From Candidatus Fervidifonticultor sextus (GTDB taxonomy: Bacteria; Sysuimicrobiota; Sysuimicrobiia; Sysuimicrobiales; Humicultoraceae), in assembly GCA_031459875.1 (NCBI GenBank), contig JAVKHQ010000001.1, forward strand, positions 160,001-224,000: 64,000 nucleotides of DNA, read 5' to 3'. The translations under genes were made by a program, and so were the position numbers. How positions within the stretch are numbered: the stretch's first letter is position 1; every line of letters begins with the position of its first letter. Positions 1 to 64,000 of the stretch are shown here, one piece after another. Below the pieces are notes generated by a model, which saw only the letters and a list, made by a program, of their open reading frames with translations, was not told the DNA's origin and searched no databases.

Positions 1-500
1 AACAGTCTGCCGGGCAGCGTGTCGTAGACCGGCACCGCCAGGACCAGGATCCCGCCGGGCGCCAGCAGGCCGCGCAGGGCCGCCAGCGCGGCGTCAAGAT
101 CCGGGATGTGCTCTAAGACATCGAACCCGGTCACCACGTCGTAGGTCCGGCCGGGCCGGAAGGTCTGGATGGCCTGGTGGTGCAGCGGCACGTCCGGCAG
201 GCGCTGGCGCGCCAGGCGGAGCGCGTAGGCCGAGATGTCCAGCCCCTCACAGGCGTAGTACCGTCGCGCCTCCTCCAGGAAGCGGCCGAAGGCGCACCCC
301 ACGTCCAGCAGCGAGCCGCAGGGGCGGGCGCGGCGGATCTCGCGGAGGTAGGCGGCGATCTTGCGCGGTGGATTGTAGAACTCGTAGCGGCCCTGGTAGT
401 TGGAGACCTTCGTGAAGTAGGCCTCGTCGAAGGTCGTCTCGTCGAAGGCCGGCCCGCTTGCGGCCCCCTGGGCTACGAGGTCACAGACTCCCGTCTCCAT
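1..500 (-). CDS. class I SAM-dependent methyltransferase (3' end runs off the window)
   Basis: Translated by hand from ATG at 500: METGVCD...LLDVGCAFGRFL (SAM-binding motif I)...FDVLEHIPDL...LLAPGGILVL. Absent from the ORF track because it is truncated. Confidence 0.85.
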   Translation of the reverse strand, partial: METGVCDLVAQGAASGPAFDETTFDEAYFTKVSNYQGRYEFYNPPRKIAAYLREIRRARPCGSLLDVGCAFGRFLEEARRYYACEGLDISAYALRLARQRLPDVPLHHQAIQTFRPGRTYDVVTGFDVLEHIPDLDAALAALRGLLAPGGILVLAVPVYDTLPGRL

Positions 501-538
501 CGCCACGCTCCGCAGTCGCACCCCGTCCTTGAGATTAT

Positions 539-564
539 GTACCCCGGCGGATCCAGCGGTAGAC
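539..564 (-). promoter_or_regulatory. putative SigB/SigF-type promoter GTCTAC-N14-GGGTAC
   Basis: Matches the bipartite motif that recurs across this locus; lies about 40 nt upstream of the methyltransferase ATG. Confidence 0.55.
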
Positions 565-595
565 TGGCGGCGCGCAGGGGTAGACCGGCGGCGGT

Positions 596-1747
596 TCACC
601 ATCCCAGTTCGCGCACCCAGTAGGTCCCCAACGCATTCATGGCGATGCCGGCCGCCAGCAGGGCCAGGTCCACGGTCCGCGGAGCCGGGCCCAGGGCAGA
701 TGCCAGCATGACCAGCAGGAAAGCCCACCAGTCCAGACTGTAGCGGTACCCGAACTGCACCCACCCCACCGAGAAGTAGGGGAGCATCGGGATTGCCAGG
801 CTGGCGACCAGCACCGCCCAGGGCCACCAGGCCCGCCGATCCCCCTGGGGGAAGAGCAGCCGCACGATCACAGGGCTGGTGAAGACAAGGGACATTCCCC
901 ACGGCGACGGCCTGAGGAACGGCGGGCGGTCGACAAGTTCGGGCGCCCGGAAGAGCATCGCGTACAGGTGCTCGGGCACAAACCGCAGATGGAAGAAGCC
1001 CCAGCGCGCCGCGGCCTCGGCGTTGGGGGCCCCCATGGACAGCAGCGGGTAGCCGGACTGGAGGGGGTCGCCGAACCGCAGGTAATTGTAGGTCAGGTAG
1101 ACGAGGACCCCAACGCCGTTGGCGGCCAGGAACGTCAGGACCGGGCGGGCCCGCCGGTGGCGCCGCCAGACGACGAGGGCCAGCACAGGGACGGCGGGCA
1201 GCATTGACAGGCGGGTGAGCCAGGCTGCGGTGACCAGCGCGCCGAGGGCCAGCGGGCGGGCCCCTCCGGCCAGTTCCCAGACCAGCAGCGCGGTGGCGAG
1301 GACCACGACCTCCTGGGCGAAGAACCACGTGGTGCCGATGGCGGCGGCGGGCCACAGGACGCTCCCAAAGGCCAGTGCCGCCCCGGCAAACCAGCGCACC
1401 GGGGAGCCGAAGCCCAGGCGGCGCAGGCCGGCGACGAAGATTGCAACCGCCGCCGCCGACAGGATCTGCCCCACGCGGCCCTGGTCGGTCCGCTCGCCGT
1501 GCACGGCCACCACGGGCAGTAGGATGACGGCCGGCACCGGCGGAAACGGGGCGTAGACGCGGTCGCCGATGCGGATGACATCGTGGTAGTAGGCCGGCAG
1601 GTTCCGGAGGTCGGTGCGGCCCTCGAGGAACGCCTGGGCCATGTACACGAAGTGGCGGTAGGCCATATTCGTGCGGGGCGTCACCGCGAGGTAGACGGCC
1701 AGGACCACGACGAAGACGACCAGCGGCTCGCCGAGCCGGCGTCTCAT
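596..1747 (-). CDS. GT-C-like polytopic membrane glycosyltransferase (paralog of 2579-3763)
   Basis: Multi-TM protein from ATG 1747; motifs AQAFLEGRxDL, YAPFPP, NYLRFGDP, GWVQFGYRY. Confidence 0.7.
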   Translation of the reverse strand: MRRRLGEPLVVFVVVLAVYLAVTPRTNMAYRHFVYMAQAFLEGRTDLRNLPAYYHDVIRIGDRVYAPFPPVPAVILLPVVAVHGERTDQGRVGQILSAAAVAIFVAGLRRLGFGSPVRWFAGAALAFGSVLWPAAAIGTTWFFAQEVVVLATALLVWELAGGARPLALGALVTAAWLTRLSMLPAVPVLALVVWRRHRRARPVLTFLAANGVGVLVYLTYNYLRFGDPLQSGYPLLSMGAPNAEAAARWGFFHLRFVPEHLYAMLFRAPELVDRPPFLRPSPWGMSLVFTSPVIVRLLFPQGDRRAWWPWAVLVASLAIPMLPYFSVGWVQFGYRYSLDWWAFLLVMLASALGPAPRTVDLALLAAGIAMNALGTYWVRELGW

Positions 1748-1769
1748 CCCGCCCGCCCCGGGGGGCGTG

Positions 1770-1795
1770 GTCTGGCCGCCCGTCCAGTTGGGTAC
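1770..1795 (+). promoter_or_regulatory. putative SigB/SigF-type promoter GTCTGG-N14-GGGTAC
   Basis: Motif match 12 nt upstream of the GT2 ATG at 1808. Confidence 0.55.
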
Positions 1796-1807
1796 CAGGT
1801 CACCAGG

Positions 1808-2566
1808 ATGCACCCTGACCTCTCCGTGGTCATCCCCACGTTCAACGAAGCCGACCGCATCGGGGCCTCCGTGCAGGCGGTGGTGACGCACCTGGATCGG
1901 CGCGGCCTCTCGCACGAGGTCATCGTCTCCGACGACGGGAGCACCGACCCGACGCGGGAGGTCGTCGCCCGCCTGGTGCGCGAGGGGCTGCCGGTGGTGC
2001 TGGTCGAGGCCTCGGTGAACCGGGGCAAGGGCCGGGCGGTCCGGCGGGGTGTGCTGGCCTCCGCCGGCGCGGGCGTGCTGGTGGCCGACGCCGACCTCGC
2101 CATTCCCATCACCCAACTCGACGTGCTCATGGCCGCGCTGGACGCCGGCGCCGACATCGCACTGGGCTCGCGTCGCCTGAACCCGCAGGGCGCGTCGGTC
2201 CGCCCGCCGCGGTCCCGCGAGATCCTGGGATGGACATTCAACCTCCTGGTGCAGGCGACCCTCCTGCGGGGCATCTGGGACACCCAGTGCGGGTTCAAGC
2301 TCTTCCGCGGCGAGGTGGCCCGCCGGCTCTTTCCCCACTGCGTGATCGACGGGTTCGCCTACGATGTGGAAGTGCTGGCGCTGGCCCGCCGCACCGGCTG
2401 CGCCATCGTGGAGGTCCCGGTGGCGTGGTCGCACGCCGGCGGCAGCAGCGTGCGCATCCTGCGGGACGGCGCCGCGATGCTGCGAGACATGGCGCGCATC
2501 GCGCGGCGCCTCTCCCGCTTCGACGCGGCGGCCGCGGCCAGCGCGCAGGCGGACGACCCGGCCTAG
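1808..2566 (+). CDS. GT2 polyprenol/dolichyl-phosphate beta-glucosyltransferase-like (ALG5/DPG synthase type)
   Basis: SVVIPTFNE, SDDGSTD, DADL (DxD), DTQCGFKLFR, GFAYDVEVL. Confidence 0.9.
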   Translation: MHPDLSVVIPTFNEADRIGASVQAVVTHLDRRGLSHEVIVSDDGSTDPTREVVARLVREGLPVVLVEASVNRGKGRAVRRGVLASAGAGVLVADADLAIPITQLDVLMAALDAGADIALGSRRLNPQGASVRPPRSREILGWTFNLLVQATLLRGIWDTQCGFKLFRGEVARRLFPHCVIDGFAYDVEVLALARRTGCAIVEVPVAWSHAGGSSVRILRDGAAMLRDMARIARRLSRFDAAAAASAQADDPA

Positions 2567-2578
2567 GACTCCGGGCGT

Positions 2579-3763
2579 TCACCGCGCCCAGTACCCCAGG
2601 CGGATGAAGACCACCCCCCAGAGGTTTGCCAGGACGCTGGCGCCGATGAGCACCCGCGCCGGCCAGCCGACGCGGCCACGCAGGCCGCGGATGGTCAGCA
2701 GCACCAACAGTGGATAGATGTCGGCGATGAACCGGTAGCCGAACTGGCTCCACCCGGTGCCTCCCCACAGGAAGTTCAGCAGAGCCACAATCGCCACGGT
2801 CAACCAGGCCGAGAGGGTCTGAAGGTCTGCGGGCGCGCGCAGCGCGTAGACGAAGGCCGGGGTGGTGACCCAGATGGCCAGGCCCCACCAGGGGACCAGC
2901 AGGTAGGGCGGGTGCGGCACGAAGACCGGCAGCGCCCGGAAGAGCAGGTCGAGGTGGCGCGGGATGTACGACGGATGGAGGAGTCCCCTGGCGAACCACG
3001 GCTCGTCCCAGATGCCGGGCCGCAGGCTCTCCCCGATGTCGGCGATGGTCCCGAAGCGGGCCCAGTTGTAGGCCATGCCGACCACCAGCCCGGCCGCGAC
3101 CGGGGCGGTCAGCCGGATGAGGTAGCCCGGGTCGAGCCGGCGCCAGATCCGGAGGCCTGCGGGTGCCCAGACGGGCAGCGTCGCCAGCAGGAAGAACACG
3201 AAGGTCATGATGTTGGGCGCCCGGCTCAGGTAGGCGACGGCGACCACCGTGCCGAGGACGACCGGCCGGCGCCGGCCGAGCGTCTCCAGAATCCCCACGG
3301 TGAGGGCGGCGGCCACCACGACGTGGGCGTAGTACCAGGTGCTGCCCACGGCCGCCAGGTACCAGAGGATGGTCCCAAACGCCCCCAGCGCCCCGATCCA
3401 GAGGTAGTCGCGCCGGTCCGGCAGCAGGCGCGAGGCGACCAGAACCGTGAGCGCCGCATACAGCGCCCCCACCAGGTGGCTGGCGACCCACTGGGTCGTC
3501 TCGGACGGCCAGAACAGCGCCGCCGGTAGCAGCAGCACCGCCGGGAACGGCGGGTTCAGCACGTAGGAGCGCCCGCCGAACCGGGCGACCTCCAGGTAGG
3601 CGGGCGGATCTTCGAGGTCTACGCGCCCCTGGAGGAAGGCGCGGGCCAGGCGGACGTAGTGGTCGTAGGGCGACGGCCCGGCGGTCGAGAGGTTGTAGAC
3701 GGCGAACGCCAGCAGCCCGCAGATCGCGGCCCAGAAGATGGCGCGGTCCCCAGGGGATCTCAC
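2579..3763 (-). CDS. GT-C-like polytopic membrane glycosyltransferase
   Basis: GTG 3763 overlaps the upstream stop (GTGA); ARAFLQGRVDL, NPPFPA, NWARFG, GWSQFGYRF; clear paralog of 596-1747. Confidence 0.7.
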   Translation of the reverse strand: MRSPGDRAIFWAAICGLLAFAVYNLSTAGPSPYDHYVRLARAFLQGRVDLEDPPAYLEVARFGGRSYVLNPPFPAVLLLPAALFWPSETTQWVASHLVGALYAALTVLVASRLLPDRRDYLWIGALGAFGTILWYLAAVGSTWYYAHVVVAAALTVGILETLGRRRPVVLGTVVAVAYLSRAPNIMTFVFFLLATLPVWAPAGLRIWRRLDPGYLIRLTAPVAAGLVVGMAYNWARFGTIADIGESLRPGIWDEPWFARGLLHPSYIPRHLDLLFRALPVFVPHPPYLLVPWWGLAIWVTTPAFVYALRAPADLQTLSAWLTVAIVALLNFLWGGTGWSQFGYRFIADIYPLLVLLTIRGLRGRVGWPARVLIGASVLANLWGVVFIRLGYWAR

Positions 3764-5277
3764 CGCGGGAACCCGTAGACCAAAAAGAGCGGACTCCCGT
3801 TGGGAGCGCGGACCGTGTGCTCCAGCACGGCGCCCGGCGGCAGCGCCTGCGCAGCCACGGCCACCAGCGCGCCAGGCTGCCCGCAGGCCGGCGCAGCCGA
3901 GTCGATGGTCACGGGCAGCGGGAAGTCTTCCAGGTAGAACGCCCGGAAGGTCGGCTCGTGGAACCAGTCCACCATCCACAGGCACACCCGGTCGTACCGG
4001 TCGCGCGCGGCCCAGATAGTCTGGAAGACCTCCGGGAAGCCGTAGTCGAACCACCAGCCGGCGACCTGCGGGTAGTCGAGGTACTCGGCCCGTGCGAACC
4101 GCACGCCCTCGGCGGCAGCCGCCACCGCCAGGGCAGCAGCGGCCAGCGCGCCCCCGGCGACCTGCCAGCGCAAGGTGCGGATGAAGGAGATCATCCGCAG
4201 GATCCCCAGGCCGATCACCAGGCACAGCGCCGGCAACCCCAGCAGCGTGCGGGTAGCGTGCGGGACGCCGTCGTTGGTCAGTGCGCCGCCCAGCGGGAAG
4301 AGGAACAGCCAGGCCGCCAGCAACCCGCGGTGCGGCAGGTCGGCCCGCCGGCCGAGTTCGACGAGCCCGAGGACCAGAAACGGCAGCGTCCACCAGAAGA
4401 GCTGCCCGGTTCCTGGCGCGTGGTGGCGGGGGTTCGGATCGCCGGAGACGAACAGGAATCCCGGAGCGAGGTGGGCCAGGTAGTTCCGTCCGAAGGTCGC
4501 CAGGGTCTGCGCGGTGACGCCGTCTCTGAACGTGAAGATCTGCGCCGGCCACTGGAGCATCCGCGGGTCGGCGGCCACCGTGCCGGCATAGGGCAGCATG
4601 ATGAGAGCGAAGGCCGCCCCTCCGGCGGCCGCGGCGCGCGGGGTGAGGCGCCGGCGGTATTGGGCGAGCAGCACGGCGAGCCAGAGCGGAGCGAGAATCT
4701 CGAAGGCCTTGTAGCCGTAGACGGTGAGCCCCAGTGCGCCGGCGGCCAGCCCCACCGCGAGAGGACGGCCGCCCTCGACCGCCCTGACCCAGAGCAGCAG
4801 CGCCAGCGAAAGCAGCGGGATGATGGTCGCGGGCTCCCATCCCATCCGGCTATAGTGAATGTGCCACGGGGTAACTGCCATGACGAAGGCGGCGGTGGCC
4901 CCGGCCCATCGCTGCCCGAGCAGCCGGTCGCCCAGCGGCCACAGGAGGAGCAGGCCGGCCACCCCCAGGGCGACAGATGGGAGTCGCACGGAGAGGGCAT
5001 CGCGGCCGCGGACCAGCACGACCGGGGACGCCAGCAGGCCGTAGATGGGCGGCCGACGGGTGATCCGGTGGAAGGTCATCGGGAGGAGCCGGCCGTCCAG
5101 ATCCCGGCCGGTGCGCACGATGCTCAAAAACGGGACGATGTTGCCGAGTTCGTCCCCGCCCAGCCCCGGCGGGTTGCTGCCCAGGCGCCACAGGCGCGGC
5201 GGCAGCGCGATGCCGAGCAGCAACAGCGCCAATGCCACCACGGCCGCCCGGGGTGGTCGGACGGGCGGCCGGGTCAC
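3760..5277 (-). CDS. ArnT/GT39-family (PMT_2) membrane glycosyltransferase
   Basis: GTG 5277 coupled to the upstream stop; RLWRLGSNPPGLGGDE (acidic DE loop after TM1), VRLPS, PWHIHYSR; many TM segments. Confidence 0.8.
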   Translation of the reverse strand: MTRPPVRPPRAAVVALALLLLGIALPPRLWRLGSNPPGLGGDELGNIVPFLSIVRTGRDLDGRLLPMTFHRITRRPPIYGLLASPVVLVRGRDALSVRLPSVALGVAGLLLLWPLGDRLLGQRWAGATAAFVMAVTPWHIHYSRMGWEPATIIPLLSLALLLWVRAVEGGRPLAVGLAAGALGLTVYGYKAFEILAPLWLAVLLAQYRRRLTPRAAAAGGAAFALIMLPYAGTVAADPRMLQWPAQIFTFRDGVTAQTLATFGRNYLAHLAPGFLFVSGDPNPRHHAPGTGQLFWWTLPFLVLGLVELGRRADLPHRGLLAAWLFLFPLGGALTNDGVPHATRTLLGLPALCLVIGLGILRMISFIRTLRWQVAGGALAAAALAVAAAAEGVRFARAEYLDYPQVAGWWFDYGFPEVFQTIWAARDRYDRVCLWMVDWFHEPTFRAFYLEDFPLPVTIDSAAPACGQPGALVAVAAQALPPGAVLEHTVRAPNGSPLFLVYGFPR

Positions 5278-6218
5278 GGGTGCGCCCCCGCGGGGTCCTT
5301 TCTGGCCAGCACGACCATGTTGTCGGGGATCGGGACCGGGATCGCGGGGTTGAACCGCACCTGCATCAGCCGACGCAGCACGCCGCACAGCGGGCTGCGC
5401 GGGTAGAGGCTGGCGTGGAGGTGCAGGATGTAGCGCAGCGAGACCACCTTGTGGTCCCGGAGCAGGGCGCAGACGCGGAAGCCCGCCGCGGCCAGGCATG
5501 CCTCCAGCGTGGTCCGCCCGAAGAAGAACAGGTGCTGCGGCGGGTTGAAGATGCGGGACCGGCGGCCCTGGATCCGGGCAAGCGCGCTGTCGATGCGACC
5601 GGTGGACAGCCCGAGCACCCCTCCGGGCGTCAGCACGCGCCAGACGTGCCGCAACGCCTCCAGCGGATCCGGCAGGTGCTCGAGCACATCCCACATGGTG
5701 ACGGCGTCGAAGGAGCCGGCCCGGAAGCCCGCCAGCGAAGTGCCGTGGATCACGTCGAGGCCGCGCCGCCGCGCCGCCGAGACCGCGCAGGCGGAGGCGT
5801 CGATCCCGTAGGCGCGCCAGCCGCGTGCCCGGGCCAGTTCCATGAAGTAGCCCCAGGCGCATCCGACGTCGAGCAGAACCCCGCGCCGGGGCGCGCAGCG
5901 CTCGACGGCCTCCAGTTTCGGGTCAAACCCCGCCTTGATCAGGCGTTCATCGGCCTCATAGTCGTGGTAGCCGCGCCGGTCGGGTTCGCCCTTGAAGTAG
6001 CCTTCGGAGTAGAACGCGACGAGCTCCGGCTCTGTGGGCGTGTGCGCGCAGTACGTCAGGCCGCAGCGCGGGCAGGCGACGATCGGGTAGCCGTATCTTT
6101 GGAACTGCAGCCGGGGAGCTTCGCCGCACAGCAGGCAGGGCCGGACGGCGACCCCGGAGGCCGCGGCGGCGTCGGCTGCAGCGCCCCCGGCCGGCACCTC
6201 AAGCGCCGTGGTCCTCAC
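5274..6218 (-). CDS. class I SAM-dependent methyltransferase with N-terminal Zn ribbon
   Basis: CLLC...CPRC; LLDVGCAWGYF; WDVLEHLPDP; PPQHLFFF. Start approximate. Confidence 0.85.
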   Translation of the reverse strand: MRTTALEVPAGGAAADAAAASGVAVRPCLLCGEAPRLQFQRYGYPIVACPRCGLTYCAHTPTEPELVAFYSEGYFKGEPDRRGYHDYEADERLIKAGFDPKLEAVERCAPRRGVLLDVGCAWGYFMELARARGWRAYGIDASACAVSAARRRGLDVIHGTSLAGFRAGSFDAVTMWDVLEHLPDPLEALRHVWRVLTPGGVLGLSTGRIDSALARIQGRRSRIFNPPQHLFFFGRTTLEACLAAAGFRVCALLRDHKVVSLRYILHLHASLYPRSPLCGVLRRLMQVRFNPAIPVPIPDNMVVLARKDPAGAHP

Positions 6219-6305
6219 GCCCGCTGCCCTTCGACGCGGCACTGCCGCGTTCCCGCAGCCGGCCCCTGCCCAGGAGGCGCGGTCTGTGCGTGGAATCTCC
6301 CTGAC

Positions 6306-7583
6306 GTGTCGGCAGGCACGGCCCCTCCCTCGCTGCTGGACGTCACCCCGGCTCCCCCGGAGGTCCGCCGGTGGTGGACGCTCGCCGCCTACGCGGCCTT
6401 GGTCCGTTTTCTCATCATGCCCTACGGAGGTTTCCCGGTAGACATCGGGACGTTCAAGGCGTGGGCGGCCGCCCTCGCGGAGGGGGGGCCCGCCGCGTTC
6501 TACGGGGCGGGATTTGCCGACTACCTCCCGGGCTACCTGTACGTACTCTGGGTGATCGGCGAGATCCACCAGGTCGTCCGCTTCAACGACCAGGCGTTCC
6601 TCTTCGTGCTGAAACTCCCGGCGGCGCTGGCCGACCTGGCTGCAGCGTGGGTCATCTTCAGGCTGGCGGCGCGCTTCGGCTCGCCACATGCTCTGCCCCT
6701 GGCCGCGTCCTACCTGTTCAATCCCGGCGTGGTCTTCAACAGCGCCTACTGGGGACAGGCCGACGCCGTGGGCGCGCTGCTGGCGATCGCGGGGATTGCC
6801 GCCCTCGAGGCGGCCTCGCCGGTGCTGGTCGGCACCCTGCTGGTGGCGGCGGCGCTCACCAAGCCCCAGACCGCGCCGGCGGTGATCCCGGTCGGCCTCT
6901 ACCTCCTCCGCACGCTGAGCCGGCCCCGGGAGGGGCCGCCGCGGTGGGACCTGCTGCTGGGCACCGCGGCCGCTGCCGGGGCCGCGCTGGTCCTGATCAT
7001 CCTGCCGTTTGGCCTCAGCCCCCTGGGGCTGCTGCGCGTCCTGCGGGTCTCGCTGGGGGTCTATCCGTACAGCAGCGTGGTGGCCTTCAACTTCTGGGGT
7101 GCCACCCAGCGGTTCTGGGTCGGCGACGACCTACGCTGGCTGGGCGTCCCCCATGTGGTCTGGGGTGCCGCCGCCACGCTGGCGGCCCTGGCGATCGTGG
7201 CGGTCTGGGCCTGGCATCACCCCTCGGTCCAGGCGACGCTGCTGGCCGCCGCTGCGGCCCTGCTGGTCACCTTCGTGCTGCCGACCCGGATCCACGAGCG
7301 CTACCTGCTGCCCGCGATCCCGCTCTTCGCCGCGGCCGCGGCCCTCGACCGGCGCATGGTGGGGATCTACGCCGCGCTCTCGGTGGTGTTTGCGCTGAAC
7401 CTGCTCTACGCCTACACGCGGCCCTACGCGCAGACGTTCCTGCTGCCGGGCTGGCTGGAGACGACCATCTTCTCGGACGCCGGCACGCGGGTGCTCAGCG
7501 CGGTGGGCACGCTGACCCTGCCCGCGGCGGGGTACATCCTCTTCACCTGGGCGCGCCGGAAGATGGCGGCGCAAAGCGCCTGA
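6306..7583 (+). CDS. GT-C membrane glycosyltransferase (mannosyltransferase-like, PIG-M/Gpi18-related)
   Basis: DIGTFKAW, DYLPGYLY, SAYWGQAD, KPQ, IHERYLLP; multi-TM. Start approximate. Confidence 0.8.
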   Translation: MSAGTAPPSLLDVTPAPPEVRRWWTLAAYAALVRFLIMPYGGFPVDIGTFKAWAAALAEGGPAAFYGAGFADYLPGYLYVLWVIGEIHQVVRFNDQAFLFVLKLPAALADLAAAWVIFRLAARFGSPHALPLAASYLFNPGVVFNSAYWGQADAVGALLAIAGIAALEAASPVLVGTLLVAAALTKPQTAPAVIPVGLYLLRTLSRPREGPPRWDLLLGTAAAAGAALVLIILPFGLSPLGLLRVLRVSLGVYPYSSVVAFNFWGATQRFWVGDDLRWLGVPHVVWGAAATLAALAIVAVWAWHHPSVQATLLAAAAALLVTFVLPTRIHERYLLPAIPLFAAAAALDRRMVGIYAALSVVFALNLLYAYTRPYAQTFLLPGWLETTIFSDAGTRVLSAVGTLTLPAAGYILFTWARRKMAAQSA

Positions 7584-8271
7584 CGCGCAGCCACAGCCGC
7601 CCCAGTTCGAAGAAGGCGCGGACCAGCACGCGCAGGCGCCCGCCGGTGGGGCGGCCCGCGCGGCGCGGCAGGTGACGGACCGGGAGTTCGGTGATCCGCG
7701 CGCCCATCCGCCGCGCCCGGGCCAGCATCTCCGCGCTGAGGAACGCTCCTCCGGCTTCCAGCGGCATCGCCGCCAGATACGAGCGCCGCATCAACTTGAA
7801 CGCGCAGTCCACGTCGCGCACGCCCACCCCCAGCAGGACCGACATGAGGGCGGCCCAGATCCTGGCGTACAGCGTCCGGTGCGCCGCATCCGCGCGCACC
7901 GGCCGGTAGCCGACGACGAAGTCCGCCCGGGCTGCGGCGGCGACGAAGGCCGGCAGGTCGGAGGGGTCGAACTGCCCGTCGGCATCCATCAGGAACACCC
8001 ACGGACAGCGCGCCGCCGCGAACCCCGACCGCAGCGCGGCGCCGTATCCCAGGTTGCGGGCGTGGTGCACGACCCGGACCGCCGGGTCCTCGGAGGCGAG
8101 GCGCTCGGCCAGCGGCCCCGTGCCGTCGGCGCTGCCGTCGTTGACGACCACGATCTCGAACGGCCGCCCCAGCGCTGCCAGCACCCGGCGGAGGTCGGCC
8201 ACCGTGGCGGTCAGATTCGCCTCTTCGTTGTAGGCCGGCAGGACCGCCGAGATGCCCTCGCCTAGATCCAC
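7543..8271 (-). CDS. GT2 polyprenol-phosphate glycosyltransferase (DPM1-like)
   Basis: SAVLPAYNEE, VNDGSAD, NLGYG, MDADGQFDP, DVDCAFKL. Confidence 0.9.
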   Translation of the reverse strand: MDLGEGISAVLPAYNEEANLTATVADLRRVLAALGRPFEIVVVNDGSADGTGPLAERLASEDPAVRVVHHARNLGYGAALRSGFAAARCPWVFLMDADGQFDPSDLPAFVAAAARADFVVGYRPVRADAAHRTLYARIWAALMSVLLGVGVRDVDCAFKLMRRSYLAAMPLEAGGAFLSAEMLARARRMGARITELPVRHLPRRAGRPTGGRLRVLVRAFFELGRLWLRVRRFAPPSSGAPR

Positions 8272-9572
8272 GTCCCGAACCACATGAGGTGCATGATGCG
8301 CTGGGTGGGCACGGTGACGGCGGCGAGCACCGGGTAGAAGGCCACCAGCCACCCCAGGGCCAGGAGCAGATAGAGGAACACCAGTCCGCTGCCCACGCGG
8401 CCGCGCACCCGGGCCAGGGCCACCGCCAGGCTCACGATCAGGAACGGGAGCGCCGGCAGGAAGTGGTAGAGGAAGAGCGCGCGTGTGATGAAGGCGTACT
8501 GGAGGTAGGAGACCGCGAACCCGATCAGCAGGAACGTCTCCGGCACCGCGCGCGTCCGGATCGCGTGGGCGGCCACGAGGCCAAACGCCGGCAGGCTGGC
8601 CCACCAGATAACGGGGTTGCCGATGGCGAGAATCCCCCGGTTCCACTGCGGCGCGGCCTCGTAATACTCGTACCAGATCGGCCGGATCAATAGCGGCCAG
8701 GACCACCACTTCGACTGGTAGGGATGGCCCTCGGTCAGACTGGCGTGGAACTGATACATCGAGGCCTGGTGGAAGATGAAGTCGCGTGCGGAGTGCCCCA
8801 GCATGAAGTAGGGAACGTAAGAGAGCAGGTAGACCGCGATGGGAAGCGCGGTGAACGCGGCGGCCATGTGGCGGAGGTCGCGGCCCGAAAGCACAATCCG
8901 GCCCCAGCCGCGCAGGACCGCCAGCGTCACGGGGATGGTCGCCAACGGCACCACCGTCGTCCACTTGGTGGCCACGGCACAGCCGGCGGCGGCACCGGCC
9001 AGGTACAGCCAGCCCACGCCGCGGCCCGGAGGCCCCTCGGGCCGATCCAGGCGGCCGCGCAGGTACTGCCAGAAGGCCGCATACGCGCCGAACAGGAACA
9101 GGGTCAGGAAGATGTCCGGCTTGGCAATCCGGCTCTCGACCAGGACCAGGCCGTCGGCGGCGACCAGCAGGGCGCTGGCCGCTGCCACGAACCGGTTCTG
9201 GAACAGCGTGGCCGCCAGCGCGTAGATCACCGGGACCAGCAGGGTGCCGGCGGTGGCGCTGGCGATCCGCCAGCCCACCGCGTCGTCTCCCGCCAGGGCG
9301 ATCCCCGCGGCGATGATGAGTTTGGACAGCGGGGGGTGCGTCCGCTCCTCCGTGATCTCCTTGCGCGCCAGGTACTGCTGGGCCGCCTTCGCGTAGTAGA
9401 TCTCGTCGAAGATCATGGAAGCCGGCGTGTGCAGGCGCGGCAGCCGCACCAGTGCCGCAAACAGCGTCAGGCCGACCACGACCAGCACGGCGGCCCGATC
9501 GGCCCGCCGCGCCACCGGCGCCGGGCCCACCTGCGCCGGGCCGGCGGTCGCCAGGTCAACGCCCGCGGTCAT
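8262..9572 (-). CDS. polyprenol-phosphate-mannose--protein O-mannosyltransferase (PMT/GT39)
   Basis: IFDEIYY, HPPLSKL, GWRIAS, KW, HPYQSKWWSWP, GNPVIWW, FLYHFLP are hallmark bacterial PMT motifs. Confidence 0.85.
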   Translation of the reverse strand: MTAGVDLATAGPAQVGPAPVARRADRAAVLVVVGLTLFAALVRLPRLHTPASMIFDEIYYAKAAQQYLARKEITEERTHPPLSKLIIAAGIALAGDDAVGWRIASATAGTLLVPVIYALAATLFQNRFVAAASALLVAADGLVLVESRIAKPDIFLTLFLFGAYAAFWQYLRGRLDRPEGPPGRGVGWLYLAGAAAGCAVATKWTTVVPLATIPVTLAVLRGWGRIVLSGRDLRHMAAAFTALPIAVYLLSYVPYFMLGHSARDFIFHQASMYQFHASLTEGHPYQSKWWSWPLLIRPIWYEYYEAAPQWNRGILAIGNPVIWWASLPAFGLVAAHAIRTRAVPETFLLIGFAVSYLQYAFITRALFLYHFLPALPFLIVSLAVALARVRGRVGSGLVFLYLLLALGWLVAFYPVLAAVTVPTQRIMHLMWFGTWI

Positions 9573-11763
9573 GCCGCCTCGCCGGGCCTGCCAGCAGACG
9601 CCGCAGCCGGACGCGCAGCGCCCCCAGGTGGCGCCGCGCGTCCGCCACCGCCTCCGGCGTCGGCTCCACGCCGCCATAGGCCGCGGCCTCGACGGCCGCG
9701 GAGATCGCCTCGACCTCGGGCAGCCCTCCCCACGCCTGCGCCCGCCGCCGGAACTCCTCCACCGTCTCGGAGGGCCGCCGGCGCAGTCCGCGGCGGGCCA
9801 GGACCGCGCACATCTGATGGTAGACCTCGCGCAGCGCGGCCCGGGGCGGCGCGGGCAGCGCCCGCCGGCTCGCGGTGCGCCATGTCCCGACGGCCGCCGC
9901 CACGCCCGCCGCGATCACCGCCGCCCAGAGCCCGGCCGCCGCAGCCTCCCGCACCCCGGCCGCCACCCGCCTGAGGACCGGGAAGCGGGACGCCAGCCAC
10001 GCCAGGTCGGCCTGCGCCCGCGCGGCCAGCTCCTGCCACACCCACCGGCGGATCACGGGGCCGCCCAGGTCGGCGGTGTCGGGGAATCCCGGCGTCGGTT
10101 CGAACTCCACCCAGCCGATGCCGGGGAAGAACACCTCCACCCAGGCGTGCGCGTCGCTGTTGCGGACCTCCAGCAGGCCGGTGAGGGGATTCAACGTGCC
10201 GGGCGTGTAGCCGGTGACCAGGCGGGCCGGGATGCCGGCCGAGCGCAGCAGGACGACCATGGCGCTGGCAAACTGCTCGCAGTAGCCGCGTCGCTCCTCA
10301 AAGAGGAAGTAGTCCACGGCGTCGCCGGGCCGCCGCTGCGGGGGGATCGAGAGGTCGTAGCGGTAGGCCGTCCAGAGGTACTGGTTGACCGCCGCGACCT
10401 GGTCGTAGAGGGTGGGTTCGCCGGCGACCAGCCGCAGCGCGAGCGCACGCACGCGGTCGGGGATCGGCGGCAGCGCCAGGTAGCGCTCCCGCACGAACGC
10501 CGGGACCTCGCCGGAGGCCGCGCGGAGGCGGTCGGGATCGGGCACGAGCGTCCGCGAGATCACCGAGTACACCATCCCGGGCTTCAGCGTGCCCGGCAGC
10601 CGGATCGAGCCGTACCGGTCCAGCCAGACGCGGCCGGTGGGGAGGTACAGCCGCTCGGCCAGCGGCGCGGCGAACACCACGTTGGGCTGCTCGACCTCGA
10701 TGTAGAACGACTGGATGACGCGCTCGGTGCGCACGGCGTAGCTGAGGACCTCATCCTGCTTGTGCACGACCTCGATGGGAGGAAAACTGCTTTCGATCTG
10801 CATGAGGCGGGGATCGGAGATCCTCCAGCCGGTCCCGGTGTAGGTGTCGAAGACCAGCGCGCGCCAGTTGAACTGGCGCGTCGAGCGCACGCGCATGACG
10901 ACGGTGTGGTCGAGCCGCCCCCGCAGGCGGAGGTCAACGGTCGGGCTGAATCCGAAGTAGCCGCGCGCGTTCCACGGCGGCAGTTCGCCCCCTCCGCCCT
11001 CGCCCACGTGGGGATAGGCCGGGTTCATGATGCGGCCCGCGAAGAGGTCCAGCAGCATGCGCTGCGGGGAGAACGGCAGCGAGGTGACCCGCATCCCCTC
11101 CAGGCGCGGCGTGAACAGGAACGCGACGCCCGCGCCCAGCAGCACGAAGACCAGCACGTGGCTGGCCGCCCAGGCGATGCTGTGGCGCACCGCCTCCGCG
11201 GCCTGGGGCCGGGGGATCGCCCGGGCCGGAGGGGCGGCTGGCCCCGGCGGGTTCAGCAGTTCCCTGGCCCCCTGCCAGGCGTTGTGGACCAGGGCCTGGA
11301 TGCCCGCCACCGCGAAGGCTGCCAGGTAGAGCAGGTAGGTGAGGTCCAGCGCGAAGGCAGCCGCCACCGCCATGAGGATGACCGAAGAGAGCAGGCTGAA
11401 CAGCAGGTCGCGCCGGGCCGGCACGTCGAACGAGTGGATGGTCTGCAGCCACAGGAGCAGCACCGTCAGCGGCACGCTGGTATGGTAGGGATCGGCCACG
11501 ACGTCCCGCAGGAAGTTCCACCCGACCTGCAGGCACAGCAGCGCCAGGACGATCTTGACCCACCAGTTCTGCCGGCCGCGGCGCCAGAACGAGAACGCGA
11601 AACCGGCGGCGACCAGCGCGGGGACCAGGAGCCGGTAGGTGGCGAACTCGTCGTGAGCCGCCACGGCGAAGACGCTGACCGTCACCGCGGCCAGGGTCCA
11701 CAGGCGCAGCGGGACCGAGGGCTCGGGGGTGCCGCTGCGGGCCAGCCGGCGCCACCCTACCAT
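9556..11763 (-). CDS. TgpA-like membrane transglutaminase-family protein (DUF3488 + transglutaminase core + DUF4129)
   Basis: N-terminal TMs; GYCEQFASAM (Cys), DAHAWVEV (His), EFEPT; C-terminal RRPSETVEEF. Confidence 0.9.
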   Translation of the reverse strand: MVGWRRLARSGTPEPSVPLRLWTLAAVTVSVFAVAAHDEFATYRLLVPALVAAGFAFSFWRRGRQNWWVKIVLALLCLQVGWNFLRDVVADPYHTSVPLTVLLLWLQTIHSFDVPARRDLLFSLLSSVILMAVAAAFALDLTYLLYLAAFAVAGIQALVHNAWQGARELLNPPGPAAPPARAIPRPQAAEAVRHSIAWAASHVLVFVLLGAGVAFLFTPRLEGMRVTSLPFSPQRMLLDLFAGRIMNPAYPHVGEGGGGELPPWNARGYFGFSPTVDLRLRGRLDHTVVMRVRSTRQFNWRALVFDTYTGTGWRISDPRLMQIESSFPPIEVVHKQDEVLSYAVRTERVIQSFYIEVEQPNVVFAAPLAERLYLPTGRVWLDRYGSIRLPGTLKPGMVYSVISRTLVPDPDRLRAASGEVPAFVRERYLALPPIPDRVRALALRLVAGEPTLYDQVAAVNQYLWTAYRYDLSIPPQRRPGDAVDYFLFEERRGYCEQFASAMVVLLRSAGIPARLVTGYTPGTLNPLTGLLEVRNSDAHAWVEVFFPGIGWVEFEPTPGFPDTADLGGPVIRRWVWQELAARAQADLAWLASRFPVLRRVAAGVREAAAAGLWAAVIAAGVAAAVGTWRTASRRALPAPPRAALREVYHQMCAVLARRGLRRRPSETVEEFRRRAQAWGGLPEVEAISAAVEAAAYGGVEPTPEAVADARRHLGALRVRLRRLLAGPARRHDRGR

Positions 11764-12818
11764 GCCTGCACCATCCCGTCGTCGGTGTAGACCAGTCCGC
11801 CCCAGGGCCGCTGGCCCGCCGCCGCGTCGGCGGCCGGCACCACCGGGATCACCCCGGCCCCGGCCCGAATGCCGTGCGCCGTGGCCGCCACGACGATCAG
11901 CGCGCGGCCGGGCCGCGCCAGGTGGGACAGCACCTCGGCCACCGGCGGGCCGCAGGGGACAGCCGCCGCCAGCCAGTCCATGGCCGCTTCCCATCCCCGG
12001 TGCTCGACGGGCCCGTCGGCCCACCCGGCCACCGCAGCCAAAGCGTACCGCTCCCGGGCCGCCCGCAGCAGGGAGGCAGCGGCGCGGACCGCAGCGTCCA
12101 GCCGGGCGGGGCTCTGTCGGCGATCGAGATCAACGACGACCGTCACGTCCGGCGCCTGCTCCTGCTGGTACTCGCGGGTGACCAGCGTCCCCCGGCGCGC
12201 CGACGACCGCCAGTGGACGCGCGCCAGGCTGTCCCCGGGCTGGTAGTCCCGCACGCCGTAGAGATCATCAGGCTGCCGCGACCGCCCCGCAGGCTGCCGG
12301 CCTTCCAGCGCGGGGGCCAGCGCGGCCAGCACCTGCGAGGGCACGGGCTGCGTCTGCGGCCAGATGACGATGTGGCCATCGGCGTGCAGATGCCTGCGCG
12401 CAGTGAACAGCCCCAGCAGGCCCCGCGAGGCGATCACCACTGGGCCCACGGCGTACCGGCCGCGCCGGGGCGGGGTCACGGTGATCGTGGCCGCCGCCGG
12501 CATCCCCGGCGCCACCTGCTCGACGAGCGCCCGGCCGCGGGCGCCGGGCCATCCGTCTTCCACCACCAGGAAGCGGCCGGCGGCCGATGCGGCCAGCGTG
12601 ACCTCGAAGGGCAGCGCCGCGCCCTCGACCCCGCGCTCGGGGAGGTCCCGACTCACCCGGAGGCGGCGCAGGGGAAGCACCGACGTCCCCATGCCGACGG
12701 CAAAGAGCGAGACCAGCAGCGCGTCGAGGACGAACAGCAACCCGGACATCAGGTTCGTGGCCAGCAGGAAGACAGCCCCGGCCAGCACGAGGACCGCCGT
12801 CCCTTCACGCGTCGGCAC
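11757..12818 (-). CDS. DUF58 domain protein
   Basis: RRGRY, GVRDYQPGD, VHWRSSAR; sits between MoxR and the transglutaminase. Confidence 0.9.
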   Translation of the reverse strand: MPTREGTAVLVLAGAVFLLATNLMSGLLFVLDALLVSLFAVGMGTSVLPLRRLRVSRDLPERGVEGAALPFEVTLAASAAGRFLVVEDGWPGARGRALVEQVAPGMPAAATITVTPPRRGRYAVGPVVIASRGLLGLFTARRHLHADGHIVIWPQTQPVPSQVLAALAPALEGRQPAGRSRQPDDLYGVRDYQPGDSLARVHWRSSARRGTLVTREYQQEQAPDVTVVVDLDRRQSPARLDAAVRAAASLLRAARERYALAAVAGWADGPVEHRGWEAAMDWLAAAVPCGPPVAEVLSHLARPGRALIVVAATAHGIRAGAGVIPVVPAADAAAGQRPWGGLVYTDDGMVQAW

Positions 12819-13764
12819 GCGGGACCTCGAGCACCGGAACCGGCAGCGCCGCGGTGATCTCGTCGATGACCTGCTCCGCCACCGCCGCCGCGCCGGGTTG
12901 CGGCCGCATGACGAGTCGGTGGGCCAGCACGGGGACGCACAGCGCCTTCACGTCGTCCGGCGTCACGTACGGGGAGCCGCGCAGCAACGCCCGCGCCTGC
13001 GCCGCGCGCAGCAGGGCCAGGCCGCCGCGGGGACTGCAGCCCAGGGCGACGGCCGGATGCGACCGCGTGGCGGTCGCCAGCGCCAGGACATAGTCCCGCA
13101 CCGCCGGGCTGACGTGCACGTCCGACGCCGCCTGCTGCAGGGCCAGCACGTCGCCGGGCGCCAGCACCGGTTCGACATCCTCGATGGGATGGTGCCCCAG
13201 GTGCCGCGCCAGCATCGCCCGCTCGGCGTCCGGGAGCGGGTAGCCCAGCGACGTCGCCACGGCGAACCGGTCCAGCTGGCCCTCGGGCAGAGGGTAGGTG
13301 CCGTGGTGCTCCGTGGGGTTGAGGGTCGCGATCAGGAAGAACGGGTGGGGCAGGCGCCGCGCCTGCCCGTCCACCGTGACCTGCCACTCGTCCATCGGCT
13401 CCAGGAACGACGACTGGGTGCGCGGCGTGGTGCGGTTGAGTTCGTCCACCAGCACCACGTTGGCGAAGATGGGCCCCGGTACGAACCGGGTCTCGTAGGT
13501 CCTGGGGTCAATGATGGACGTGCCCAGAATGTCGGACGGCAGCAGGTCGGGCGTGCACTGAATGCGGGTGAACTCCCCGCCGATGGACCGGGCCAGTGCC
13601 CGGGCCAGCATCGTCTTGCCCACGCCGGGCACGTCGCGCAGCAGGACGTGCCCCCGCGACAGGAGCGCCACCAGCACCAGGTTGATGACCTCGTCCTTGC
13701 CGAGGATGACCCGCCCGATGCTCTCGCGCAGCCGGCCCGTATGCTCGAAGACCGCGGGATTCAC
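12805..13764 (-). CDS. moxR: MoxR-family AAA+ ATPase
   Basis: DVPGVGKT, IQCTPDLLPSD, LVDELNR, GTYPLPEGQLDRF, SPRG. Confidence 0.95.
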   Translation of the reverse strand: MNPAVFEHTGRLRESIGRVILGKDEVINLVLVALLSRGHVLLRDVPGVGKTMLARALARSIGGEFTRIQCTPDLLPSDILGTSIIDPRTYETRFVPGPIFANVVLVDELNRTTPRTQSSFLEPMDEWQVTVDGQARRLPHPFFLIATLNPTEHHGTYPLPEGQLDRFAVATSLGYPLPDAERAMLARHLGHHPIEDVEPVLAPGDVLALQQAASDVHVSPAVRDYVLALATATRSHPAVALGCSPRGGLALLRAAQARALLRGSPYVTPDDVKALCVPVLAHRLVMRPQPGAAAVAEQVIDEITAALPVPVLEVPRADA

Positions 13765-13779
13765 CCCCTGTCCCCTCGC

Positions 13780-14196
13780 CTACGGCACCAGTGTCAGCGC
13801 ACCGACAAACGACGGGCGGTACAGGGCGAAATCCCGCCGGTCGTAGGTGAACACCGTCTTGATCCGGTGGCGCTCGCAGAGGGCCAGGCTCACGCAGTCG
13901 ACGAATCCCAGGTCGGCGTCCAGATACTCGCGGTCGATCTCTCGGGCCTTCGCCAGGGTCTCTCCGGATACCGGAAGGACATCAAAGACCCCTCGAATCA
14001 CGTCATCCCACAGAGCCCGGGCGGCGTCCGGGCCGAGCCGGCCCTCAAGGAAGAGCACGGCCTCAACGAGCACCGGTGTCGGGATGGCCAGGACCTCGCG
14101 TGGCCGGATCCGCCGGAAGTATGACACCGCCTCCCGGTGGTGGTGATCCCTGCGATTGGCCAGGGCATACAGCGCCCCCGTGTCCACAAGGATCAC
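13780..14196 (-). CDS. vapC: PIN-domain toxin (VapC family)
   Basis: ILVDTGALYA...VLVE...GFVDCVS...FTYDRRDF; acidic PIN residues conserved. Confidence 0.9.
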   Translation of the reverse strand: MILVDTGALYALANRRDHHHREAVSYFRRIRPREVLAIPTPVLVEAVLFLEGRLGPDAARALWDDVIRGVFDVLPVSGETLAKAREIDREYLDADLGFVDCVSLALCERHRIKTVFTYDRRDFALYRPSFVGALTLVP

Positions 14197-14435
14197 CGCG
14201 GCCGCCTTCGCCGCAGATGGGCCTTGAGCAGGGCCTCCACCCGTTCGGAGACGGCCCCCGCCTCAGGATCTGCGCCGACGCCGGGGAGCCGCGCTTTGGG
14301 CACCGAGCCGGAACCAACCAGAAAGCGATCCACAGCCTCTCGGATGAGGGCGGCCATCGGCTGACCTCGCAGACGCGCCCGACGCGCGAGGGCGGCCCGT
14401 TGACGCTCACTGAGATACACCATGGTCTTGTGCAT
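14193..14435 (-). CDS. CopG/RHH-family antitoxin (VapB-like)
   Basis: MHKTMVYLS...MAALIREAVDRFL; GGAGGAG RBS; overlaps the vapC start. Confidence 0.8.
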   Translation of the reverse strand: MHKTMVYLSERQRAALARRARLRGQPMAALIREAVDRFLVGSGSVPKARLPGVGADPEAGAVSERVEALLKAHLRRRRPR

Positions 14436-14454
14436 GCTGCTCTCCTCCGCCGGT

Positions 14455-14497
14455 ACCGTACAGGAGGACGTCATATATGTCAACATATATGTCCGTC
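14455..14497 (-). promoter_or_regulatory. sigma70-type promoter (TTGACA-17-TACGGT) overlapped by two CATATATG palindromes (probable antitoxin operator)
   Basis: TTGACA at 14483-14478, TACGGT at 14460-14455; CATATATG at 14472-14479 and 14484-14491. Confidence 0.65.
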
Positions 14498-15593
14498 ATG
14501 ACGGCCGCGTGGCCTGACGTCGCCAGGTCCACAGGTTGTGCATCACGTAGTTCAGCATCCCGCCGACCCCGATCGCCATCAGGTTGGCTAGCATCGGGGG
14601 CAGCCCCAGATGCGCCAGGCCGCCCAGGACAGCGAGGTAGACCAGGTACCCGGCCCAGGTCGCCACATAGTACTTGCCCATCCGCTGGAGGAAAACAGAC
14701 AGGCCGCGCTCGCGGCGGTCCGCCCACGTGTACGCGTTGTTGAGGAGGAAGTTCGTGCAGGTGGAGACCAGTCCGGCGACCACCCCCGCGGCCAGGTAGT
14801 GGACGCGCAGCGGGCGGATCAGCAGCCAGAACACGGTCATGTTCACCGCCACACCGCTCGCCCCGACCATGAGGAACTTCCACAGGCGGGCATCGCCGGG
14901 ACTCGTGGCGGTCAGGAGGGCGATGTGCCGGAGGAGGGTCACGCCCTGGCGCAGCGAGGCCTTCGTCTGTCCCCGGTGGCGTTTCTCGAAGACATAGGGG
15001 ACTTCCGCCAGACGCCCGTAGCGGCCGCGCACCAGGACCTCCAGCAGGATCTTGAACCCCAGCGGCCGCAGGGTCACCCCTTCGAGCACGCCGCGCCTGG
15101 CGATGAAGCACCCGGACAGCGGATCGCTACTCCTGCGCGCCCCTCCCAGGAGGACCCAGGCCAGCAGCCGCGTGCCGCGCGAGACCAGGCGGCGGAACGG
15201 GCTCAGCCCCGGCCGGCCGGCACCGGGCAGGTAGCGGGAGGCCACGACCAGGTCGGCCCCTGTCTCTTCCATCCGGCGCAGCAGCGCCGGCAGCAGGGAC
15301 GGCGGGTGCTGCAGGTCGGCGTCCATGACCCCGATGACCTCGCCGCGGGCCAGGCCGATGCCGTCTGCGACCGCGCTGGCCAGGCCTCCGCCGCCGTCGC
15401 GGTGGTGCACGGTCAGGCGGGGATTGGCGCGCGCCAGGTCAGCGAGCACCGCGTCGGTCCCGTCGGTGCTGTCGTCCACGAAGATGAGTTCGTAGTCGGT
15501 CTCCGCCAGCGCCGCGCCCAGGGCCTCGACCAGGCGCGGGACGTTTTCACGCTCGTTGCGGGTGGGGATGATGACCGAGAGCGTCGGCGGCAT
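14496..15593 (-). CDS. GT2 polyprenol monophosphomannose synthase-like with C-terminal GtrA (flippase-like) domain
   Basis: SVIIPTRNE, DADLQHPP, SDPLSGCF, GFKILLE; C-terminal KFLMVGASGVAVN...NFLLN...WTW 4-TM GtrA. Start could be as far upstream as 15734. Confidence 0.9.
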   Translation of the reverse strand: MPPTLSVIIPTRNERENVPRLVEALGAALAETDYELIFVDDSTDGTDAVLADLARANPRLTVHHRDGGGGLASAVADGIGLARGEVIGVMDADLQHPPSLLPALLRRMEETGADLVVASRYLPGAGRPGLSPFRRLVSRGTRLLAWVLLGGARRSSDPLSGCFIARRGVLEGVTLRPLGFKILLEVLVRGRYGRLAEVPYVFEKRHRGQTKASLRQGVTLLRHIALLTATSPGDARLWKFLMVGASGVAVNMTVFWLLIRPLRVHYLAAGVVAGLVSTCTNFLLNNAYTWADRRERGLSVFLQRMGKYYVATWAGYLVYLAVLGGLAHLGLPPMLANLMAIGVGGMLNYVMHNLWTWRRQATRPS

Positions 15594-15798
15594 CGGGTTC
15601 AGGACGGCAGAGAAAACTCGTCCGGCGTGCCCTCGGCCAGACTGCGGACCTTCTGGGCCGGGAGCAGCTCCGCCCGGCCTGTCCGGCTCGGGGGGTTCTC
15701 GAGGTCGGCGATCTTCACACGACGCATCGGACACCTTCCGACACGGCCATCATAGCCGCGTCCACACCACCGCGCAACGCGTTCCACCGGCCCTGAGA

Positions 15799-16638
15799 TC
15801 ACCCTGATCTTCGCGGCGCCGCCCCTCGACGGCCCTCCCGCAAGGTCCGACTGTCTCCCCGGAGGTCCTTGGATTGTGCAGGCGGCGCACACATCAACCG
15901 CAGGTATCCGGCGATCGTCTTCCCCGTCGGCATCTTGCTCGCGCCCACCTTCCAGTCGTAGCGCAGGTCCAGCGGCACCTCCACGATGCGCGGCCGGAAC
16001 ACCGCGAGTTTTACCAGGAGTTCGGTCATCACGACGAACCCCTGCGACTCGATGAGGCGATCGCCGTAGGCCTCCAGCGCCTGCTGCAGCAGCCCGGCCC
16101 GGAAGGCCCGGTAGCCGCAGGAGTAGTCCCGGACGCCGGGCAGGCCGAAGCGGACCCGCAGCAGCCACCCGATCCCGGCCGAGAGGAGTGCCCGGTGCGG
16201 CGGCACCCCGGCCTGGCGGGCCCCGCGGACGTACCGCGATGCGATCACCACATCCGCCCCGTCCCGCAGGGCCGCCAGCATCGCAGGGATCTGCTCGGGC
16301 CGGTGGGTGTTGTCCGCATCCATGGTGACGATGACGTCCTCCGGGGAGGCCAGACGGCAGGCATGCTCCAGGCCGGTGCGGATGGCGGCGGCCAGGCCGC
16401 GGTTGTCGGGGTGGGTGAGGACGTCGAGCCGCATCCGCCCGGCAAACGCGCGGGCGACGGCGCCGGTCTCGTCGCGGCTTCCGTCATCCACGACCACGGT
16501 GTGCCAGATCGCGCCCCGCCCCGCGCGCCCGATCGCCTCCAACAGGAGGGGAAGGCCTGCCGCTTCATTGTAGGCGGGTAGCACAATCCAGACTGTCCCC
16601 AGAGTCCTTTCCTCCACCTGCCGATGGGGCCTCGTCAC
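15799..16638 (-). CDS. GT2 polyprenol-phosphate glycosyltransferase
   Basis: IVLPAYNE, VDDGSRD, TMDADNTH, RDYSCGYRAF. Start approximate (16638 or 16617). Confidence 0.88.
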   Translation of the reverse strand: MTRPHRQVEERTLGTVWIVLPAYNEAAGLPLLLEAIGRAGRGAIWHTVVVDDGSRDETGAVARAFAGRMRLDVLTHPDNRGLAAAIRTGLEHACRLASPEDVIVTMDADNTHRPEQIPAMLAALRDGADVVIASRYVRGARQAGVPPHRALLSAGIGWLLRVRFGLPGVRDYSCGYRAFRAGLLQQALEAYGDRLIESQGFVVMTELLVKLAVFRPRIVEVPLDLRYDWKVGASKMPTGKTIAGYLRLMCAPPAQSKDLRGDSRTLREGRRGAAPRRSG

Positions 16639-16673
16639 CGCTGTTCCACAGCCGAGTTCATCCTTCCCTTCTC

Positions 16674-16699
16674 CTTCCCGCTCCGGATCCTGGCAAGAC
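16674..16699 (-). promoter_or_regulatory. putative SigB/SigF-type promoter GTCTTG-N14-GGGAAG
   Basis: Motif match about 35 nt upstream of the GT2 start. Confidence 0.45.
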
Positions 16700-16749
16700 G
16701 CAGGCATGGTAAGATGAGGGGGTACGGGAGGGAGTTGGAGGCACCCGAC

Positions 16750-17529
16750 GTGGTCGAAGCACGCGTGGACAGACTGGAGGCGGCGCTGCAGCGCCTGGCC
16801 GACGCCCAGGCACAGACCCAGGAGGAACTGCGCGCGCTCGCCTCCGCCCAGCGGCGGACCGAAGAACGCCTGGAAACCCTTGCCGCACGGGTGCAACAAC
16901 TGGCCGATCATCGGGATCGGCTGACCGCCCGGGTGGACCAGTTGACCGTCCACCTGGACCAGCTCACCGCCCGGGTCGACCAGTTGACCGTCCACCTCGA
17001 CCAACTCACCGCCCGGGTCGACCAGTTGACCGTCCGCCTCGACCAGCTCACTGCCCGGGTCGACCAGTTGACCGTGCAGGTCGGCCGCCTGGCGACGGTG
17101 GTGGGCGTCCTCAAGGGCCACAGCCTCGAGCAGCGCTACCGGGAACGAGCGCTCGCCTACTTCGACGATCTCCTCCGCGGCATCCACGTGCTCTCCTCCG
17201 AGGAACTGGCCGCGCTGCTGGATGAGGCCCTCTCCCGCGGGGTGCTCTCGCGGGAGGAGCGCCGCCTCGTGCTGGAGGCCGACGTCGTGGTCCGCGGGCG
17301 AAGGTGGGAGGACGCCAGCGAGGCCTACCTGGCCGCGGAGGTCTCGTCGGTGGTCGACTCCGAGGACGTGCGGCGCGCGCTGCGGCGAGCCGACCTGCTG
17401 GCGCGCGCCACCGGAACACCGGCCATCGCCACGGTCGCCGGCGAGACCATCACCGAGGAGGCCGAACAGGAGGCGAAGGCCCTGCGGGTCTGGCGGGTGC
17501 TGGACGGGAGAGCCCTGGCGCCGGACTAA
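16750..17529 (+). CDS. coiled-coil repeat protein with C-terminal PD-(D/E)XK-like domain
   Basis: GGAGG RBS then GTG; heptad repeats LTARVDQ/LTVHLDQ; C-terminal EADVVVRG...LAAEVS. Confidence 0.7.
   Translation: MVEARVDRLEAALQRLADAQAQTQEELRALASAQRRTEERLETLAARVQQLADHRDRLTARVDQLTVHLDQLTARVDQLTVHLDQLTARVDQLTVRLDQLTARVDQLTVQVGRLATVVGVLKGHSLEQRYRERALAYFDDLLRGIHVLSSEELAALLDEALSRGVLSREERRLVLEADVVVRGRRWEDASEAYLAAEVSSVVDSEDVRRALRRADLLARATGTPAIATVAGETITEEAEQEAKALRVWRVLDGRALAPD
16921..17079 (+). repeat. in-frame tandem repeat, 42-nt unit (2 x 21 nt), about 3.7 copies
   Basis: Units of ctcaccgcccgggtcgaccagttgaccgtccacctcgaccag at 16921, 16963, 17005 and 17047. Confidence 0.9.
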
Positions 17530-17604
17530 TGTGAATGTTGTGCGTCCGGGCGGGCGTACTCCTCCTCGGCGCCCCAGCACCGAACCGCCAGTCGGGCGGT
17601 GTCC

Positions 17605-17964
17605 TCATGCTCTTGTCAGGTAGAGGGCGTGGTTTAGGAGCGCGTCTTCGGCAGGGAAGTCTTTGAGGAGCCGATCGAGTGCCGAAATCAGAGGGCCGAT
17701 CGACCGTTGCGGAATGCTTCGCTCACTGACAAACACGATCCCCCAGTGTGTTCTCCCGGTGTGCGCCCATTCCACCAGTAGCGCGCGGAAGTCGGCGATG
17801 TTGTAGGTGACCAAAGCGCGCCGATCGGACGAGGCCGCGGCGAGTTGCTCGGGATCGCTCGCCCCCCGGGTCCCGGCCTCCTGTGCCGCCAGGACGTTAT
17901 GGCCACGGTCCCGGAGTTCCGCAGCCACACGCGGATTGATCTGCTCATTCAGCAGCAGGCGCAC
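17605..17964 (-). CDS. DUF5615 (VapC45-like PIN) toxin
   Basis: MRLLLNEQI...GASDPEQL...LVTYNIADF...HWGIVFV. Confidence 0.8.
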   Translation of the reverse strand: MRLLLNEQINPRVAAELRDRGHNVLAAQEAGTRGASDPEQLAAASSDRRALVTYNIADFRALLVEWAHTGRTHWGIVFVSERSIPQRSIGPLISALDRLLKDFPAEDALLNHALYLTRA

Positions 17965-17970
17965 CTGTGC

Positions 17971-18390
17971 CTACGCCCGGTAGGCCCGCGCGGCCGGAAA
18001 CTGTCGCAGCAAGTCCTCCGCTTGCTCTTCCTCCAGAGCCAGGCGCTCGTCGATCTCACGGGGGTAGCACCGGTAGTAGTGCACGGCGGCCTCAAGCTGA
18101 CGCCGCGCAAGCTGCGGAAGCGCCTCGGCAAGCGCCTCCAGATCTTCCTCGCACGCCCGGTAGGCCCGCGCGACCTCCCACACATCGATGCCGGTTCCGG
18201 CGACCACGGCGCGCCGTCCGGCGGGTCCATCCGCGAAGACGATGCCCGGGCACCGACGCTGACGCAAGGCCTCATCGACCAAGTTCTCGAGCACCTGACT
18301 CATCGGGCGCCGGATTCTTGCCGCCAGCCGGCGGACCTCCGATAAAAGGTCGGGCCGGAGACGCAGGCTGATTGGTAGGCTCTTCCTCAA
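17971..18390 (-). CDS. DUF433 antitoxin with N-terminal RHH-like segment
   Basis: PGIVFADGPAGRRAVVAGTGIDVWEV...QLEAAVHYYRCYPREID; directly upstream of DUF5615. Confidence 0.8.
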   Translation of the reverse strand: MRKSLPISLRLRPDLLSEVRRLAARIRRPMSQVLENLVDEALRQRRCPGIVFADGPAGRRAVVAGTGIDVWEVARAYRACEEDLEALAEALPQLARRQLEAAVHYYRCYPREIDERLALEEEQAEDLLRQFPAARAYRA

Positions 18391-18619
18391 CCCTGAACCT
18401 TCCGCCTTCCGAATGACGCACTACATTTCGCTACAATCCACTACCAGCCTACTCCTGGCAGCGTCGAACGTCAACGTGGCTCTTCCTGCGCTTTCTCACC
18501 GGGGTCGATCCCAAAGAAGCCCAAGCTTTCCAGCGCTCCCTCGAGCGTGCAGAACAAGGGCGCTTGAAGGTCTCCATCAGCGACCTGGTCGCGGCCGAAC
18601 TCGCCCCGACGCTGCGATC

Positions 18620-19022
18620 CTATGCTGCGCCAGCGTCGAGGTAGTCGCGGACTCGTTGCTGGACACCGACCCCGGTGTCCGACGGGAACAGCACCTCAAC
18701 GACCAAGTCGGGCGCTCCCGCCACGAACCCCTGGAGCGAGCCCAGTGCCGACAGTCTGCCCTCGGAGACGGAGGCAATGCCCGGACCCCGGCCCCGTTCC
18801 GGATCGCCAGGAACGCTGAGCACGAACCCGACGTCGCCGACAGCGACCCTCCCGCCCGCTCCGCATGCTCGACGAGTCGCCGGTAGATTCTGCCGACGAT
18901 CTCTCCGTGCGCGAATTCATGGGGGGCATCTCGATGACCCTGCCGTTGACCAGCTCTCATCGGACCTCGTCCCCGCTGAACCGGAGGAGGTCTCTGACAG
19001 TCAACCGGGCATCGGTGGCCAT
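18620..19022 (-). pseudogene. Uma2-family (DUF820) endonuclease pseudogene
   Basis: MATDARLTVRDLLRFSGDEVR*ELVNGRVIEMPP /frameshift/ HGEIVGRI... /frameshift/ GDVGFVL...GAPDLVVEVLFPSD...VRDYLDAG*. In-frame TGA at 18959-18957, two frameshifts and an early TAG. Confidence 0.85.
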
Positions 19023-19105
19023 AACGCTCAGCGTCGCGTGTTCCAGTCTACCAGCGCAGCAAGGCGACGCCAGGACCCCTCTCCTTCCACACCCAAACGG
19101 CCGAG

Positions 19106-20659
19106 TCAGGGCGGATGATCGCGCTCCAGAAGAATCAGCACCGCCATGTTCACCACCTCCCGGCGCGCCACCCGGTACGACCGCCGGTCCAGAGCCCCCA
19201 TAAGGCTCCCGACCGCCTGCGGTACCGGCGGGACTGTCAGGACCCAGACCCTGGAATGGCCGGCCAGCGTGTCGACCACCGCCGGCAGGCGCACGCCGTT
19301 GGGACCCTCGACATCATCCCCTTCGGGGGTCAGGGTCATCCGAAAGTGCGGTCCGCGGAAGTAGTAGTCGACCGGAATGCGGGAAAACCCGGGCAGGAAG
19401 ACGATGGCATCGTCATCCCGCGCGTGCGCAGCCAGCGTGCGCGAGATCAACCGCCAGTCGAAGACGTCCAGCCGGGGCTGGCGGTAGAAGGCCACGGTCC
19501 CGATCGCGTTGGGCATGACGACCAGGGCCGCCAGGATCACGCCGGCGGCCCTCAACCGGCGGTGCGGGCCGGCGATCAGCGACGCGGCTCCCGCCGCGAC
19601 CAGCAGCGCCACAGCAGGCACGATGAAGAGCAGGTACCGCGGGGCGTACACGTTCAGCCCGAGGGAGACCGCGAATGCCACTACCGGCGGGCCAATGGCG
19701 GCGGCGAGCAGCAGGGCGACGGTCCGTCGGGGGATCGCAAGGTTGCGCACGGCCGCGGCGGCCAGCGCCACCGCCGCCGCCATGCCGAGGGCCGCCGGCC
19801 AGGAGGTGCCGACGGTCTGGATGGTCGAAAGCCGCGGGCCGAGCACCGGACGCCCCACGGTCATCGCCGCCAGCGTGTCGGGTAGTGTGGCAACCGACAG
19901 CGGGACCCGGTGCGCCGGCCAGGCCCGCCCGCCCGCCAGTTGCTGCGCCAACAGCGGCCCCCAGGGCAGAAACACCAGCGCGACCCCGCACCAGGCAAAC
20001 AGCGCCCGGCGCCATACGCCCGGATCCGGTCGCCACCAGATCAGGTAGCCGATCTGCGAGATCACCACGAGAAACCCATAGTAGTGGCTGTAGAGCATCA
20101 CCGCCGTGGCGGCCGCGTAGGCCGCCCAGAGGCGGCGGGCAGAGGTCGCGGCCCCGTCGTGTCGCGCTCCGGCCACCCCGAGAGCGGCCCACAGCGCCCA
20201 CCACGACCCCACGGCCGCCAGCGTGAGCAGGCCGTACATCCGGGCCTCCTGCGCCGCCGCCACCTGCGAGGGAGCCAGCGCCACCAGGGCGGCCGCGAGG
20301 AGCGCGGGGGCCGGCCCGAGCAGGCGCCGCCCGAATACCCAGGTGAGGAGGACGACCGGTGCACCGAGGACTACCGAGAGACTCCGGACCGCCGTCTCCC
20401 CGTCCCCGAAGAGGCCCATCCAGGCGTGCAACAGAAGGTAGTAGAGCGGCGGATGGGGGTCGTTGGCCGCGATGATCAGGAGCGCGCGGGCCACCGGCAT
20501 GGAGGCGAAGAAGACGCTGACGGTCTCGTCGAACCAGAGGGCCTTGGCATCCAGCGCCACCACCCGCAGCACGACCGCCAGGACGACCAGCACCAGTCCA
20601 GCCGCCCTCCAGGTCACGCCGGATGCCTGCGCGCCCCCGCCGACGCCCGTCCCACTCAT
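19106..20659 (-). CDS. GT39/PMT_2-family membrane glycosyltransferase (candidate pilin glycosyltransferase 2)
   Basis: ALWFDE, DPHPPLYY, EARMY, YAPRYLLF, FDWR; directly downstream of pilin 2. Confidence 0.85.
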   Translation of the reverse strand: MSGTGVGGGAQASGVTWRAAGLVLVVLAVVLRVVALDAKALWFDETVSVFFASMPVARALLIIAANDPHPPLYYLLLHAWMGLFGDGETAVRSLSVVLGAPVVLLTWVFGRRLLGPAPALLAAALVALAPSQVAAAQEARMYGLLTLAAVGSWWALWAALGVAGARHDGAATSARRLWAAYAAATAVMLYSHYYGFLVVISQIGYLIWWRPDPGVWRRALFAWCGVALVFLPWGPLLAQQLAGGRAWPAHRVPLSVATLPDTLAAMTVGRPVLGPRLSTIQTVGTSWPAALGMAAAVALAAAAVRNLAIPRRTVALLLAAAIGPPVVAFAVSLGLNVYAPRYLLFIVPAVALLVAAGAASLIAGPHRRLRAAGVILAALVVMPNAIGTVAFYRQPRLDVFDWRLISRTLAAHARDDDAIVFLPGFSRIPVDYYFRGPHFRMTLTPEGDDVEGPNGVRLPAVVDTLAGHSRVWVLTVPPVPQAVGSLMGALDRRSYRVARREVVNMAVLILLERDHPP

Positions 20660-20792
20660 CTCAGGCTCACTATACCCTGGGCAGCCGATCATGGGCAGAG
20701 GCCCGGCCGCAGTCAGGGGCACGCGGTGGCGAGGCAGAGGGTGTAGAGGTGGAATCCGCGGGGCACCGACCAGTCCGCTGTCAGGCCGGGGC

Positions 20793-21245
20793 CTACGGCA
20801 GGACCTGCACGCGGGTTGAGGAGCCGTCGCTTCGGAGCGTCAGCGTGACGGTGGCGGCCCCGGACGCGCCCAGGAAGCTGCACCGGGACGGCCCACCGCC
20901 CGGGTCGCCCTGCGCCTGGAGCTGAATCTCCGTCGCCGTGCCGGCGGCCGCCAGGGTGAAGTTCCAGCAGTTTCCGCCCGGTTCCTGAAATCCAAACGTG
21001 GCGGCGAAGTTCGCCGAGGTGAGGCCGACCCAGGTGCCGTACTGCTGGTAGTACGCCCACGCCATGGTCTTGAGTTCCTGGAGCGTGTTGTCCGCTTCGG
21101 GCAAGAGGCTGTTTCGACCGCTGGCGGCGTACCGGGGGATCGCCAGGGCCAGCAGGATGCCCAGAATGGCCATCACGACCACCAGTTCGACCAACGTGAA
21201 TCCGCGGCTGCCGACAGACCGTCGCCTGCGCAGCTGGGGCCCCAT
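20793..21245 (-). CDS. type IV pilin (paralog 2)
   Basis: Class III signal peptide RG|FTLVELVVVMAILGILLALAIP; two C-terminal Cys. Confidence 0.92.
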   Translation of the reverse strand: MGPQLRRRRSVGSRGFTLVELVVVMAILGILLALAIPRYAASGRNSLLPEADNTLQELKTMAWAYYQQYGTWVGLTSANFAATFGFQEPGGNCWNFTLAAAGTATEIQLQAQGDPGGGPSRCSFLGASGAATVTLTLRSDGSSTRVQVLP

Positions 21246-21298
21246 CGTCTCGCGTCACGCTCCTCGGGAAGATTCAACGGCACCTGCCATCATATCCC

Positions 21299-21325
21299 AT
21301 GCCCACACGGGGCCGCCGTCCAGAC
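21299..21325 (-). promoter_or_regulatory. putative SigB/SigF-type promoter GTCTGG-N15-GGGCAT
   Basis: Motif with a 15-nt spacer, about 55 nt upstream of pilin 2. Confidence 0.5.
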
Positions 21326-21351
21326 GCCTGCGGGGTTCCCCCGGCGCCTGA

Positions 21352-23007
21352 TCACAGGGTCGGCCTCGAGCTTTGGTGGCGCGTCAGCCTGAACACGGTG
21401 ACGCCGTTGAAATCGGCCACGGCCCGGAAATCGTAGATGTCCTTCAACAGGCCGCGGAGCCTCTCCATCGCCGCGCCGGGCAACGGCTGCGTCGTCACCA
21501 GCCACATCACTTCGTGTTGCGCCGCATACGAGCGGAGGATCTCCAGGTTCCGCTCCACGAGGGCCGGATCCGGGCGGATCTCCGCCTGAATCCGCCCGTA
21601 GAACTCCTGGGGGGTCATGTGTTCGACCCGCTGCGACCCCTTGAAGTAGTAGGCAAGCGCAATGCGCCCGAAACTGGGAAAGGCCACGATGAGGTCGTCC
21701 GGTCCTGCCTGCCTTGACAGCAACGCGGCGGCCCGACGCCAGTCGAACCGGGCGTATTGGGGATTCGTATAGACCTCATGCAGGGTCCAGGCGTTGATCC
21801 CGAGGTAGGCCAGCACCAGCACCAGCAGGCCCGCCCGCCGCGAGGGGACCGGCAGCCACGCGCTCAGCCGAAGCATCCCGAAGGCGACCAGCAGCGCAAA
21901 GGCCGGGAAGGCGAAGGAGAAGTAGCGCGGGTAGAAGACGTTGAACCGCAGCGAGAAGACGAACGCCACCACGACCGGCACGCCGAGATAGCCGGCCAGG
22001 AGCCAGAAGGTGCGGGGGCGCCGCCAGACCGCCGCCGATCCGAGCGCGAGGAGCCCGAGGAACGGCAGCAGGACCATCAGTTGCCTGGTCACCGTCGCCG
22101 TCCCCAGGCTGAAGTAGTCCGCAAAGCCGAAGAGGTGCCCGCCGAAGCTGAACAGGCCGACCAGGCCGGTCAGCATGCCCACGCCGACCGGTGGCCGGAA
22201 GAACGGCCAGCCCCTGCCCGAGGCCAGCGTGGCGAAGAACTCGTCCAGCCACGGCGCGAACAGGACGACGGCGGCCAGCAAACTGACCAGCCACGCCTGG
22301 CGCCGGCGGGGCGCGGCGACGAGCACGAACACCGCCTGGCCCGCCAGGGTCAAGAGCGCAAAGTAGTGCGTGTAGAGCGCCAGCACCGTGGCGGCGACGT
22401 AGAGGGGCCACGCCCGCCGGTTCCCCTCCGCCGCGCCGAGCAGCGCCGACCACGAGACCACCGTCAGGAACCCGAGCAGCGGGTACATGCGGGCCTCCTG
22501 CGCCGCGAGGACCTGGAGGGGCGCGATCGCCGCGAGGAACGCCGCCACCCCGCCGACCCACGGGCCGCCCAGCCGCCGGCCCAGCCACCAGGTCGCCCCG
22601 ACGGTCAGGCTGCTCGCGGCGGCACCGAGGGACCGCAGCGCGGCTTCGCCCGTGCCGAAGAGCCGGATCCACACCGAGAGCAGGACGTAGTAGAGCGGCG
22701 GGTGCACATCGTCGGCGGCGGCGAACGCGACGACGTCCTGCAGCGGCCGGGCGGCGGCGAAGAAGGCGTAGGCTTCGTCGAACCAGAGGCTCTTGGCCCC
22801 GATGGACGCGAACCGGAACACCGCGGCCAGCAGCACGCACGCCGCCGCGGGCCCCCAGGCCCGCCAGATGCCGGCCGCGGACCCGGCCAGCCCCCGGGCC
22901 TCGCGGGGTTGCACCAGACCGGCGGTCGCCTCCGCAGCACGCCCTCCGCGCCGGTCCGAAAAGGGGAAGTGGCCCCCAGTCGGGCCACTTCCCGCCTGCG
23001 CGTTCAC
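21352..23007 (-). CDS. GT39/PMT_2-family membrane glycosyltransferase (candidate pilin glycosyltransferase 1)
   Basis: SLWFDE, DVHPPLYY, EARMY, FYPRYF, FDWR; paralog of 19106-20659; starts about 20 nt after pilin 1. True start may be further downstream. Confidence 0.85.
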   Translation of the reverse strand: MNAQAGSGPTGGHFPFSDRRGGRAAEATAGLVQPREARGLAGSAAGIWRAWGPAAACVLLAAVFRFASIGAKSLWFDEAYAFFAAARPLQDVVAFAAADDVHPPLYYVLLSVWIRLFGTGEAALRSLGAAASSLTVGATWWLGRRLGGPWVGGVAAFLAAIAPLQVLAAQEARMYPLLGFLTVVSWSALLGAAEGNRRAWPLYVAATVLALYTHYFALLTLAGQAVFVLVAAPRRRQAWLVSLLAAVVLFAPWLDEFFATLASGRGWPFFRPPVGVGMLTGLVGLFSFGGHLFGFADYFSLGTATVTRQLMVLLPFLGLLALGSAAVWRRPRTFWLLAGYLGVPVVVAFVFSLRFNVFYPRYFSFAFPAFALLVAFGMLRLSAWLPVPSRRAGLLVLVLAYLGINAWTLHEVYTNPQYARFDWRRAAALLSRQAGPDDLIVAFPSFGRIALAYYFKGSQRVEHMTPQEFYGRIQAEIRPDPALVERNLEILRSYAAQHEVMWLVTTQPLPGAAMERLRGLLKDIYDFRAVADFNGVTVFRLTRHQSSRPTL

Positions 23008-23026
23008 GTCCTTCGAGCGGCCAGGT

Positions 23027-23473
23027 CTAGGGGACGACCTGCGACCGCGAAGACGACCCGTCCCCGCTCAGGGTCAGCGTGATGCTGGACCCGCTGGCAA
23101 GCACGCCACAAATGGATCGGGCGCCTGTGGCCGGCGTCTGGGCCCGAAGCTGGATATCCGTCGCCGAGCCGGCGGCAGCCAACGTGTAGTCCCAGCATCC
23201 ACCGCTCGGCGCCGTGAAGCCGAAGGCCGAGGCGAAGTTCCCCGCGCTCAGGCCGACCCAGGTGCCGTACTGCTGGTAGTAGGCCCACGCCAGCGTCTTG
23301 AGTTCCTGCAGCACGTTGTCGCCCTCCGCGATGAGGGAGCTCTTGCGCGCCCCCAGGTAGCGCGGCACCGCCAGCGCGATCAGGATGCCGAGGATGGCGA
23401 GCACGACGACCAGCTCGATGAGCGTGAAGCCGCCCTCGCGCCTCCGCTGTCTGTTCCACCAGAATCTCAGCAC
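23027..23473 (-). CDS. pilA: type IV pilin (probable major pilin, paralog 1)
   Basis: AAGGAGG RBS then GTG; GG|FTLIELVVVLAILGILIALAVPRY; two Cys. Confidence 0.9.
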   Translation of the reverse strand: MLRFWWNRQRRREGGFTLIELVVVLAILGILIALAVPRYLGARKSSLIAEGDNVLQELKTLAWAYYQQYGTWVGLSAGNFASAFGFTAPSGGCWDYTLAAAGSATDIQLRAQTPATGARSICGVLASGSSITLTLSGDGSSSRSQVVP

Positions 23474-23641
23474 TGCGAATCCCTCCTTCACACCGACTGC
23501 GTGATCCTCTATCACGAAACGATCAGACCAGGGTCTTCCTCTCTCCGGCTCTCGTTCCCGACCATCCCACCTCCCGACGCCCGACATCCCCATCGGTCGC
23601 GCCGCGCGCCGCGCCCGGTGCGACCCGGCTCACGGTTCTCT

Positions 23642-23667
23642 ATGCCCACTCCGCGCGCAACCTAGAC
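23642..23667 (-). promoter_or_regulatory. putative SigB/SigF-type promoter GTCTAG-N14-GGGCAT
   Basis: Strong motif match about 170 nt upstream of pilin 1. Confidence 0.6.
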
Positions 23668-23959
23668 ACCGCCAGGAGGTGACCGTCGCGCGTTCCACCA
23701 GACCCCGCGTGATGCGCGCGAGCCGGTGTCCGGAGGCTCCTGTGGTTCTGCACGGCACACCACCCTTCCTCCTCCAGGGAACTGTTGCGGAACCTGCGCG
23801 GACCTTCCCCTCATGGATGGCACCTCTCCCGGCCCGGCAATTGCGCCCGGGCAGCCGATGCCATGGTTGCGGAGACCGGTCGCGCCTGAGGGGCGAGGGA
23901 GCCGGCAGACTGGCGCGGTGCCGACCCCTCGGGTATGATCCGTTCGAGGAGGGCCACCC

Positions 23960-24328
23960 ATGGCGATGGACTCGGTGGATGTCCGGCTGGCGCGGCTCGA
24001 GGGCAGCGACCAGCAGATCGACAGGCGGCTGGGATCCATCGAGGACCGGCTGGGGCGGCTGGAGACCAAAGTGGATGCGGCGGTCGACCGGCTCGACGCG
24101 AAGATCGATGCTCAGGGCCACACGCTCAGCGCCCGCCTCGACGCTCTGGGTACCACCTTCAGTGCCCGCCTCGACGCTCAGGGCAACGCCCTGGGTGCCC
24201 GCCTCGATGCTCAGGGCAACGCCCTGAGTGCCCGCCTCGATGGGCTCGGCGGCCGCGTGCACGCCCTGCTCTACGGCATCATCGTGGCCATCCTGGTGCC
24301 GAGCCTGATCCGGATCTTCTTCCCGTAG
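23960..24328 (+). CDS. small coiled-coil protein with 11-aa repeats and C-terminal TM anchor (Bdr/DUF1640-like architecture)
   Basis: GAGGAGG RBS; ARLDAQGNALS repeats; hydrophobic C-terminus LLYGIIVAILVPSLIRIFF. Confidence 0.75.
   Translation: MAMDSVDVRLARLEGSDQQIDRRLGSIEDRLGRLETKVDAAVDRLDAKIDAQGHTLSARLDALGTTFSARLDAQGNALGARLDAQGNALSARLDGLGGRVHALLYGIIVAILVPSLIRIFFP
24131..24242 (+). repeat. in-frame 33-nt tandem repeat (about 3.4 copies)
   Basis: gcccgcctcga(c/t)gctcagggcaacgccctg(a/g)gt-like units at 24131, 24164, 24197 and 24230. Confidence 0.85.
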
Positions 24329-24330
24329 TT

Positions 24331-24750
24331 TCAAGACTGCGCGGCGGGGTGGCGGACCGGGTACCCGTGTGCGGCGGCATTCCGGATAAAGCGCTCGTCC
24401 AGCGTGTAGAGGGGACACCCTTCACTCAGGGCCAGCGCCAGATATGCTGCGTCCTGGGTGCGCGAGACCCCAAGGGCTCGGGCCAGGTGTAGCGACCTGA
24501 CGTGGAGGTCCCTGGGGGTGCGCAGCGTGACGCGCAGGCGGAGCGCCTCGGCCAACGCCACCTCGGCGTCCTCGGCCAGGACCTGTCCGCCGGCTTCGAG
24601 CCGTCGGATGGCCGTGGTCAGCTCGAAGGGCAGCAGGTGAGGGGCGAGGGCTTCGGTGAGCCCGCGCATCCATGCGCGCACTTCAGCATGATCGGGCCCT
24701 CCAGGCAGGACGGCCCGCACCAGCACGGAGGCATCGAGGACGGCCCTCAC
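24331..24750 (-). CDS. vapC: PIN-domain toxin (VapC family)
   Basis: AVLDASVLV...APHLLPFE...QDAAYLALA...LYTLDERF. Confidence 0.9.
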   Translation of the reverse strand: MRAVLDASVLVRAVLPGGPDHAEVRAWMRGLTEALAPHLLPFELTTAIRRLEAGGQVLAEDAEVALAEALRLRVTLRTPRDLHVRSLHLARALGVSRTQDAAYLALALSEGCPLYTLDERFIRNAAAHGYPVRHPAAQS

Positions 24751-24759
24751 AGCCCCTGC

Positions 24760-25068
24760 TCAGGATCGCCGCGGACGGCGTCCGGACCGTTCGTCCCGCG
24801 TCGCCGTGATGGCATCCACGAGAGCGTGCGTCGCGACCGATGCCCCGGTCGCGGCCAGCCGGGCAATGGTGGGGCCTGTGGCCTCGATCCACGCGCGCGG
24901 AGGCAGCGTGCCCTCATGGGCGCCCGCATCCTCGAGAAACCGCCTGACGGCCTCGCGCACGATCGCACTCATTCCCGGGGCCACCGGAAACGCCTTTCGG
25001 TACTCGGTGAGGTCTCGGTGGAGATCCCCACCAAGGTATATCGTCGCCTCCGGGCGACGCTTTCGCAT
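24760..25068 (-). CDS. RHH-type antitoxin (putative)
   Basis: ATIYL...MSAIVREAVRRFL; immediately upstream of vapC. Confidence 0.65.
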   Translation of the reverse strand: MRKRRPEATIYLGGDLHRDLTEYRKAFPVAPGMSAIVREAVRRFLEDAGAHEGTLPPRAWIEATGPTIARLAATGASVATHALVDAITATRDERSGRRPRRS

Positions 25069-25174
25069 CGGGCACCACTCAGGGTGGATTCTACCAGATA
25101 CGTGGGATACATGGGAACCGTGGCCTTCCGAGACGATACACCCAGGGGACCGGGCCCCCGTGTGCGGCAGCGGT

Positions 25175-25225
25175 GTTCGGATGGTAGCATGGTTCGGATG
25201 GTAGCATGGTTCGGATGGTAGCATG
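25175..25225 (+). repeat. three perfect tandem copies of the 17-mer GTTCGGATGGTAGCATG (intergenic)
   Basis: Copies at 25175, 25192 and 25209; ends 14 nt before the MNT ATG. Confidence 0.95.
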
Positions 25226-25239
25226 ACCGGGGGTGGCGC

Positions 25240-25659
25240 ATGGACCTGACAGCCCAGCAGGCCGAAAGGCTGGCCCAGGTTGCGGCGCGGTTCGGGCTGC
25301 GGCTCATCGTGGCCTTCGGCTCGCGGGCCACGCGGCGCGTCCACGCGGGCAGCGACCTCGACCTGGCCATCCTGCCGGCTCCGGGCCGGGAGATCGGATT
25401 CCGTGAGCTCGCCGACCTGCTCGCGGACCTCTTTGCCATCTTCCCGGATGCGGACGTCGACCTCGCCCTCATCCCCCACGCCGACCCGCTGTTCCTCAAG
25501 AAGATCTTCGAGACGGGGGTGCTGCTCTACGGGGACGCGGTGGAGTTCCGGCGCTACCGCGTCTACGCCTTCCGGCGGTACAGCGAGTACCTCCCGTACC
25601 TGCGGCTGGAGGAAGCGGCCACCAGGGCGCTGGTGAGGCGGCTTTGCCATGCCGATTGA
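25240..25659 (+). CDS. mntA: minimal nucleotidyltransferase antitoxin (MntA-like, type VII TA)
   Basis: FGSRATRRVHAGSDLDLA (GSx10DxD). Confidence 0.88.
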   Translation: MDLTAQQAERLAQVAARFGLRLIVAFGSRATRRVHAGSDLDLAILPAPGREIGFRELADLLADLFAIFPDADVDLALIPHADPLFLKKIFETGVLLYGDAVEFRRYRVYAFRRYSEYLPYLRLEEAATRALVRRLCHAD

Positions 25660-26077
25660 TCGGGAGGTCCTCGTCCGGAAGAGCACCCTCATCGCCGAGG
25701 ACCTGGTGCGCCTCCGGTCGTTCGCCAACCTTCCCGTTGAAAACTACCTGTCCCGCCTGGACGCCCAGTTGGCCACGGAACGCCTGCTGGAGCGCATGAT
25801 CGGCCGGATGCTGGATGTCAACTACCACATTGCGGTGGAACTCGGCGGCGTCGCGCCGAAGGACTTCTTCGAGTCATTCCTCAAGATGGCCGAGCTGGGT
25901 GTCCTCCCGTCGGAGTTCGCCAGGCGGATCGCGCAGGCGGCGGGGCTACGGAACCGGCTGGCCCATGAGTACAACGAGATCGATCCGCGCCAGGTCCACC
26001 AGGCGGCGGGCCGGGCGCTGGCGGACATCCCCATCTACCTCGACCACCTGCAGCGGTTTCTCGACGCCATCCGCTGA
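25649..26077 (+). CDS. hepT: HEPN/DUF86 RNase toxin (HepT-like)
   Basis: GLRNRLAHEYNEID (Rx4HxY); overlaps the MNT gene. Confidence 0.9.
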   Translation: MPIDREVLVRKSTLIAEDLVRLRSFANLPVENYLSRLDAQLATERLLERMIGRMLDVNYHIAVELGGVAPKDFFESFLKMAELGVLPSEFARRIAQAAGLRNRLAHEYNEIDPRQVHQAAGRALADIPIYLDHLQRFLDAIR

Positions 26078-26245
26078 GGAGCACAAATTCAGACGCCGGC
26101 GGAATCCTGGCCGTCCGATCGAGGCCCGAAACCCGTCTCCGGGGCAGCCGATGGACTGTCTGGGCGGGAGAAGATCAGGCCGCCTGCAGCAATTTGACAG
26201 CGGCCTGGCACATTTATACGATCGGGGAGCAGGAGGTCCGATCCG

Positions 26246-26956
26246 ATGGCGCGTGAGGCGCGCATAGACCGCCTGGAGGCGGCGCTTATCCGGGTCGCCG
26301 AGGCGCAGGCGCGGGCCGATGAGCGCACGGCGCGGCTGGAGGAGTTCCAGGCGCGCACGGAAGAGCGTCTGGCCCGGCTGGAGCAGGCCATGCTCCGGGC
26401 CGAGGAGCGCCTGGCCCGCCTCGAGGACGCCGTGGCCGCCCTGGCCGCCGCCCAGACCCGCACCGAGGAGCGCCTGGCCCGCCTCGAGGACGCCGTGGCC
26501 GCCCTGGCCGCCGCCCAGACCCGCACCGAGGAGCGCCTCGGCCGCCAGGAGGAGGCACTGCTCGCCCTCACGCAGGCGGTCGGCCGGTGGACGGAGCTGT
26601 TCGGGTTCACGCTCGAGGACCTGGCGCGGGAGGTCGCTCCGGCCTACCTGGCCCAGCACTTCGGCATCCGCGTCGAGGCGCTCGACCGCCGCTTCTTCCG
26701 GCTCGACGGCCAGGAAATCGAGGTGGACCTGTACGGAGAGGGTCGGCGCGACGGCGAGGCCGTTGCGGTGGTCGGTGAGGTCCGGAGCCGCATCTACGGG
26801 CGCGACGTCGAAGCCGCCTTCAGGCAGGCAGAACGTCTGGCGCCGCAACTGCCCGGGGCCCCGGTGGCGGTCCTCTTCGGGTTCGTGATTCACCCCTCGG
26901 CCCGGGAAGCGGCCGCCCGGCTGGGGGCTGTCGTCATCTCCTCGTCAGGGCGATAG
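26246..26956 (+). CDS. coiled-coil repeat protein with C-terminal PD-(D/E)XK-like domain
   Basis: AGGAGG RBS; RTEERLARLE repeats; EIEVDLYG...VVGEVRSRI. Confidence 0.72.
   Translation: MAREARIDRLEAALIRVAEAQARADERTARLEEFQARTEERLARLEQAMLRAEERLARLEDAVAALAAAQTRTEERLARLEDAVAALAAAQTRTEERLGRQEEALLALTQAVGRWTELFGFTLEDLAREVAPAYLAQHFGIRVEALDRRFFRLDGQEIEVDLYGEGRRDGEAVAVVGEVRSRIYGRDVEAAFRQAERLAPQLPGAPVAVLFGFVIHPSAREAAARLGAVVISSSGR
26400..26538 (+). repeat. in-frame 63-nt tandem repeat (about 2.2 copies)
   Basis: ccgaggagcgcctggcccgcctcgaggacgccgtgg... at 26400 and 26463, partial copy at 26526. Confidence 0.9.
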
Positions 26957-26971
26957 GGTGCCTACCGAAGC

Positions 26972-28189
26972 CTACCGTCCCCCCGTGGCCAGCTGGAAGA
27001 TCGGCAGGTACAGCGAGATGACCATCGCGCCGACCACGACCCCCATGAAGATGATCAGCATCGGCTCCAGCATCGAGGTCAGGCTGGCGACGGTGGTCTC
27101 GACCTCCACGTCGTAGAAGTCGGCCACCTTCTCCAGCATCTGCTCCAGGGCGCCGGTCTCCTCCCCCACCTTGGTCATCTGGACGACCATGGGCGGGAAG
27201 ACCCCGGAGAACTGCAGCGGGATGGCAATCGACTGCCCCTCGCGGATGCTGGCCCGCACGGCGTCGATGGCCCCGCCGATGACCATGTTGTCGATGGCCT
27301 TGGCGACGACCTCGAGCGACTGCATGATCGGCACGCCGCTGGCAATCAGCGTGCCGAGGGTACGGGTGAAGCGCGCCACCACGATCTTGCGGTTGAGTTC
27401 GCCCAGCACCGGCATCTTGAGTTTGAACCGGTCGTAGCGGAGGCGCCCCGTCGGGGTCTGCAGGTATCGGCGGAGGACGTAGCCGAGGGTGGCGGCGATG
27501 AGAATGCCGATGTACCAGAACCGGCGAATGGCCACGCTGGTGGCGATGGCCATCTGGGTCGGCAGCGGCAGGGTCCCCGACCCGCCCAGTTCCCGGAACA
27601 GGTTCTCGAACTGCGGCAGGATGACGATGGTCATGAAGAACAGCCCACCGAGCGCTGCGACGGTGAGCAGGACGGGGTAGACCATGGCCGAGCGGATCTT
27701 GCTGCGCAGCGCCTGCTCCTTCTCCAGGTACGTGGCGACGCGGTTCAGGACCTCGTCCAGCACACCGCCGGTCTCGCCGGCCTTCACCATGTTCACGTAG
27801 AGCGACGAGAAGGCCCTGGGGTGCTTGGCCATGGCGTCCGACAGCGGCCGGCCGGCCTCCACGTCCAGCCGGATCTGGGTGATGATCTCCTTGAGGCGGC
27901 GGTTCGTGGTCTGCTGCTCCAGGATGTTGAGCGTGCGCACCAGCGACAGGCCCGAGTTCACCATGGTGGAGAACTGGCGGGAGAAGATGGCCAGGTCCTT
28001 GAGGCCGATCCCAAACAGGCCCTGCAGGTACTGGAAGACGTCGGTCCGCTCGACCGTCCGTTCGAGGTTCGTGATGAAGAACCCCATGTCGCGCAGCCGG
28101 TCCACGACCATGGCGTCGTTGTCGGCCTCGATGACGCCCGAGATCAGGCGTCCGGTGTTGTCCTTGGCACTGTACCGGAAGACGGCCAT
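26972..28189 (-). CDS. pilC: T4P inner-membrane platform protein PilC (GspF family)
   Basis: FSRQFSTMVNSG, AGETGGVLDEVL, AMVYP, GEETGAL, LEPMLII. Confidence 0.97.
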   Translation of the reverse strand: MAVFRYSAKDNTGRLISGVIEADNDAMVVDRLRDMGFFITNLERTVERTDVFQYLQGLFGIGLKDLAIFSRQFSTMVNSGLSLVRTLNILEQQTTNRRLKEIITQIRLDVEAGRPLSDAMAKHPRAFSSLYVNMVKAGETGGVLDEVLNRVATYLEKEQALRSKIRSAMVYPVLLTVAALGGLFFMTIVILPQFENLFRELGGSGTLPLPTQMAIATSVAIRRFWYIGILIAATLGYVLRRYLQTPTGRLRYDRFKLKMPVLGELNRKIVVARFTRTLGTLIASGVPIMQSLEVVAKAIDNMVIGGAIDAVRASIREGQSIAIPLQFSGVFPPMVVQMTKVGEETGALEQMLEKVADFYDVEVETTVASLTSMLEPMLIIFMGVVVGAMVISLYLPIFQLATGGR

Positions 28190-28198
28190 GGCGGCGTC

Positions 28199-29380
28199 CT
28201 ACCCCCTTGCGATCCGGGCCACCGGCTCGACCTCCCCGCCGGACTCTCGGATCATCTTCCGGAGTTCCTCGGGGTGGATGGCCCGGCTGAGCGCGTCGTC
28301 CACCGAGATGAGCTTGCGCAGGCAGAGGTCGCGGAGCGACTGGTCCATGGTCTGCATGCCCAGGTTCGCCCCGGTCTGGATCGCGGTCTCGATCTGGTGG
28401 GTCTTGGCTTCCCGGATGAGGTTGCGGATAGCCGGCGTGGCCAGCATGACCTCCACGGCCGGCACCCGGCCGATCTCCTCGATGCTGGGCCAGGCCGAAC
28501 CCGCCGCGCTGCCCAGGCGCGGCTTGGCGACCGTGCGGTTCTCCGACCGCCCGCGGTAGCGGGCATTCGGCAGCAACTGCTGCGAAATGACCGCCTCGAT
28601 GACCATGGCGAGCTGGATGCGGATCTGCTGCTGCTGGTAGGGCGGGAAGACGTCGATGATGCGGTCGATGGACTGGGCGGCGTTGGCCGTGTGCAGGGTG
28701 GCGAACACCAGGTGCCCGGTCTCGGCGATGGTCAGCGCGGCCGAGATCGTCTCCAGGTCGCGCATCTCGCCGATCAGCACCACGTTGGGGTCCTCCCGCA
28801 GCACCGCGCGCAGCGCGTTGGGGAACGACTGGGTGTCGAACCCCAGCTCCCGCTGGTTGACGATGCTCTTCTTGTGCTGGTGCAGGTACTCGATGGGGTC
28901 TTCCACGGTCACGATGTGGGCGCTGCGCTCGGAGTTGATGAAGTCGATCATCGCGGCCAGCGACGTGGACTTGCCGTGCCCGGTAGGGCCCGTGACGAGG
29001 ATCAGGCCGCGGGGCTTCCGCGTGAGCTCCTTGAGGATCGGGGGGAGGTTGAGGGCCTCGACGGAGGGGATGGTCATGGGGATGACGCGGATGGCGATCC
29101 CCACCGCCCCGCGCTGCCGGTACATGTTGACGCGGAACCGCCCCAGCCCCGGCACGCCGTAGGACAGGTCCAGTTCCCAGAACTTCTCGAACTTCTGCTT
29201 CTGGAAGGTGTTCAGCATGCTGTACCCGAGCTGAAAGGTGTCCTCGGCCGTCAGCACCTCGTAGTGCTCCATGGGCACCAGTTTCCCCCACAGCCGCATC
29301 GTGGGCTTGATGCCGCTGGTCAGGTGGAGGTCCGAGGCCTGGGCGGTCACGACCTCGCGGAGCAGATCCTCGATGTGCAT
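28199..29380 (-). CDS. pilT: T4P retraction ATPase PilT
   Basis: GPTGHGKST, EDPIE, LREDP...GEMRD, TLHT, AIRNLIRE motif. Confidence 0.97.
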   Translation of the reverse strand: MHIEDLLREVVTAQASDLHLTSGIKPTMRLWGKLVPMEHYEVLTAEDTFQLGYSMLNTFQKQKFEKFWELDLSYGVPGLGRFRVNMYRQRGAVGIAIRVIPMTIPSVEALNLPPILKELTRKPRGLILVTGPTGHGKSTSLAAMIDFINSERSAHIVTVEDPIEYLHQHKKSIVNQRELGFDTQSFPNALRAVLREDPNVVLIGEMRDLETISAALTIAETGHLVFATLHTANAAQSIDRIIDVFPPYQQQQIRIQLAMVIEAVISQQLLPNARYRGRSENRTVAKPRLGSAAGSAWPSIEEIGRVPAVEVMLATPAIRNLIREAKTHQIETAIQTGANLGMQTMDQSLRDLCLRKLISVDDALSRAIHPEELRKMIRESGGEVEPVARIARG

Positions 29381-29397
29381 CCCCATCCCCCCCAAGG

Positions 29398-31107
29398 CTA
29401 CTCGACGAAGACCACCCGGAGCATCTCCTCCAGCGAGGTGACCCCCGCCACGACCTTCGCGACGCCGTCCTGCTGCAGGGTCCGCATGCCGGAGGTGATC
29501 GCCGCCCGCTTAAGCACGTCGGCCGAGGCGCTCTTCACCACCAGGGTGCGGATCTCGTCGTCCACCAGCATGATCTCGAATAGACCGATGCGGCCCTTGT
29601 AGCCGATCTGGTTGCAGGCCTCGCAGCCCTTCGGCCGGTAGATCACCGGCGGCGGCTCCCCCGGGCCCGCGAGCCCGTAGCGCACCACGACCTCCGGCTC
29701 CGGCGTGTAGGGCTCGCGGCATCGACTGCAGAGCATGCGGACCAGCCGCTGCGCCACCACGCCGATCACCGAGGAGGAGACCAAGAACGGCTCCACGCCC
29801 ATGTCCACCAGCCGCGTGACAGCCCCGGGGGCGTCGTTGGTGTGCAGGGTCGAGAGCACCAGGTGCCCGGTCAGCGCCGCGTGGATCGCGATGCGCGCCG
29901 TCTCCTCGTCGCGTATCTCGCCCACCATGATGATGTCCGGGTCCTGGCGCAGGAACGACCGCAGGCCGTTGGCGAAGGTGAGCCCGGCCTTGGGGTTGAT
30001 CTGCACCTGGCTGATCCCGTTCAACTGGTACTCCACCGGGTCCTCGATGGTGATGATGTTCACCTCGGGTTTGTTCAGGCGGTTGAGGATGGCATAGAGG
30101 CTGGTGGTCTTGCCGCTCCCGGTCGGGCCGGTGATGAGGATGATGCCGTAGGGCTTGGCGATCAGCGACTCGAACCGCGGCAGGTCGCTGGCCAGCAGCC
30201 CCAGTTTGTCGATCCCCACCAGCGCCGAGCGCTTGTCCAGGATGCGCATGACGACCTTCTCGCCGAAGACCGTCGGGACCGTGGACACGCGCAGGTCGAT
30301 CTCCCGCTGGTCCACCCGCAGCTCGATGCGGCCGTCCTGGGGCACGCGGCGCTCGGCGATGTTCATGTTGGCCATGATCTTGATGCGGCTGGTGGTCGCG
30401 GCCTGGACGTGCCTGGGCGCCGTCATCACCTCGTAGAGGGTGCCGTCAATGCGGTAGCGGATGCGCAGCCGGTTCTCCTGGGGCTCCACGTGGATGTCGC
30501 TGGCGCCCTGCCGGACGGCCTGGAGCAGCATCAGGTTGACCAGGCGGACGACCGGCGCGTCGTCCACGATCTCGCGCAGTCGGTCGACCCCCGGCTCCTC
30601 CTCCCCCACGTCGGCCGGCCGGATCTCCTGGATGACCTGGTCCAGGGTCCCCTCGAGGGCCGGATACCTGTTCACGGCGTACTGGAACCCGTCCGGGGTG
30701 ATGGCCGCGGGGACGACCTCGCGCTCGACGAAGCGCCGGATATCGTCGAGGGCCACAACGTCGAGGGGGTCCACCATCCCCAGCACCAGCGCGTCCTCCT
30801 CCAGGCGGAGCGGGAGGACCTGGTAGCGCCGGATCATCGGCTCGGGGAGGATGGTCAGCACCTCGTCGGGAATCGTCACGGTCTGCGCATTGACGTACTC
30901 GATCCCCAACTGGTTGGCGATGGCCTTGGCGATGGCATCCTGCGAGGCCAGGCCCATGCCCACCAGCACCTTGCCGAGGCGATCGCCCGTGGTGGCCTGC
31001 GCCTGCAGGGCCTGGTCGAGCTGGGCCCTGGTGATCAGGCCGGCCTCGACCAGCAGTTCGCCCAGGCGGACCCGTCGCCGGGATGCCACGATCCTAGGTT
31101 GTCTCAT
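29398..31107 (-). CDS. pilB: T4P extension ATPase PilB (GspE/PulE) with intact N-terminal MshEN c-di-GMP-binding domain
   Basis: RLGELLVEAGLITRAQLDQALQAQ...RLGKVLVGMG; GPTGSGKT; LRQDPD; CxxC...CxxC. Confidence 0.95.
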   Translation of the reverse strand: MRQPRIVASRRRVRLGELLVEAGLITRAQLDQALQAQATTGDRLGKVLVGMGLASQDAIAKAIANQLGIEYVNAQTVTIPDEVLTILPEPMIRRYQVLPLRLEEDALVLGMVDPLDVVALDDIRRFVEREVVPAAITPDGFQYAVNRYPALEGTLDQVIQEIRPADVGEEEPGVDRLREIVDDAPVVRLVNLMLLQAVRQGASDIHVEPQENRLRIRYRIDGTLYEVMTAPRHVQAATTSRIKIMANMNIAERRVPQDGRIELRVDQREIDLRVSTVPTVFGEKVVMRILDKRSALVGIDKLGLLASDLPRFESLIAKPYGIILITGPTGSGKTTSLYAILNRLNKPEVNIITIEDPVEYQLNGISQVQINPKAGLTFANGLRSFLRQDPDIIMVGEIRDEETARIAIHAALTGHLVLSTLHTNDAPGAVTRLVDMGVEPFLVSSSVIGVVAQRLVRMLCSRCREPYTPEPEVVVRYGLAGPGEPPPVIYRPKGCEACNQIGYKGRIGLFEIMLVDDEIRTLVVKSASADVLKRAAITSGMRTLQQDGVAKVVAGVTSLEEMLRVVFVE

Positions 31108-31336
31108 GGCGCTCCATCAACAGTACGACGTGGGCCTTGTGCACCATCACCGCCCCGGCGCTGTAGAGGAGCCGTCCGTCCAGCGCGTACACCCGCGCGG
31201 AGGTGATGGGCAGGAAGTCCTTGGCCTGGTTCATCCGGTCCGACAGCCGGGTCGTCGACGGCAGGTGCAGGTCCCCCTCGATGCGGTGGTGCGGCGTGAA
31301 GATGATGACCGCCTCCCGATCCATCTCGACCTTCAT
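31094..31336 (-). CDS. small conserved beta-rich hypothetical protein (DUF6812-like)
   Basis: HRIEGDLHLP...RLSDRMN...FLPITSARV; ATGA-coupled to the MerR gene and overlapping the pilB start. Confidence 0.65.
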   Translation of the reverse strand: MKVEMDREAVIIFTPHHRIEGDLHLPSTTRLSDRMNQAKDFLPITSARVYALDGRLLYSAGAVMVHKAHVVLLMERHETT

Positions 31337-31614
31337 CGGCCGGCTCCTCGGCTCTCCACCGCCAGTTCCACCGACCGGGAGGTCTCCAGGAGCCGCTGGA
31401 TGCCCTTGAGGCTCATCCCCCGGTCCACCATGGCCTTCACCCAGCGGATGCGCTCCACGTCGTCTTCGCTGTAGAGCCGGTGCCCTCCGCCGGTCCGTGC
31501 CGGATTGATGAGGTTGTACTGGTCTTCCCAGGCCCGGATCCGCCGCGGGTTCACGCCGGTGAGTTGCGCCACCGTCCTTATAGGATAGATTGGCGCCCGC
31601 CTGTCCACAATCAT
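31333..31614 (-). CDS. MerR-family HTH protein (stand-alone DNA-binding domain)
   Basis: YPIRTVAQLTGVNPRRIRAWE...PARTGGGHRLYSEDD; ATGA overlap with the DnaB-like stop. Confidence 0.88.
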   Translation of the reverse strand: MIVDRRAPIYPIRTVAQLTGVNPRRIRAWEDQYNLINPARTGGGHRLYSEDDVERIRWVKAMVDRGMSLKGIQRLLETSRSVELAVESRGAGR

Positions 31615-33185
31615 CGGCTGCCCCCTCCATTGCCTCCGGGCCGGGGCGTCCCGACGAGGTCCCGTTGGGGTCCGTACCCGTGTTCGCGCAGGTAGGTGTA
31701 GATATCCTGCAGCTTGGAGAACCCGTGGAAGTCCGGGCGGTACTCCTGCTCCAGCTTGTAGTCCAGCTCCACGAACTTGTTGAGGGTGACGAAGAAGGCG
31801 AACTGGACGATGTTGGAGGCCGACTCCGGCGCGTCCCGGTTCTTGTCCACGAACAGGTTGACGATGTCCACCGTCGGCAGGTCGGCTGGGTCGAACCCCT
31901 CGGCCTTGGCCCGGGTCTCGATGAGCTGGTGGAGGTCGTGGGTGGCCTTCCAGTCTTTGGCCAGGACCATGGCGACGTCCAGGTCGTACTCCAGGTCGCC
32001 CGAGCCCATGCTGTGGTGCATCGTCGGGCGGTTGAACGGGTTGAAGATCTCGGCCTCCTCGGCCGGCCGCTCGTCCAGCCGGCACCCTTCCTTGTCGAGG
32101 GGCGAGATGGCGAAGACGGGGCAGTTGAGCTCCAGGCTCAGTTCGGCCAGGGCCGTCGAGATGCGGTCGGTGCGGGCCTTCCAGTCCTCGATGTGGTCCG
32201 ACAGCGGGATCTTCTGGAGGTAGTCGAAGAAGATGACGACCTCCTGGGTCTGGAACTCCTGCATGAGGTTGTGGGCATGGGCGCGGATGCGGTCGAGGGT
32301 CTCCCGCCGTCCGGCCTCGACCAGGTGCAGGTAGGGTCCGTACCGGGCCAGGCGTTCCCGCGCCGCCTCCAGCTTCTCGCCCACCGGCTCGCCGTTGGGC
32401 GAGACGCCGGCCAGGATCGTCGTAGGGTTGACGCCGGTCTCCTTGGCGATCAGGCGGGCGGCCAGCACGCGGCGCGTCTGCTCCCACGTATAGTACAGCA
32501 CCGGGATCTTGTGGTTGGTCGCCACGTGCACGGCCAGGTCGAGGGTGAGGTTGGTCTTGCCGCGGCGCGGCGCGCCGGCCAGCCCGTAGTAGAAGCCGCG
32601 CCGCAGCCCCGAGAGCAGCGCGTTGAGCCGGTCGAAGGGGCTGATGGAGTACCCCAGGATCCCGCCGGCGCCCGGGGAAGCGCGCGGGGCCAGCAGGTGC
32701 GGGAAGGCCTCGGCGATGGGCGCCACCTGGCGGCGGACGCGGCGCCGCTGGATCTCGAGCAACTGGTGGATGGCCTCGGTGGTGAACTGCACGATGTCGT
32801 CCTGCTCCCGGTCGTGCCGGTAGAGGTAGCCGCCGATGGCCTCGTGGAGCCGCGCCAGCAACTCGCGGCTCTCCGCAACCTTGAGGTGCTCGATGAGCCC
32901 CATCAGGTCGCCGGCGTTCGGCGGCGCGGTCTTCAGCACCGAGGCCAGATAGCGGTCGAGCTCCGGGCTCAGCATCCCGCGCTCGGTCAGGGCGGCGCGC
33001 AGGGTCGCTTCGTCGATGGCGCCGGCGGGCATCCCGTGGAGTTCGACGACGACCTTCGCCAGCCGCCGCGCCTGGGGCGAGGGCAGCAGGTCCACGTGGA
33101 AGCCTTCGGTGAGGGCCATCGTGACCAGGTGGCGGTCGCGGATGAGCCCGGCCAGCACCCTCGTCTCGACCTGGTGGAGTTCCAT
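31611..33185 (-). CDS. divergent DnaB-like (SF4, RecA-fold) ATPase/helicase
   Basis: GAPRRGKT, YYTWEQ, FFDYLQ, FAISPL, RPTMHHSMGSGDLEYDLDV, DKNRD; GGAGGAGG RBS. Confidence 0.85.
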   Translation of the reverse strand: MELHQVETRVLAGLIRDRHLVTMALTEGFHVDLLPSPQARRLAKVVVELHGMPAGAIDEATLRAALTERGMLSPELDRYLASVLKTAPPNAGDLMGLIEHLKVAESRELLARLHEAIGGYLYRHDREQDDIVQFTTEAIHQLLEIQRRRVRRQVAPIAEAFPHLLAPRASPGAGGILGYSISPFDRLNALLSGLRRGFYYGLAGAPRRGKTNLTLDLAVHVATNHKIPVLYYTWEQTRRVLAARLIAKETGVNPTTILAGVSPNGEPVGEKLEAARERLARYGPYLHLVEAGRRETLDRIRAHAHNLMQEFQTQEVVIFFDYLQKIPLSDHIEDWKARTDRISTALAELSLELNCPVFAISPLDKEGCRLDERPAEEAEIFNPFNRPTMHHSMGSGDLEYDLDVAMVLAKDWKATHDLHQLIETRAKAEGFDPADLPTVDIVNLFVDKNRDAPESASNIVQFAFFVTLNKFVELDYKLEQEYRPDFHGFSKLQDIYTYLREHGYGPQRDLVGTPRPGGNGGGSR

Positions 33186-33242
33186 AAGGCCTCCTCCGAA
33201 CCTGCGTTGAGGCTCGCTTGCCCCAGACCGGCTCGGGTGCTA

Positions 33243-33268
33243 GTCTGAAAGCACTCGTCGGTGGGCAA
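33243..33268 (+). promoter_or_regulatory. putative SigB/SigF-type promoter GTCTGA-N14-GGGCAA (riboswitch-pilB2)
   Basis: Motif match about 30 nt upstream of the c-di-GMP-I aptamer. Confidence 0.6.
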
Positions 33269-33276
33269 GTGAGAAT

Positions 33277-33302
33277 ATGCCCAGAAGATTGAGGGATTAG
33301 TC
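33277..33302 (-). promoter_or_regulatory. putative SigB/SigF-type promoter GACTAA-N14-GGGCAT (dnaB-like-pilBTC operon)
   Basis: Motif match about 90 nt upstream of the DnaB-like ATG. Confidence 0.6.
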
Positions 33303-33390
33303 CCGAAGGGGCAAACCCGGAGCGATTCGGGGGCGCAAAGCCACGGGACCGGTCCGCCGTGGGCGGGCCGGTCGGCCGGGCTGCCGGAGA
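33301..33390 (+). ncRNA. c-di-GMP-I (GEMM) riboswitch upstream of pilB2
   Basis: GGGCAAACCC-hairpin-GGGGCGCAAAGCCACGGG...GCCGGGCTGCCG matches the c-di-GMP-I consensus. Confidence 0.9.
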
Positions 33391-33400
33391 CGGTTCGGGT

Positions 33401-33432
33401 CTGCGGTCTCGACGGGACCGCAGTTATTTTTT
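33401..33432 (+). terminator. intrinsic terminator (riboswitch expression platform)
   Basis: CTGCGGTCTC-GAC-GGGACCGCAG followed by TTATTTTTT. Confidence 0.85.
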
Positions 33433-33456
33433 GTGGCGGTCGCACGCGAGGGACGC

Positions 33457-35751
33457 ATGGACGAGAGCACGCTGCAGACGTTCAAGCGCGAAGCCGGCCT
33501 GGCCGGGGAGAGCCGCACGCTGGAGCGGGCCTTCGTGCACGCCCGGGCGCGGGCGCTGGCGCGGTCCGGGCAGTGGCTGCAGGCGCGCGACGCGTACCTG
33601 GCACTGGTCGACCTGGATCCCGACGAGCCCTGGGTCTACTGGGACCTGGCCGAGGTCTTCCAGATGCTGGAGGCCCGCGACGACGCCGCGGCCGCCTTCC
33701 TCACCGCCGCCGACAAACACCTGGGGCGCGGACAGACTGACCACGTGCTCCGCGCCTACCAGCAGGCCGCGGCGGTCTCCCCCAACGACCCTGCGGTGCA
33801 GGCGAAACTCGGCGATCCTGCGGCGCCGCCCACCGCGTCGCGACCCCGCCCGACCCCCGCACCATCCCCAGCCCCCGCCCCGCCACCTCACGACCCGCCT
33901 CCCTCGGCCCCGCCCGCACCGGCCCCTCCGGCCGCCCCGCCGTCCCCGAAGCCCGAGCGCTCCGGGCCTGCGCCGGCGGCATCTGTGCCCCCTGTCACAG
34001 CACCCCCTGGGGCCGAGCCGCCGGCTCCCGGGCGGGCGCCCCGCACGCGCCTGGGCGGAAAGACCGAGACCCTCGGACAGGTGCTCCTGCAGCTCGGCAT
34101 CATCACCCAGCAGCAGTTGGCCGAGGCCCTGGAGATCCAGTCCCGCACCGGGGAGCGCATCGGCCAGATCCTTCGCGACATGGGAGCCGTCTCTGACCAG
34201 GACCTGGCCCGCGGAATGGCGCACCAGTGGGGGTATCCCTACATGTCGCTGGCCGAGGCGAAGATCAACCCCGAGGTCGCCAAACTCGTCCCCCACGCCC
34301 TGGCGGTGCGGCACAAGTGCATTGCCCTGGACCGGCGCAACGGTCGCCTGGTCGTGGCCATCGCCGACCCCCTCAACGTGATCGCCGTGGACGATGTGCG
34401 GCTGATCACCGGGGCGGAGGTCGATCTGGTGGTCGCCACCGAGGAGGACATCACCAACGCCCTGGCCCGGGTCTACCAGCTCGCCGACAACCTCATCGAC
34501 CGGGCCATCCGGGAGTCGGTCACCGACTACGCCGTCGAGTTCACCGACGAGGACGCCTCGGTGGAGCAACTGCGCGCGCTGACCGAGGAGGCCCCGGTCG
34601 TCAAGCTGGTCAACCTCATCATCGACGAGGCGATCAAGCAGAACGCCAGCGACATCCACGTGGAGCCGCACCGCAACGGGATGTGGATCCGCTATCGGGT
34701 GGACGGCGTGCTCCGCGACGTCATGAACCCGCCCAAGCACCTCAAGGCGGCGCTGGTGTCCCGCATGAAGATCATGGCCGAAATGGACATCGCCGAGCGC
34801 CGGCGGCCGCAGGACGGCCGGGTCCACCTCACCGCGGACGGACGCACCATCGACCTGCGCGTCTCCACGCTGCCGACCATGTTCGGCGAAAAGGTGGTCC
34901 TGCGCATCCTGGACCAGTCCTCGGCCCTGCTGGGGCTGAGCCGGCTGGGCTTCCCCAGCGGGGTGCTGCAGCAGTGGGAGGCCGCCACCAGCACGCCCCA
35001 CGGGATGGTGCTGGTCACCGGCCCGACCGGCAGCGGGAAGACGACCACCCTCTACGCGACCCTCTCCAAGCTCAACACGCTGGACCGCAACATCGTGACG
35101 GTCGAGGATCCGGTCGAATACCAGATCCCCCGCATCAACCAGGTGCAGGTGAACGTGAAGGCGGGCCTGACCTTCGCCAGCGGGCTGCGCAGCATCCTGC
35201 GGCAGGATCCCGACATCGTCATGGTGGGGGAGATTCGCGACCGCGAGACCGCCGAGATCGCCGTCCAGGCCGCGCTGACCGGCCACCTGGTCCTCTCGAC
35301 CCTGCACACCAACGACGCGGCGGGCGCCGTCACGCGGATGGTGGACATGGGCGTGGAGCCCTTTCTCATCAGCTCGTCGTTGATCGCGGTGCTGGCCCAG
35401 CGGCTCGCCCGCGCCATCTGCCCCCGCTGCAAGGTGGCCTACACGCCGCCGGCGGACGCGCTGCGCCGCCTGGGCGCCGACGCCGTGGACGGGAATGTGG
35501 TCTTCTACCGCGGGCAGGGCTGCGACCACTGCCGGGGCACCGGCTACCGCGGCCGGATCGGCATCTTCGAGTTGCTGATGATCACCGACTCGATCCGGAA
35601 ACTGATCGTCGAGCGGGCCTCGTCCACCGAGATCAAGGCGCAGGCGATCCGGGAGGGCATGCGGACGCTCCGGGAGGACGCCTTCGAGAAGGTCCTCTCC
35701 GGGGTTTCGACGATCGACGAGATCCTGCGGGTCGTCTACGTGCAGGAGTAG
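33457..35751 (+). CDS. pilB: second PilB/GspE ATPase with N-terminal TPR-like domain, Pro-rich linker and MshEN-like domain
   Basis: TPR-like helices (ARDAYLALVDLDPDEPWVYWDLAEV); about 80-aa Pro/Ala linker; TLGQVLLQLGII...RIGQIL; GPTGSGKT, LRQDPD, CPRC/CDHC. Confidence 0.92.
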   Translation: MDESTLQTFKREAGLAGESRTLERAFVHARARALARSGQWLQARDAYLALVDLDPDEPWVYWDLAEVFQMLEARDDAAAAFLTAADKHLGRGQTDHVLRAYQQAAAVSPNDPAVQAKLGDPAAPPTASRPRPTPAPSPAPAPPPHDPPPSAPPAPAPPAAPPSPKPERSGPAPAASVPPVTAPPGAEPPAPGRAPRTRLGGKTETLGQVLLQLGIITQQQLAEALEIQSRTGERIGQILRDMGAVSDQDLARGMAHQWGYPYMSLAEAKINPEVAKLVPHALAVRHKCIALDRRNGRLVVAIADPLNVIAVDDVRLITGAEVDLVVATEEDITNALARVYQLADNLIDRAIRESVTDYAVEFTDEDASVEQLRALTEEAPVVKLVNLIIDEAIKQNASDIHVEPHRNGMWIRYRVDGVLRDVMNPPKHLKAALVSRMKIMAEMDIAERRRPQDGRVHLTADGRTIDLRVSTLPTMFGEKVVLRILDQSSALLGLSRLGFPSGVLQQWEAATSTPHGMVLVTGPTGSGKTTTLYATLSKLNTLDRNIVTVEDPVEYQIPRINQVQVNVKAGLTFASGLRSILRQDPDIVMVGEIRDRETAEIAVQAALTGHLVLSTLHTNDAAGAVTRMVDMGVEPFLISSSLIAVLAQRLARAICPRCKVAYTPPADALRRLGADAVDGNVVFYRGQGCDHCRGTGYRGRIGIFELLMITDSIRKLIVERASSTEIKAQAIREGMRTLREDAFEKVLSGVSTIDEILRVVYVQE

Positions 35752-35758
35752 CCCGTCG

Positions 35759-36190
35759 CTACGGCTCCTGGTACGTGATCCCGCCGAACGACGACACGGT
35801 GACCGTCGCCGCTCCCGCCGCGTTCTGGACGGTCACCGCATAGGCCGACGATGGCTGCCCGAAGGCGGAGAAACGGACGGTAAGGGTCCCCGCCGCCGTC
35901 ACGCCCGGGGGGAGGTCGGCGCGCTCCACGAAGCCGCCGCCGCTGCGCGCGATGGTGTACGCACCTGAGGCGGCCGTGAAGGCCACAGTGTACGCGGCCC
36001 GCTCGGCTTTGGCCCGCTCCTGGGCGTGCCGCAGGTTCGCCGCCACCTGCGCCGCGCCGTAGCGCAGACGCTGCCGGGCCACGTGCCCCTGCCACCTGTT
36101 GGTGCCCAGCACGAGCAGGAGCGCCAGAAGCGCCGTGGCGATCACGACCTCCAGCAGGCCGAATCCCGTAACGGAGCGCTGCCGCGTCAC
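35759..36190 (-). CDS. FimT/GspH-like minor pilin
   Basis: TG|FGLLEVVIATALL; ANLRHAQERA; VRFSAFGQP. Confidence 0.8.
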   Translation of the reverse strand: MTRQRSVTGFGLLEVVIATALLALLLVLGTNRWQGHVARQRLRYGAAQVAANLRHAQERAKAERAAYTVAFTAASGAYTIARSGGGFVERADLPPGVTAAGTLTVRFSAFGQPSSAYAVTVQNAAGAATVTVSSFGGITYQEP

Positions 36191-38214
36191 GGTGCGGCCT
36201 CGCGCCAGACCGGACGTACCCCGGCCAGCCCCTGCGTCTGAACTACCTCGAACAACGGCGTGGTCGGGAAGTACGGCGGGGTGAACCCCCGGCTCATCCG
36301 GCGGTCGTACCTGAAGTCGCGACCGTAGCCGGTCAGCGGGTTGCCGGTATTGGGGTCGAACGTGCCGAATGCGCCATAGTACTCCTCGATGATTCCACCG
36401 ATCAAGTGCACGGTCCCGCGCGGGGCGCCGGTGTTGTAGTTCTGCACGTTGACCGAACTGTTGTTGCCGTCGCCCAGATTCCCCGCCATCAGCACGGCGT
36501 GAAGTTCCAGGTCGTTGGGCGCCGAGGCGCTGATCCGGATGTCGTTGCCCGCCGAGTACAGGCCCAACACGTTGAGCGGGTTGTCGTTGGGGTTCGTGAC
36601 TTCCGGTGGGTCTTCGTAGCGCAGGTGGCCCGTAATGTCGATCCGGCCGGAGGCGACGATGGTGGTCTGCTCCTTCTCCTCGAGCGTCCCCGACAGCGAG
36701 AGGATCGTCCCCTGCACGTAGATGATGGTGGCGTTGGCATTGCCGGGGCCCTGCCAGCCCTTCGGCACGCCAGCAAAGGTCCGGGTCTGCGGAGACGGCC
36801 AGGCTGTGTTCGTGACCGTCGTCGTCTGCCCGACCCGATCGACGGTGATGGTGACCGTCTGTGACCCCTGGACCAGGGTATAGACCGCCAGGTTGTTGCT
36901 TGGCCCGCCGAGGCTGAAGGTCAGGCTGTTGAGATTCCCCTCCACGTAGATGCCGCCGGCTAGCGACTCGCCGGCATCCGAGACGCCGTTGCCGTTGCCG
37001 TCGGCGACCGGTACATAGATGCCGTTGGGCACGCTGCTGGTGTTGTCCGGCAGTTCGGGCACGGCCTGGCGGATCTGCAAATTGGTCACCGGCGTGGTGT
37101 CCGCCGGATTGCGTCCGACGGCCACCCCCTGTTGATTGTAAGGGTTGGTCGGCATGGGAATTGCGGCCACGCCCCGTGTGAAGTTGGCCGCCGGATTGTC
37201 GTTGTCGTCGAGCAGGTTCGCTGGGGTGCAGTCGGGCAGCACGGGCGCGTCGCGTCGCACGCTGGCCACAACATTCTCGTTGGCCTGCAGCCGCACCGGG
37301 TTTCCGTTGTTGTTAAACCATGCGTAGGTGCTCACGCTGGTCAGACGGGTGGGCAGGTTGCCTGCCGGATCGCACGGCGTGCCGGCATCAGGGGTGCCGA
37401 ATTTGGGATAGAAGGCGAAGCGGAACTCGCCGTTGGTGTGGACGGGGCCGTCGAAGCTGGTGCGGCTGGTAAACCAGATCGCGCCCCCGGCCGGGGTCAT
37501 GTGGACGTGGGTAAACAGGGCGTACTGCGCGAAGCTCTGCCGGCGAACCTGGACGCTGAAGTCGTGGGAGAGCGTCACGCGGCGCCGGCCCTGCGGGGGC
37601 GTCCGGCCGTCGCTTGTGATCGCATAGGTGTAGTAGAACTCGTAGTGGTCGGGACCGAGTTGCTGGATGTACCGCTGCGGCTGCATCGGATCCGCCGGGT
37701 GGGGGGCCAGGCGCCTCGTGACCGTGACAGTGGCGGCGTAGCTCCCCTGGCCCAGGACATTCGATGGCGGCACGCCCGTGGCCACCTGCAGCTTGCGATG
37801 GGGGGTCGGCAGGCTCCAGTTGACCTCGAAGGTCACCGAGTTCGTTGCCGGCGTGGCGCCCAGGATGAACCGTTGCCCGTCGAGCACCAGGTAGTCGAAC
37901 AGGCCGAAGGAGTTCTGGGCGCTGATATTGCCTCCGGCATACCAAGTCGCCAGCGTCGTGCCGCTGAGGGAAGGATCCACGGTGGCGCGGCCAACGGGAT
38001 CAGCATTCATCAGAACCATCAGCGCCGAGCGGGCGGCATAGGCCCCGCCTTCTGCCGTGTTCAGGCTCTGAGCCCCCGCCAGCCTGGCGGTGCTCAGGGC
38101 GATCTCCTTGCCGCTGAGGTACAGGATGAGGGCGCCGACGATGGAAAGGACGAAGATCGTGGTGAGCACCGACAGCATGGCCAGACCACGCTGGCTTTGG
38201 ATCTGCCTGACCAT
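36187..38214 (-). CDS. large PilX/ComZ-like (DUF4900-type) pilus-tip pilin
   Basis: QRG|LAMLSVL (no Glu5, PilX/GspK type), AEGG; FAQYALFT, FDGPVHTN, GGIIEEYYGAFG, YDRRM, PPYFP. Confidence 0.75.
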   Translation of the reverse strand: MVRQIQSQRGLAMLSVLTTIFVLSIVGALILYLSGKEIALSTARLAGAQSLNTAEGGAYAARSALMVLMNADPVGRATVDPSLSGTTLATWYAGGNISAQNSFGLFDYLVLDGQRFILGATPATNSVTFEVNWSLPTPHRKLQVATGVPPSNVLGQGSYAATVTVTRRLAPHPADPMQPQRYIQQLGPDHYEFYYTYAITSDGRTPPQGRRRVTLSHDFSVQVRRQSFAQYALFTHVHMTPAGGAIWFTSRTSFDGPVHTNGEFRFAFYPKFGTPDAGTPCDPAGNLPTRLTSVSTYAWFNNNGNPVRLQANENVVASVRRDAPVLPDCTPANLLDDNDNPAANFTRGVAAIPMPTNPYNQQGVAVGRNPADTTPVTNLQIRQAVPELPDNTSSVPNGIYVPVADGNGNGVSDAGESLAGGIYVEGNLNSLTFSLGGPSNNLAVYTLVQGSQTVTITVDRVGQTTTVTNTAWPSPQTRTFAGVPKGWQGPGNANATIIYVQGTILSLSGTLEEKEQTTIVASGRIDITGHLRYEDPPEVTNPNDNPLNVLGLYSAGNDIRISASAPNDLELHAVLMAGNLGDGNNSSVNVQNYNTGAPRGTVHLIGGIIEEYYGAFGTFDPNTGNPLTGYGRDFRYDRRMSRGFTPPYFPTTPLFEVVQTQGLAGVRPVWREAAP

Positions 38215-38236
38215 TGCCTCCCTCCTCATCCCCTGG

Positions 38237-38836
38237 CTAGCGGCCGCGGAGTGCTACATCGCCGGCGAAGACGCGGCTGACCCCTCCTGCGGTCGTCGTC
38301 ACCGTGATCCGGATCCGCACGATACTCGCCAGATCCACGGGCGTAGATCCCAGTGAGCTGCCGGCCGCGTCGAAGTACTCCAAAGCCAGACCATCTCCCC
38401 CATCGGGCCTGACGACCAGAGAGGCCAGCGGCGCCGGCGGGCCCGCCGGCAGCGGCCCGCCTGCATCGGGATCCTCCTGCCGGGTGATGGTATCGGTGGC
38501 GGCATCGTAGGCGAAGGTCACGGTGTAGGGGCTGGCGGCGGAGAAGGGTGTGGCCTGCGGAACGAACAGCGTGACCTGCGTCGCGCCGGCGGCCGTGACC
38601 ATCTGGGCCCACCGGATTTCGTCGACGAGCGCGTCCAGGGCGGCGCGGACCTGGGACTGCGTCTGCACGAACTCGTTGGTCACCCTTGCCGACCGGGCAC
38701 CCGTCGCCACAAAGGCGTAGATGCTCCCCAGCGCCAGGGCGAGGAGGCTCATGGCAATGACGAGTTCCAGCAGCGAGACCCCCCGCGTCTCGCAAAGGCG
38801 GGTCGAGAAGGAGGAGATGCTGCGCCTACTGATCAT
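38237..38836 (-). CDS. PilW/PulJ-like minor pilin
   Basis: RG|VSLLELVIAMSLL; EIRWA; VRIRITV. Confidence 0.82.
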   Translation of the reverse strand: MISRRSISSFSTRLCETRGVSLLELVIAMSLLALALGSIYAFVATGARSARVTNEFVQTQSQVRAALDALVDEIRWAQMVTAAGATQVTLFVPQATPFSAASPYTVTFAYDAATDTITRQEDPDAGGPLPAGPPAPLASLVVRPDGGDGLALEYFDAAGSSLGSTPVDLASIVRIRITVTTTAGGVSRVFAGDVALRGR

Positions 38837-39278
38837 CGAGCACCGTCGTCAGACTGACCAGGGGGTCTGTGTCGGGATCGGCCGGACGGTAGACGCGGAC
38901 TGTGGCCGTGGTGATGGTCAAGTTGTCGTCTTGCACGAAGTCCACCGCCACCTGAAACGTGTGCGGAGAGGGGTTCGCGACGCCGCTGTAGGGAAAGGGA
39001 AGCGGCAGGGCGGTGCGGGGCATCGGCCCCGAGTTCACCCACGTGTATGGGTTGGCGCTGGCCCGGATCTGCTCCATGATCTGCAGGGCGATGGTCGTGG
39101 CGGCCGCCCGTTCATTGGCACGGCCGGCGTGCGCCATCCCGACAATGAACGCCTGGAGGATTAACAGGGAGACTGCAGCGAAAAGCGACAGGGCGACGAG
39201 GAGTTCAAGATAGGTGAATCCGGTCCGGTCGCGGGACCCGGGGGACCGCGACCGTCCCGGCTCTTGTGCCGAAGCCAT
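38826..39278 (-). CDS. PilV/PulI-like minor pilin
   Basis: TG|FTYLELLVALSLF; ALQIMEQIRA. Confidence 0.82.
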   Translation of the reverse strand: MASAQEPGRSRSPGSRDRTGFTYLELLVALSLFAAVSLLILQAFIVGMAHAGRANERAAATTIALQIMEQIRASANPYTWVNSGPMPRTALPLPFPYSGVANPSPHTFQVAVDFVQDDNLTITTATVRVYRPADPDTDPLVSLTTVLDDQ

Positions 39279-39383
39279 CCGTTTGAGCCCCCCCCGGGGT
39301 TCACTCCCATCCGGCGTGAGAGGCCCCTGCTCCCATCAGTTGTGAAGACCGCGACACCGGGTCGGCGCGAGCGCCCCGATAGG

Positions 39384-39740
39384 CTACACCAACGCCGCAG
39401 CCAGCTGGCTGTTGCGCCGCATCTCGAGCCGGATGCGCCCCAGGTTGGCCTGCCGCGTCCCGACCACCACCAGCACCGCGTCCGGTCCGGCCGGCCCGAT
39501 GGCCACCGGCCCCTCGTCGAACTCCAAAAGCAGATTCCGCAACATGCCCCGTCCCATCTCCCGGCCCATGGAGTCGGAGGCGGCGATGTTGCTGGCGACG
39601 ATGGCACCGACGGCCTCCAGGTCCACCCCCTCCTCCGATGTGATGCCTTCGACCACGAAGCCGTCCCGGCCCACCACCAGCGCGGCCAGCACGCCGTCGA
39701 TCTTCGAGAGGTCCAACAGCACGTCTTTGAGCTGCGACAT
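39384..39740 (-). CDS. roadblock/LC7 (MglB-like) protein
   Basis: LSKIDGVLAALVVGRDGFVV...ANLGRIRLE. Confidence 0.9.
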   Translation of the reverse strand: MSQLKDVLLDLSKIDGVLAALVVGRDGFVVEGITSEEGVDLEAVGAIVASNIAASDSMGREMGRGMLRNLLLEFDEGPVAIGPAGPDAVLVVVGTRQANLGRIRLEMRRNSQLAAALV

Positions 39741-39782
39741 CTTCGCTCCCTCCATCGGTCGGTTGTCCGGCTCCCGCCTGCG

Positions 39783-40598
39783 CTACGGCCTCCCGGGAGA
39801 TGGGACGCCCATCAGCCCCCGGAGTTTGGCCAGGGCCGAGGCGAGCACGCGTGACACATGCTTCTGGGAGATCCCGATGCGCCTGGCGGCTTCCATCTGG
39901 GTCATGTCCGTGTAGAACAGGTAGTAGAGCACCTTCTTCTGCAGGCTGTTGAGGGATTCCATGGCCTCTGTGAGCATGACGCGGTCTTCGATGGGCAGCT
40001 GGAAGCTGATGTGCGACCGGTGCCGGATCCGCTCCCGGTCCACCCGCAGGTCGCCGTTGTCATCCTCGGTCTCCAGCGAGATGGTGCGCAGCACCTCGCG
40101 CGTCCGGAGGATCTCCAGGAGCCCCTCTTCTTCGATGTTGAGTTCCTGGGAGAGATCCTCGAGCCCCGGGAACCGGCCGGTCTCACTCACGTACTTGCCC
40201 ACCGCCTGCTCGATCTGCGCATTGAGTTTCTGGAGCCAGCGCGGCCTGCGGATCGTGTCGCGCTGATCGCGCAGGTAGTGGCGGATCTCGCCGCGGATGA
40301 GGTAGCTGGCATAGGTGGCGAACTTCGCCCCTTTCGTCGGGTCGAAAGCCGAGATGGCGTTGAGCAGTCCGATGTAGCCCACCTGCACGAGGTCATCGGA
40401 GGGGACGCCGGAGAAGATGAACTCGGCGGCAATGCGCCGGACCAGTGGTGTGCACGCCAGGACGACCCGCTCCCGCGTGGCGGGAGCATGCGTTTCCACG
40501 TACTCGGCCATCAGGGCATCGACGTCGTCATACGCGGGGGTGTCAGGCTGGGTTGGACTCTGCCGTTCCACACGGCGCTGCACAGTGCGGGCACCCAT
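39783..40598 (-). CDS. SigB/SigF/SigG-family RNA polymerase sigma factor
   Basis: DDLVQVGYIGLLNAISAFDP..GAKFATYA..IRGEIRHYLRD; region 4 TQMEAARRIGISQKHVSR. Confidence 0.93.
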   Translation of the reverse strand: MGARTVQRRVERQSPTQPDTPAYDDVDALMAEYVETHAPATRERVVLACTPLVRRIAAEFIFSGVPSDDLVQVGYIGLLNAISAFDPTKGAKFATYASYLIRGEIRHYLRDQRDTIRRPRWLQKLNAQIEQAVGKYVSETGRFPGLEDLSQELNIEEEGLLEILRTREVLRTISLETEDDNGDLRVDRERIRHRSHISFQLPIEDRVMLTEAMESLNSLQKKVLYYLFYTDMTQMEAARRIGISQKHVSRVLASALAKLRGLMGVPSPGRP

Positions 40599-40618
40599 GG
40601 CGCGCCTCCCCTACCACG

Positions 40619-40648
40619 AAAAAACCTCCTGGGGCTGCCCCAAGAGGT
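40619..40648 (-). terminator. intrinsic terminator (riboswitch expression platform)
   Basis: Minus strand ACCTCTTGGGG-CAG-CCCCAGGAGGT followed by TTTTT. Confidence 0.85.
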
Positions 40649-40656
40649 GACGTGTG

Positions 40657-40740
40657 CTCCTTTCGGCAGCCCGGCCGACCACGAACTCGGTCCCGAGGCT
40701 TTGCGCCCCCACCTTACGATGGGTTTGCCTTTTTCGAGGA
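40657..40740 (-). ncRNA. c-di-GMP-I (GEMM) riboswitch upstream of the sigma factor
   Basis: Minus strand AAGGCAAACCCATCGTAAGGTGGGGGCGCAAAGCCTCGGGACC...GGTCGGCCGGGCTGCCGAAAGG. Confidence 0.92.
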
Positions 40741-40826
40741 ACCGTATGCAGTTGTTCTGCCCGACGATCCAGGCCCGTTTATTTTAGACCGCCGAGAACA
40801 TTCCTGCAAGGTCTGCGTCAGATCAC

Positions 40827-40852
40827 GTACCCAAGGGGCCGGCCATTTAGAC
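40827..40852 (-). promoter_or_regulatory. putative SigB/SigF-type (autoregulatory) promoter GTCTAA-N14-GGGTAC
   Basis: Closest match to the B. subtilis SigB consensus GTTTAA-N14-GGGTAT; upstream of the riboswitch and sigma gene. Confidence 0.65.
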
Positions 40853-40872
40853 CTGCCCGGGCCGGTCCGGGA

Positions 40873-41664
40873 CTATCCGGCCGACCGGGCGCCCGTGGGG
40901 GGCCGGGTGCGGCTCACGTAACGGAACGCGAGCTTGCGGCCGACCAGGATCCGGATGACGTCGGCGACCTGCGAGGGGGACAGGCCGACTTCGCGCGCGA
41001 TCTCACCCTCGGTCCGTGATCCGTCGAGGAAATCCAGCACCCGCAACCCGGCGTCGCCGACTGCCGCTCGGATCAGCGCGGCCGCCTCGCCGTCCATGGC
41101 CTGCGACGTGCCCGGTGCGGCCACGAAGCGGGCCTCCGCGGCCGCCGGCACCACAGGCCCGGCGGCGGGTTGCGGCGGCGCGGGTTCGGGCGACTGCGCG
41201 TCCAGGGCGGCGGATGGGCGGACCGGCACCGTCACGGGCCCCGCGAGCAGGACGATCCATCCCGACGCCCGTGACGGCAGCGCCGCCGTCGGGTCGCCGG
41301 CGCGGTCCGGCGCCAGCACCACCGACGGGCGGCCGCCGGCCAGGACCCACGCGGCCGGGGAGCGGCCGAGGACCAGCACGACGCCGCGCGCCTCCTCGGC
41401 TTCGAGCCGGGCCAGCAATCGGTCCAGGCGGACGAAGTCCGTGTGCAGCCCGCCCTGCGCCATCTCCAGCGACGGGAGTTGCGCGGCCAGCCAGGGCGGC
41501 ACTTCCAGGCGCTCCACCTCCACGCCCGGCGGGAGGCCGTCAGGCAGCACCGCGCGGGGGTCCCCGGCGCACCACCCCTGCGGCCCGAAGACTGCGGCAT
41601 GCCTGCGGTCCTGAGCCTCAATGACGAGGGCCAGGCCTCCGGGCCAGGCATAGTGGGAGATCAC
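40873..41664 (-). CDS. hypothetical protein, DUF4388/PATAN-like segment plus C-terminal winged helix
   Basis: HTDFVRLDRLLARL...GVVLV; LDFLDGSRTEGEIAREVGL. Confidence 0.55.
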   Translation of the reverse strand: MISHYAWPGGLALVIEAQDRRHAAVFGPQGWCAGDPRAVLPDGLPPGVEVERLEVPPWLAAQLPSLEMAQGGLHTDFVRLDRLLARLEAEEARGVVLVLGRSPAAWVLAGGRPSVVLAPDRAGDPTAALPSRASGWIVLLAGPVTVPVRPSAALDAQSPEPAPPQPAAGPVVPAAAEARFVAAPGTSQAMDGEAAALIRAAVGDAGLRVLDFLDGSRTEGEIAREVGLSPSQVADVIRILVGRKLAFRYVSRTRPPTGARSAG

Positions 41665-41668
41665 GCCG

Positions 41669-42445
41669 CTAGACCTCCTCCTGCACCTTCTTCTGCCAGA
41701 ACCCGCCGAGGCCGAGCAGGACGAACCCTACCACCCACAGCGCGTTGATCCCGTGCACCTGCGAGTACAGGTCGTACCAGGTCAGCAGCGCGTAGCCCAG
41801 GCTGGCGGCGGCCAGGCAGAGCGCGGCGGCCGTCACGGCCAGCCAGGGATAGGCCGACAGGCCGCCGCGGAACCCGATGGCCGGCACCAGTCCGGCGGGA
41901 ATCAGGAACACCGCCGCCGTGGGGTAGAACGCCGAGAGGAATCTGGACATCAGGCCTGTCGAGCTGACCACGATCGGCTCCAGGATGTAGACGAACCCGA
42001 CAGCCCACCCCGCGACACCGAAGCCGAAAAGCGCCAGGCGGACCGACCGATCGACCATGGGGAGCACCAGCCGGACTTCCAGGGCCAGCGCGGCGGCTAA
42101 CAGGACGTAGAAGGCCACGAAGAATCCGTCCGCGACGGACGGGTAGGGCAGCGCCTTCTGGCCCCACCACTGATCGAAGGCGAAGATGGCGCGGCCGGCC
42201 GTCCACACCAGCGCGGCGGCCGCGCCGGTCGCCCAGACCCTCCGTTCGGGATCGCCGCGCGCGTAGGCACGGGCCGCGGCGGCGCACCCGATCCCCGCCA
42301 GCAACGGGGCGGCCACCTGCAGGACGGTCGCCAGGACGTGGCGGGCCACCCGATCCTGGAGACTCCCGCCTTCGAACCCGTAGGCGTAGGCGACGGCGGC
42401 GATCAGGAAGCCGGCGGCGATCAGCACCGGCCAGCGTCGCGTCAC
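41669..42445 (-). CDS. stand-alone multi-TM membrane protein resembling the membrane sensor domain of signalling proteins
   Basis: RRVW...WTAG...PYPSVADGFFVAFY; about 7-8 TMs; no output domain. Confidence 0.6.
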   Translation of the reverse strand: MTRRWPVLIAAGFLIAAVAYAYGFEGGSLQDRVARHVLATVLQVAAPLLAGIGCAAAARAYARGDPERRVWATGAAAALVWTAGRAIFAFDQWWGQKALPYPSVADGFFVAFYVLLAAALALEVRLVLPMVDRSVRLALFGFGVAGWAVGFVYILEPIVVSSTGLMSRFLSAFYPTAAVFLIPAGLVPAIGFRGGLSAYPWLAVTAAALCLAAASLGYALLTWYDLYSQVHGINALWVVGFVLLGLGGFWQKKVQEEV

Positions 42446-43308
42446 GGTGCGCCTCCACCCGCCGCGCGGTCCTCCTGCACCGAGCGTTCGGCGGCGGCGA
42501 TGGTCCGGTCCATGAAGGCGCGCCCGGCGACGGCCACAATGGGGGCGCAGGCGGCCTCGACGATCGCCCGCCACGCCGATTCCGGCAGGGCGGGGGCCTC
42601 AATCCGGTCGCCGTGCACCCGGCCGCCGTATCCGGCGAGCGCCCTTTCCAGCGCTCCCAGGAACAGGGCCGCCAGCCGCGGCCCGCGGAGTCGCGCCACG
42701 CGCGCCGACACGTCGCTCAGGATGGCGGGCCACGGGTGCGGCGGCGGCTCGGGGATCGCGATCGCGGGAAGATCGCGCTGGACCTCGCCGGCCGCAGTGT
42801 ACGGCACCACCTCTTGCGCGGGCGGGGCCAAGTCCGGGAGCGTCGCGCGCTCGGTGCCCGCAGGTCCGGCCGCGAAGACGGGCGCGGCGGCCGCGGGGCG
42901 GCGCGGCACGAAGAGCCCGTCTGGCGCCACCCCCGGCGGCGCAAACGGGGAGTCCGGGGCCGGCTCGACGTCTGCGGTCGGGTCTGCGGCCTGGGGCAGC
43001 GTGCCGATGTGCACGCTGACCGCCCCGCCCCGCGCCGCGAGGTCCCGGAGGAGGTGGTGGCCCGGCAACACCGGGAGCAGAGCCTCTTCGCCGCCGGCCT
43101 CGAAGTACCAGGTGTCCTGCGGCGACCCGCCCTGGATCCACAGGACGCCCTCCAGGTGGTCGTCGCTGGCATAGACGCCCGCATCAAATCCCCGTGCCGC
43201 CAAGTGGGCCGCGAGGCGGTCGATGTCCACCTCGGCCCCCGGGATGCCGGCGAACAGCGCCGGGCCCGCGCGGATGCGGTCGAAGATCTCCCGACGGGTC
43301 GCCGGCAT
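42442..43308 (-). CDS. hypothetical protein (DUF4388-like N-terminus, Pro/Ala linker)
   Basis: VDIDRLAAHLAARGFDAGV...GVLWIQGG; abuts neighbours on both sides. Confidence 0.55.
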   Translation of the reverse strand: MPATRREIFDRIRAGPALFAGIPGAEVDIDRLAAHLAARGFDAGVYASDDHLEGVLWIQGGSPQDTWYFEAGGEEALLPVLPGHHLLRDLAARGGAVSVHIGTLPQAADPTADVEPAPDSPFAPPGVAPDGLFVPRRPAAAAPVFAAGPAGTERATLPDLAPPAQEVVPYTAAGEVQRDLPAIAIPEPPPHPWPAILSDVSARVARLRGPRLAALFLGALERALAGYGGRVHGDRIEAPALPESAWRAIVEAACAPIVAVAGRAFMDRTIAAAERSVQEDRAAGGGAP

Positions 43309-43309
43309 G

Positions 43310-44278
43310 CTACTTGATCCCGAATTCGCGGTAGTAGCGCAGGGCGCCCGCGTGCATGGTGATGGGCATGCCGCGGCGGGCCGAGGCGGTGGTCACATCG
43401 CGGCCCCGCACGTGCGCCGCGTGCAGGCGGTCGGTGTTCTCCCACAGGGCCCGGGTCAGGGCGTAGATGAGGTCGGGATCCACCTCCTGCCGCGTGACCA
43501 GCATGGCCATGACCGCCAGCGTCTCCACCGGCTCCGTCTGTCCCCGGTAGGTGTTCGCCGGGATCGTCACCCGCGTGTAGTACGGGTACTGCTCCTTGAG
43601 CAGCTCGTAGGCCTCCCTGGGGATGGACAGCAGCTTCACCTCGCGGCTGGCCGCGATGTCCTGGACGGCCGCCGTGGGATGGCCGGCGGTGATGAACGCC
43701 GCGTCCACCACCCCGTCCTTGAGCTGGTCGGCCGCCTCGGCGAAATTCAGGAAGTCGGGCCGCGTGTTGTAGTACCCGACTTCAAAGACCCGCATGATCT
43801 GCCGGGCGTTCACCTCGGTGCCGCTGCCCGGCGCGCCGACGGCGATGCGCCTGCCCTTGAGGTCGGCGATGCTGTGGATGTTCTTGGACCGCAGGGTGAC
43901 GACCTGGATCGTCTCGGGGTAGAGCATGGCCATACCGCGCAGGGAGGCGATGGGGTCCCGCTTGTTCCCGATCCGGTCCATGAACATCTCGATGCCGTTG
44001 AAGGCGTAGTAGGTGATGTCGTTCTGCACGAAGGCCACCTGGACGTCGCCCCGCTGCAGGAGGCGGATGTTGGCCACCGAGGCTCCCGAGGTCTGGGCGG
44101 TGGCCTGGACGTTGGGGACCTTCTGGCTCCACAGTTCTGCGAGCGCAGCCCCCAGCGGGAAGTAGACGCCAGCGGTGCCGCCCGTGGCGATGGCGATGAA
44201 CGTCCGCTGTTGCGCGGCCGCTGGCCACACGCCGACCGCCAGCAGTGCGCCGGTTGCAATCAGGAGCATCCGTCTCAT
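43310..44278 (-). CDS. TAXI-family TRAP solute-binding protein
   Basis: IATGGTAGVYFPLG, TSGASVAN, QND, LYPE, GAPGSGT, HAGALRYY. Confidence 0.93.
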   Translation of the reverse strand: MRRMLLIATGALLAVGVWPAAAQQRTFIAIATGGTAGVYFPLGAALAELWSQKVPNVQATAQTSGASVANIRLLQRGDVQVAFVQNDITYYAFNGIEMFMDRIGNKRDPIASLRGMAMLYPETIQVVTLRSKNIHSIADLKGRRIAVGAPGSGTEVNARQIMRVFEVGYYNTRPDFLNFAEAADQLKDGVVDAAFITAGHPTAAVQDIAASREVKLLSIPREAYELLKEQYPYYTRVTIPANTYRGQTEPVETLAVMAMLVTRQEVDPDLIYALTRALWENTDRLHAAHVRGRDVTTASARRGMPITMHAGALRYYREFGIK

Positions 44279-44323
44279 GACCTTCTCCCTCCCTGGCCCT
44301 CTTGGGCGCCTGTGGTGGTTCGT

Positions 44324-45445
44324 CTACCGTTGCACCAGCTCAAACCGCCCTCCCCGCACCACCGCGACAGCGACCGGCCGGTCCGGCGCGCCCCACCGAT
44401 CGAAGGTGATCTCCCCGGTGGCACCGGGGAACCGGCGCACGCCCTGGAGGGCCGTCCGGATCTGCGCCGGCGTCCGCCCGCCGCGGCGGATGGCAAACGC
44501 CACGACCTTCAGCGCGTCGTAGGCCTGGGCCGCAAAATGGTCGGGCATCTCACCGTACTTGCGGCGGTACTTGCCGACGAACTCCTGCACGCCGGGCAGC
44601 GGTTCGGTGGGCACGAAGGCCGCCGGCAACACGAGCCCCTCGGCCGCGACTCCGGCCCATCGCACCAGATCCTGCGAGTACAGGGCGTCGGAGCCCGCGA
44701 CCACGACGCGGACGCCGCGGGCCTGAAGGGCCTGGAGGATCAGGGCGGCCTCGTCGGGGTAGCCCGCGATGAAGACGGCGTCGGCGCCGTCGGCCACCAC
44801 GCCGTTGGCGTGGCGGGTAAAATCCTCGTCGCCATCCCGATACAGCCGCGTGCCCACGATCTCCCGGGACAACCCTCTGACGCGCTCCGCAAAGGCCCGG
44901 GCGACTAAGGTCCCGTAGTCGTTCGCCTCGTGAATGATGGTGAGGCGGCGGGTACGCCGCCTCCCCACCAGGTAGTCGGCGAGCATCCGGGCCTGCGCCG
45001 GGGCAGGCAGCGACGTGCGGAACACGGACGAGCCTGCATAGGGGATCGTGCCGGTGGCCCCGGGGCTGACGAGGGGGATGCCGGCCCGCTCGGCCATGGG
45101 GGCGACGGCCGTCGCGGTGGCATCGGTCAGCGGTCCCACGATGGCGACCACCCGGCGCTCCAGCATCTGGGCAAAGGCGCGCCCGACCTCCTCGGTGCTC
45201 CCCCGGTCGTCGAGCACCAGGAGCGTGAGGGCCGCTCCGGCGACGCCGCCGCCGGCGTTGATCTCGTCGGCGGCCAGCGTGGCGCCCCGCACAGCCGACC
45301 GCGCCGCGGCGGGCACGCCGCTGGTCAGCGGGGCGAGCACGCCGATGGCGATCGTCTCCCCCGCCCCGATCCGCGATCCGGCGCACCCGGTCAGGAGCGT
45401 ACCAGCGAGCGCCACACCCAACGCGAGGACTCGGTTGCGCGTCAA
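44324..45445 (-). CDS. LivJ-type (branched-chain amino acid/amide) ABC substrate-binding lipoprotein
   Basis: Lipobox LLTGC; IGVLAPLT, AADEINAGGG, NDYG, AAQAYDA, GATGEITFD. Confidence 0.9.
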   Translation of the reverse strand: MTRNRVLALGVALAGTLLTGCAGSRIGAGETIAIGVLAPLTSGVPAAARSAVRGATLAADEINAGGGVAGAALTLLVLDDRGSTEEVGRAFAQMLERRVVAIVGPLTDATATAVAPMAERAGIPLVSPGATGTIPYAGSSVFRTSLPAPAQARMLADYLVGRRRTRRLTIIHEANDYGTLVARAFAERVRGLSREIVGTRLYRDGDEDFTRHANGVVADGADAVFIAGYPDEAALILQALQARGVRVVVAGSDALYSQDLVRWAGVAAEGLVLPAAFVPTEPLPGVQEFVGKYRRKYGEMPDHFAAQAYDALKVVAFAIRRGGRTPAQIRTALQGVRRFPGATGEITFDRWGAPDRPVAVAVVRGGRFELVQR

Positions 45446-45465
45446 CGGTCACCGCCCCACAGAAG

Positions 45466-45497
45466 CAAAAACGCCCTCCGGCCGAAGGCCGAAAGGC
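45466..45497 (-). terminator. intrinsic terminator (riboswitch expression platform)
   Basis: Minus strand GCCTTTCGGC-CTTCG-GCCGGAGGGC followed by GTTTTTG. Confidence 0.8.
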
Positions 45498-45510
45498 AAT
45501 CCGGCTCCAC

Positions 45511-45605
45511 CCCTTCGGCAACCCGGCCGGCCGCGGAGTCGCCGCAGACTCCACGCCCCCGTGGCTTTGCGTCCCCACCTTGCGGCGGGTTTGCCTGTTC
45601 GGAGG
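45511..45605 (-). ncRNA. c-di-GMP-I (GEMM) riboswitch upstream of the substrate-binding-protein operon
   Basis: Minus strand ACAGGCAAACCCGCCGCAAGGTGGGGACGCAAAGCCACGGG...GGCCGGGTTGCCGAAGG. Confidence 0.92.
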
Positions 45606-45624
45606 TCGTCTGCTCCTCCAGTAT

Positions 45625-45650
45625 GTTCCCCGACCCGGCTCCGCCTAGTC
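45625..45650 (-). promoter_or_regulatory. putative SigB/SigF-type promoter GACTAG-N14-GGGAAC
   Basis: Motif match about 20 nt upstream of the aptamer. Confidence 0.55.
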
Positions 45651-45655
45651 CTCCA

Positions 45656-46645
45656 CTAATTCTCCCCGAGGCGGCGGCGGAGTTCCCCAATCTCGCCCGG
45701 GATCGACAGCAACCGGCGGTAGAGGGCCGTCACATTGGCGACGTACCACTGCGTTTCGGCGTAGGGCGGGATGCCCTCGTACCGCTCCACGGCCCCGCGC
45801 CCGGCGTTATAGGCGGCCAGGGCCAGATGCGCGTCCCACCGGAACTGATCCAGGGCGCCCCGCAGGTATCGGATGGTCCCGTAGAGGTTCTGAACCGGAT
45901 CCCACGGATTGACGCCCAGCGCCCTGGCGGTCTGCGGCATCAACTGGCCCAGCCCCATCGCCCCCGCCCGCGAGCGCGCGGTGGGCTGAAAACCTGATTC
46001 GATCACGACGAGGGCGACCACCAGGCGGGGGTCCAGGTTGAACTGCCGGCTGTAGCCGAGCAACGCGTGGGCGATAAGGTCGGCTTCCCGGGCGGCCAGC
46101 CGCGGATTGTACGAGCGGGCGATGAGGTCGTAACTGCGCACGCTGAGCACCCATGCTGCGGCGCGGCCCGGCGAAAGCGCCCTGGTCTGGGCGACCTGCG
46201 CCTCCAGCGGCGCCGGCAGCGGGCCGACGGCCCGCAGGGCCTGTTCGGCCATCTGGCGCACCTCAGGCGACCCGCGGGCCGACAGCGCCTGCCGAAATGC
46301 CGAGGCCGCCTCCTCGGCGCGGCCCGAGCGGGCCAGGAGGTGGCCCTGCCACAGGAGGATCGTCGCCTCATGCGGGGCGAGGTCGGCCGCGCGCGCCACG
46401 GAACGGTGTGCGCGCAGCACGTCGCCGCGGTGGAACTGGACGACGCCCAGCCACAGCCACGCGTAGGGATCGGTCGGCCGCTGGGATGCCGCGAGGGTGA
46501 AGAGGGCCTCCGCGTCACCCAGTCGGCCCTGCGCGAACCTCGCCGCGCCATCGCGCAGGGTGGCCGCATCGGCCCTCGCAGCCAGCAGGAGGGCTCCACA
46601 CAGCCCGGCCACCAGAGCCGCCCCCGGTCGCCGGCGCGCCGTCAC
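45656..46645 (-). CDS. exported TPR-containing lytic transglycosylase (SLT domain)
   Basis: Signal peptide; TPRs; [35 protein letters not shown]. Confidence 0.9.
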
Positions 46646-47001
46646 GTCAGTTCCTCGGCGATCTCGGCCCGGCGACGGCGGATCTGCATGCGGGCCCGGG
46701 CCAGGTTGCCGCCGGCCTCCAGCACGGTGGCCAGGTAGTGGGTCGGTCCCAGGACCACGGCCAGCACGGCCAGGTTGTCGGTGGTCATCGTCAGGTGGTC
46801 CAGGTCGCCGCCGTCCAATTTGCGCAGGCAGTACGCCCCGACCTTGATGAGGGCCGCCAGGTCGGCCGCTGCAGCCTGCAGGTCCTGCGCCCCGCTCTTG
46901 GACACGGCCTCGATCACCTGCCCGTCCAGGCCCAAAAGCGCCACCGCGCGCGTATCTTCCCCGATGAGGTCCTGGAGGATGCCCCGCAGTTTCGTCGTCA
47001 T
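46642..47001 (-). CDS. roadblock/LC7 (MglB-like) protein
   Basis: [12 protein letters not shown]...[10 protein letters not shown]; coupled to the SLT gene. Confidence 0.82.
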
Positions 47002-47105
47002 GCTGGCCACCGGGCAGCCGGGGTATTTCGCCGCCGCCGAGTCGCCTCCTTCGCAAAACAGGAGATGCCCGAGGGAATCGCGTACCAACCGGACGGGACC
47101 GTCCG

Positions 47106-48083
47106 ATGCCGTCTGACGCGGTCGAGCGCATTCGCATGCACCGGCGCATCCTGGGGGCGCGGTGGGTGCAGCACGTGGCCCACATCCCGCGGGCCAGCCC
47201 AATGTGGCGGGATGTGGCGCGGATGGACCGACACATGCTGGCGGGCATGGACGCCCTGGTGGACGCCGCGACGACGGGCCAGGTCGAGGCGTTCGGCGAG
47301 TTCGCCGGCCGGCTGAGCCAGGAGGCCTTCGCCCTCCAGGTACCGCTGGACGAGGTGATCCGCGCCCTGCTCCAGATCAAACCCGTGATTCTGGACTTCC
47401 TGGAAGAGGGGACGGCCGGCCGCCGTCTCGATGTGGAGACCGTGCAGCTCCTCAACCGCCTGATCTCCGTGGGCGTCCTGGAAGCCATCCGCCGGCACGA
47501 GCGTCACCGGGATCGCCGCGCCCTGGCCCTGCAGGAACAGATCGACGAACTGCGCGAGCGCCTGCGCCGTCAGGTCCTCGTCGACCCCGTCACCGGATTG
47601 TTCAACGCCAACTCTTTCGCCGCGGCCGTTCGGCGGGAGGTCCTGCGCAGCCGGCGCTTCGCGCGGACCTTCACCGTCGGGCTCGTGGCCCTGGACCAGG
47701 AGGACGAACTCCGCGAGGCGCTGGGCGAAGACGGCCTGCGGGCCGTCGCGATCCAGCTGGCCGACAGCCTGACCCGCTCCACGCGACAGGTGGACGTTCG
47801 GGCGGCGCTGGGCGGCGGACGGTTCGGCCTGATCCTCCCGGAGACCTCCATTGACGGGGCGTTTGTCCTCGCGGAGCGGCTCCGCCAGGCGATCGAGCGC
47901 AGCGCATTCGCGTTGCCCGATCACCCCTATCCCATGACCCAGACGGTCAGCATCGGTCTGGCCTGCTTCCCGCGGGACGGGGAAGACGACCAGGCGCTGC
48001 TGGCGAGGGCGGAGGAGGCACTGGCCCGGGCGCGGGCAGGCCGGAACACCACGGTCGCCGCGGCCACCGCGCAGGACTTCTAG
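47106..48083 (+). CDS. RsbRD_N-like helical sensor + degenerate GGDEF domain (probable c-di-GMP receptor)
   Basis: DPVTGLFN; active site reads GGGRF; I-site RQVD retained; TVSIG...GRN. Confidence 0.82.
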
Positions 48084-48094
48084 GAGGCCCGTCC

Positions 48095-49711
48095 TCACCG
48101 CTCGCGCCACATCCGCAACTGCACCTCGAACGGCGGCTTGTCCCGCAGGATCCGGAGGAAGACGTCCACCAGCCCCGGGTCCAGCGCCGACCCGGCCATG
48201 GTCCGCAGTTCGGCCATGGCCTCCTCCACGGTTCGACCGCGGCGGTACGGCCGGTCGGAGATCAGCGCGTCGAAGGTGTCGGCGACGCGGATGATCCGGG
48301 CGCCCACCGGAATGGCCGTGCCGGCCAGCCCGTCGGGATACCCGCTGCCATCCCAGGCCTCCTGGTGGGAGCGGACGTAGTCCACCAGTGGCCGGAACGG
48401 GGCCATCTCGCTGAGGATGCTGGCGCCGCGCTCCGGGTGGCGGTTCATCACGGCCCGTTCCTCGTCGGAAAGCGACCCGCGCTTGCGCAGGATGTGTTCC
48501 GGCGTCGAAATCTTCCCGATGTCGTGCAACAGGCTGGCCCACCGGATCCGCTCCACCTCTTCGGCGGGCAGGCCCAGCTCCGCCGCCAGGGCGACGGCCG
48601 CGCTGGCGACGCGCTGCGAGTGACCCCGCGTGTACGGGTCCTTGGCCTCCAGCGCGGCGGCCAGCATGTTGACGGCGCTGAGCTGGAAGTCGGCGGCCCA
48701 CCCCTGCATCCGCGCATCGTAGATGAGCAGGGAGGCCATCTCCGTCAACTGCCTGACGGCGTCCACAGCCTCCTGGCTGAAGAGCCGCACCTCCCGCCTC
48801 CCCAGAAAGAGCGCACCGATGCTGAGGCCCTCGACCCGAAACGGGAGCAGGAGCGCAGAGCCGGCCGCATCGCCGCCGAAGACGCCGACCCACCGCGGGT
48901 CCACCGACGCATCCACGACCGACTGGAGCCGACCCCCATCCAGCGCAGCCTGGAGGACCGCCACCTTGGGCAGCACCTCGCCGCGCGGCCGCTCGCCGCC
49001 TGGCGGGCCGGCGCTGGCCTCCACCACCGGGCGGCCTTCGATGTCCAGCACGATCACCAGGCCGGTGGCGGCGTCGGCCAGCCGCCGCCGCGCACAGGCC
49101 AGGAGGACCTGCGCACGCCTGGGGAGGTCGAGGGGCGCCATGTCCATGAGCGCGGCGCGGATCTCCGCTGCGGTCTCGGCCTGCCGGGTGAGTTGGCGGG
49201 CACCGCGCAGGGCCGCCGCTTCGGCTTCTCCCCGTCGCTGCTCGATCAGGCCTACCAGGACGCCCATAAGCAAAAGCAGCGCCGCCCTCGGCAGCACGGC
49301 CGCGGAGGGCTCCATCCGGAGCGAGGCGGCCACCGAGAAGCCGGTGGCGGCGAGCCAGCCGCCGGCTACGCCCGCGGCCAGCGTGCGCCCGGCGGTCCCC
49401 CAGATCAGCACCGGCACATAGAAGAAGTAGAAGAAACTCGCCAGGCCCCCGGTCTCGTAGACGATGAACGACACGATGGCGAGTTCGAGAACCGTCCCGG
49501 TGTAACTCGCCGCCGGGCGCGGTCCCGTCGACCGCTGGGCCAGCGCGCTCAGCAGACCGGTCGCAAAGAGGAGCACCAGCAGCAGGACGACCGGCGAGAG
49601 GATCGCGGGCCCGGTCGGCGTGCCGATCAGGAGCACCGAGAGGCCGAAGAGCACCGCGAACCCCCGGAGCGACAGCGGCCACCACTCGATGCCACCGCGG
49701 ACGGTCATCAT
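48095..49711 (-). CDS. membrane-anchored GAF + HD-GYP c-di-GMP phosphodiesterase
   Basis: N-terminal TMs, GAF; KDPYTRGHS, LLHDIGK, HPERG, HQEAWDGSGYP, ADTFDA, DRPYR. Confidence 0.9.
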   Translation of the reverse strand: MMTVRGGIEWWPLSLRGFAVLFGLSVLLIGTPTGPAILSPVVLLLVLLFATGLLSALAQRSTGPRPAASYTGTVLELAIVSFIVYETGGLASFFYFFYVPVLIWGTAGRTLAAGVAGGWLAATGFSVAASLRMEPSAAVLPRAALLLLMGVLVGLIEQRRGEAEAAALRGARQLTRQAETAAEIRAALMDMAPLDLPRRAQVLLACARRRLADAATGLVIVLDIEGRPVVEASAGPPGGERPRGEVLPKVAVLQAALDGGRLQSVVDASVDPRWVGVFGGDAAGSALLLPFRVEGLSIGALFLGRREVRLFSQEAVDAVRQLTEMASLLIYDARMQGWAADFQLSAVNMLAAALEAKDPYTRGHSQRVASAAVALAAELGLPAEEVERIRWASLLHDIGKISTPEHILRKRGSLSDEERAVMNRHPERGASILSEMAPFRPLVDYVRSHQEAWDGSGYPDGLAGTAIPVGARIIRVADTFDALISDRPYRRGRTVEEAMAELRTMAGSALDPGLVDVFLRILRDKPPFEVQLRMWRER

Positions 49712-49741
49712 CGTCCTCCGTGGAGGGGAACCGTCTGTTCT

Positions 49742-49767
49742 ATGCCCGCGCCGACAACCGTGCAGAC
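49742..49767 (-). promoter_or_regulatory. putative SigB/SigF-type promoter GTCTGC-N14-GGGCAT
   Basis: Motif match about 30 nt upstream of the HD-GYP start; shares GGGCATAGA context with the pilin 1 promoter. Confidence 0.6.
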
Positions 49768-49800
49768 CTGGGCGCGGCGCCCGTGACGGAAGTGCGGTCG

Positions 49801-50325
49801 CTACGGGGCTGGCGGGGCCAGGCTCTGCGCGGCCAGCGCAGCGAGGATCCGCTGCTCGAGGCGGCGCAGCAGGCGGATGCGCCAGGGCTCGCGCGGCGAG
49901 AGGGGCGCCACCAGGATCGTGGGCACGCCCAGCCGGTTGCCCGCCAGCACATCGGTGAAGAGCTGGTCCCCCACCATGGCGGTGCGGGCGGGCGAGGTGG
50001 CGAGGACGCGCAGCGCATGCCGCAGTTTGGCCGCGCTGGGCTTGAACCGGCCTTCCGCGACCGGCAATCCCAGCGCCGCCGCCACCGTCCGCACCCGGCC
50101 CGAGAGGCTGTTGGACACCACGCAGGCGGGAATCCCCTCCCGCCGCAGTCCGGCGATCCACTCCGCCACGGCCGGAGGCGGCGAGGTCCCGCCCCAGGGC
50201 ACCAGCGTGCTGTCCAGATCCAGCATCAGCGCGTCGATCTGCCAGGCGCGGAGGTGCTCCGGGGTGAGGTGCGTGACGGAGGCGGCCCGATACCGGGGCG
50301 CCAGGACGCGGAGCAGATGCCTCAC
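49801..50325 (-). CDS. yqeG: YqeG-family HAD IIIA phosphatase
   Basis: LDLDSTL, VSN, KP, MVGDQLFTDVLAGNRLG. Confidence 0.9.
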   Translation of the reverse strand: MRHLLRVLAPRYRAASVTHLTPEHLRAWQIDALMLDLDSTLVPWGGTSPPPAVAEWIAGLRREGIPACVVSNSLSGRVRTVAAALGLPVAEGRFKPSAAKLRHALRVLATSPARTAMVGDQLFTDVLAGNRLGVPTILVAPLSPREPWRIRLLRRLEQRILAALAAQSLAPPAP

Positions 50326-51365
50326 GGCCGGTAGCGGCGCACGGCGTCCTGGTGCTCGCGCAGCGTCCTGGTGAAGTGGTGGCGCCCGTCGGGCCTGAGC
50401 ACGTAGTAGAGGTAGGGGACCGCAGCCGGCAGGGCGGCCGCCTCGATGGCGGATGCGCCGGGGTTGGCGATCGGACCCGGCGGCAGGCCCGGATGCCGGT
50501 AGGTGTTGTAGGGGGAGTCGACCTGGAGATCCTGCAGGGTGACGGTCTCCCGGTGGGCGCCCAGGGCGTAGAGGACGGTGGCGTCGATTTCCAGCCGCAT
50601 CCCGCGCTGGAGCCGGTTGTAGATCACACCGGCGATCACCGGCCGCTCGTCGGGCATTTGGGCCTCCCGCTCGACCATCGAGGCGACCGTCAGGAGTTGA
50701 TGCAGGGTCAGGCCGCGCGCGGCGGCGGCCGCCCGCGTCTGGGGGCTCATGCCGGCTTCCAGGCGATCTAAGAACCGGCGGACCACCGCTTCGACGGGCA
50801 GCCCGCGGGTGAACAGGTAGGTGTCAGGGAACAGGTAGCCCTCCAGGCTGTCCGTCGGGAGGCCGGCGAGCACCGGGTGCGAAAGACTCCGACCGCCGGA
50901 GAGTGCCAGGGCCAGGAACTGGTCGCGGTCGGCGATCCCGGCGGCCGCGAGCACCTCGGCGATCTGCCTGACGGTGTAGCCCTCGGGGATCGTGATCCGG
51001 TGCTGGACCGTCTCGCCGCGGGCAATGGTCCTGATGATCTGGACGGTGCTCTGCGAGGGGGACAGGGCGTACTCGCCGTAGTGGAGCCGGTCGGCCACGC
51101 GCAGCGCCCGTGCCACCACCGCCGCCGCCTTGGCACTCCGCACGAGGCCGGCCCCGGCCAGTCGCTCGCCGATCTGCCGGGCCGACGCCCCCGGGGGGAT
51201 GATGAGGGTGCGCGGAGGAACCGCCTGCGGGCTCACCGGCCGCACCTGCCACCACGCGACCGCCAGCCCCAGCCCTCCAAAACCCACGGCGCCGGCCGCC
51301 GCGGCCGCCAGGATTCGCACCGCCCGCCGGTGCCGGAGCGTCGACCGCGCCTCGACCGCGTTCAC
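50322..51365 (-). CDS. mltG: endolytic transglycosylase MltG
   Basis: TIPEGY, LEGYLFPDTY, ASMVEREA, SPYNTY..PGLPPGPIANPG. Confidence 0.95.
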   Translation of the reverse strand: MNAVEARSTLRHRRAVRILAAAAAGAVGFGGLGLAVAWWQVRPVSPQAVPPRTLIIPPGASARQIGERLAGAGLVRSAKAAAVVARALRVADRLHYGEYALSPSQSTVQIIRTIARGETVQHRITIPEGYTVRQIAEVLAAAGIADRDQFLALALSGGRSLSHPVLAGLPTDSLEGYLFPDTYLFTRGLPVEAVVRRFLDRLEAGMSPQTRAAAAARGLTLHQLLTVASMVEREAQMPDERPVIAGVIYNRLQRGMRLEIDATVLYALGAHRETVTLQDLQVDSPYNTYRHPGLPPGPIANPGASAIEAAALPAAVPYLYYVLRPDGRHHFTRTLREHQDAVRRYRP

Positions 51366-51383
51366 CGCACGACCGGGCCCGGC

Positions 51384-51743
51384 CTATTCCTCGCCAGCCT
51401 CGTCGTCGTCCTCGACGTCGTCGCCGTCCCCGTCGACGCTCTCCCCCATCTCGCCGAGGACGTCCAGACCGCCGGTCGCCTCGTCGTCCCCCTCGAGGAT
51501 GACCTCGCTGTAGCCCGCCTCTTCCAGCGCGGCCATGACGCGGTTCAACTCGTCATCATCGTCGATCGGCACGAGCCGGTCCTCGCCCTCCATCCGGAAG
51601 ATGACCGCCGCCGCGTCCTCCTCGTCTTCCGGCAGGAGAACGGCGTAGCGGCGGCCGTCCACCTCGAGGGTGTCAACGAGATTGAAGCGGTGCTCGCGGC
51701 CGTCCTCGTCCTGGAGCGTGACGATATCCAGCTCTTCGACCAC
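51384..51743 (-). CDS. DUF1292 domain protein (YrzB-like, acidic)
   Basis: IVTLQDEDGREHRF...YAVLLP...IDDDDELNRV; conserved position between ruvX and mltG. Confidence 0.85.
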   Translation of the reverse strand: MVEELDIVTLQDEDGREHRFNLVDTLEVDGRRYAVLLPEDEEDAAAVIFRMEGEDRLVPIDDDDELNRVMAALEEAGYSEVILEGDDEATGGLDVLGEMGESVDGDGDDVEDDDEAGEE

Positions 51744-51793
51744 GGAGCACCTCCACCCGGCCGACGGGCCCACCCCGACGCGGGACCGGCGTA

Positions 51794-52251
51794 CTACGGC
51801 GCGAGCATAACACCTTCCCCCTGCCCCTGCAACGGCGCGGCGGCCTCCCTGCGGTCGAGGTACGGCTGCAGGATCAGGGCCGCGGCGACGGCATCGCGGC
51901 GCGTGCGGCGCTGCCGGGACCCCACCCCGCCGGCGCGCAGGGTTCGCTCGGCCGCCGCCGTCGAGAACCGCTCGTCCACCTCCGTCACCGGGAGGCGGAG
52001 GGCCTCGCGCAGCCGCGCCGCCAGACGGGCCGCGCGCCCGGCCTGCACGCCGGCTCCCCCGCGCGCGGTCACCGGCCGGCCCACGACGATCTCTCCTGCA
52101 CCGTACCTGGCGATCACCGCCCGCAGGTGCGCCACGTCCTTCCGCCAGCCCACGCGCTCGTACACCTCGAGGGGGAGCGCGATGCGGCCGGTGGGATCGC
52201 TGACGGCCAGCCCCCAGCGCCGCTCGCCGGGATCGATCGCCAGCACGCGCT

Positions 52252-52255
<4 letters not shown>
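51794..52255 (-). CDS. ruvX: Holliday junction resolvase RuvX / pre-16S rRNA nuclease YqgF
   Basis: LAIDPGERRWGLAVSD, VDERFST, DAVAAALILQ. Confidence 0.93.
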
Positions 52256-54933
<2,678 letters not shown>

Positions 54934-54973
54934 GCGGGTCTCCCCTCCCGGGCGGAATCGAGATCGGCCATCC

Positions 54974-55885
54974 TCACGACACCGCTCCCCGCAGGCGGGG
55001 GTCGGTGAGATCGCGCAGGCCGTCACCCAGCAGGTTCAATCCCAGCACCGCCACGAGGATGGCCACGCCCGGGAAGATCGTGATCCAGGGGGCCGTCTGT
55101 ATGAACATCCGCCCGGTGGTAATGATTGTGCCCCAGCTGGGCACGTAGGGCGGGAGCCCCACGCCGAGGAAACTCAGCGCGGCCTCGGCCAGCACGGATT
55201 CGGCGAAGATGAACGTGCTCTGCACGATCACCGGCGCCAGGCAGTTGGGGAGCACGTGGCGTGCCAGAATCCGGCTGTCGCGGGCGCCCAGCGCCTGCGC
55301 GGCCTGGACGTAGTCCAGCTCGCGGGCGACCAGCGTCACGCTGCGCACCACGCGCGCGACGCGGGGAGTGAACACGATGGCCAGAGCGAAAATCACGTTG
55401 GACAGCCGGGCGCCCAGCGCGGCCATGAGCGCGATGGCCAGCAGCGTCGTCGGGAACGCCATCAGGCCGTCCATGATCCGCATCAGGATCCGATCCAGCC
55501 GGTCGTGGTAGCCGGCAACCAGGCCCAGCGCGACCCCGGCGCCGGCGGCACTGAGCACCACCAACCCCCCCACCAGCAACGAGACCCGTGCCCCGTAGAT
55601 GACGCGGCTGAGGATGTCCCGACCCATGTTGTCGGTCCCAAACAGGTGGGCGGGGCCGGGGCCGGTCAGACGCCGCGGGACGTGGATCTCCAGCGGGTCG
55701 TAGGGGGATAGCACCGGCGCAGCGAGTGCCACCACCACCATGGCCAGCACGATGGCGCCGCCAATCGTCGCCGACTTGCTCCGGCGCAACGTCCTGAAGG
55801 CGGTCAGCCACAGGTGGCCGGCCGGCCGAACCAGCCTAGCAGGCGCCGTCACGATCTCAGCGCGCTCCACCATCCAGGTCCTCAC
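54974..55885 (-). CDS. peptide/nickel ABC transporter permease (DppC/OppC)
   Basis: HLFGTDNMGRD, EAA loop, EAALSFLG. Confidence 0.93.
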   Translation of the reverse strand: MRTWMVERAEIVTAPARLVRPAGHLWLTAFRTLRRSKSATIGGAIVLAMVVVALAAPVLSPYDPLEIHVPRRLTGPGPAHLFGTDNMGRDILSRVIYGARVSLLVGGLVVLSAAGAGVALGLVAGYHDRLDRILMRIMDGLMAFPTTLLAIALMAALGARLSNVIFALAIVFTPRVARVVRSVTLVARELDYVQAAQALGARDSRILARHVLPNCLAPVIVQSTFIFAESVLAEAALSFLGVGLPPYVPSWGTIITTGRMFIQTAPWITIFPGVAILVAVLGLNLLGDGLRDLTDPRLRGAVS

Positions 55886-56826
55886 ACGTACTTGACCCTC
55901 GGGTCGAGGTAGACGTAGACGACATCAATGAGCAGATTGATCACCACGTAGATGGCGGCGATGAACATCAGGATCCCCTGGATAACCGGGTAGTCGCGGC
56001 GCAGGACCGATGAGATGACCAGCCGGCCGACGCCGGGCAGCGCGAACACCGTTTCGGTGACGATGGCGCCGGCCAGCAGGCCCCCCAGGGCCAAGCCGAT
56101 GACGGTCACCGTGGGAATCATGGCATTGCGTAGCGCATGGCGGTAGACGACCCGGCGCTCCAGGTTGCCCTTCGCCCGGGCCGTGCGAATGTAGTCCTGA
56201 CCCAGGACTTCCAGCATGCTGGAGCGGGTCATGCGGGCGATCAATGCCGACCCGCTGATCCCCAGCACCACCGCCGGCAGCACCAACGAGCGCACCGCCC
56301 CGGCCAGCGACTGCTCCACCGGCACGTACCCGGCCACCGGCAGCACGCCCAGCCAGACCGAGAAGATGAGGATCAGGTTTAACCCCAACCAGAAGTTGGG
56401 AACCGAGACCCCAAACAGCGCGACCCCCATCGCCGCCTGGTCTATCCAGCTGTTCCGCCGGACCGCGGCGATCACTCCCGCGGGAATGCCGATGGCCACG
56501 GCCAAGGCCAGCGAGAAGAGGGTGAGGAGCACGGTGGGCTCCAGCCGCTCGATGATGGCCTGGAGGACCGGCCGCTGGAGGAAGATGGAATACCCCAGGT
56601 CCCCCCGTAACGTCCGTCCGTACCAGCGGAGGAGCTGGACCAGCAGGGGCCGGTCCAGCCCCATGAGACGACGGAGGTTCTCCAATTCCTCCTGCGTCGC
56701 GTCCGGACCCAGCATCACTGCCGCCGGATCCCCCGGCGTGAGGTAGATAAGAAAGAACCCGACGGTGGCCACGATCACCAGGACCGGGACCAACGCCGCG
56801 ATACGTCGGATGATGTACCCCGTCAC
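55882..56826 (-). CDS. peptide/nickel ABC transporter permease (DppB/OppB)
   Basis: PGDPA, GDLGYS, TARAKG, RDYPVIQG. Confidence 0.93.
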   Translation of the reverse strand: MTGYIIRRIAALVPVLVIVATVGFFLIYLTPGDPAAVMLGPDATQEELENLRRLMGLDRPLLVQLLRWYGRTLRGDLGYSIFLQRPVLQAIIERLEPTVLLTLFSLALAVAIGIPAGVIAAVRRNSWIDQAAMGVALFGVSVPNFWLGLNLILIFSVWLGVLPVAGYVPVEQSLAGAVRSLVLPAVVLGISGSALIARMTRSSMLEVLGQDYIRTARAKGNLERRVVYRHALRNAMIPTVTVIGLALGGLLAGAIVTETVFALPGVGRLVISSVLRRDYPVIQGILMFIAAIYVVINLLIDVVYVYLDPRVKYV

Positions 56827-56907
56827 GGGCGGTCGGCGGTCAGACGGCCCCCGGCGGCGGGCCCGGGAGGGATCGTCATCCCCTGGAAGCCGGGCCTGGA
56901 CCGTCGG

Positions 56908-58464
56908 TCAGCGTCCCTCGAGCCACGCGTTCCACCAGATATGGGTCGGGATGTTCTCGTAGCCTCTGAGCTCCCTCCGGTGGAGGTGCAGCAGGAAGTA
57001 GTCGCCGAACTTGATCGTCCCCGCATCCTCATACCACAGTTTCTGCATGCGCTTCCACAGGTCGTGGCGGACTTTCGGGTCGGCATGCCGCCGCAGCAGC
57101 GTCATCATGGCGTTCATGTCGCGGTTGTCGTACCAGCCCGGCCACGTCGGCTGCAGGGAGAGCAGGAAGACCGGATCGGGCACGAAACTGAAGGCGGTGC
57201 TGAAGACGTCCCACAGCTCGGGTCGGGCGCGCCGTGCCACCAGCGTGGCCCAGTCCACCACCTGCAGGTCCACGGTGAACCCCGCTGTCTCCAGCATGGG
57301 TTTGACGACCTGGGCCGCCGTGCCGTAGGCCACGTACTCCATGGTGGTCACCCACCGGACCGGTTCGCCCCGGTAGCCTGCCTCGCCGAGCAACTGCCTG
57401 GCCCGCGCGGGGTTCTTCTGGTTGAAGAACTCCTTGCCGGCGTCGGTCCACAGGTAGTGTTCCTTGGGCATCAGACCCGGGTCGAGGCGCCAGAAGCGGG
57501 GGTTGCCGTAGGCGGCCCGCATGACCGCCTCGTGATCCAGCGCTGCCTGGAAGGCCTGGCGGACCTTCCGGTTTCCCATCAACGGCGACCGGTGGTTGAA
57601 CACCGCGGTGAGCCAGTTGGCGGTCTTGGTAATGTAGGGCATCAGCTCCGGATCCGTCCGCAGCCGGTCGTATTCATCGGGGGGCACCGTCTCGGCGAAG
57701 TGGTACTCGCCGCGCTTGACACCCGCGATGCGGACCGCCGCATCGGGGACCGGCAGGATGTAGATCGAGTCGAAGTAGGCGTGCTTGCGCCCCGTGGCGC
57801 CGTCGGGCTCCTCCGTCCGCGCAGCGTAGCCGTCGAACCGGTCGAGGCGAATGTGCCGGTCGGGCAGGTGCTCGACAAACCGGTACGGCCCGGTGCTGAC
57901 AAACCGCCGCACCGGCCCGGCCCCGGCCTCGTCGATGACCTCCTTGGGGAAGATGACCGCCGACTGGCCGGGCAGGGCCAGATCCACCAGCAGGAGCCCA
58001 TAGGGCTCCCTGAGCTTCATCACCACCGTGTGGGGATCGGGGGTCGTCAGCGCTGCCACGTTGGGCCACAGGGCTCGCCCCCGCGTGGCGATGCGTCCCC
58101 ACCGCTCCAGCGACGCCTTGACGTCCTCGCTGGTCAGGTCCTTCCCGTTGTGGAACTTCACGCCCCTCCGCAGGTGGAACGTATAGGTGAGCCGGTCGCC
58201 GCTAGTCGTCCACCGCTCCACCAGCACGGGACGTGGCTCGAACTTCGTGGTCAGAGCGAAGAGGCCTTCGTTCACGTTATACATGATGTGGCCGGTGATG
58301 GCAGCCGTCGTCCAGTGCTGGTCCAGGGTCGGCGGCTCCCCGATGTGGGCGATGCGCAGCGCGCCGCCCCGACGGGGCTGCTGGGCCGCACCCGGAACCG
58401 TCAGGACGGCTGTCAGGACCAGCACGATGGCGAGTGCGCCAAACCGGATCGCGCGGATGCTCAC
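56908..58464 (-). CDS. family 5 ABC substrate-binding protein (DppA/OppA-like)
   Basis: Signal peptide; LRRGVKFHNG, TGPYRF. Confidence 0.92.
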   Translation of the reverse strand: MSIRAIRFGALAIVLVLTAVLTVPGAAQQPRRGGALRIAHIGEPPTLDQHWTTAAITGHIMYNVNEGLFALTTKFEPRPVLVERWTTSGDRLTYTFHLRRGVKFHNGKDLTSEDVKASLERWGRIATRGRALWPNVAALTTPDPHTVVMKLREPYGLLLVDLALPGQSAVIFPKEVIDEAGAGPVRRFVSTGPYRFVEHLPDRHIRLDRFDGYAARTEEPDGATGRKHAYFDSIYILPVPDAAVRIAGVKRGEYHFAETVPPDEYDRLRTDPELMPYITKTANWLTAVFNHRSPLMGNRKVRQAFQAALDHEAVMRAAYGNPRFWRLDPGLMPKEHYLWTDAGKEFFNQKNPARARQLLGEAGYRGEPVRWVTTMEYVAYGTAAQVVKPMLETAGFTVDLQVVDWATLVARRARPELWDVFSTAFSFVPDPVFLLSLQPTWPGWYDNRDMNAMMTLLRRHADPKVRHDLWKRMQKLWYEDAGTIKFGDYFLLHLHRRELRGYENIPTHIWWNAWLEGR

Positions 58465-58599
58465 ATCACTCCCTCCTCAGGCGCAGGGCCTCAACCGCAG
58501 GGCTGGCCCCACGGACCGGTTGGCATTGCTGCGATCAGGATACCATGGCACATGGCCGGAGGGCGAGCGGGCGGTCGCGGCCGGCGGCCGGCCACCCGC

Positions 58600-59865
58600 C
58601 TACCCGGCGCGCACCTCGGCCACCAGGGCCGTGGCTTCCGCCAGCGCCTCCGCAAAGACGTCGATCGCCCGGTCCACCTGCGCGTCGGAGGCGATCAGCG
58701 GGGGCGCAAACCGGATGACCTCCCGCCGGTTGGTGGAGTAGAACGCGAGGACCTGCCGCTGGAGCATCCCCGAGAGGACGAGGAACGCCACGTCAGCATC
58801 CACGAACTCGACCCCGACCAGGCACCCGCGTCCCCGCACGTCGGTGACCAGACCGGCCGCGTTCTCCGCCGCGCGCCGCAGCCCGGCCATCAGCCGCTCG
58901 CCGATAGCCGCGGCGCGGGGCAGGAGGTTCTCCTCCAGGATGACCCGGATCGTCGCCGCGGCGGCGGCCCAGCCCAGGCGGTTGCCGAAGGTCGTGGTGT
59001 GGATGAGCGGGTCGCGGATCAGAGGCTCCCACAGCGTGGGCCGGGCCACCATGGCCCCCACCGGCGCCACCCCGCCGCCCAGCCCCTTGGCCGTCGTCAG
59101 GATGTCGGGGACGACGCCCTCGTGCTCGCAGGCCCACATCTTTCCGGTGCGGCCCATGCCGGTCTGCACCTCGTCGACCACGAGCAGCACGCCGCCCCGG
59201 TCGCAGACCTCGCGCACGGCGCGCAGGTACCCATCGGGCGGCACCACGACCCCGGTCTCGCCCTGGATGGGCTCCAGGATCACGGCCGCGGTGCGGGAGG
59301 TGAGCGCTGCGGCCAGGGCGTCCGCGTCGCCGAAGGGGACGTGGACGACCCCGGGCAGCAGGGGCTCGAAGGGCGTCCGGTAGAGGTCCCGGCCCGAGAT
59401 GGACAAGGCGCCCAGGGTCTTCCCGTGAAAGGCCCCGGAGGCGGCGACCAGGTCCGTCCGCCCCGTGGCCAGGCGGGCCAGCTTGATGGCTGCCTCGTTG
59501 GCTTCAGCACCGCTGTTGCACAGGAACACGTACTGGAGGTCGCCGGGGGTGATCTCGGCCAGCAACTCGGCCAGTTCGCCCATGGGCTCGTTGGCCATCA
59601 GGCGGACCGACAGCGGCATGCGGTCGAGTTCCCGGCGGGCCGCCTCCACCACCCGGGGATGGCGGTGCCCCAGGATGAACACCGAGGGACCGGCGGAGAA
59701 ATCCAGGAACTCGCGGCCGTAGGCGTCCCGAATGATGGCGCCCTCCGCCTCGACCTCGAGGGTCTCCAGGCCCGCGAACTTGAACAGCCGGACCCATGCG
59801 GGGTTCAGATGGTCCGCGTACTGCTGGAGCACCCGCAGGGTGCGCCTTTCGCCCTCGTCCGTCAT
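58600..59865 (-). CDS. class III PLP aminotransferase (putrescine/acetylornithine aminotransferase-like)
   Basis: NSGAEANE, FHGKT, EPIQGE, DEVQTG, TAKGLGGG. Confidence 0.9.
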   Translation of the reverse strand: MTDEGERRTLRVLQQYADHLNPAWVRLFKFAGLETLEVEAEGAIIRDAYGREFLDFSAGPSVFILGHRHPRVVEAARRELDRMPLSVRLMANEPMGELAELLAEITPGDLQYVFLCNSGAEANEAAIKLARLATGRTDLVAASGAFHGKTLGALSISGRDLYRTPFEPLLPGVVHVPFGDADALAAALTSRTAAVILEPIQGETGVVVPPDGYLRAVREVCDRGGVLLVVDEVQTGMGRTGKMWACEHEGVVPDILTTAKGLGGGVAPVGAMVARPTLWEPLIRDPLIHTTTFGNRLGWAAAAATIRVILEENLLPRAAAIGERLMAGLRRAAENAAGLVTDVRGRGCLVGVEFVDADVAFLVLSGMLQRQVLAFYSTNRREVIRFAPPLIASDAQVDRAIDVFAEALAEATALVAEVRAG

Positions 59866-60395
59866 GCGCCCCCCTCAGCCACCGCCGTCGCGCTCTCCAG
59901 GACGAGGCGCGCCCGCCGAACGATCTCCCGGGTCTCCCGGTACTTGATCCGCTCAACCGCCTCTTCGGGCGTCACCCACTCGGCGGCGACGAAGCCTTCC
60001 TCCCGCTGTGGCCGCGGATCTTCGTCCCCCAGGAACTCGAGCAGGAAGTAGTGGACGGTCTTGTCATAGAACGCGTCTTCGGCCCGCCAGAAGAACGAGT
60101 AGCGCTCCTCGCCCAGGTCGGTCATCACGCGCACCCGGGACAGCCCGGTTTCTTCCCGGACCTCGCGCTGGGCCACCGCATCCGGGGTCTCCCCGGCCTC
60201 GATGGTCCCCTTCGGCAGCATCCACTTGCCGCTCTCATGCTGCAGGATGAGGATCTGGGGACCGCCGGGCGTCCGACGGAACACGACGCCACCGGCGCTG
60301 CGCGCGCGCTTGGTGGGCTTTCTGCGTCTCGATGGCGCGACCACGAACCTGACCCCCTCGAACACAAAAGCCCGGCGTCCCGGGCTCCCATCCAT
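59862..60395 (-). CDS. NUDIX hydrolase (Ap4A hydrolase-like)
   Basis: SAGGVV; LPKGTIEAGE...AQREVREETG Nudix box. Confidence 0.9.
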   Translation of the reverse strand: MDGSPGRRAFVFEGVRFVVAPSRRRKPTKRARSAGGVVFRRTPGGPQILILQHESGKWMLPKGTIEAGETPDAVAQREVREETGLSRVRVMTDLGEERYSFFWRAEDAFYDKTVHYFLLEFLGDEDPRPQREEGFVAAEWVTPEEAVERIKYRETREIVRRARLVLESATAVAEGGA

Positions 60396-60417
60396 CCTGG
60401 AGGCCCCGGGCCAGGGC

Positions 60418-60864
60418 CTAACCCCGGAGGGCCTCCCGCACGATGCGCTCGACCGCCTTCCCCTCGGCACGGCCCGCGATGCGCCGCATCAGCGGCCCCA
60501 TGACGCGGCCCACCTCGCGCTCGCCGGCGGCACCGACTTCGGCGATGACCTCGGCCGCCAGCCGCCGGATTTCGTCGTCGGAGAGCGGCGGCGGCAGGTA
60601 GCCCAAAAGGATGGCCATCTCCAGCTTCTCCTTCTGGACCAGGTCGTCGCGGCCGCCGCGCTCGAACCCCTCGATGGCTTCCCGACGGCGCTTCACCTCG
60701 TGACGCAGGATCGCGACGACCTCATCGTCTGTGAGCGCGCGGCGGCGCTCGATCTCGGCATTCTTGATCGCCGCACGCGCCAGCCGGATCGTCGACGTGC
60801 GGAGGCTATCCCCGGCGCGCAGCGCCTCCTTGAGGTCTGCCTCCAGGCGTTCCGCCATGGTCAT
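60418..60864 (-). CDS. yqeY: GatB/YqeY domain protein
   Basis: DLKEALRAGD..., EVKRRREAI...GYLP...GRVMG. Confidence 0.92.
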   Translation of the reverse strand: MTMAERLEADLKEALRAGDSLRTSTIRLARAAIKNAEIERRRALTDDEVVAILRHEVKRRREAIEGFERGGRDDLVQKEKLEMAILLGYLPPPLSDDEIRRLAAEVIAEVGAAGEREVGRVMGPLMRRIAGRAEGKAVERIVREALRG

Positions 60865-60886
60865 GGCGACGTCGCCTCTCCTGGCG

Positions 60887-61063
60887 CTACCGCCGGCGAC
60901 GCTTCGCGCTGCGGGCCAGCTTGCGCCGGCGCCGCTGGCCGGGGGTTTCGTAGTGCTCGTGGCGCTTGACCTCGGTCAGGATGCCCGATCGCTTCACCTG
61001 GCGCTTGAAGCGCCTTAGCGCCGAATCCAGGCTCTCGTCCTTGCCAACACGGATCTCGGCCAT
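60887..61063 (-). CDS. rpsU: 30S ribosomal protein S21
   Basis: Translated by hand (58 aa, below the ORF cutoff): MAEIRVGKDESLDSALRRFKRQVKRSGILTEVKRHEHYETPGQRRRRK...; upstream of yqeY. Confidence 0.95.
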   Translation of the reverse strand: MAEIRVGKDESLDSALRRFKRQVKRSGILTEVKRHEHYETPGQRRRRKLARSAKRRRR

Positions 61064-61259
61064 CTCCCCATCACTCCTTTTCCACGTCCGGTCGGGGGAC
61101 CGGACGACCGGGATGCGGCCGGCCTGTGGTACCCAGAACCCCCAAACAGACAGGAAGCAGGCTCCTCCGCCCTGCTGATGAGGAACCTGCCGCCCTGCAC
61201 CCTCGCGGCCGACGACCGAGCCGCCGCATCGAAACCGTGGCAGGCCGTACCTTTGGCAG

Positions 61260-61288
61260 ATTATACCGCACAGGCCCCATGGCGTCTA
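61260..61288 (-). promoter_or_regulatory. sigma70-type promoter for rpsU (TAGACG-17-TATAAT)
   Basis: Perfect TATAAT at 61265-61260 with a 4/6 -35 box at the correct spacing. Confidence 0.55.
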
Positions 61289-61417
61289 CCGGCCGAATCG
61301 AGCCCATCGAGCCCGCCGCCCCGTGGAGCGCCTTGCGCCCGGAACCTCCTGCGGTAGACTGGGAGCGCGGGCGCCGGTGGCAGGCCGACACGGAACGGAC
61401 AGGGAGGAGCCACACGC

Positions 61418-62587
61418 ATGCGTGAGGTCGCCATTCTGAGCGCAGTGCGCACGCCGATCGGCCGGTTCCTCGGCGGCCTGGCCGGGGTGCCGGCCCCGCG
61501 TCTGGGGGGCATCGTCGTCGCCGAGGCGGTCCGGCGCGCCGGGATTGCCCTCGACCAGGTCAGCGAGGTCATCATGGGCAATGTCCTGGGCGCCGGCCTG
61601 GGACAGGCCCCGGCCCGGCAGGCGGCCCTGGCCGCCGGCCTGCCCGACACCGTGCCCGCCACGACGGTCAACAAGATGTGTGGGTCTGGACTCAAGGCCG
61701 TGATGCTGGGCGCCCAGGCCATCCAGACGGGCGACGCGGAGGTCGTCGTGGCCGGCGGCATGGAGAACATGAGCGCGGCGCCCTTCCTCCTCGACCGGGC
61801 GCGCAGCGGCTACCGGCTGGGCGACGGGACGGTCGTAGACGTGATCCTCCGCGACGGCCTGGTGGATCCCTGGGGGCACGGGCACATGGGCAACTGCGCC
61901 GAGTTGCTGGCGCGGACCTTCAAGATCACGCGCCAGGAGCAGGACGCCTTTGCCCGGGAGAGCTATCGCCGGGCCCTGGCGGCGATGGCCAGCGGAGCGT
62001 CCTCCGAGGAGATCGTTCCGGTTAACCCGGGGAGCGGCCCGCCGGTGGTCGAAGATGAGGAACCGCGGCGCGCGGATTTCGAGAAGATGACGAAGTTACA
62101 GCCGGCGTTCGAGGAAGGCGGGACGGTGACCGCCGCGAACGCCAGCAGCATCAGCGACGGCGCGGCCGCGGTGGTCCTGGCCTCGTCGGAGGCCGCCGCC
62201 CGATTCGGCCGGACCCCGCTGGCCTGGATCGTCGGCCAGGCCACGGCGGCGACAGCGCCGGAGTGGTTCACCATCGCGCCGGCCTCCGCGACCTGGCGCC
62301 TGCTGGAGCGCGTGGGGTGGACGGCACGGGGCGTTGACCTCTTCGAGATCAACGAGGCCTTTGCGGCCGTCGTCATCGCCGTCACGCGGGAGCTGGCCGT
62401 CGACATGGACCGGGTCAACGTGCGCGGCGGGGCCGTGGCCCTGGGCCATCCGATCGGCGCCAGCGGCGCCCGCATCCTGGTGACCCTCCTGTACGCGATG
62501 GCGGCGCAGCAGGCCCGACGCGGGGTCGCCGCGGTCTGCCTGGCCGGCGGCGAGGCAGTGGCGGTCGCCGTCGAGCGCCGGGCGTAG
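61418..62587 (+). CDS. acetyl-CoA C-acetyltransferase (thiolase)
   Basis: NKMCGSG, GGMENMS, NEAFA, GHPIGASG, CLAGG. Confidence 0.95.
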   Translation: MREVAILSAVRTPIGRFLGGLAGVPAPRLGGIVVAEAVRRAGIALDQVSEVIMGNVLGAGLGQAPARQAALAAGLPDTVPATTVNKMCGSGLKAVMLGAQAIQTGDAEVVVAGGMENMSAAPFLLDRARSGYRLGDGTVVDVILRDGLVDPWGHGHMGNCAELLARTFKITRQEQDAFARESYRRALAAMASGASSEEIVPVNPGSGPPVVEDEEPRRADFEKMTKLQPAFEEGGTVTAANASSISDGAAAVVLASSEAAARFGRTPLAWIVGQATAATAPEWFTIAPASATWRLLERVGWTARGVDLFEINEAFAAVVIAVTRELAVDMDRVNVRGGAVALGHPIGASGARILVTLLYAMAAQQARRGVAAVCLAGGEAVAVAVERRA

Positions 62588-62632
62588 CGGACCTGGGCGC
62601 AAAACGCCCCTGAGATTCCCGCGCGACTTGCC

Positions 62633-64000
62633 TGTCAAGCCATTTGTGATTGTTACCCAACCCGGTATCATCGCGCCATCTACGGTGTTACCGGGGCAAG
62701 GGGGGAGGAGAGGATACCCCTGCCTTTCGTCCCGCTGCCGCCGGCATCGGACGGCGCCGGCGTGTGGGAGGGGAGGGGCTGCGCGCCATGCAGCCCGATG
62801 CTCGCCGGGGTGGCGTCCTGAGGAGTTCAAGCCGCGGGCTCTGTCGGTGGTTGGCCAGCCGGTAGATCTGCTGCAGCTTGCGCTCGATCTCATCGGCCAA
62901 GGCAAAGGGGTTCAAGCGTTGCCGGAGTTGCTGCAAGGCGGCGATCTTGGCTGGGGCGCCTCCACCGGAGGCCAGGAGGCGATCCAGGGGGGTCTGGGGG
63001 CGGTCATACACCCGCTTGAGGCGGGAGCCGACGCGGACTTTCCGGATGAGCTTCACTGAGGGCTGGAAGAGGTTCATCATGAGCCTGAGCTCGTTGCGGT
63101 AGAGGTCGTTGATTGCCTCGACGGCCTGGGGGGAGTCGTAGCGATCCCAGCCCAGGAGCTTGCGGACGTGCGTCCAGTTCTTCTGCTCGATGTGGGCGTT
63201 GTCGTCTTTCTTGTAGGGCCGGCCGCGGGTGAACTGGATGCCGTGGGTCTGGCAGTAACGCCAGAGGTGGTGGTTGATGAACTCGGAGCCGTTGTCGGAG
63301 TCCAGGCCGTGGAGGGAGAATGGCAGGGCCTGGGCCATCTCCTGCAGGGCCTGGAGGACGGTGGTTTGACCGCGTCCGAGGGTGGCCCGGGTCTCCACCC
63401 AGGTGGAGTGGATGTCGGTGAGATTCAGCGAGTAGGCGAACTCCCCGTCAGCCGCGTTTCCGGAGTGGGAGACCAGATCGGTTTCAGCGAAGCCGGGAGT
63501 AGTGACATCCCAATGCTCGGTCTTGATGGGGATGTGGTGCTTGAGCAGGGTGCCGGGCTTGGTGCGGCCGTAGAGGCGGCGCCGGAGGTGCCGCTTCTTG
63601 GCGTGGAGGCGGCGGTCGATGGTCCGGGGGCTGATGGAGAGGACCTGACGCTCCACCTGGGGGCTGATCGCGAGCCGTTGCTTGGCCCAGGGGAGCCACA
63701 GGGGCAGCAGCGCCTTGAGGCGGACCGACCAGGGGGAGCCCGCCGCCTCCCAGATGGCTGCCAGGACGGCAATGGCTTGCGCCCCATAGGTTGAGGGCCG
63801 GCGCCGCCGGCGGGGCTGGGCGTCCGGGGGCTTGTTGAGGACCCGGATAGCGGCCTTGCGGTGGTAGCCCGTCGTGGCGCAGAACTCGGTGAGGATCTGC
63901 TGTTTGGCCAGGCGCGACGCGGTGCGGTAGCGGTGGGAGATGGCGCGGACATACTCCCGCTTGGACGTTGGACTCACTGGTGTATTCCTCCCGGGGGCCG
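62633..64000 (-). mobile_element. insertion sequence (ISNCY-like, rve-type DDE transposase); one end at about 62633, the other outside the window
   Basis: Transposase plus TGT-initiated terminus TGTCAAGCCATTTGTGATTGTTACC and a related internal copy GCCATCTACGGTGTTACC. Confidence 0.7.
62688..63977 (-). CDS. DDE integrase-core (rve) transposase
   Basis: TGYHRKAAIRVL, ETDLVSH, DSDNGSEFIN, FTRGRPYKKDDNAHIEQKN. Confidence 0.9.
   Translation of the reverse strand: MSPTSKREYVRAISHRYRTASRLAKQQILTEFCATTGYHRKAAIRVLNKPPDAQPRRRRRPSTYGAQAIAVLAAIWEAAGSPWSVRLKALLPLWLPWAKQRLAISPQVERQVLSISPRTIDRRLHAKKRHLRRRLYGRTKPGTLLKHHIPIKTEHWDVTTPGFAETDLVSHSGNAADGEFAYSLNLTDIHSTWVETRATLGRGQTTVLQALQEMAQALPFSLHGLDSDNGSEFINHHLWRYCQTHGIQFTRGRPYKKDDNAHIEQKNWTHVRKLLGWDRYDSPQAVEAINDLYRNELRLMMNLFQPSVKLIRKVRVGSRLKRVYDRPQTPLDRLLASGGGAPAKIAALQQLRQRLNPFALADEIERKLQQIYRLANHRQSPRLELLRTPPRRASGCMARSPSPPTRRRRPMPAAAGRKAGVSSPPPLPR

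Follow-up and report, generated by a model that had tools for sequence, protein, structure and literature searches.

The closest described systems either place a sigma factor under the control of c-di-GMP or direct one to pilus genes. In Rubrobacter radiotolerans, a protein anti-sigma factor senses c-di-GMP and turns down a FliA-type group 3 sigma factor as (RsiG)2-(c-di-GMP)2-WhiG, and predicted WhiG promoters (TAAA/GCCGATAA) lie within a cluster of type IV pilus genes and ahead of DGC/PDE genes (PMC8325347). In Clostridioides difficile, the class I OFF riboswitch Cd1 (Cdi-1-3) controls the flgB operon, a 23-kb flagellar operon with sigD inside it, and the ON riboswitch Cdi-2-4 acts on pilA1, such that c-di-GMP turns pili on and the two kinds of switch partition surface functions within one genome (PMC6366702). 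The cyanobacterial SigB-related group 3 sigma factors SigF (Synechocystis; PMC2532724, PMC2758279) and SigJ (Nostoc punctiforme; PMC6495340) have pilin and pilus-motor targets with a GGG-type -10 box, and SigF regulates itself. The Bacillus subtilis SigB consensus is quoted as RGGXTTRA-N14-GGGTAT (PMC2532724). Finally, Synechocystis has alternative minor-pilin sets that are oppositely regulated and do different pilus jobs (10.1101/2020.12.15.422378).

The window (the whole stretch of DNA analysed here, 64 kb) comes from the uncultured phylum CSP1-3/Sysuimicrobiota, in which one sigma family appears to activate genes for type IV pili and for c-di-GMP signalling genome-wide. We judge it likely that the arrangement is a graded c-di-GMP brake, with mixed feedback, on the regulon of a pilus-dedicated SigB/F-like sigma factor, rather than the bistable toggle proposed in a preliminary description of this DNA; by analogy, the best reading is a brake akin to RsiG-WhiG in Rubrobacter and Cd1-sigD in C. 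difficile. The features around the sigma gene are:

39384..39740, minus strand: Roadblock/LC7 (MglB-like) gene, directly 3' of the sigma gene
39783..40598, minus strand: SigB/F/G-like group 3 sigma factor (271 aa) of a pilus-linked clade, from Pfam regions 2 and 4 and a tree
40624..40648, minus strand: intrinsic terminator of the sigma leader, OFF design
40661..40738, minus strand: c-di-GMP-I aptamer upstream of the sigma gene, G20/A47/C92 type, Rfam 71.6 bits
40781..40809, minus strand: second promoter candidate, sigma-A-like TTGCAG-N17-TAAAAT (8/12, by eye)
40827..40852, minus strand: putative motif promoter of the sigma gene, read by itself or a paralogue, 16.7 bits

How does this locus compare? 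As in Rubrobacter, c-di-GMP would turn down a group 3 sigma factor with predicted promoters among pilus and c-di-GMP genes, but the predicted sensor is an RNA switch on sigma synthesis, and the sigma factor is SigB/F-like with a different motif. As in C. difficile, a class I OFF riboswitch would govern a sigma gene, and ON and OFF switches would divide surface functions; here, however, the switch sits directly on the sigma leader, the OFF-gated sigma factor would serve pili, and class I switches of both kinds, ON and OFF, lie 3' of one promoter type. The motif described below has a -10 box resembling the three-G J-Box of Nostoc, whereas its -35 element, GWCT, is conserved and that of SigJ only weakly so (PMC6495340). 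The window sigma factor branches apart from SigF and SigJ (a quick tree separates it from two Nodularia rows) and scores 158 against PRK07408, the cyanobacterial SigF model, below its cut-off of 261; the consulted parts of PMC2532724, PMC2758279 and PMC6495340 describe no riboswitch control. The best of 61 NCBIfam families is TIGR02980 (181 bits, below the cut-off of 234), and the FliA/WhiG-type TIGR02479 reaches 107 against 189.6. With B. subtilis SigB the system shares its spacer, its -10 box and similar region 2.4 and 4.2 sequences (PMC2532724), but it differs in its GWCT element, in a pilus and c-di-GMP regulon in place of general stress, and in that a search of this 96%-complete genome found no genes of RsbV/W/U type. 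The opposite regulation of minor-pilin sets that parallels Synechocystis is here a prediction drawn from the ON and OFF designs of the riboswitches.

The motif G(T/A)CT(A/G)N-N14-GGG(C/T/A)A is real. All 11 stretches listed earlier lie where they were placed and face the gene named, and 9 of them fit G[TA]CT-N16-GGG[CTA]A without deviation; at the pilin-2 site the spacer is one base longer. One listed stretch, at 47065-47090, was rejected: it reads GGTTGG-N14-GGGCAT, and only one weak match was found among 5 relatives. The other 10, the core sites, stand. A held-out matrix trained solely on sites outside the window puts them in the first ten places among 38 window upstream regions (12.7-20.3 bits, with the next region, rpsU, at 8.1). 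The motif exceeds shuffled upstream DNA both in the window (9/38 regions; shuffle mean 0.17, maximum 2 in 500) and outside it (24/1578; 5.6 +/- 2.1, maximum 9 in 40 shuffles), a post hoc odds ratio of 20 for window against the rest of the genome. The whole window holds 10 matches, one of them intragenic (42855-42879), against 2.91 +/- 1.67 in 100 shuffles (largest 8). Spacing and orientation are strict: 47 upstream matches occur at N14 and 7-16 at other spacers. In an unseeded search the motif was not in the top 40 word pairs, where a sigma-H-like motif dominated. The GGG(C/T/A)A box at N14 agrees with B. subtilis SigB, as had been proposed, and suggests that the motif acts as a promoter. The sites and genes of the pilus region are as follows, with scores from the held-out matrix:

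539..564, minus strand: motif before a methyltransferase, 17.1 bits
1770..1795, plus strand: motif 13 nt ahead of the start codon of a GT2 gene (1808-2566), 13.0 bits
16674..16699, minus strand: motif before a GT2 gene (15799-16617), 12.7 bits
19106-20593 and 21352-22914, minus strand: PMT_2-type membrane glycosyltransferases (Pfam PF13231), one directly 3' of each pilin
21299..21325, minus strand: putative motif promoter of pilin 2 (20793-21245), 14.8 bits, longer spacer
23642..23667, minus strand: putative motif promoter of pilin 1 (23027-23473), 20.3 bits
26972..33185, minus strand: dnaB-like, merR-like, DUF6812, pilB, pilT and pilC genes
33243..33268, plus strand: putative motif promoter of pilB2, 13.9 bits
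33277..33302, minus strand: putative motif promoter of the dnaB-like/merR-like/DUF6812/pilB/pilT/pilC operon, 20.3 bits
33300..33388, plus strand: c-di-GMP-I aptamer before pilB2, Rfam 49.4 bits
33457..35751, plus strand: pilB2 (TPR, MshEN and ATPase)
35759..39278, minus strand: four-gene minor-pilin set downstream of sigma-Roadblock (N_methyl/GspH/DUF4900 matches)

Many of these sites are conserved upstream of orthologues. The pil operon motif is kept in 19/21 loci. Of 35 pilin genes whose upstream DNA is complete, 29 score at least 13, which, with a motif before the sigma gene itself in 14/29 family loci, is consistent with direct transcription of pilins and of its own gene as described for SigF. 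The pilB2 motif reaches at least 11.9 bits in 12/21 loci. Conservation fails at the GT2 site 16674-16699, with at least 12 bits in just 3/19 orthologues, so the idea of dedicated promoters for glycosylation genes is not supported; gene neighbourhood suggests that the pilins may be glycosylated. The pilB of the operon carries a tandem MshEN motif, and the pilus cluster extends leftward beyond the window among the neighbours of the methyltransferase. For the minor-pilin set next to sigma-Roadblock, an arrangement that varies among relatives, the held-out matrix found no motif of its own in this genome, and no terminator was found between it and sigma-Roadblock.

The regulon is genome-wide and phylum-wide. 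The window is indeed enriched, but the majority of sites are in other parts of the genome, and "locus-wide", as the preliminary description had it, understates the case. Its members include pilins, pilus motors, minor-pilin sets, and PilZ, HD-GYP and GGDEF genes, and the motif precedes 9 of the 11 c-di-GMP-I riboswitches. Across the phylum, 991 matches compare with 292 in the reversed control and 257 in the wrong-spacer control, and matches outnumber the wrong-spacer control in 87/94 genomes; families f3 (142 matches; 67 and 71 in controls) and f5 (54; 13 and 25) are weakly enriched. The sigma gene lies amid pilus genes phylum-wide, directly 3' of pilC in 9 Armatimonadota/Eremiobacterota loci. 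A sigma match is found in 87/94 genomes, and 6 of the 7 negative genomes nevertheless carry motif matches, so presence and absence cannot tie sigma to motif; assembly gaps probably explain these 6.

What makes the sigma factor sensitive to c-di-GMP? The window has three c-di-GMP-I riboswitches above the Rfam gathering score, and the genome has 11. All 11 aptamers read G20/A47/C92, numbered by reference to Vc2 landmarks; two in the window score best on RF03167 (the GGC variant) and lack its G at position 47. The roles of these positions, and A20 as the mark of a c-AMP-GMP binder, are described in PMC6140456 and PMC5888326. A riboswitch stands before the sigma gene in each of the 29 family loci that include upstream DNA. 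The 5' arm and loop of its terminator pair with the 3' strand of the aptamer to form an antiterminator, which beats shuffles (p<=0.05) in 23/28 loci and forms (P>0.5) in 25/28 truncated transcripts; two-sided covariation was found in 0/8 pairs, with the aptamer strand nearly invariant and 81% of cells pairing. The OFF riboswitch claimed for the sigma mRNA is borne out in that these mutually exclusive, fold-predicted hairpins are conserved. Full-length equilibrium folding gives the terminator a probability of 0.97 and 0.97 in both states, so the OFF call depends on co-transcriptional folding. The pilB2 switch (aptamer pattern in 11/21 loci) is probably OFF, and is the least certain of the three. 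In the solute-binding-protein leader, the terminator (45472-45498) has a predicted probability of 0.20 free and 1.00 with the aptamer forced; extending the 5' end gives 0.94 and 1.00. An ON-type design is seen in six other riboswitches, two of which precede HD-GYP genes. In 8/9 riboswitches with a strong site, 39-57 nt separate the start of the motif from the aptamer, so transcription would begin just ahead of the aptamer. The relevant features right of the sigma gene are:

45513..45604, minus strand: c-di-GMP-I aptamer of a solute-binding-protein operon, Rfam 60.3 bits, OFF design
45625..45650, minus strand: putative motif promoter of this operon, which runs towards the sigma gene, 18.4 bits; kept in 5/5 loci with upstream DNA
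47065..47090, minus strand: weak site ahead of Roadblock-SLT, rejected; the matrix does not recover it
47106..48083, plus strand: degenerate GGDEF protein (GGGRF, RxxD present), no motif here
48095..49708, minus strand: membrane GAF-HD-GYP protein with HQE for HHE, predicted activity uncertain
49742..49767, minus strand: putative motif promoter of the HD-GYP gene, 17.1 bits; kept in 20/20 orthologues with upstream DNA

Together, these features suggest a mechanism. The motif would be the promoter of a pilus-dedicated SigB/F-like clade that transcribes the major pilins (with glycosyltransferases 3'), PilB/PilT/PilC, most minor-pilin sets and PilZ proteins, as well as domains predicted to synthesise c-di-GMP and to break it down. 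The window sigma factor would be the c-di-GMP-sensitive input, transcribed from a promoter that varies by lineage: bound c-di-GMP would terminate its leader, leaving less sigma factor at high c-di-GMP, and riboswitches 3' of the common promoter type would split the targets into an OFF and an ON class. The sigma-A-like candidate, missed earlier, lies between the motif and the sigma riboswitch; it falls below the sigma-70 scan threshold, and similar elements occur in 8 close orthologues and in genus g12.

The genome also encodes two paralogous sigma factors, overlooked before (C12:5949-6674 and C23:34746-35591), neither with a riboswitch. Could they supply much of the regulon's transcription, leaving the window riboswitch merely to trim total sigma activity? 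All three share an identical region 4.2 helix, and the window sigma factor is 55% identical to the C12 paralogue. The proposed SigB/F-like promoter before pilus, sigma and HD-GYP genes is supported; given the shared helix, the idea that the local sigma factor alone reads it is not. The motif stands directly upstream of the riboswitch-free paralogue here and in 6/6 relatives, the C23 type has none, and 23/34 family genomes have at least two sigma matches. Yet the motif excess persists in single-match genomes (G009, G015 and G030, for example), and the paralogues are duplications within family f1, whereas the riboswitch link reaches f3, f4 and f6. We find this supply by paralogues doubtful.

It is unlikely that an unrecognised protein inhibitor (the co-transcribed Roadblock protein, for example, or a GGDEF receptor of degenerate type) exerts the main control and that the riboswitch is secondary. 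In 30/30 family loci, and in most from f3-f5, Roadblock lies 3' of the sigma gene; a pattern search turned up no MglA-type GTPase motif, and family f5 keeps sigma-Roadblock with no riboswitch near the sigma gene in 7/7 loci. But Roadblock is not beside the sigma gene at L102, L112, L113, L118, L119 and the Armatimonadota loci, a search with one RsiG pattern found no RsiG-sized protein (its single match lies in a 437-aa protein), and cyanobacterial SigF is described as self-regulated (PMC2532724). The degenerate GGDEF gene at 47106-48083, another feature overlooked earlier, likely encodes a c-di-GMP receptor. As had been stated, no anti-sigma gene adjoins the sigma gene. STAS, STAS_2 and SpoIIE have no match in the genome, its 9 HATPase_c_2 matches are all in frames of at least 365 aa, and STAS was not found in 5/5 same-genus genomes. 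The suggestion that the riboswitch replaces partner switching is nevertheless not supported as an either/or, with 7/7 STAS-bearing family members retaining the riboswitch.

The bistable toggle set against the graded brake has sigma driving itself and a phosphodiesterase that lowers c-di-GMP and allows more sigma, giving two stable cell states; we consider it improbable. Its parts are all present in this genome and kept in close relatives (self-promoter, OFF switch and HD-GYP motif), and no EAL domain was found, which leaves HD-GYP proteins as the sole recognised degraders. Of 8000 random parameter sets in a toy model, 4.4% made the wiring bistable and either loop alone gave 0, but the full wiring fell to 0.2% at a basal input of at least 10% and to 0 with a dead enzyme. 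Against the toggle, first, the self-promoter is confined to the 14/29 family loci and 1/20 loci from other families, and the second promoter candidate would feed the same leader. Second, the HD-GYP protein has HD, GYP and RxY[K/R] motifs (defined in 10.1101/2021.11.05.467447), but one metal-binding His is missing: HQE replaces HHE in 20/20 orthologues covering the site, and in PmGH H276A and H277A each essentially abolished activity (PMC4159591). Its orthologue is found in family f1 alone (23/94 genomes) and is absent from its place in L002. Third, the motif also precedes an intact GGDEF operon in 14/14 loci and a REC-GGEEF-HD-GYP gene in 8/8, and the ON-type switches before two HD-GYP genes would give negative feedback. 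Positive and negative arms thus co-exist, the net positive loop through the phosphodiesterase is not upheld, and support for bistability is weak; a graded brake with mixed feedback is the most likely output. That the motif is instead a transcription factor site, for the MerR-like protein of the pil operon for example, is highly improbable: a short MerR-like gene does travel with the pilus operon and sigma gene, and some sites fall on the antisense strand of upstream regions, but divergent gene pairs can account for these, and the motif is bipartite and non-palindromic, with strict spacing and orientation and a SigB-like -10 box.

A bolder reading is put forward tentatively: c-di-GMP could re-route one sigma regulon rather than merely silence it, swapping minor-pilin sets at high c-di-GMP. 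Specifically, at low c-di-GMP the gated sigma factor would drive pilus motors, pilins and the minor-pilin set downstream of its own gene, and would start the riboswitch-free paralogue of the same specificity from that gene's own motif promoter. As c-di-GMP rises, the paralogue could persist and transcribe the ON-switch operons, among them those of two further minor-pilin sets and of feedback HD-GYP genes. The ON design precedes these two sets in G000, G004 and G006 (it is ambiguous in G001), and in G006 the paralogue lies downstream within an ON operon. If this is true, pilus tip complexes would be swapped by RNA logic alone, and any memory would reside in the paralogue, not in a phosphodiesterase loop.

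Is the bipartite motif G(T/A)CT(A/G)N-N14-GGG(C/T/A)A a real element of this genome? The evidence says that it is. Ten of the 11 sites in the preliminary description are confirmed, nine with a 14-nt spacer and one with a 15-nt spacer, whereas 47065-47090 does not match the pattern. Across the window, the pattern occurs 10 times versus 2.91 expected, and the motif is found in 9/38 upstream regions (shuffle mean, 0.17). It is also found in 24/1578 upstream regions outside the window (shuffle mean, 5.6), so a regulon described as "locus-wide" is confirmed in part, with a wider distribution than stated. The spacer is specific: when matches are counted up to 260 nt from a gene on the same strand, there are 47 genome-wide at 14 nt, versus 7-16 at each of eight other spacers. 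To avoid circularity, a scoring matrix was trained solely on sequence outside the window; with this matrix, the 10 core sites rank first among the 38 window regions (lowest core site, 12.7 bits; next region, 8.1 bits). In 94 genomes of the phylum, a stricter pattern gives 991 matches versus 292 for reversed and 257 for wrong-spacer controls, figures that are descriptive counts because the genomes are kin rather than independent. The excess is strongest in families f1 and f4, and weak in f3 and f5. The motif did not emerge from an unseeded search for 4+4 word pairs in sequence beyond the window, which gave instead sigma-70-like pairs and, as the top pair, one that we take to be sigma-H-like. 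Correlating the presence or absence of the sigma factor with the motif was uninformative because the sigma factor is almost universal in phylum genomes.

The genome is 3.05 Mb and 96% complete, with the window at C1:160001-224000. Genes were called with a codon model built for this analysis and annotated with Pfam and NCBIfam, which upheld the gene labels assigned earlier. The calls missed some genes, e.g., two HD-GYP genes at C3:33.3-35.9 kb, both lacking the motif. A sequencing run compared with window positions 39300-46000 gave mostly partial, diverged contigs. A transposase-like gene (integrase-core, rve) lies at 62688-63977.

What might the motif do? Its bipartite form, its fixed spacer, and a −10 box like that of SigB (PMC2532724) make it a candidate promoter. 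Of the genome's 11 riboswitches, nine have a motif site of at least 13.9 bits within 150 nt, and in eight of these nine the motif is 39-57 nt ahead of the aptamer, where a start site would be expected. The exception is the sigma gene, where the motif is 113 nt from the aptamer and a sigma-A-like promoter candidate (8 of 12 positions, under the scan threshold) is nearer. Some window features discussed here are as follows.

39783..40598, minus strand: SigB/F/G-like sigma factor gene, with a c-di-GMP-I riboswitch in its leader
40745-40755, minus strand: short element ACAA-N-T-N2-ATA, immediately 5' of the sigma-leader aptamer, conserved in the majority of family loci and in part of the f4/f6 loci
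45625..45650, minus strand: motif of the solute-binding-protein operon
48095..49708, minus strand: HD-GYP gene

Which sigma factor would read the motif? The window sigma most resembles SigB/F/G, although it falls below every curated cut-off compared; its nearest named records are from Candidatus Fervidifonticultor (96-99% identity), labelled Ca. Sysuimicrobiota (CSP1-3). A quick tree places it inside a 49-row group (support 92) of Sysuimicrobiota, Armatimonadota, and Eremiobacterota, separate from two cyanobacterial rows and from the actinobacterial group that is SigB/F-like. The sigma gene is directly 3' of pilC in nine Armatimonadota/Eremiobacterota loci and sits among pilus genes within Sysuimicrobiota; this neighborhood independently supports a pilus role. 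The proposal that the local sigma alone reads the motif is not upheld: three sigma paralogues in the genome share an identical region 4.2 helix, so the reader would be a small family rather than a single gene. In genus g23 of family f4 (loci L116 and L117), a tandem sigma pair flanks a MerR-like gene, with one riboswitch ahead.

What does the candidate regulon contain? Outside the window, the motif precedes five more minor-pilin sets (or the operons containing them), a second PilT gene, two genes that we label PilZ-like, a paralogous sigma gene, four genes that have HD-GYP domains or lie before them, and two operons in which intact GGDEF genes occur. There are 41 matches above 12 bits outside the window, some before unrelated genes, versus 21 in the antisense control. 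Among orthologues (counts include this genome, except for the binding-protein operon), the motif is found before the window HD-GYP gene in 20/20, the dnaB-like-pilBTC operon in 19/21 loci, pilB2 in 12/21 loci, the DUF951-GGDEF operon in 14/14, the REC-GGEEF-HD-GYP gene in 8/8, pilin genes in 29/35 (after removal of two truncated rows and two duplicates), and the binding-protein operon in 5/5 relatives. The GT2 site at 16674 is not conserved (3/19 orthologues), and glycosylation genes would thus join the regulon mainly by their position downstream of pilins; we infer that the pilins are glycosylated.

The glycosylation/pilin region is interrupted by toxin-antitoxin-type modules (PIN, DUF433/DUF5615, nucleotidyltransferase-HEPN) at 13780-14486, 17605-18303, 24331-24669, and 25240-26077, and by three coiled-coil genes at 16750, 23960, and 26246. 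The pilBTC operon, which has the strongest motif site, begins with a gene for a DnaB-like protein (31611-33185) that scores below all DnaB cut-offs; a separate DnaB-like gene is on contig C56. The pilus cluster extends left of the window (C1:147829-159680), with a minor-pilin set and genes that we label pilM/N/O-like, prepilin peptidase-like, and PilQ-like; motif matches lie at C1:159749 and C1:150263.

Riboswitch control of the sigma gene is predicted. All 11 aptamers in the genome have G20, A47, and C92, the c-di-GMP pattern according to PMC6140456 and PMC5888326. Specificity for c-AMP-GMP is rejected for this genome because G20 is present in all 11. The c-AMP-GMP signature A20 occurs in sigma-leader aptamers of two genus-g12 genomes (L085:1361-1438 in G033; L088:1358-1435 in G027), and the remaining family loci have G at this position. 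In family f1, every sigma locus with upstream DNA (29/29) has a riboswitch ahead of the gene. In the other families, one lies ahead of the sigma gene or the operon holding it in 5/5 f3, 7/7 f4, and 1/1 f6 loci (three by pattern alone), but in 0/7 f5 loci. The sigma-leader terminator has a 5' arm and loop that pair with the aptamer 3' strand. This antiterminator duplex is better than shuffles in 23/28 leaders and forms in 25/28 truncated transcripts, in line with the earlier claim of an OFF riboswitch on the sigma mRNA; two-sided covariation of the duplex was not found, a count that is uninformative. A kinetic OFF design is well supported by these predictions. With full-length equilibrium folding, the ON and OFF states of OFF-type leaders are not separable.

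All 11 leaders were folded with hand-set terminators, since automatic picking had misplaced several. The design is OFF in five leaders (C7, C10, and all three in the window) and ON, with a terminator that includes the P1 strand, in the other six (two on C12, and C13, C19, C30, and C51). The shuffle duplex test gives no support for the pilB2, C7, and C10 leaders, where the terminator was over-extended, and for ON-type leaders terminator loss on forcing P1 follows by construction from the overlap. ON designs also precede C13- and C30-type HD-GYP genes in G005 and G007, and minor pilins of the C12 type in genomes G004 and G006. The C51 riboswitch (C51:2440-2514) is followed by two hairpins with a common repeated arm, and may thus respond in a less simple way than a plain ON switch.

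Does the riboswitch replace partner switching, as had been suggested? STAS, STAS_2, SpoIIE, and small RsbW-like genes were not found in this 96% complete genome. STAS is missing from 26/33 other family genomes and present in 20/22 f3 and 23/23 f4 genomes. The riboswitch is retained in all seven f1 genomes that have STAS, so the two are not mutually exclusive, and replacement as an either/or is not supported. An inhibitor of a type not recognised here may still act on the sigma factor. Two Roadblock proteins are encoded in the window (39384-39740 and 46642-47001), and the called proteome yielded no MglA-type GTPase motif. The window (47106-48083) and the pilMNO run (C1:151933-152925) each encode a degenerate GGDEF protein that has RxxD and whose N-terminal domain is unassigned; judging from sequence, both are likely c-di-GMP receptors tied to pili.

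Could the circuit be bistable? The preliminary description proposed two positive loops. First, the self-promoter motif is found in 14/29 family loci; the others retain the riboswitch with sigma-A-like or sigma-H-like promoters instead. Leaders L092-L099 and L101 (genera g3, g4, g5, and g7) have, in the motif's place, the top unseeded word pair of this genome, presumably sigma-H-like here too. Indirect self-input is possible via read-through from upstream motif promoters, candidate sources being the binding-protein operon in this genome and, in four of the f3 loci, the gene for SLT. Second, a loop through a phosphodiesterase is favored by the motif before HD-GYP (20/20), but three observations oppose it. 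The window HD-GYP protein retains HD, GYP, and the substrate motif, with the second His of HHE replaced by Gln in 20/20 orthologues covering the site; in PmGH, Ala at this position essentially abolished activity. Cyclase genes also carry the motif. Finally, the C30 HD-GYP protein is canonical (HD and HHE kept) and lies behind an ON switch, which would make a negative loop. Another HD-GYP protein behind an ON-type switch (C13:46009-46602) has HE for HD, so that it is possibly inactive.

A toy model of the steady state, built with non-cooperative terms and giving percentages that depend on arbitrary parameter ranges, was bistable in 4.4% of parameter sets with the wiring first proposed, 2.7-3.2% with extra arms, 0.2% with basal input of at least 10%, and in none once the self-promoter was left out or the enzyme was dead. 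Bistability is thus possible in the model, requiring both loops and low leak. A bistable sigma circuit is improbable.

An alternative is that rising c-di-GMP causes a hand-over between sigma paralogues, such that minor-pilin sets are swapped. ON-switch operons would need a motif-type sigma and high c-di-GMP together, a combination that the OFF-gated sigma would be unable to supply for long. The riboswitch-free C12 paralogue adjoins the two ON minor-pilin sets in this genome; the motif stands before its gene here and in 6/6 relatives fetched, including G010 and G013, where the gated sigma lacks a self-promoter. Of two further loci, outside this count, one held a C23-type paralogue that lacks the motif and the other a minor-pilin region. 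We regard the hand-over as a tentative idea that is somewhat unlikely to hold.

How does this system compare with known ones? Rubrobacter RsiG-WhiG and C. difficile Cd1-sigD work in a similar way to it, but the system here is a member of neither; it shares targets with cyanobacterial SigF/SigJ without being a member of that system. A literature search on c-di-GMP riboswitches and sigma factors in Armatimonad found nothing, with most subscription journals outside its scope; combining c-di-GMP riboswitch, sigma factor, type IV pili, and minor pilin returned a C. difficile review. The words pili, pilus, c-di-GMP, sigma, and riboswitch are absent from the main text of the main description of the phylum (PMC11604079); PMC12871210 and 10.1101/2020.12.15.422378 were also consulted. 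Overall, the interpretation first offered is partly supported.

What are the implications? First, a sigma factor that is near-universal in a widespread, uncultured phylum gains a proposed promoter consensus and regulon. Second, all parts are open to in vitro work, and the organism need not be cultured. Third, one promoter type combined with ON and OFF riboswitches is a testable case of choice among many minor-pilin sets. Fourth, c-di-GMP would control a pilus sigma factor by a third route, with RNA in place of an anti-sigma factor, convergent with Rubrobacter.

Follow-up and report, generated by a model that had tools for sequence, protein, structure and literature searches.

The 64,000-nucleotide stretch of DNA analyzed here, called the window below, encodes a distant paralogue of the helicase DnaB that is very probably a non-replicative accessory of the type IVa pilus machine, serving the pilus system in the uncultured phylum Sysuimicrobiota. 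Its gene shares its presence and its losses with the genes for pilus retraction and regulation, and not with those for DNA uptake; the protein therefore probably helps to switch the pilus motor. Going by sequence comparisons, we give an even chance to the more specific reading that it is an ATPase switch or scaffold for the pilus motors, which would work like MglA or ArlH while being a member of neither family. DnaB-family proteins are known as nucleic-acid motors, and a conserved, co-regulated paralogue whose distribution matches that of the retraction and regulator genes of the pilus, and not that of competence genes, would show that the DnaB fold can be recruited for the control of a protein machine. 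No description of a system joining such a paralogue to pilus motors was found in the literature searched, and the terms DnaB, helicase, RecA, Roadblock and KaiC do not occur in a review of PilB cofactors.

The gene of the paralogue (31611..33185, minus strand, 524 aa) shares a 4-nt ATGA overlap with merR (31333..31614, 93 aa, Pfam MerR_1), which encodes a MerR-type HTH protein and in turn has an ATGA overlap with the gene of a DUF6812 protein (31094..31336, 80 aa, Pfam DUF6812). The latter overlaps by 14 nt with pilB1, the gene of an extension ATPase (29398..31107, Pfam T2SSE and MshEN). After a gap of 11–17 nt comes pilT1, encoding the retraction ATPase (28199..29386, start at 29386 or 29380, Pfam T2SSE), and 9 nt further on pilC, encoding the platform protein (26972..28189, Pfam T2SSF). 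The first-pass annotation had described these genes as one tight unit, and the coordinates, the overlaps and the common minus strand confirm this. It had overlooked a second pilB, called pilB2 (33457..35751, plus strand), which diverges from the DnaB-paralogue gene out of the same intergenic region. PilB2 consists of an N-terminal TPR domain (approximately residues 1–125), a Pro-rich linker, MshEN and the ATPase, and in the locus comparison its gene is the most constant neighbour of the DnaB-paralogue gene.

The protein, 524 aa long, belongs to a separate family of full-length DnaB paralogues and has a DnaB-type N-terminal domain, a RecA-fold domain, an acidic H3–H4 loop, a helical insert at 413–438 and a C-terminal extension. 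It matches DnaB_C (PF03796) with 87.4 bits against a cut-off of 27, and its top Foldseek matches are DnaB structures (E 4e-18, ca 20% identity). All the motifs listed earlier, GAPRRGKT, TWEQ, DYLQ, ISPL, SMGSGDLEYDLD and KNR, are found in it; Walker A, the catalytic Glu, Walker B and the trans-acting K-x-R finger are intact, and K210, E235, D321, K448 and R450 are invariant in 45/45 family sequences. The N-terminus had been called atypical, but it is not a foreign domain, because the family profile aligns to the solved DnaB structures 2vye and 2r6a over positions 6–475, helical N-terminal domain and linker included. PF00772 is matched by the family members P0033, P0034 and P0122.

This paralogue is not the replicative enzyme: it scores 108.8 with TIGR00665, for which the curated cut-off is 385.25, and it is not the sole helicase of the genome, since a canonical, intein-bearing DnaB is encoded at G000:C56 after rpsF-ssb-rpsR-rplI. 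Ten of ten genomes outside the phylum that carry the paralogue likewise have a second, higher-scoring DnaB. In the phylogeny, the family stands apart from canonical DnaB, the canonical set being separate at 100/99. The first-pass annotation had staked its case on a separate canonical DnaB, a clade of its own and pil linkage conserved in relatives, and all three are found. Compared with replicative DnaB (Geobacillus 2vye/4esv, Aquifex 4nmn), the homology is full-length, N-terminal domain included, and the ATPase motifs are intact, whereas the paralogue has a longer acidic loop, an insert of ca 14 residues, the C-terminal extension and a pilin-type promoter, and lacks the sensor Gln and the LRESG Arg.

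Four other NTPase families were considered and rejected. MglA is a Ras-like small GTPase of ca 195 aa, as against a DnaB fold and 524 aa here. ArlH/FlaH has a single KaiC-type RecA domain and belongs to an archaellum operon, whereas here a DnaB N-terminal domain and type IVa neighbours are present; PF06745 (KaiC) gave no match to the window protein at E 0.01. RadA/Sms combines a zinc finger, a RecA domain and a Lon-like domain, for which the paralogue has no Pfam or NCBIfam match, and a separate RadA-like gene lies at G000:C24. ComM (TIGR00368), an AAA+ Mg-chelatase-like helicase, gave no family match either, and is encoded separately at G000:C20 beside dprA.

The nearest outgroup is a set of metagenomic S-S-x-N-R / K-E-S-G-x-I-E-Y DnaB-like proteins (P0149, P0153 and others), which we take to be probably mobile-element helicases. 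Like the family, they have EQ after the catalytic Glu, have lost the sensor Gln and carry E-Y in H4; unlike it, they keep the basic residue of K-E-S-G (27/27) and have a neutral loop (−0.3). This qualifies two of the changes pointed out earlier. The H3 sensor Gln is indeed lost (0/45 family sequences, against 15/15 canonical DnaB), and the LRESG Arg is indeed replaced, being basic in 0/45 family sequences of alignment A1 and substituted in each of the 17 sequences from the phylum used for the tree. However, the sensor-Gln and EQ-to-EY changes were overread as special, because the nearest relatives share both, the Gln being absent from 27/27 of them. The identity of this outgroup, together with language-model neighbours that are mostly viral clusters, would suit an origin from a phage or mobile element, as a relic or by recent insertion, or else a backup replicative helicase. 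That explanation is largely refuted and has very little probability left: orthologues occur in 72/94 genomes of the phylum and branch largely by host family, seven gene pairs show purifying selection (dN/dS 0.13–0.29), a viral scan returned only 4 distant matches at 24–25% identity, and the TIGR00665 score and the additional DnaB of the outside genomes speak against it too.

We now turn to the central pore. The equivalents of the channel arginine residues R330, R332 and R344 of GkDnaC (PMC3236778) are basic in only 0–3 of 45 family sequences, and the H3–H4 loop has a net charge of −7.1 (17 sequences) against −1.1 for 15 canonical DnaB proteins. On the other hand, some basic residues near the channel are kept, namely K336 (44/45), R338 (45/45), K365 (43/45, the remaining two having R) and the equivalent of R117 (29/45). 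In GkDnaC itself, single Arg-to-Ala channel mutants unwind faster, not slower (PMC3236778). As judged from motifs, the evidence for SF4 helicase function, i.e. a hexamer with ssDNA-stimulated NTPase activity and 5′–3′ unwinding, is thus mixed. One could imagine a DNA-binding ring that links the pili to the chromosome or cell cycle, loading onto chromosomal DNA or partnering canonical DnaB or primase so as to position or time pilus assembly. The retention of the whole DnaB architecture, N-terminal domain included, the conservation of K336, R338 and K365, and loci of the Cryosericum type, where the gene lies one gene from a divergent dnaA, are in its favour. We nevertheless consider it improbable in view of the acidic pore loop, the loss of most channel arginines, an N-terminal domain that is the least conserved folded part of the protein (0.52–0.56 versus 0.72–0.93), and the dispensability of the gene in several lineages.

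Three of the four large families keep the expected linkage with pil genes. The DnaB-paralogue gene directly flanks pilB or pilT in 30/41 loci, comprising 13/13 in family f1, 7/8 in f4, where the eighth locus lies within a pilin cluster, and 10/10 in f5, and three different gene arrangements each keep it beside a motor gene. In f3 it lies away from the pil genes. The coupling to merR and the DUF6812 gene, by contrast, is real in f1 but confined to that one family: merR accompanies the gene in 13/41 loci and lies beside the sigma gene in f3 and f4, and the DUF6812 gene is found only in f1 loci.

The promoter proposed ahead of the unit is also real. The motif GACTA-N15-GGGCATA occupies 33276..33302 on the minus strand (CTA-N15-GGGCATA at 33300–33276), 5′ of the DnaB-paralogue gene, and is common to pilin genes, including that of a type IV pilin in the window (23027..23473, minus strand; motif at 23667–23642). 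It precedes 27/29 f1 orthologues; a thirtieth locus, from another family, is without it. Genome-wide it was found upstream of 14/2923 called genes, some of which encode things other than motor parts. In f3, where the gene has moved away from the pil genes, the pilin-type promoter is kept in 6/10 orthologues versus 0/154 other genes there, and the same motif precedes the f3 pilins and f3 pilT1. To judge from linkage, the probable reader of the promoter is the SigB/F-type sigma factor encoded nearby (39783..40598, minus strand).

Co-occurrence was counted in 54 high-quality genomes, in the order both genes, only the DnaB paralogue, only the other, neither. The counts are 42/1/1/10 for the PilB2 TPR domain (counted by hand), 41/2/2/9 for PilT1 and 42/1/3/8 for the MglB-like Roadblock/LC7 protein A (39384..39740, minus strand), which is co-lost with the paralogue; for PilC and ComM they are 39/4/10/1 and 37/6/10/1. 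The paralogue thus tracks the TPR domain, the Roadblock protein and PilT1, and not ComEC, DprA or ComM. In 9/9 pil loci examined from lineages without it, PilB has no TPR domain; where it was lost, the retained PilB2 loses its TPR domain, and the sigma gene, merR, pilB and pilC remain. It is important to point out that the co-loss amounts to only about two independent events, one in an f4 clade (PilB2 tree) and one in G092; that in f1 a number of the joint absences fall at contig ends (G016, G031); and that G058, with a PilT1-clade gene in another locus and no orthologue of the paralogue, runs against it.

These data bear on whether the protein is simply a co-regulated passenger of a sigma-factor regulon for surface life, with a function in the cytoplasm that does not concern the motor (nucleotide sensing or protein remodelling, for example) and an operon position that serves shared expression. 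The non-motor genes under the same promoter, the unlinked gene in f3 and the unrelated neighbours of the family in Caldisericota and Acidobacteria would all be compatible with this. We regard it as rather unlikely, since PilB2 persists without its TPR domain in precisely the places where the gene has been lost and since three arrangements keep the gene beside a motor gene.

A second proposal was that the protein is a helicase or translocase that processes pilus-imported DNA, in the manner of the transformation motors RadA and ComM. The core of RadA is of DnaB type, and both it and ComM are ring ATPases, as the paralogue would be. The intact DnaB-family ATPase motifs agree with this proposal, as do the presence of ComEC, DprA and ComM in the window genome and the nearest relatives, which are also without the sensor Gln yet keep K-E-S-G. 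It is weakened, however, because genomes without ComEC retain the paralogue: ComEC was found in 0/23 f4 genomes and 0/3 genomes of genus g14, many of which keep the DnaB-paralogue gene, and is absent from 8/43 high-quality gene-bearing genomes, four of which (G036, G037, G066, G077) also lack DprA and ComM. Conversely, G092 has ComEC and ComM but not the paralogue. ComM and a RadA-like protein are already encoded by separate genes of the window genome, and no competence gene was recognised, from N-terminal sequence, among the 14 promoter-bearing genes. An uptake role is accordingly very unlikely.

The other earlier proposal, a regulator of the pilus motor, is favoured because the co-regulation and co-loss data fit it. 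In such a mechanism, the paralogue would assemble into a ring like that of DnaB, freed from the need to thread DNA, and would serve as a nucleotide-dependent switch or scaffold. Its nucleotide state would be set by the Roadblock pair, protein A and protein B (46642..47001, minus strand; adjoining A in f3 and f4), and its link to PilB2 would be the TPR domain. In this way the paralogue may determine when or where extension and PilT1-driven retraction run, comparably to Myxococcus MglA with MglB and SgmX, or to archaellar ArlH. The full scheme, a helicase ring recruited as a nucleotide switch that an orphan Roadblock pair regulates and that docks on a PilB-fused TPR to gate extension versus retraction, is put forward tentatively, the odds being somewhat against it. 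If true, an SF4 helicase fold would fill a small-GTPase-type role, and orphan MglB-like proteins would gain a first partner. Against a pilus switch stand the small number of independent losses, the basic residues kept near the channel, and the gene without pil neighbours in Caldisericota and Acidobacteria.

In the Myxococcus module, MglA, MglB and SgmX recruit PilB, according to PMC11580455 and PMC4316618. As there, a Roadblock protein, a PilB-tied TPR and a nucleotide-binding protein travel with type IVa pili, on the evidence here of about two independent losses. Unlike there, the NTPase comes from the DnaB family, the TPR is fused to PilB, and the interactions are predicted ones; MglA was found in 0/94 genomes of the phylum with a query that recovers MglA of another phylum at 47–54% identity. 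Orphan Roadblock/MglB proteins were uncharacterised as of 2014 according to PMC4316618, and the present genes offer candidate partners for them and for pilus switching in bacteria without MglA. ArlH/FlaH is an archaellar RecA-fold protein with a role in the archaellum. Archaeal type IV filament loci with KaiC/RecA-type proteins are described in PMC13705601; there too, a RecA-fold protein shares its locus with the motor ATPase and platform protein of the filament, whereas here it is of DnaB lineage and the system is a bacterial type IVa one.

Outside the phylum, pil genes were found near the gene in 0/35 Caldisericota-type and 0/10 Acidobacteria-type loci, many of them short, and of the five small genomes of Cryosericum type that carry the paralogue three gave no PilC match. 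Twelve Riflebacteria-type loci have prepilin or pilB genes within 10 kb, and in a second lineage the gene has a TPR–Roadblock fusion upstream of it and, 2.2 kb downstream, an MshEN protein. The family as a whole cannot serve to replace MglA, because a normal MglA–MglB pair exists alongside the paralogue in Caldisericota and in the second lineage, and G096 has the paralogue with no Roadblock match.

Finally, the DUF6812 protein is predicted to be a bent five-stranded Sm barrel of Sm/Hfq-like type. Its model (pLDDT 86) superposes on yeast SmF with Z 8.4 and rmsd 2.4 over 63 aligned residues, Sm/LSm chains topping the list, and Foldseek gives TM ca 0.6 and E 0.003; Hfq reaches Z ca 5, and the sequence search found no match. 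The predicted fold recalls the cyanobacterial Hfq–PilB partnership, where, according to PMC11407516 and PMC7690835, Hfq binds to a C-terminal domain peculiar to the PilB of cyanobacteria and SigF controls pilA. Here too, the gene of an Sm-fold candidate adjoins pilB1 and pilin genes have a promoter of SigB/F type; unlike cyanobacterial PilB, PilB1 stops right after its ATPase domain, and the DUF6812 model is nearer to Sm/LSm than to Hfq.

Re-reading of the window together with Pfam searches bore out the six genes, the overlaps and the motifs of the first-pass annotation, in which a DnaB-like ATPase (524 residues; 33185-31611, minus strand) heads an operon of merR, DUF6812, pilB1, pilT and pilC. 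A second pilB gene, pilB2 (33457-35751, plus strand), encodes a TPR domain at its N-terminus; it diverges from the dnaB-like gene at a distance of 271 nt and is followed by minor pilins, one Roadblock gene and one SigB/F-type sigma gene (39783-40598). The host genome has a size of 3.05 Mb and is 96% complete, and Armatimonadota labels are found on homologues of the dnaB-like protein. In one sequencing run of the same study, looked at for expression, the contigs were short and mixed.

Within the DnaB superfamily the dnaB-like protein represents a new family; the machine it accompanies is known, but as an accessory of it the protein is new. Its score is 87 bits against DnaB_C, and 108.8 against TIGR00665, for which 385 is needed. 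Since the 45-sequence family profile aligns with solved DnaB across positions 6-475, and DnaB structures are the first matches of the predicted structure (pLDDT 74), it is a full-length paralogue. Residues 383-398 of the AlphaFold model, a span that includes H390 of the candidate metal site C368/H390, are mostly below pLDDT 50. The profile search returns a tight family and then falls at ca 145 bits to general DnaB-like proteins. In the literature searched (few subscription papers, supplements aside), no description of the family or of the arrangement was found, and the main text of the phylum paper (PMC11604079) makes no mention of pili, pilus or DnaB.

The first-pass annotation had called for a canonical dnaB elsewhere in the genome and for a phylogeny. 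The former was found on contig C56, intein-bearing and in the usual rpsF-ssb-rpsR-rplI setting, with the neighbours named by sequence. In the IQ-TREE phylogeny of 70 of the 101 collected sequences (7 long-branch and 23 near-redundant rows were left out, and P0173 was kept out of all trees), the canonical set (support 100/99) stands apart from the family (93/73), which joins a catalytically degenerate 399-residue sister at 100/100. A mobile relic or a backup helicase is a very improbable reading; the five catalytic positions of the family are all invariant, and dN/dS is 0.13-0.29 (7 pairs). In the canonical gene (G000:C56:41718-44090), the intein-like insertion lies directly after the Walker A Lys (L001, L003), and inteins seem to be common in the dnaB genes of the phylum, since many frames are 780-1400 residues long.

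Orthologues occur in 72 of the 94 phylum genomes, at 48-97% identity. Their neighbourhoods were mapped for the window and 40 loci, picked for long contigs across families. In the host family (13 loci), pilB2 diverges from dnaB-like, merR, DUF6812 (12 of 13), pilB1, pilT and pilC. Family f4 has pilB2, dnaB-like and pilB1 in line at seven of eight loci, and at the eighth the gene is in a pilin cluster, ca 9.5 kb from pilC. In family f5 (10 loci), pilB2 diverges from dnaB-like and pilT, and pilB1 is not there, while in family f3 (10 loci) the gene has no pil neighbour. The merR gene is beside the sigma gene in f3 and f4. Of the proposed dnaB-like/merR/DUF6812/pilB synteny, a motor gene thus stands as the constant neighbour, whereas MerR and DUF6812 are not constant.

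We now turn to the promoter. In the host family, 27 of 29 orthologues have the motif CTA-N14-16-GGGYAT in the 400 nt before them; none of the 8 in f4 or the 10 in f5 has it. In f3, it precedes 6 of 10 orthologues (a seventh is interrupted by a contig end) compared to 0 of 154 other genes of those loci, and also the pilins and pilT1. Because it is retained there away from the pil genes, the dnaB-like gene is still in the pilin regulon after its exit from the operon. The commonest spacer is 15 nt (9 sites, the runner-up having 6, among 24 spacer lengths tried). What the orthologues have in common is CTA, and a SigB -35 box of the classical GTTT type was rejected as the shared element. In the host genome, 14 of 2923 called genes have the motif, including a pilin and a second pilT. 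It is found before this pilT (G000:C42:4859) and before PilZ-like (C7:49152), response-regulator-like (C30:18903) and 706-residue signalling-like (C60:3715) genes, which suggests a pilus and c-di-GMP regulon, all labels except pilT being by sequence. Shared regulation is also what a co-regulated passenger would display; we consider this a possible but rather unlikely explanation.

Co-occurrence was counted in 54 high-quality genomes, given here as both/only dnaB-like/only other/neither. It is important to note that the counts include kin and are therefore non-independent, the true losses coming down to one f4 clade and G092. The values are 42/1/1/10 for the PilB2 TPR domain, 41/2/2/9 for PilT1 (28199-29386, minus strand), 42/1/3/8 for Roadblock A (39384-39740) and 39/4/10/1 for PilC. 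Lineages without the dnaB-like gene retain the sigma gene, merR, a PilB and PilC, with a TPR domain on PilB at 0 of 9 loci. One genome, G058, has a PilT1-clade gene and no ATPase; in G016, G031 and G068 the contig ends at the locus.

For the competence genes, the values are 35/8/4/7 (ComEC), 38/5/8/3 (DprA) and 37/6/10/1 (ComM). ComEC is found in 0 of 23 f4 genomes, and in 0 of 5 on a retest at E 0.01. We regard the role of a transformation helicase as improbable. In f4 (G057-G079), DprA is kept in 15 genomes and ComM in 14 despite the lack of ComEC, and in one genus (G035-G037) all three are absent.

The sequence motifs make DNA-motor activity doubtful. Three changes are particular to the family: the basic residue of LRESG is kept in 0 of 45 aligned family sequences, the equivalents of R330, R332 and R344 of Geobacillus replicative DnaB (GkDnaC) are basic in only 0-3 of 45 (mapped via the profile-DnaB alignment), and the H3-H4 loop is extended and has an acidic net charge (-7.1 and -5.0, vs -1.1 in canonical DnaB and -0.3 in the nearest outgroup). 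On the other hand, K336, R338 and K365 are conserved, and GkDnaC channel mutants can unwind faster (PMC3236778). A chromosome-linked DNA-binding ring, a reading on which these residues also bear, is in our judgement unlikely. The sensor Gln noted as altered, the H3 residue that we take to be the sensor, is indeed absent; its functional weight did not hold up, as the nearest outgroup also lacks it (0 of 27) and shares E-Y in H4, so that both are inherited and carry little information on function.

The pilus association is seen directly in the genomes, and the physical steps that follow are those we infer. We give about an even chance, by analogy, to the protein being a switch or scaffold of the pilus motor. 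An ATP-hydrolysing DnaB-type ring would be regulated by the orphan Roadblock pair, coupled to PilB2 by the TPR domain, and would work in an extension-retraction cycle using PilT1. ArlH is a second analogue. The model resembles MglA-MglB-SgmX, as described in PMC11580455 and PMC4316618. Complex prediction for the ATPase (1-505), both Roadblocks and the TPR domain gave a score of 0.00, in a run without control complexes, and counts neither for nor against the model. Should the physical model be true, the switch would be of a new kind.

MglA was found in 0 of the 94 phylum genomes, using an actual MglA protein as query, with a control, Pfam Arf being too insensitive. The Roadblock/LC7 genes at 39384-39740 and 46642-47001 are a phylum-wide orphan MglB-like pair.

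By its model (pLDDT 86), DUF6812 resembles Sm/LSm proteins (Z 8.4, rmsd 2.4, 63 residues), with Hfq proteins at ca Z 5. In cyanobacteria, pilus extension requires Hfq, which binds PilB (PMC11407516, PMC7690835); unlike there, PilB1 here has no C-terminal extension. An Hfq-like role toward PilB is a lead only.

Outside the phylum, we considered the best 80 of 512 confirmed stretches, at least 6 of which are from the same phylum, judged by neighbours. A further DnaB that scores higher is encoded in each of the 10 outside genomes that were checked. Prepilin or pilB genes lie no more than 10 kb away at 12 loci of Riflebacteria type. In a lineage grouping with Mcinerneyibacteriota (3 loci), an MshEN protein is encoded 2.2 kb downstream, and 2 of the loci have a TPR-Roadblock fusion upstream. 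None of the 35 Caldisericota-type loci and none of the 10 Acidobacteria-type loci shows pil genes. From these counts, the pilus link is tight in this phylum, looser in two other groups and not visible in two. MglA-MglB is also present in Caldisericota, and 3 of 5 small Cryosericum-type genomes have no PilC match. In two Caldisericota clusters, pilB directly follows a long TPR gene, and an alaS-ruvX-(mltG)-like block is near the pilus cluster both there (L265, L267, L268) and in this phylum (window 50322-54933). Viral origin was rejected, with just 4 matches at 24-25% identity.

The sister family (P0148, P0151, P0152, P0184, P0256; L349:4883-6079) has 389-399 residues and no N-terminal domain, and its Walker A, catalytic Glu and Arg finger have decayed; it is a probable pseudo-ATPase. 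Its two metagenome loci, near-identical to one another, have no pil neighbours. Supposed sisters in five Riflebacteria-type genomes were rejected, the best match being the active family gene itself. Riflebacteria-type genomes have a third, more divergent DnaB-like gene (L261:8567-10192; L262:3869-5389), which in G096 is ahead of a TPR gene.

PilT1 has a low-complexity stretch of ca 30 residues near its C-terminus, apparently an insertion, and the second PilT can be aligned with it over ca the first 280 residues only. Between pilC and the pilins are a PIN-like gene (24331-24750) and a nucleotidyltransferase/HEPN-like pair (25240-26077), presumably toxin-antitoxin modules by their appearance. 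Two coiled-coil repeat proteins are encoded at 26246-26956 and 16750-17529; the former, with a nuclease-like C-terminus and no Pfam match above cut-off, is convergent with pilC. Pilin genes are interleaved with large membrane glycosyltransferase-like genes (19106-23473, with many more at 596-12818; labels by appearance), possibly for pilin glycosylation. Just beyond the window is another set of minor pilins, which includes a DUF4900-like pilin (G000:C1:155348-159680), and a second pilB-pilC-pilin cluster is found at G000:C37:13275-17315.
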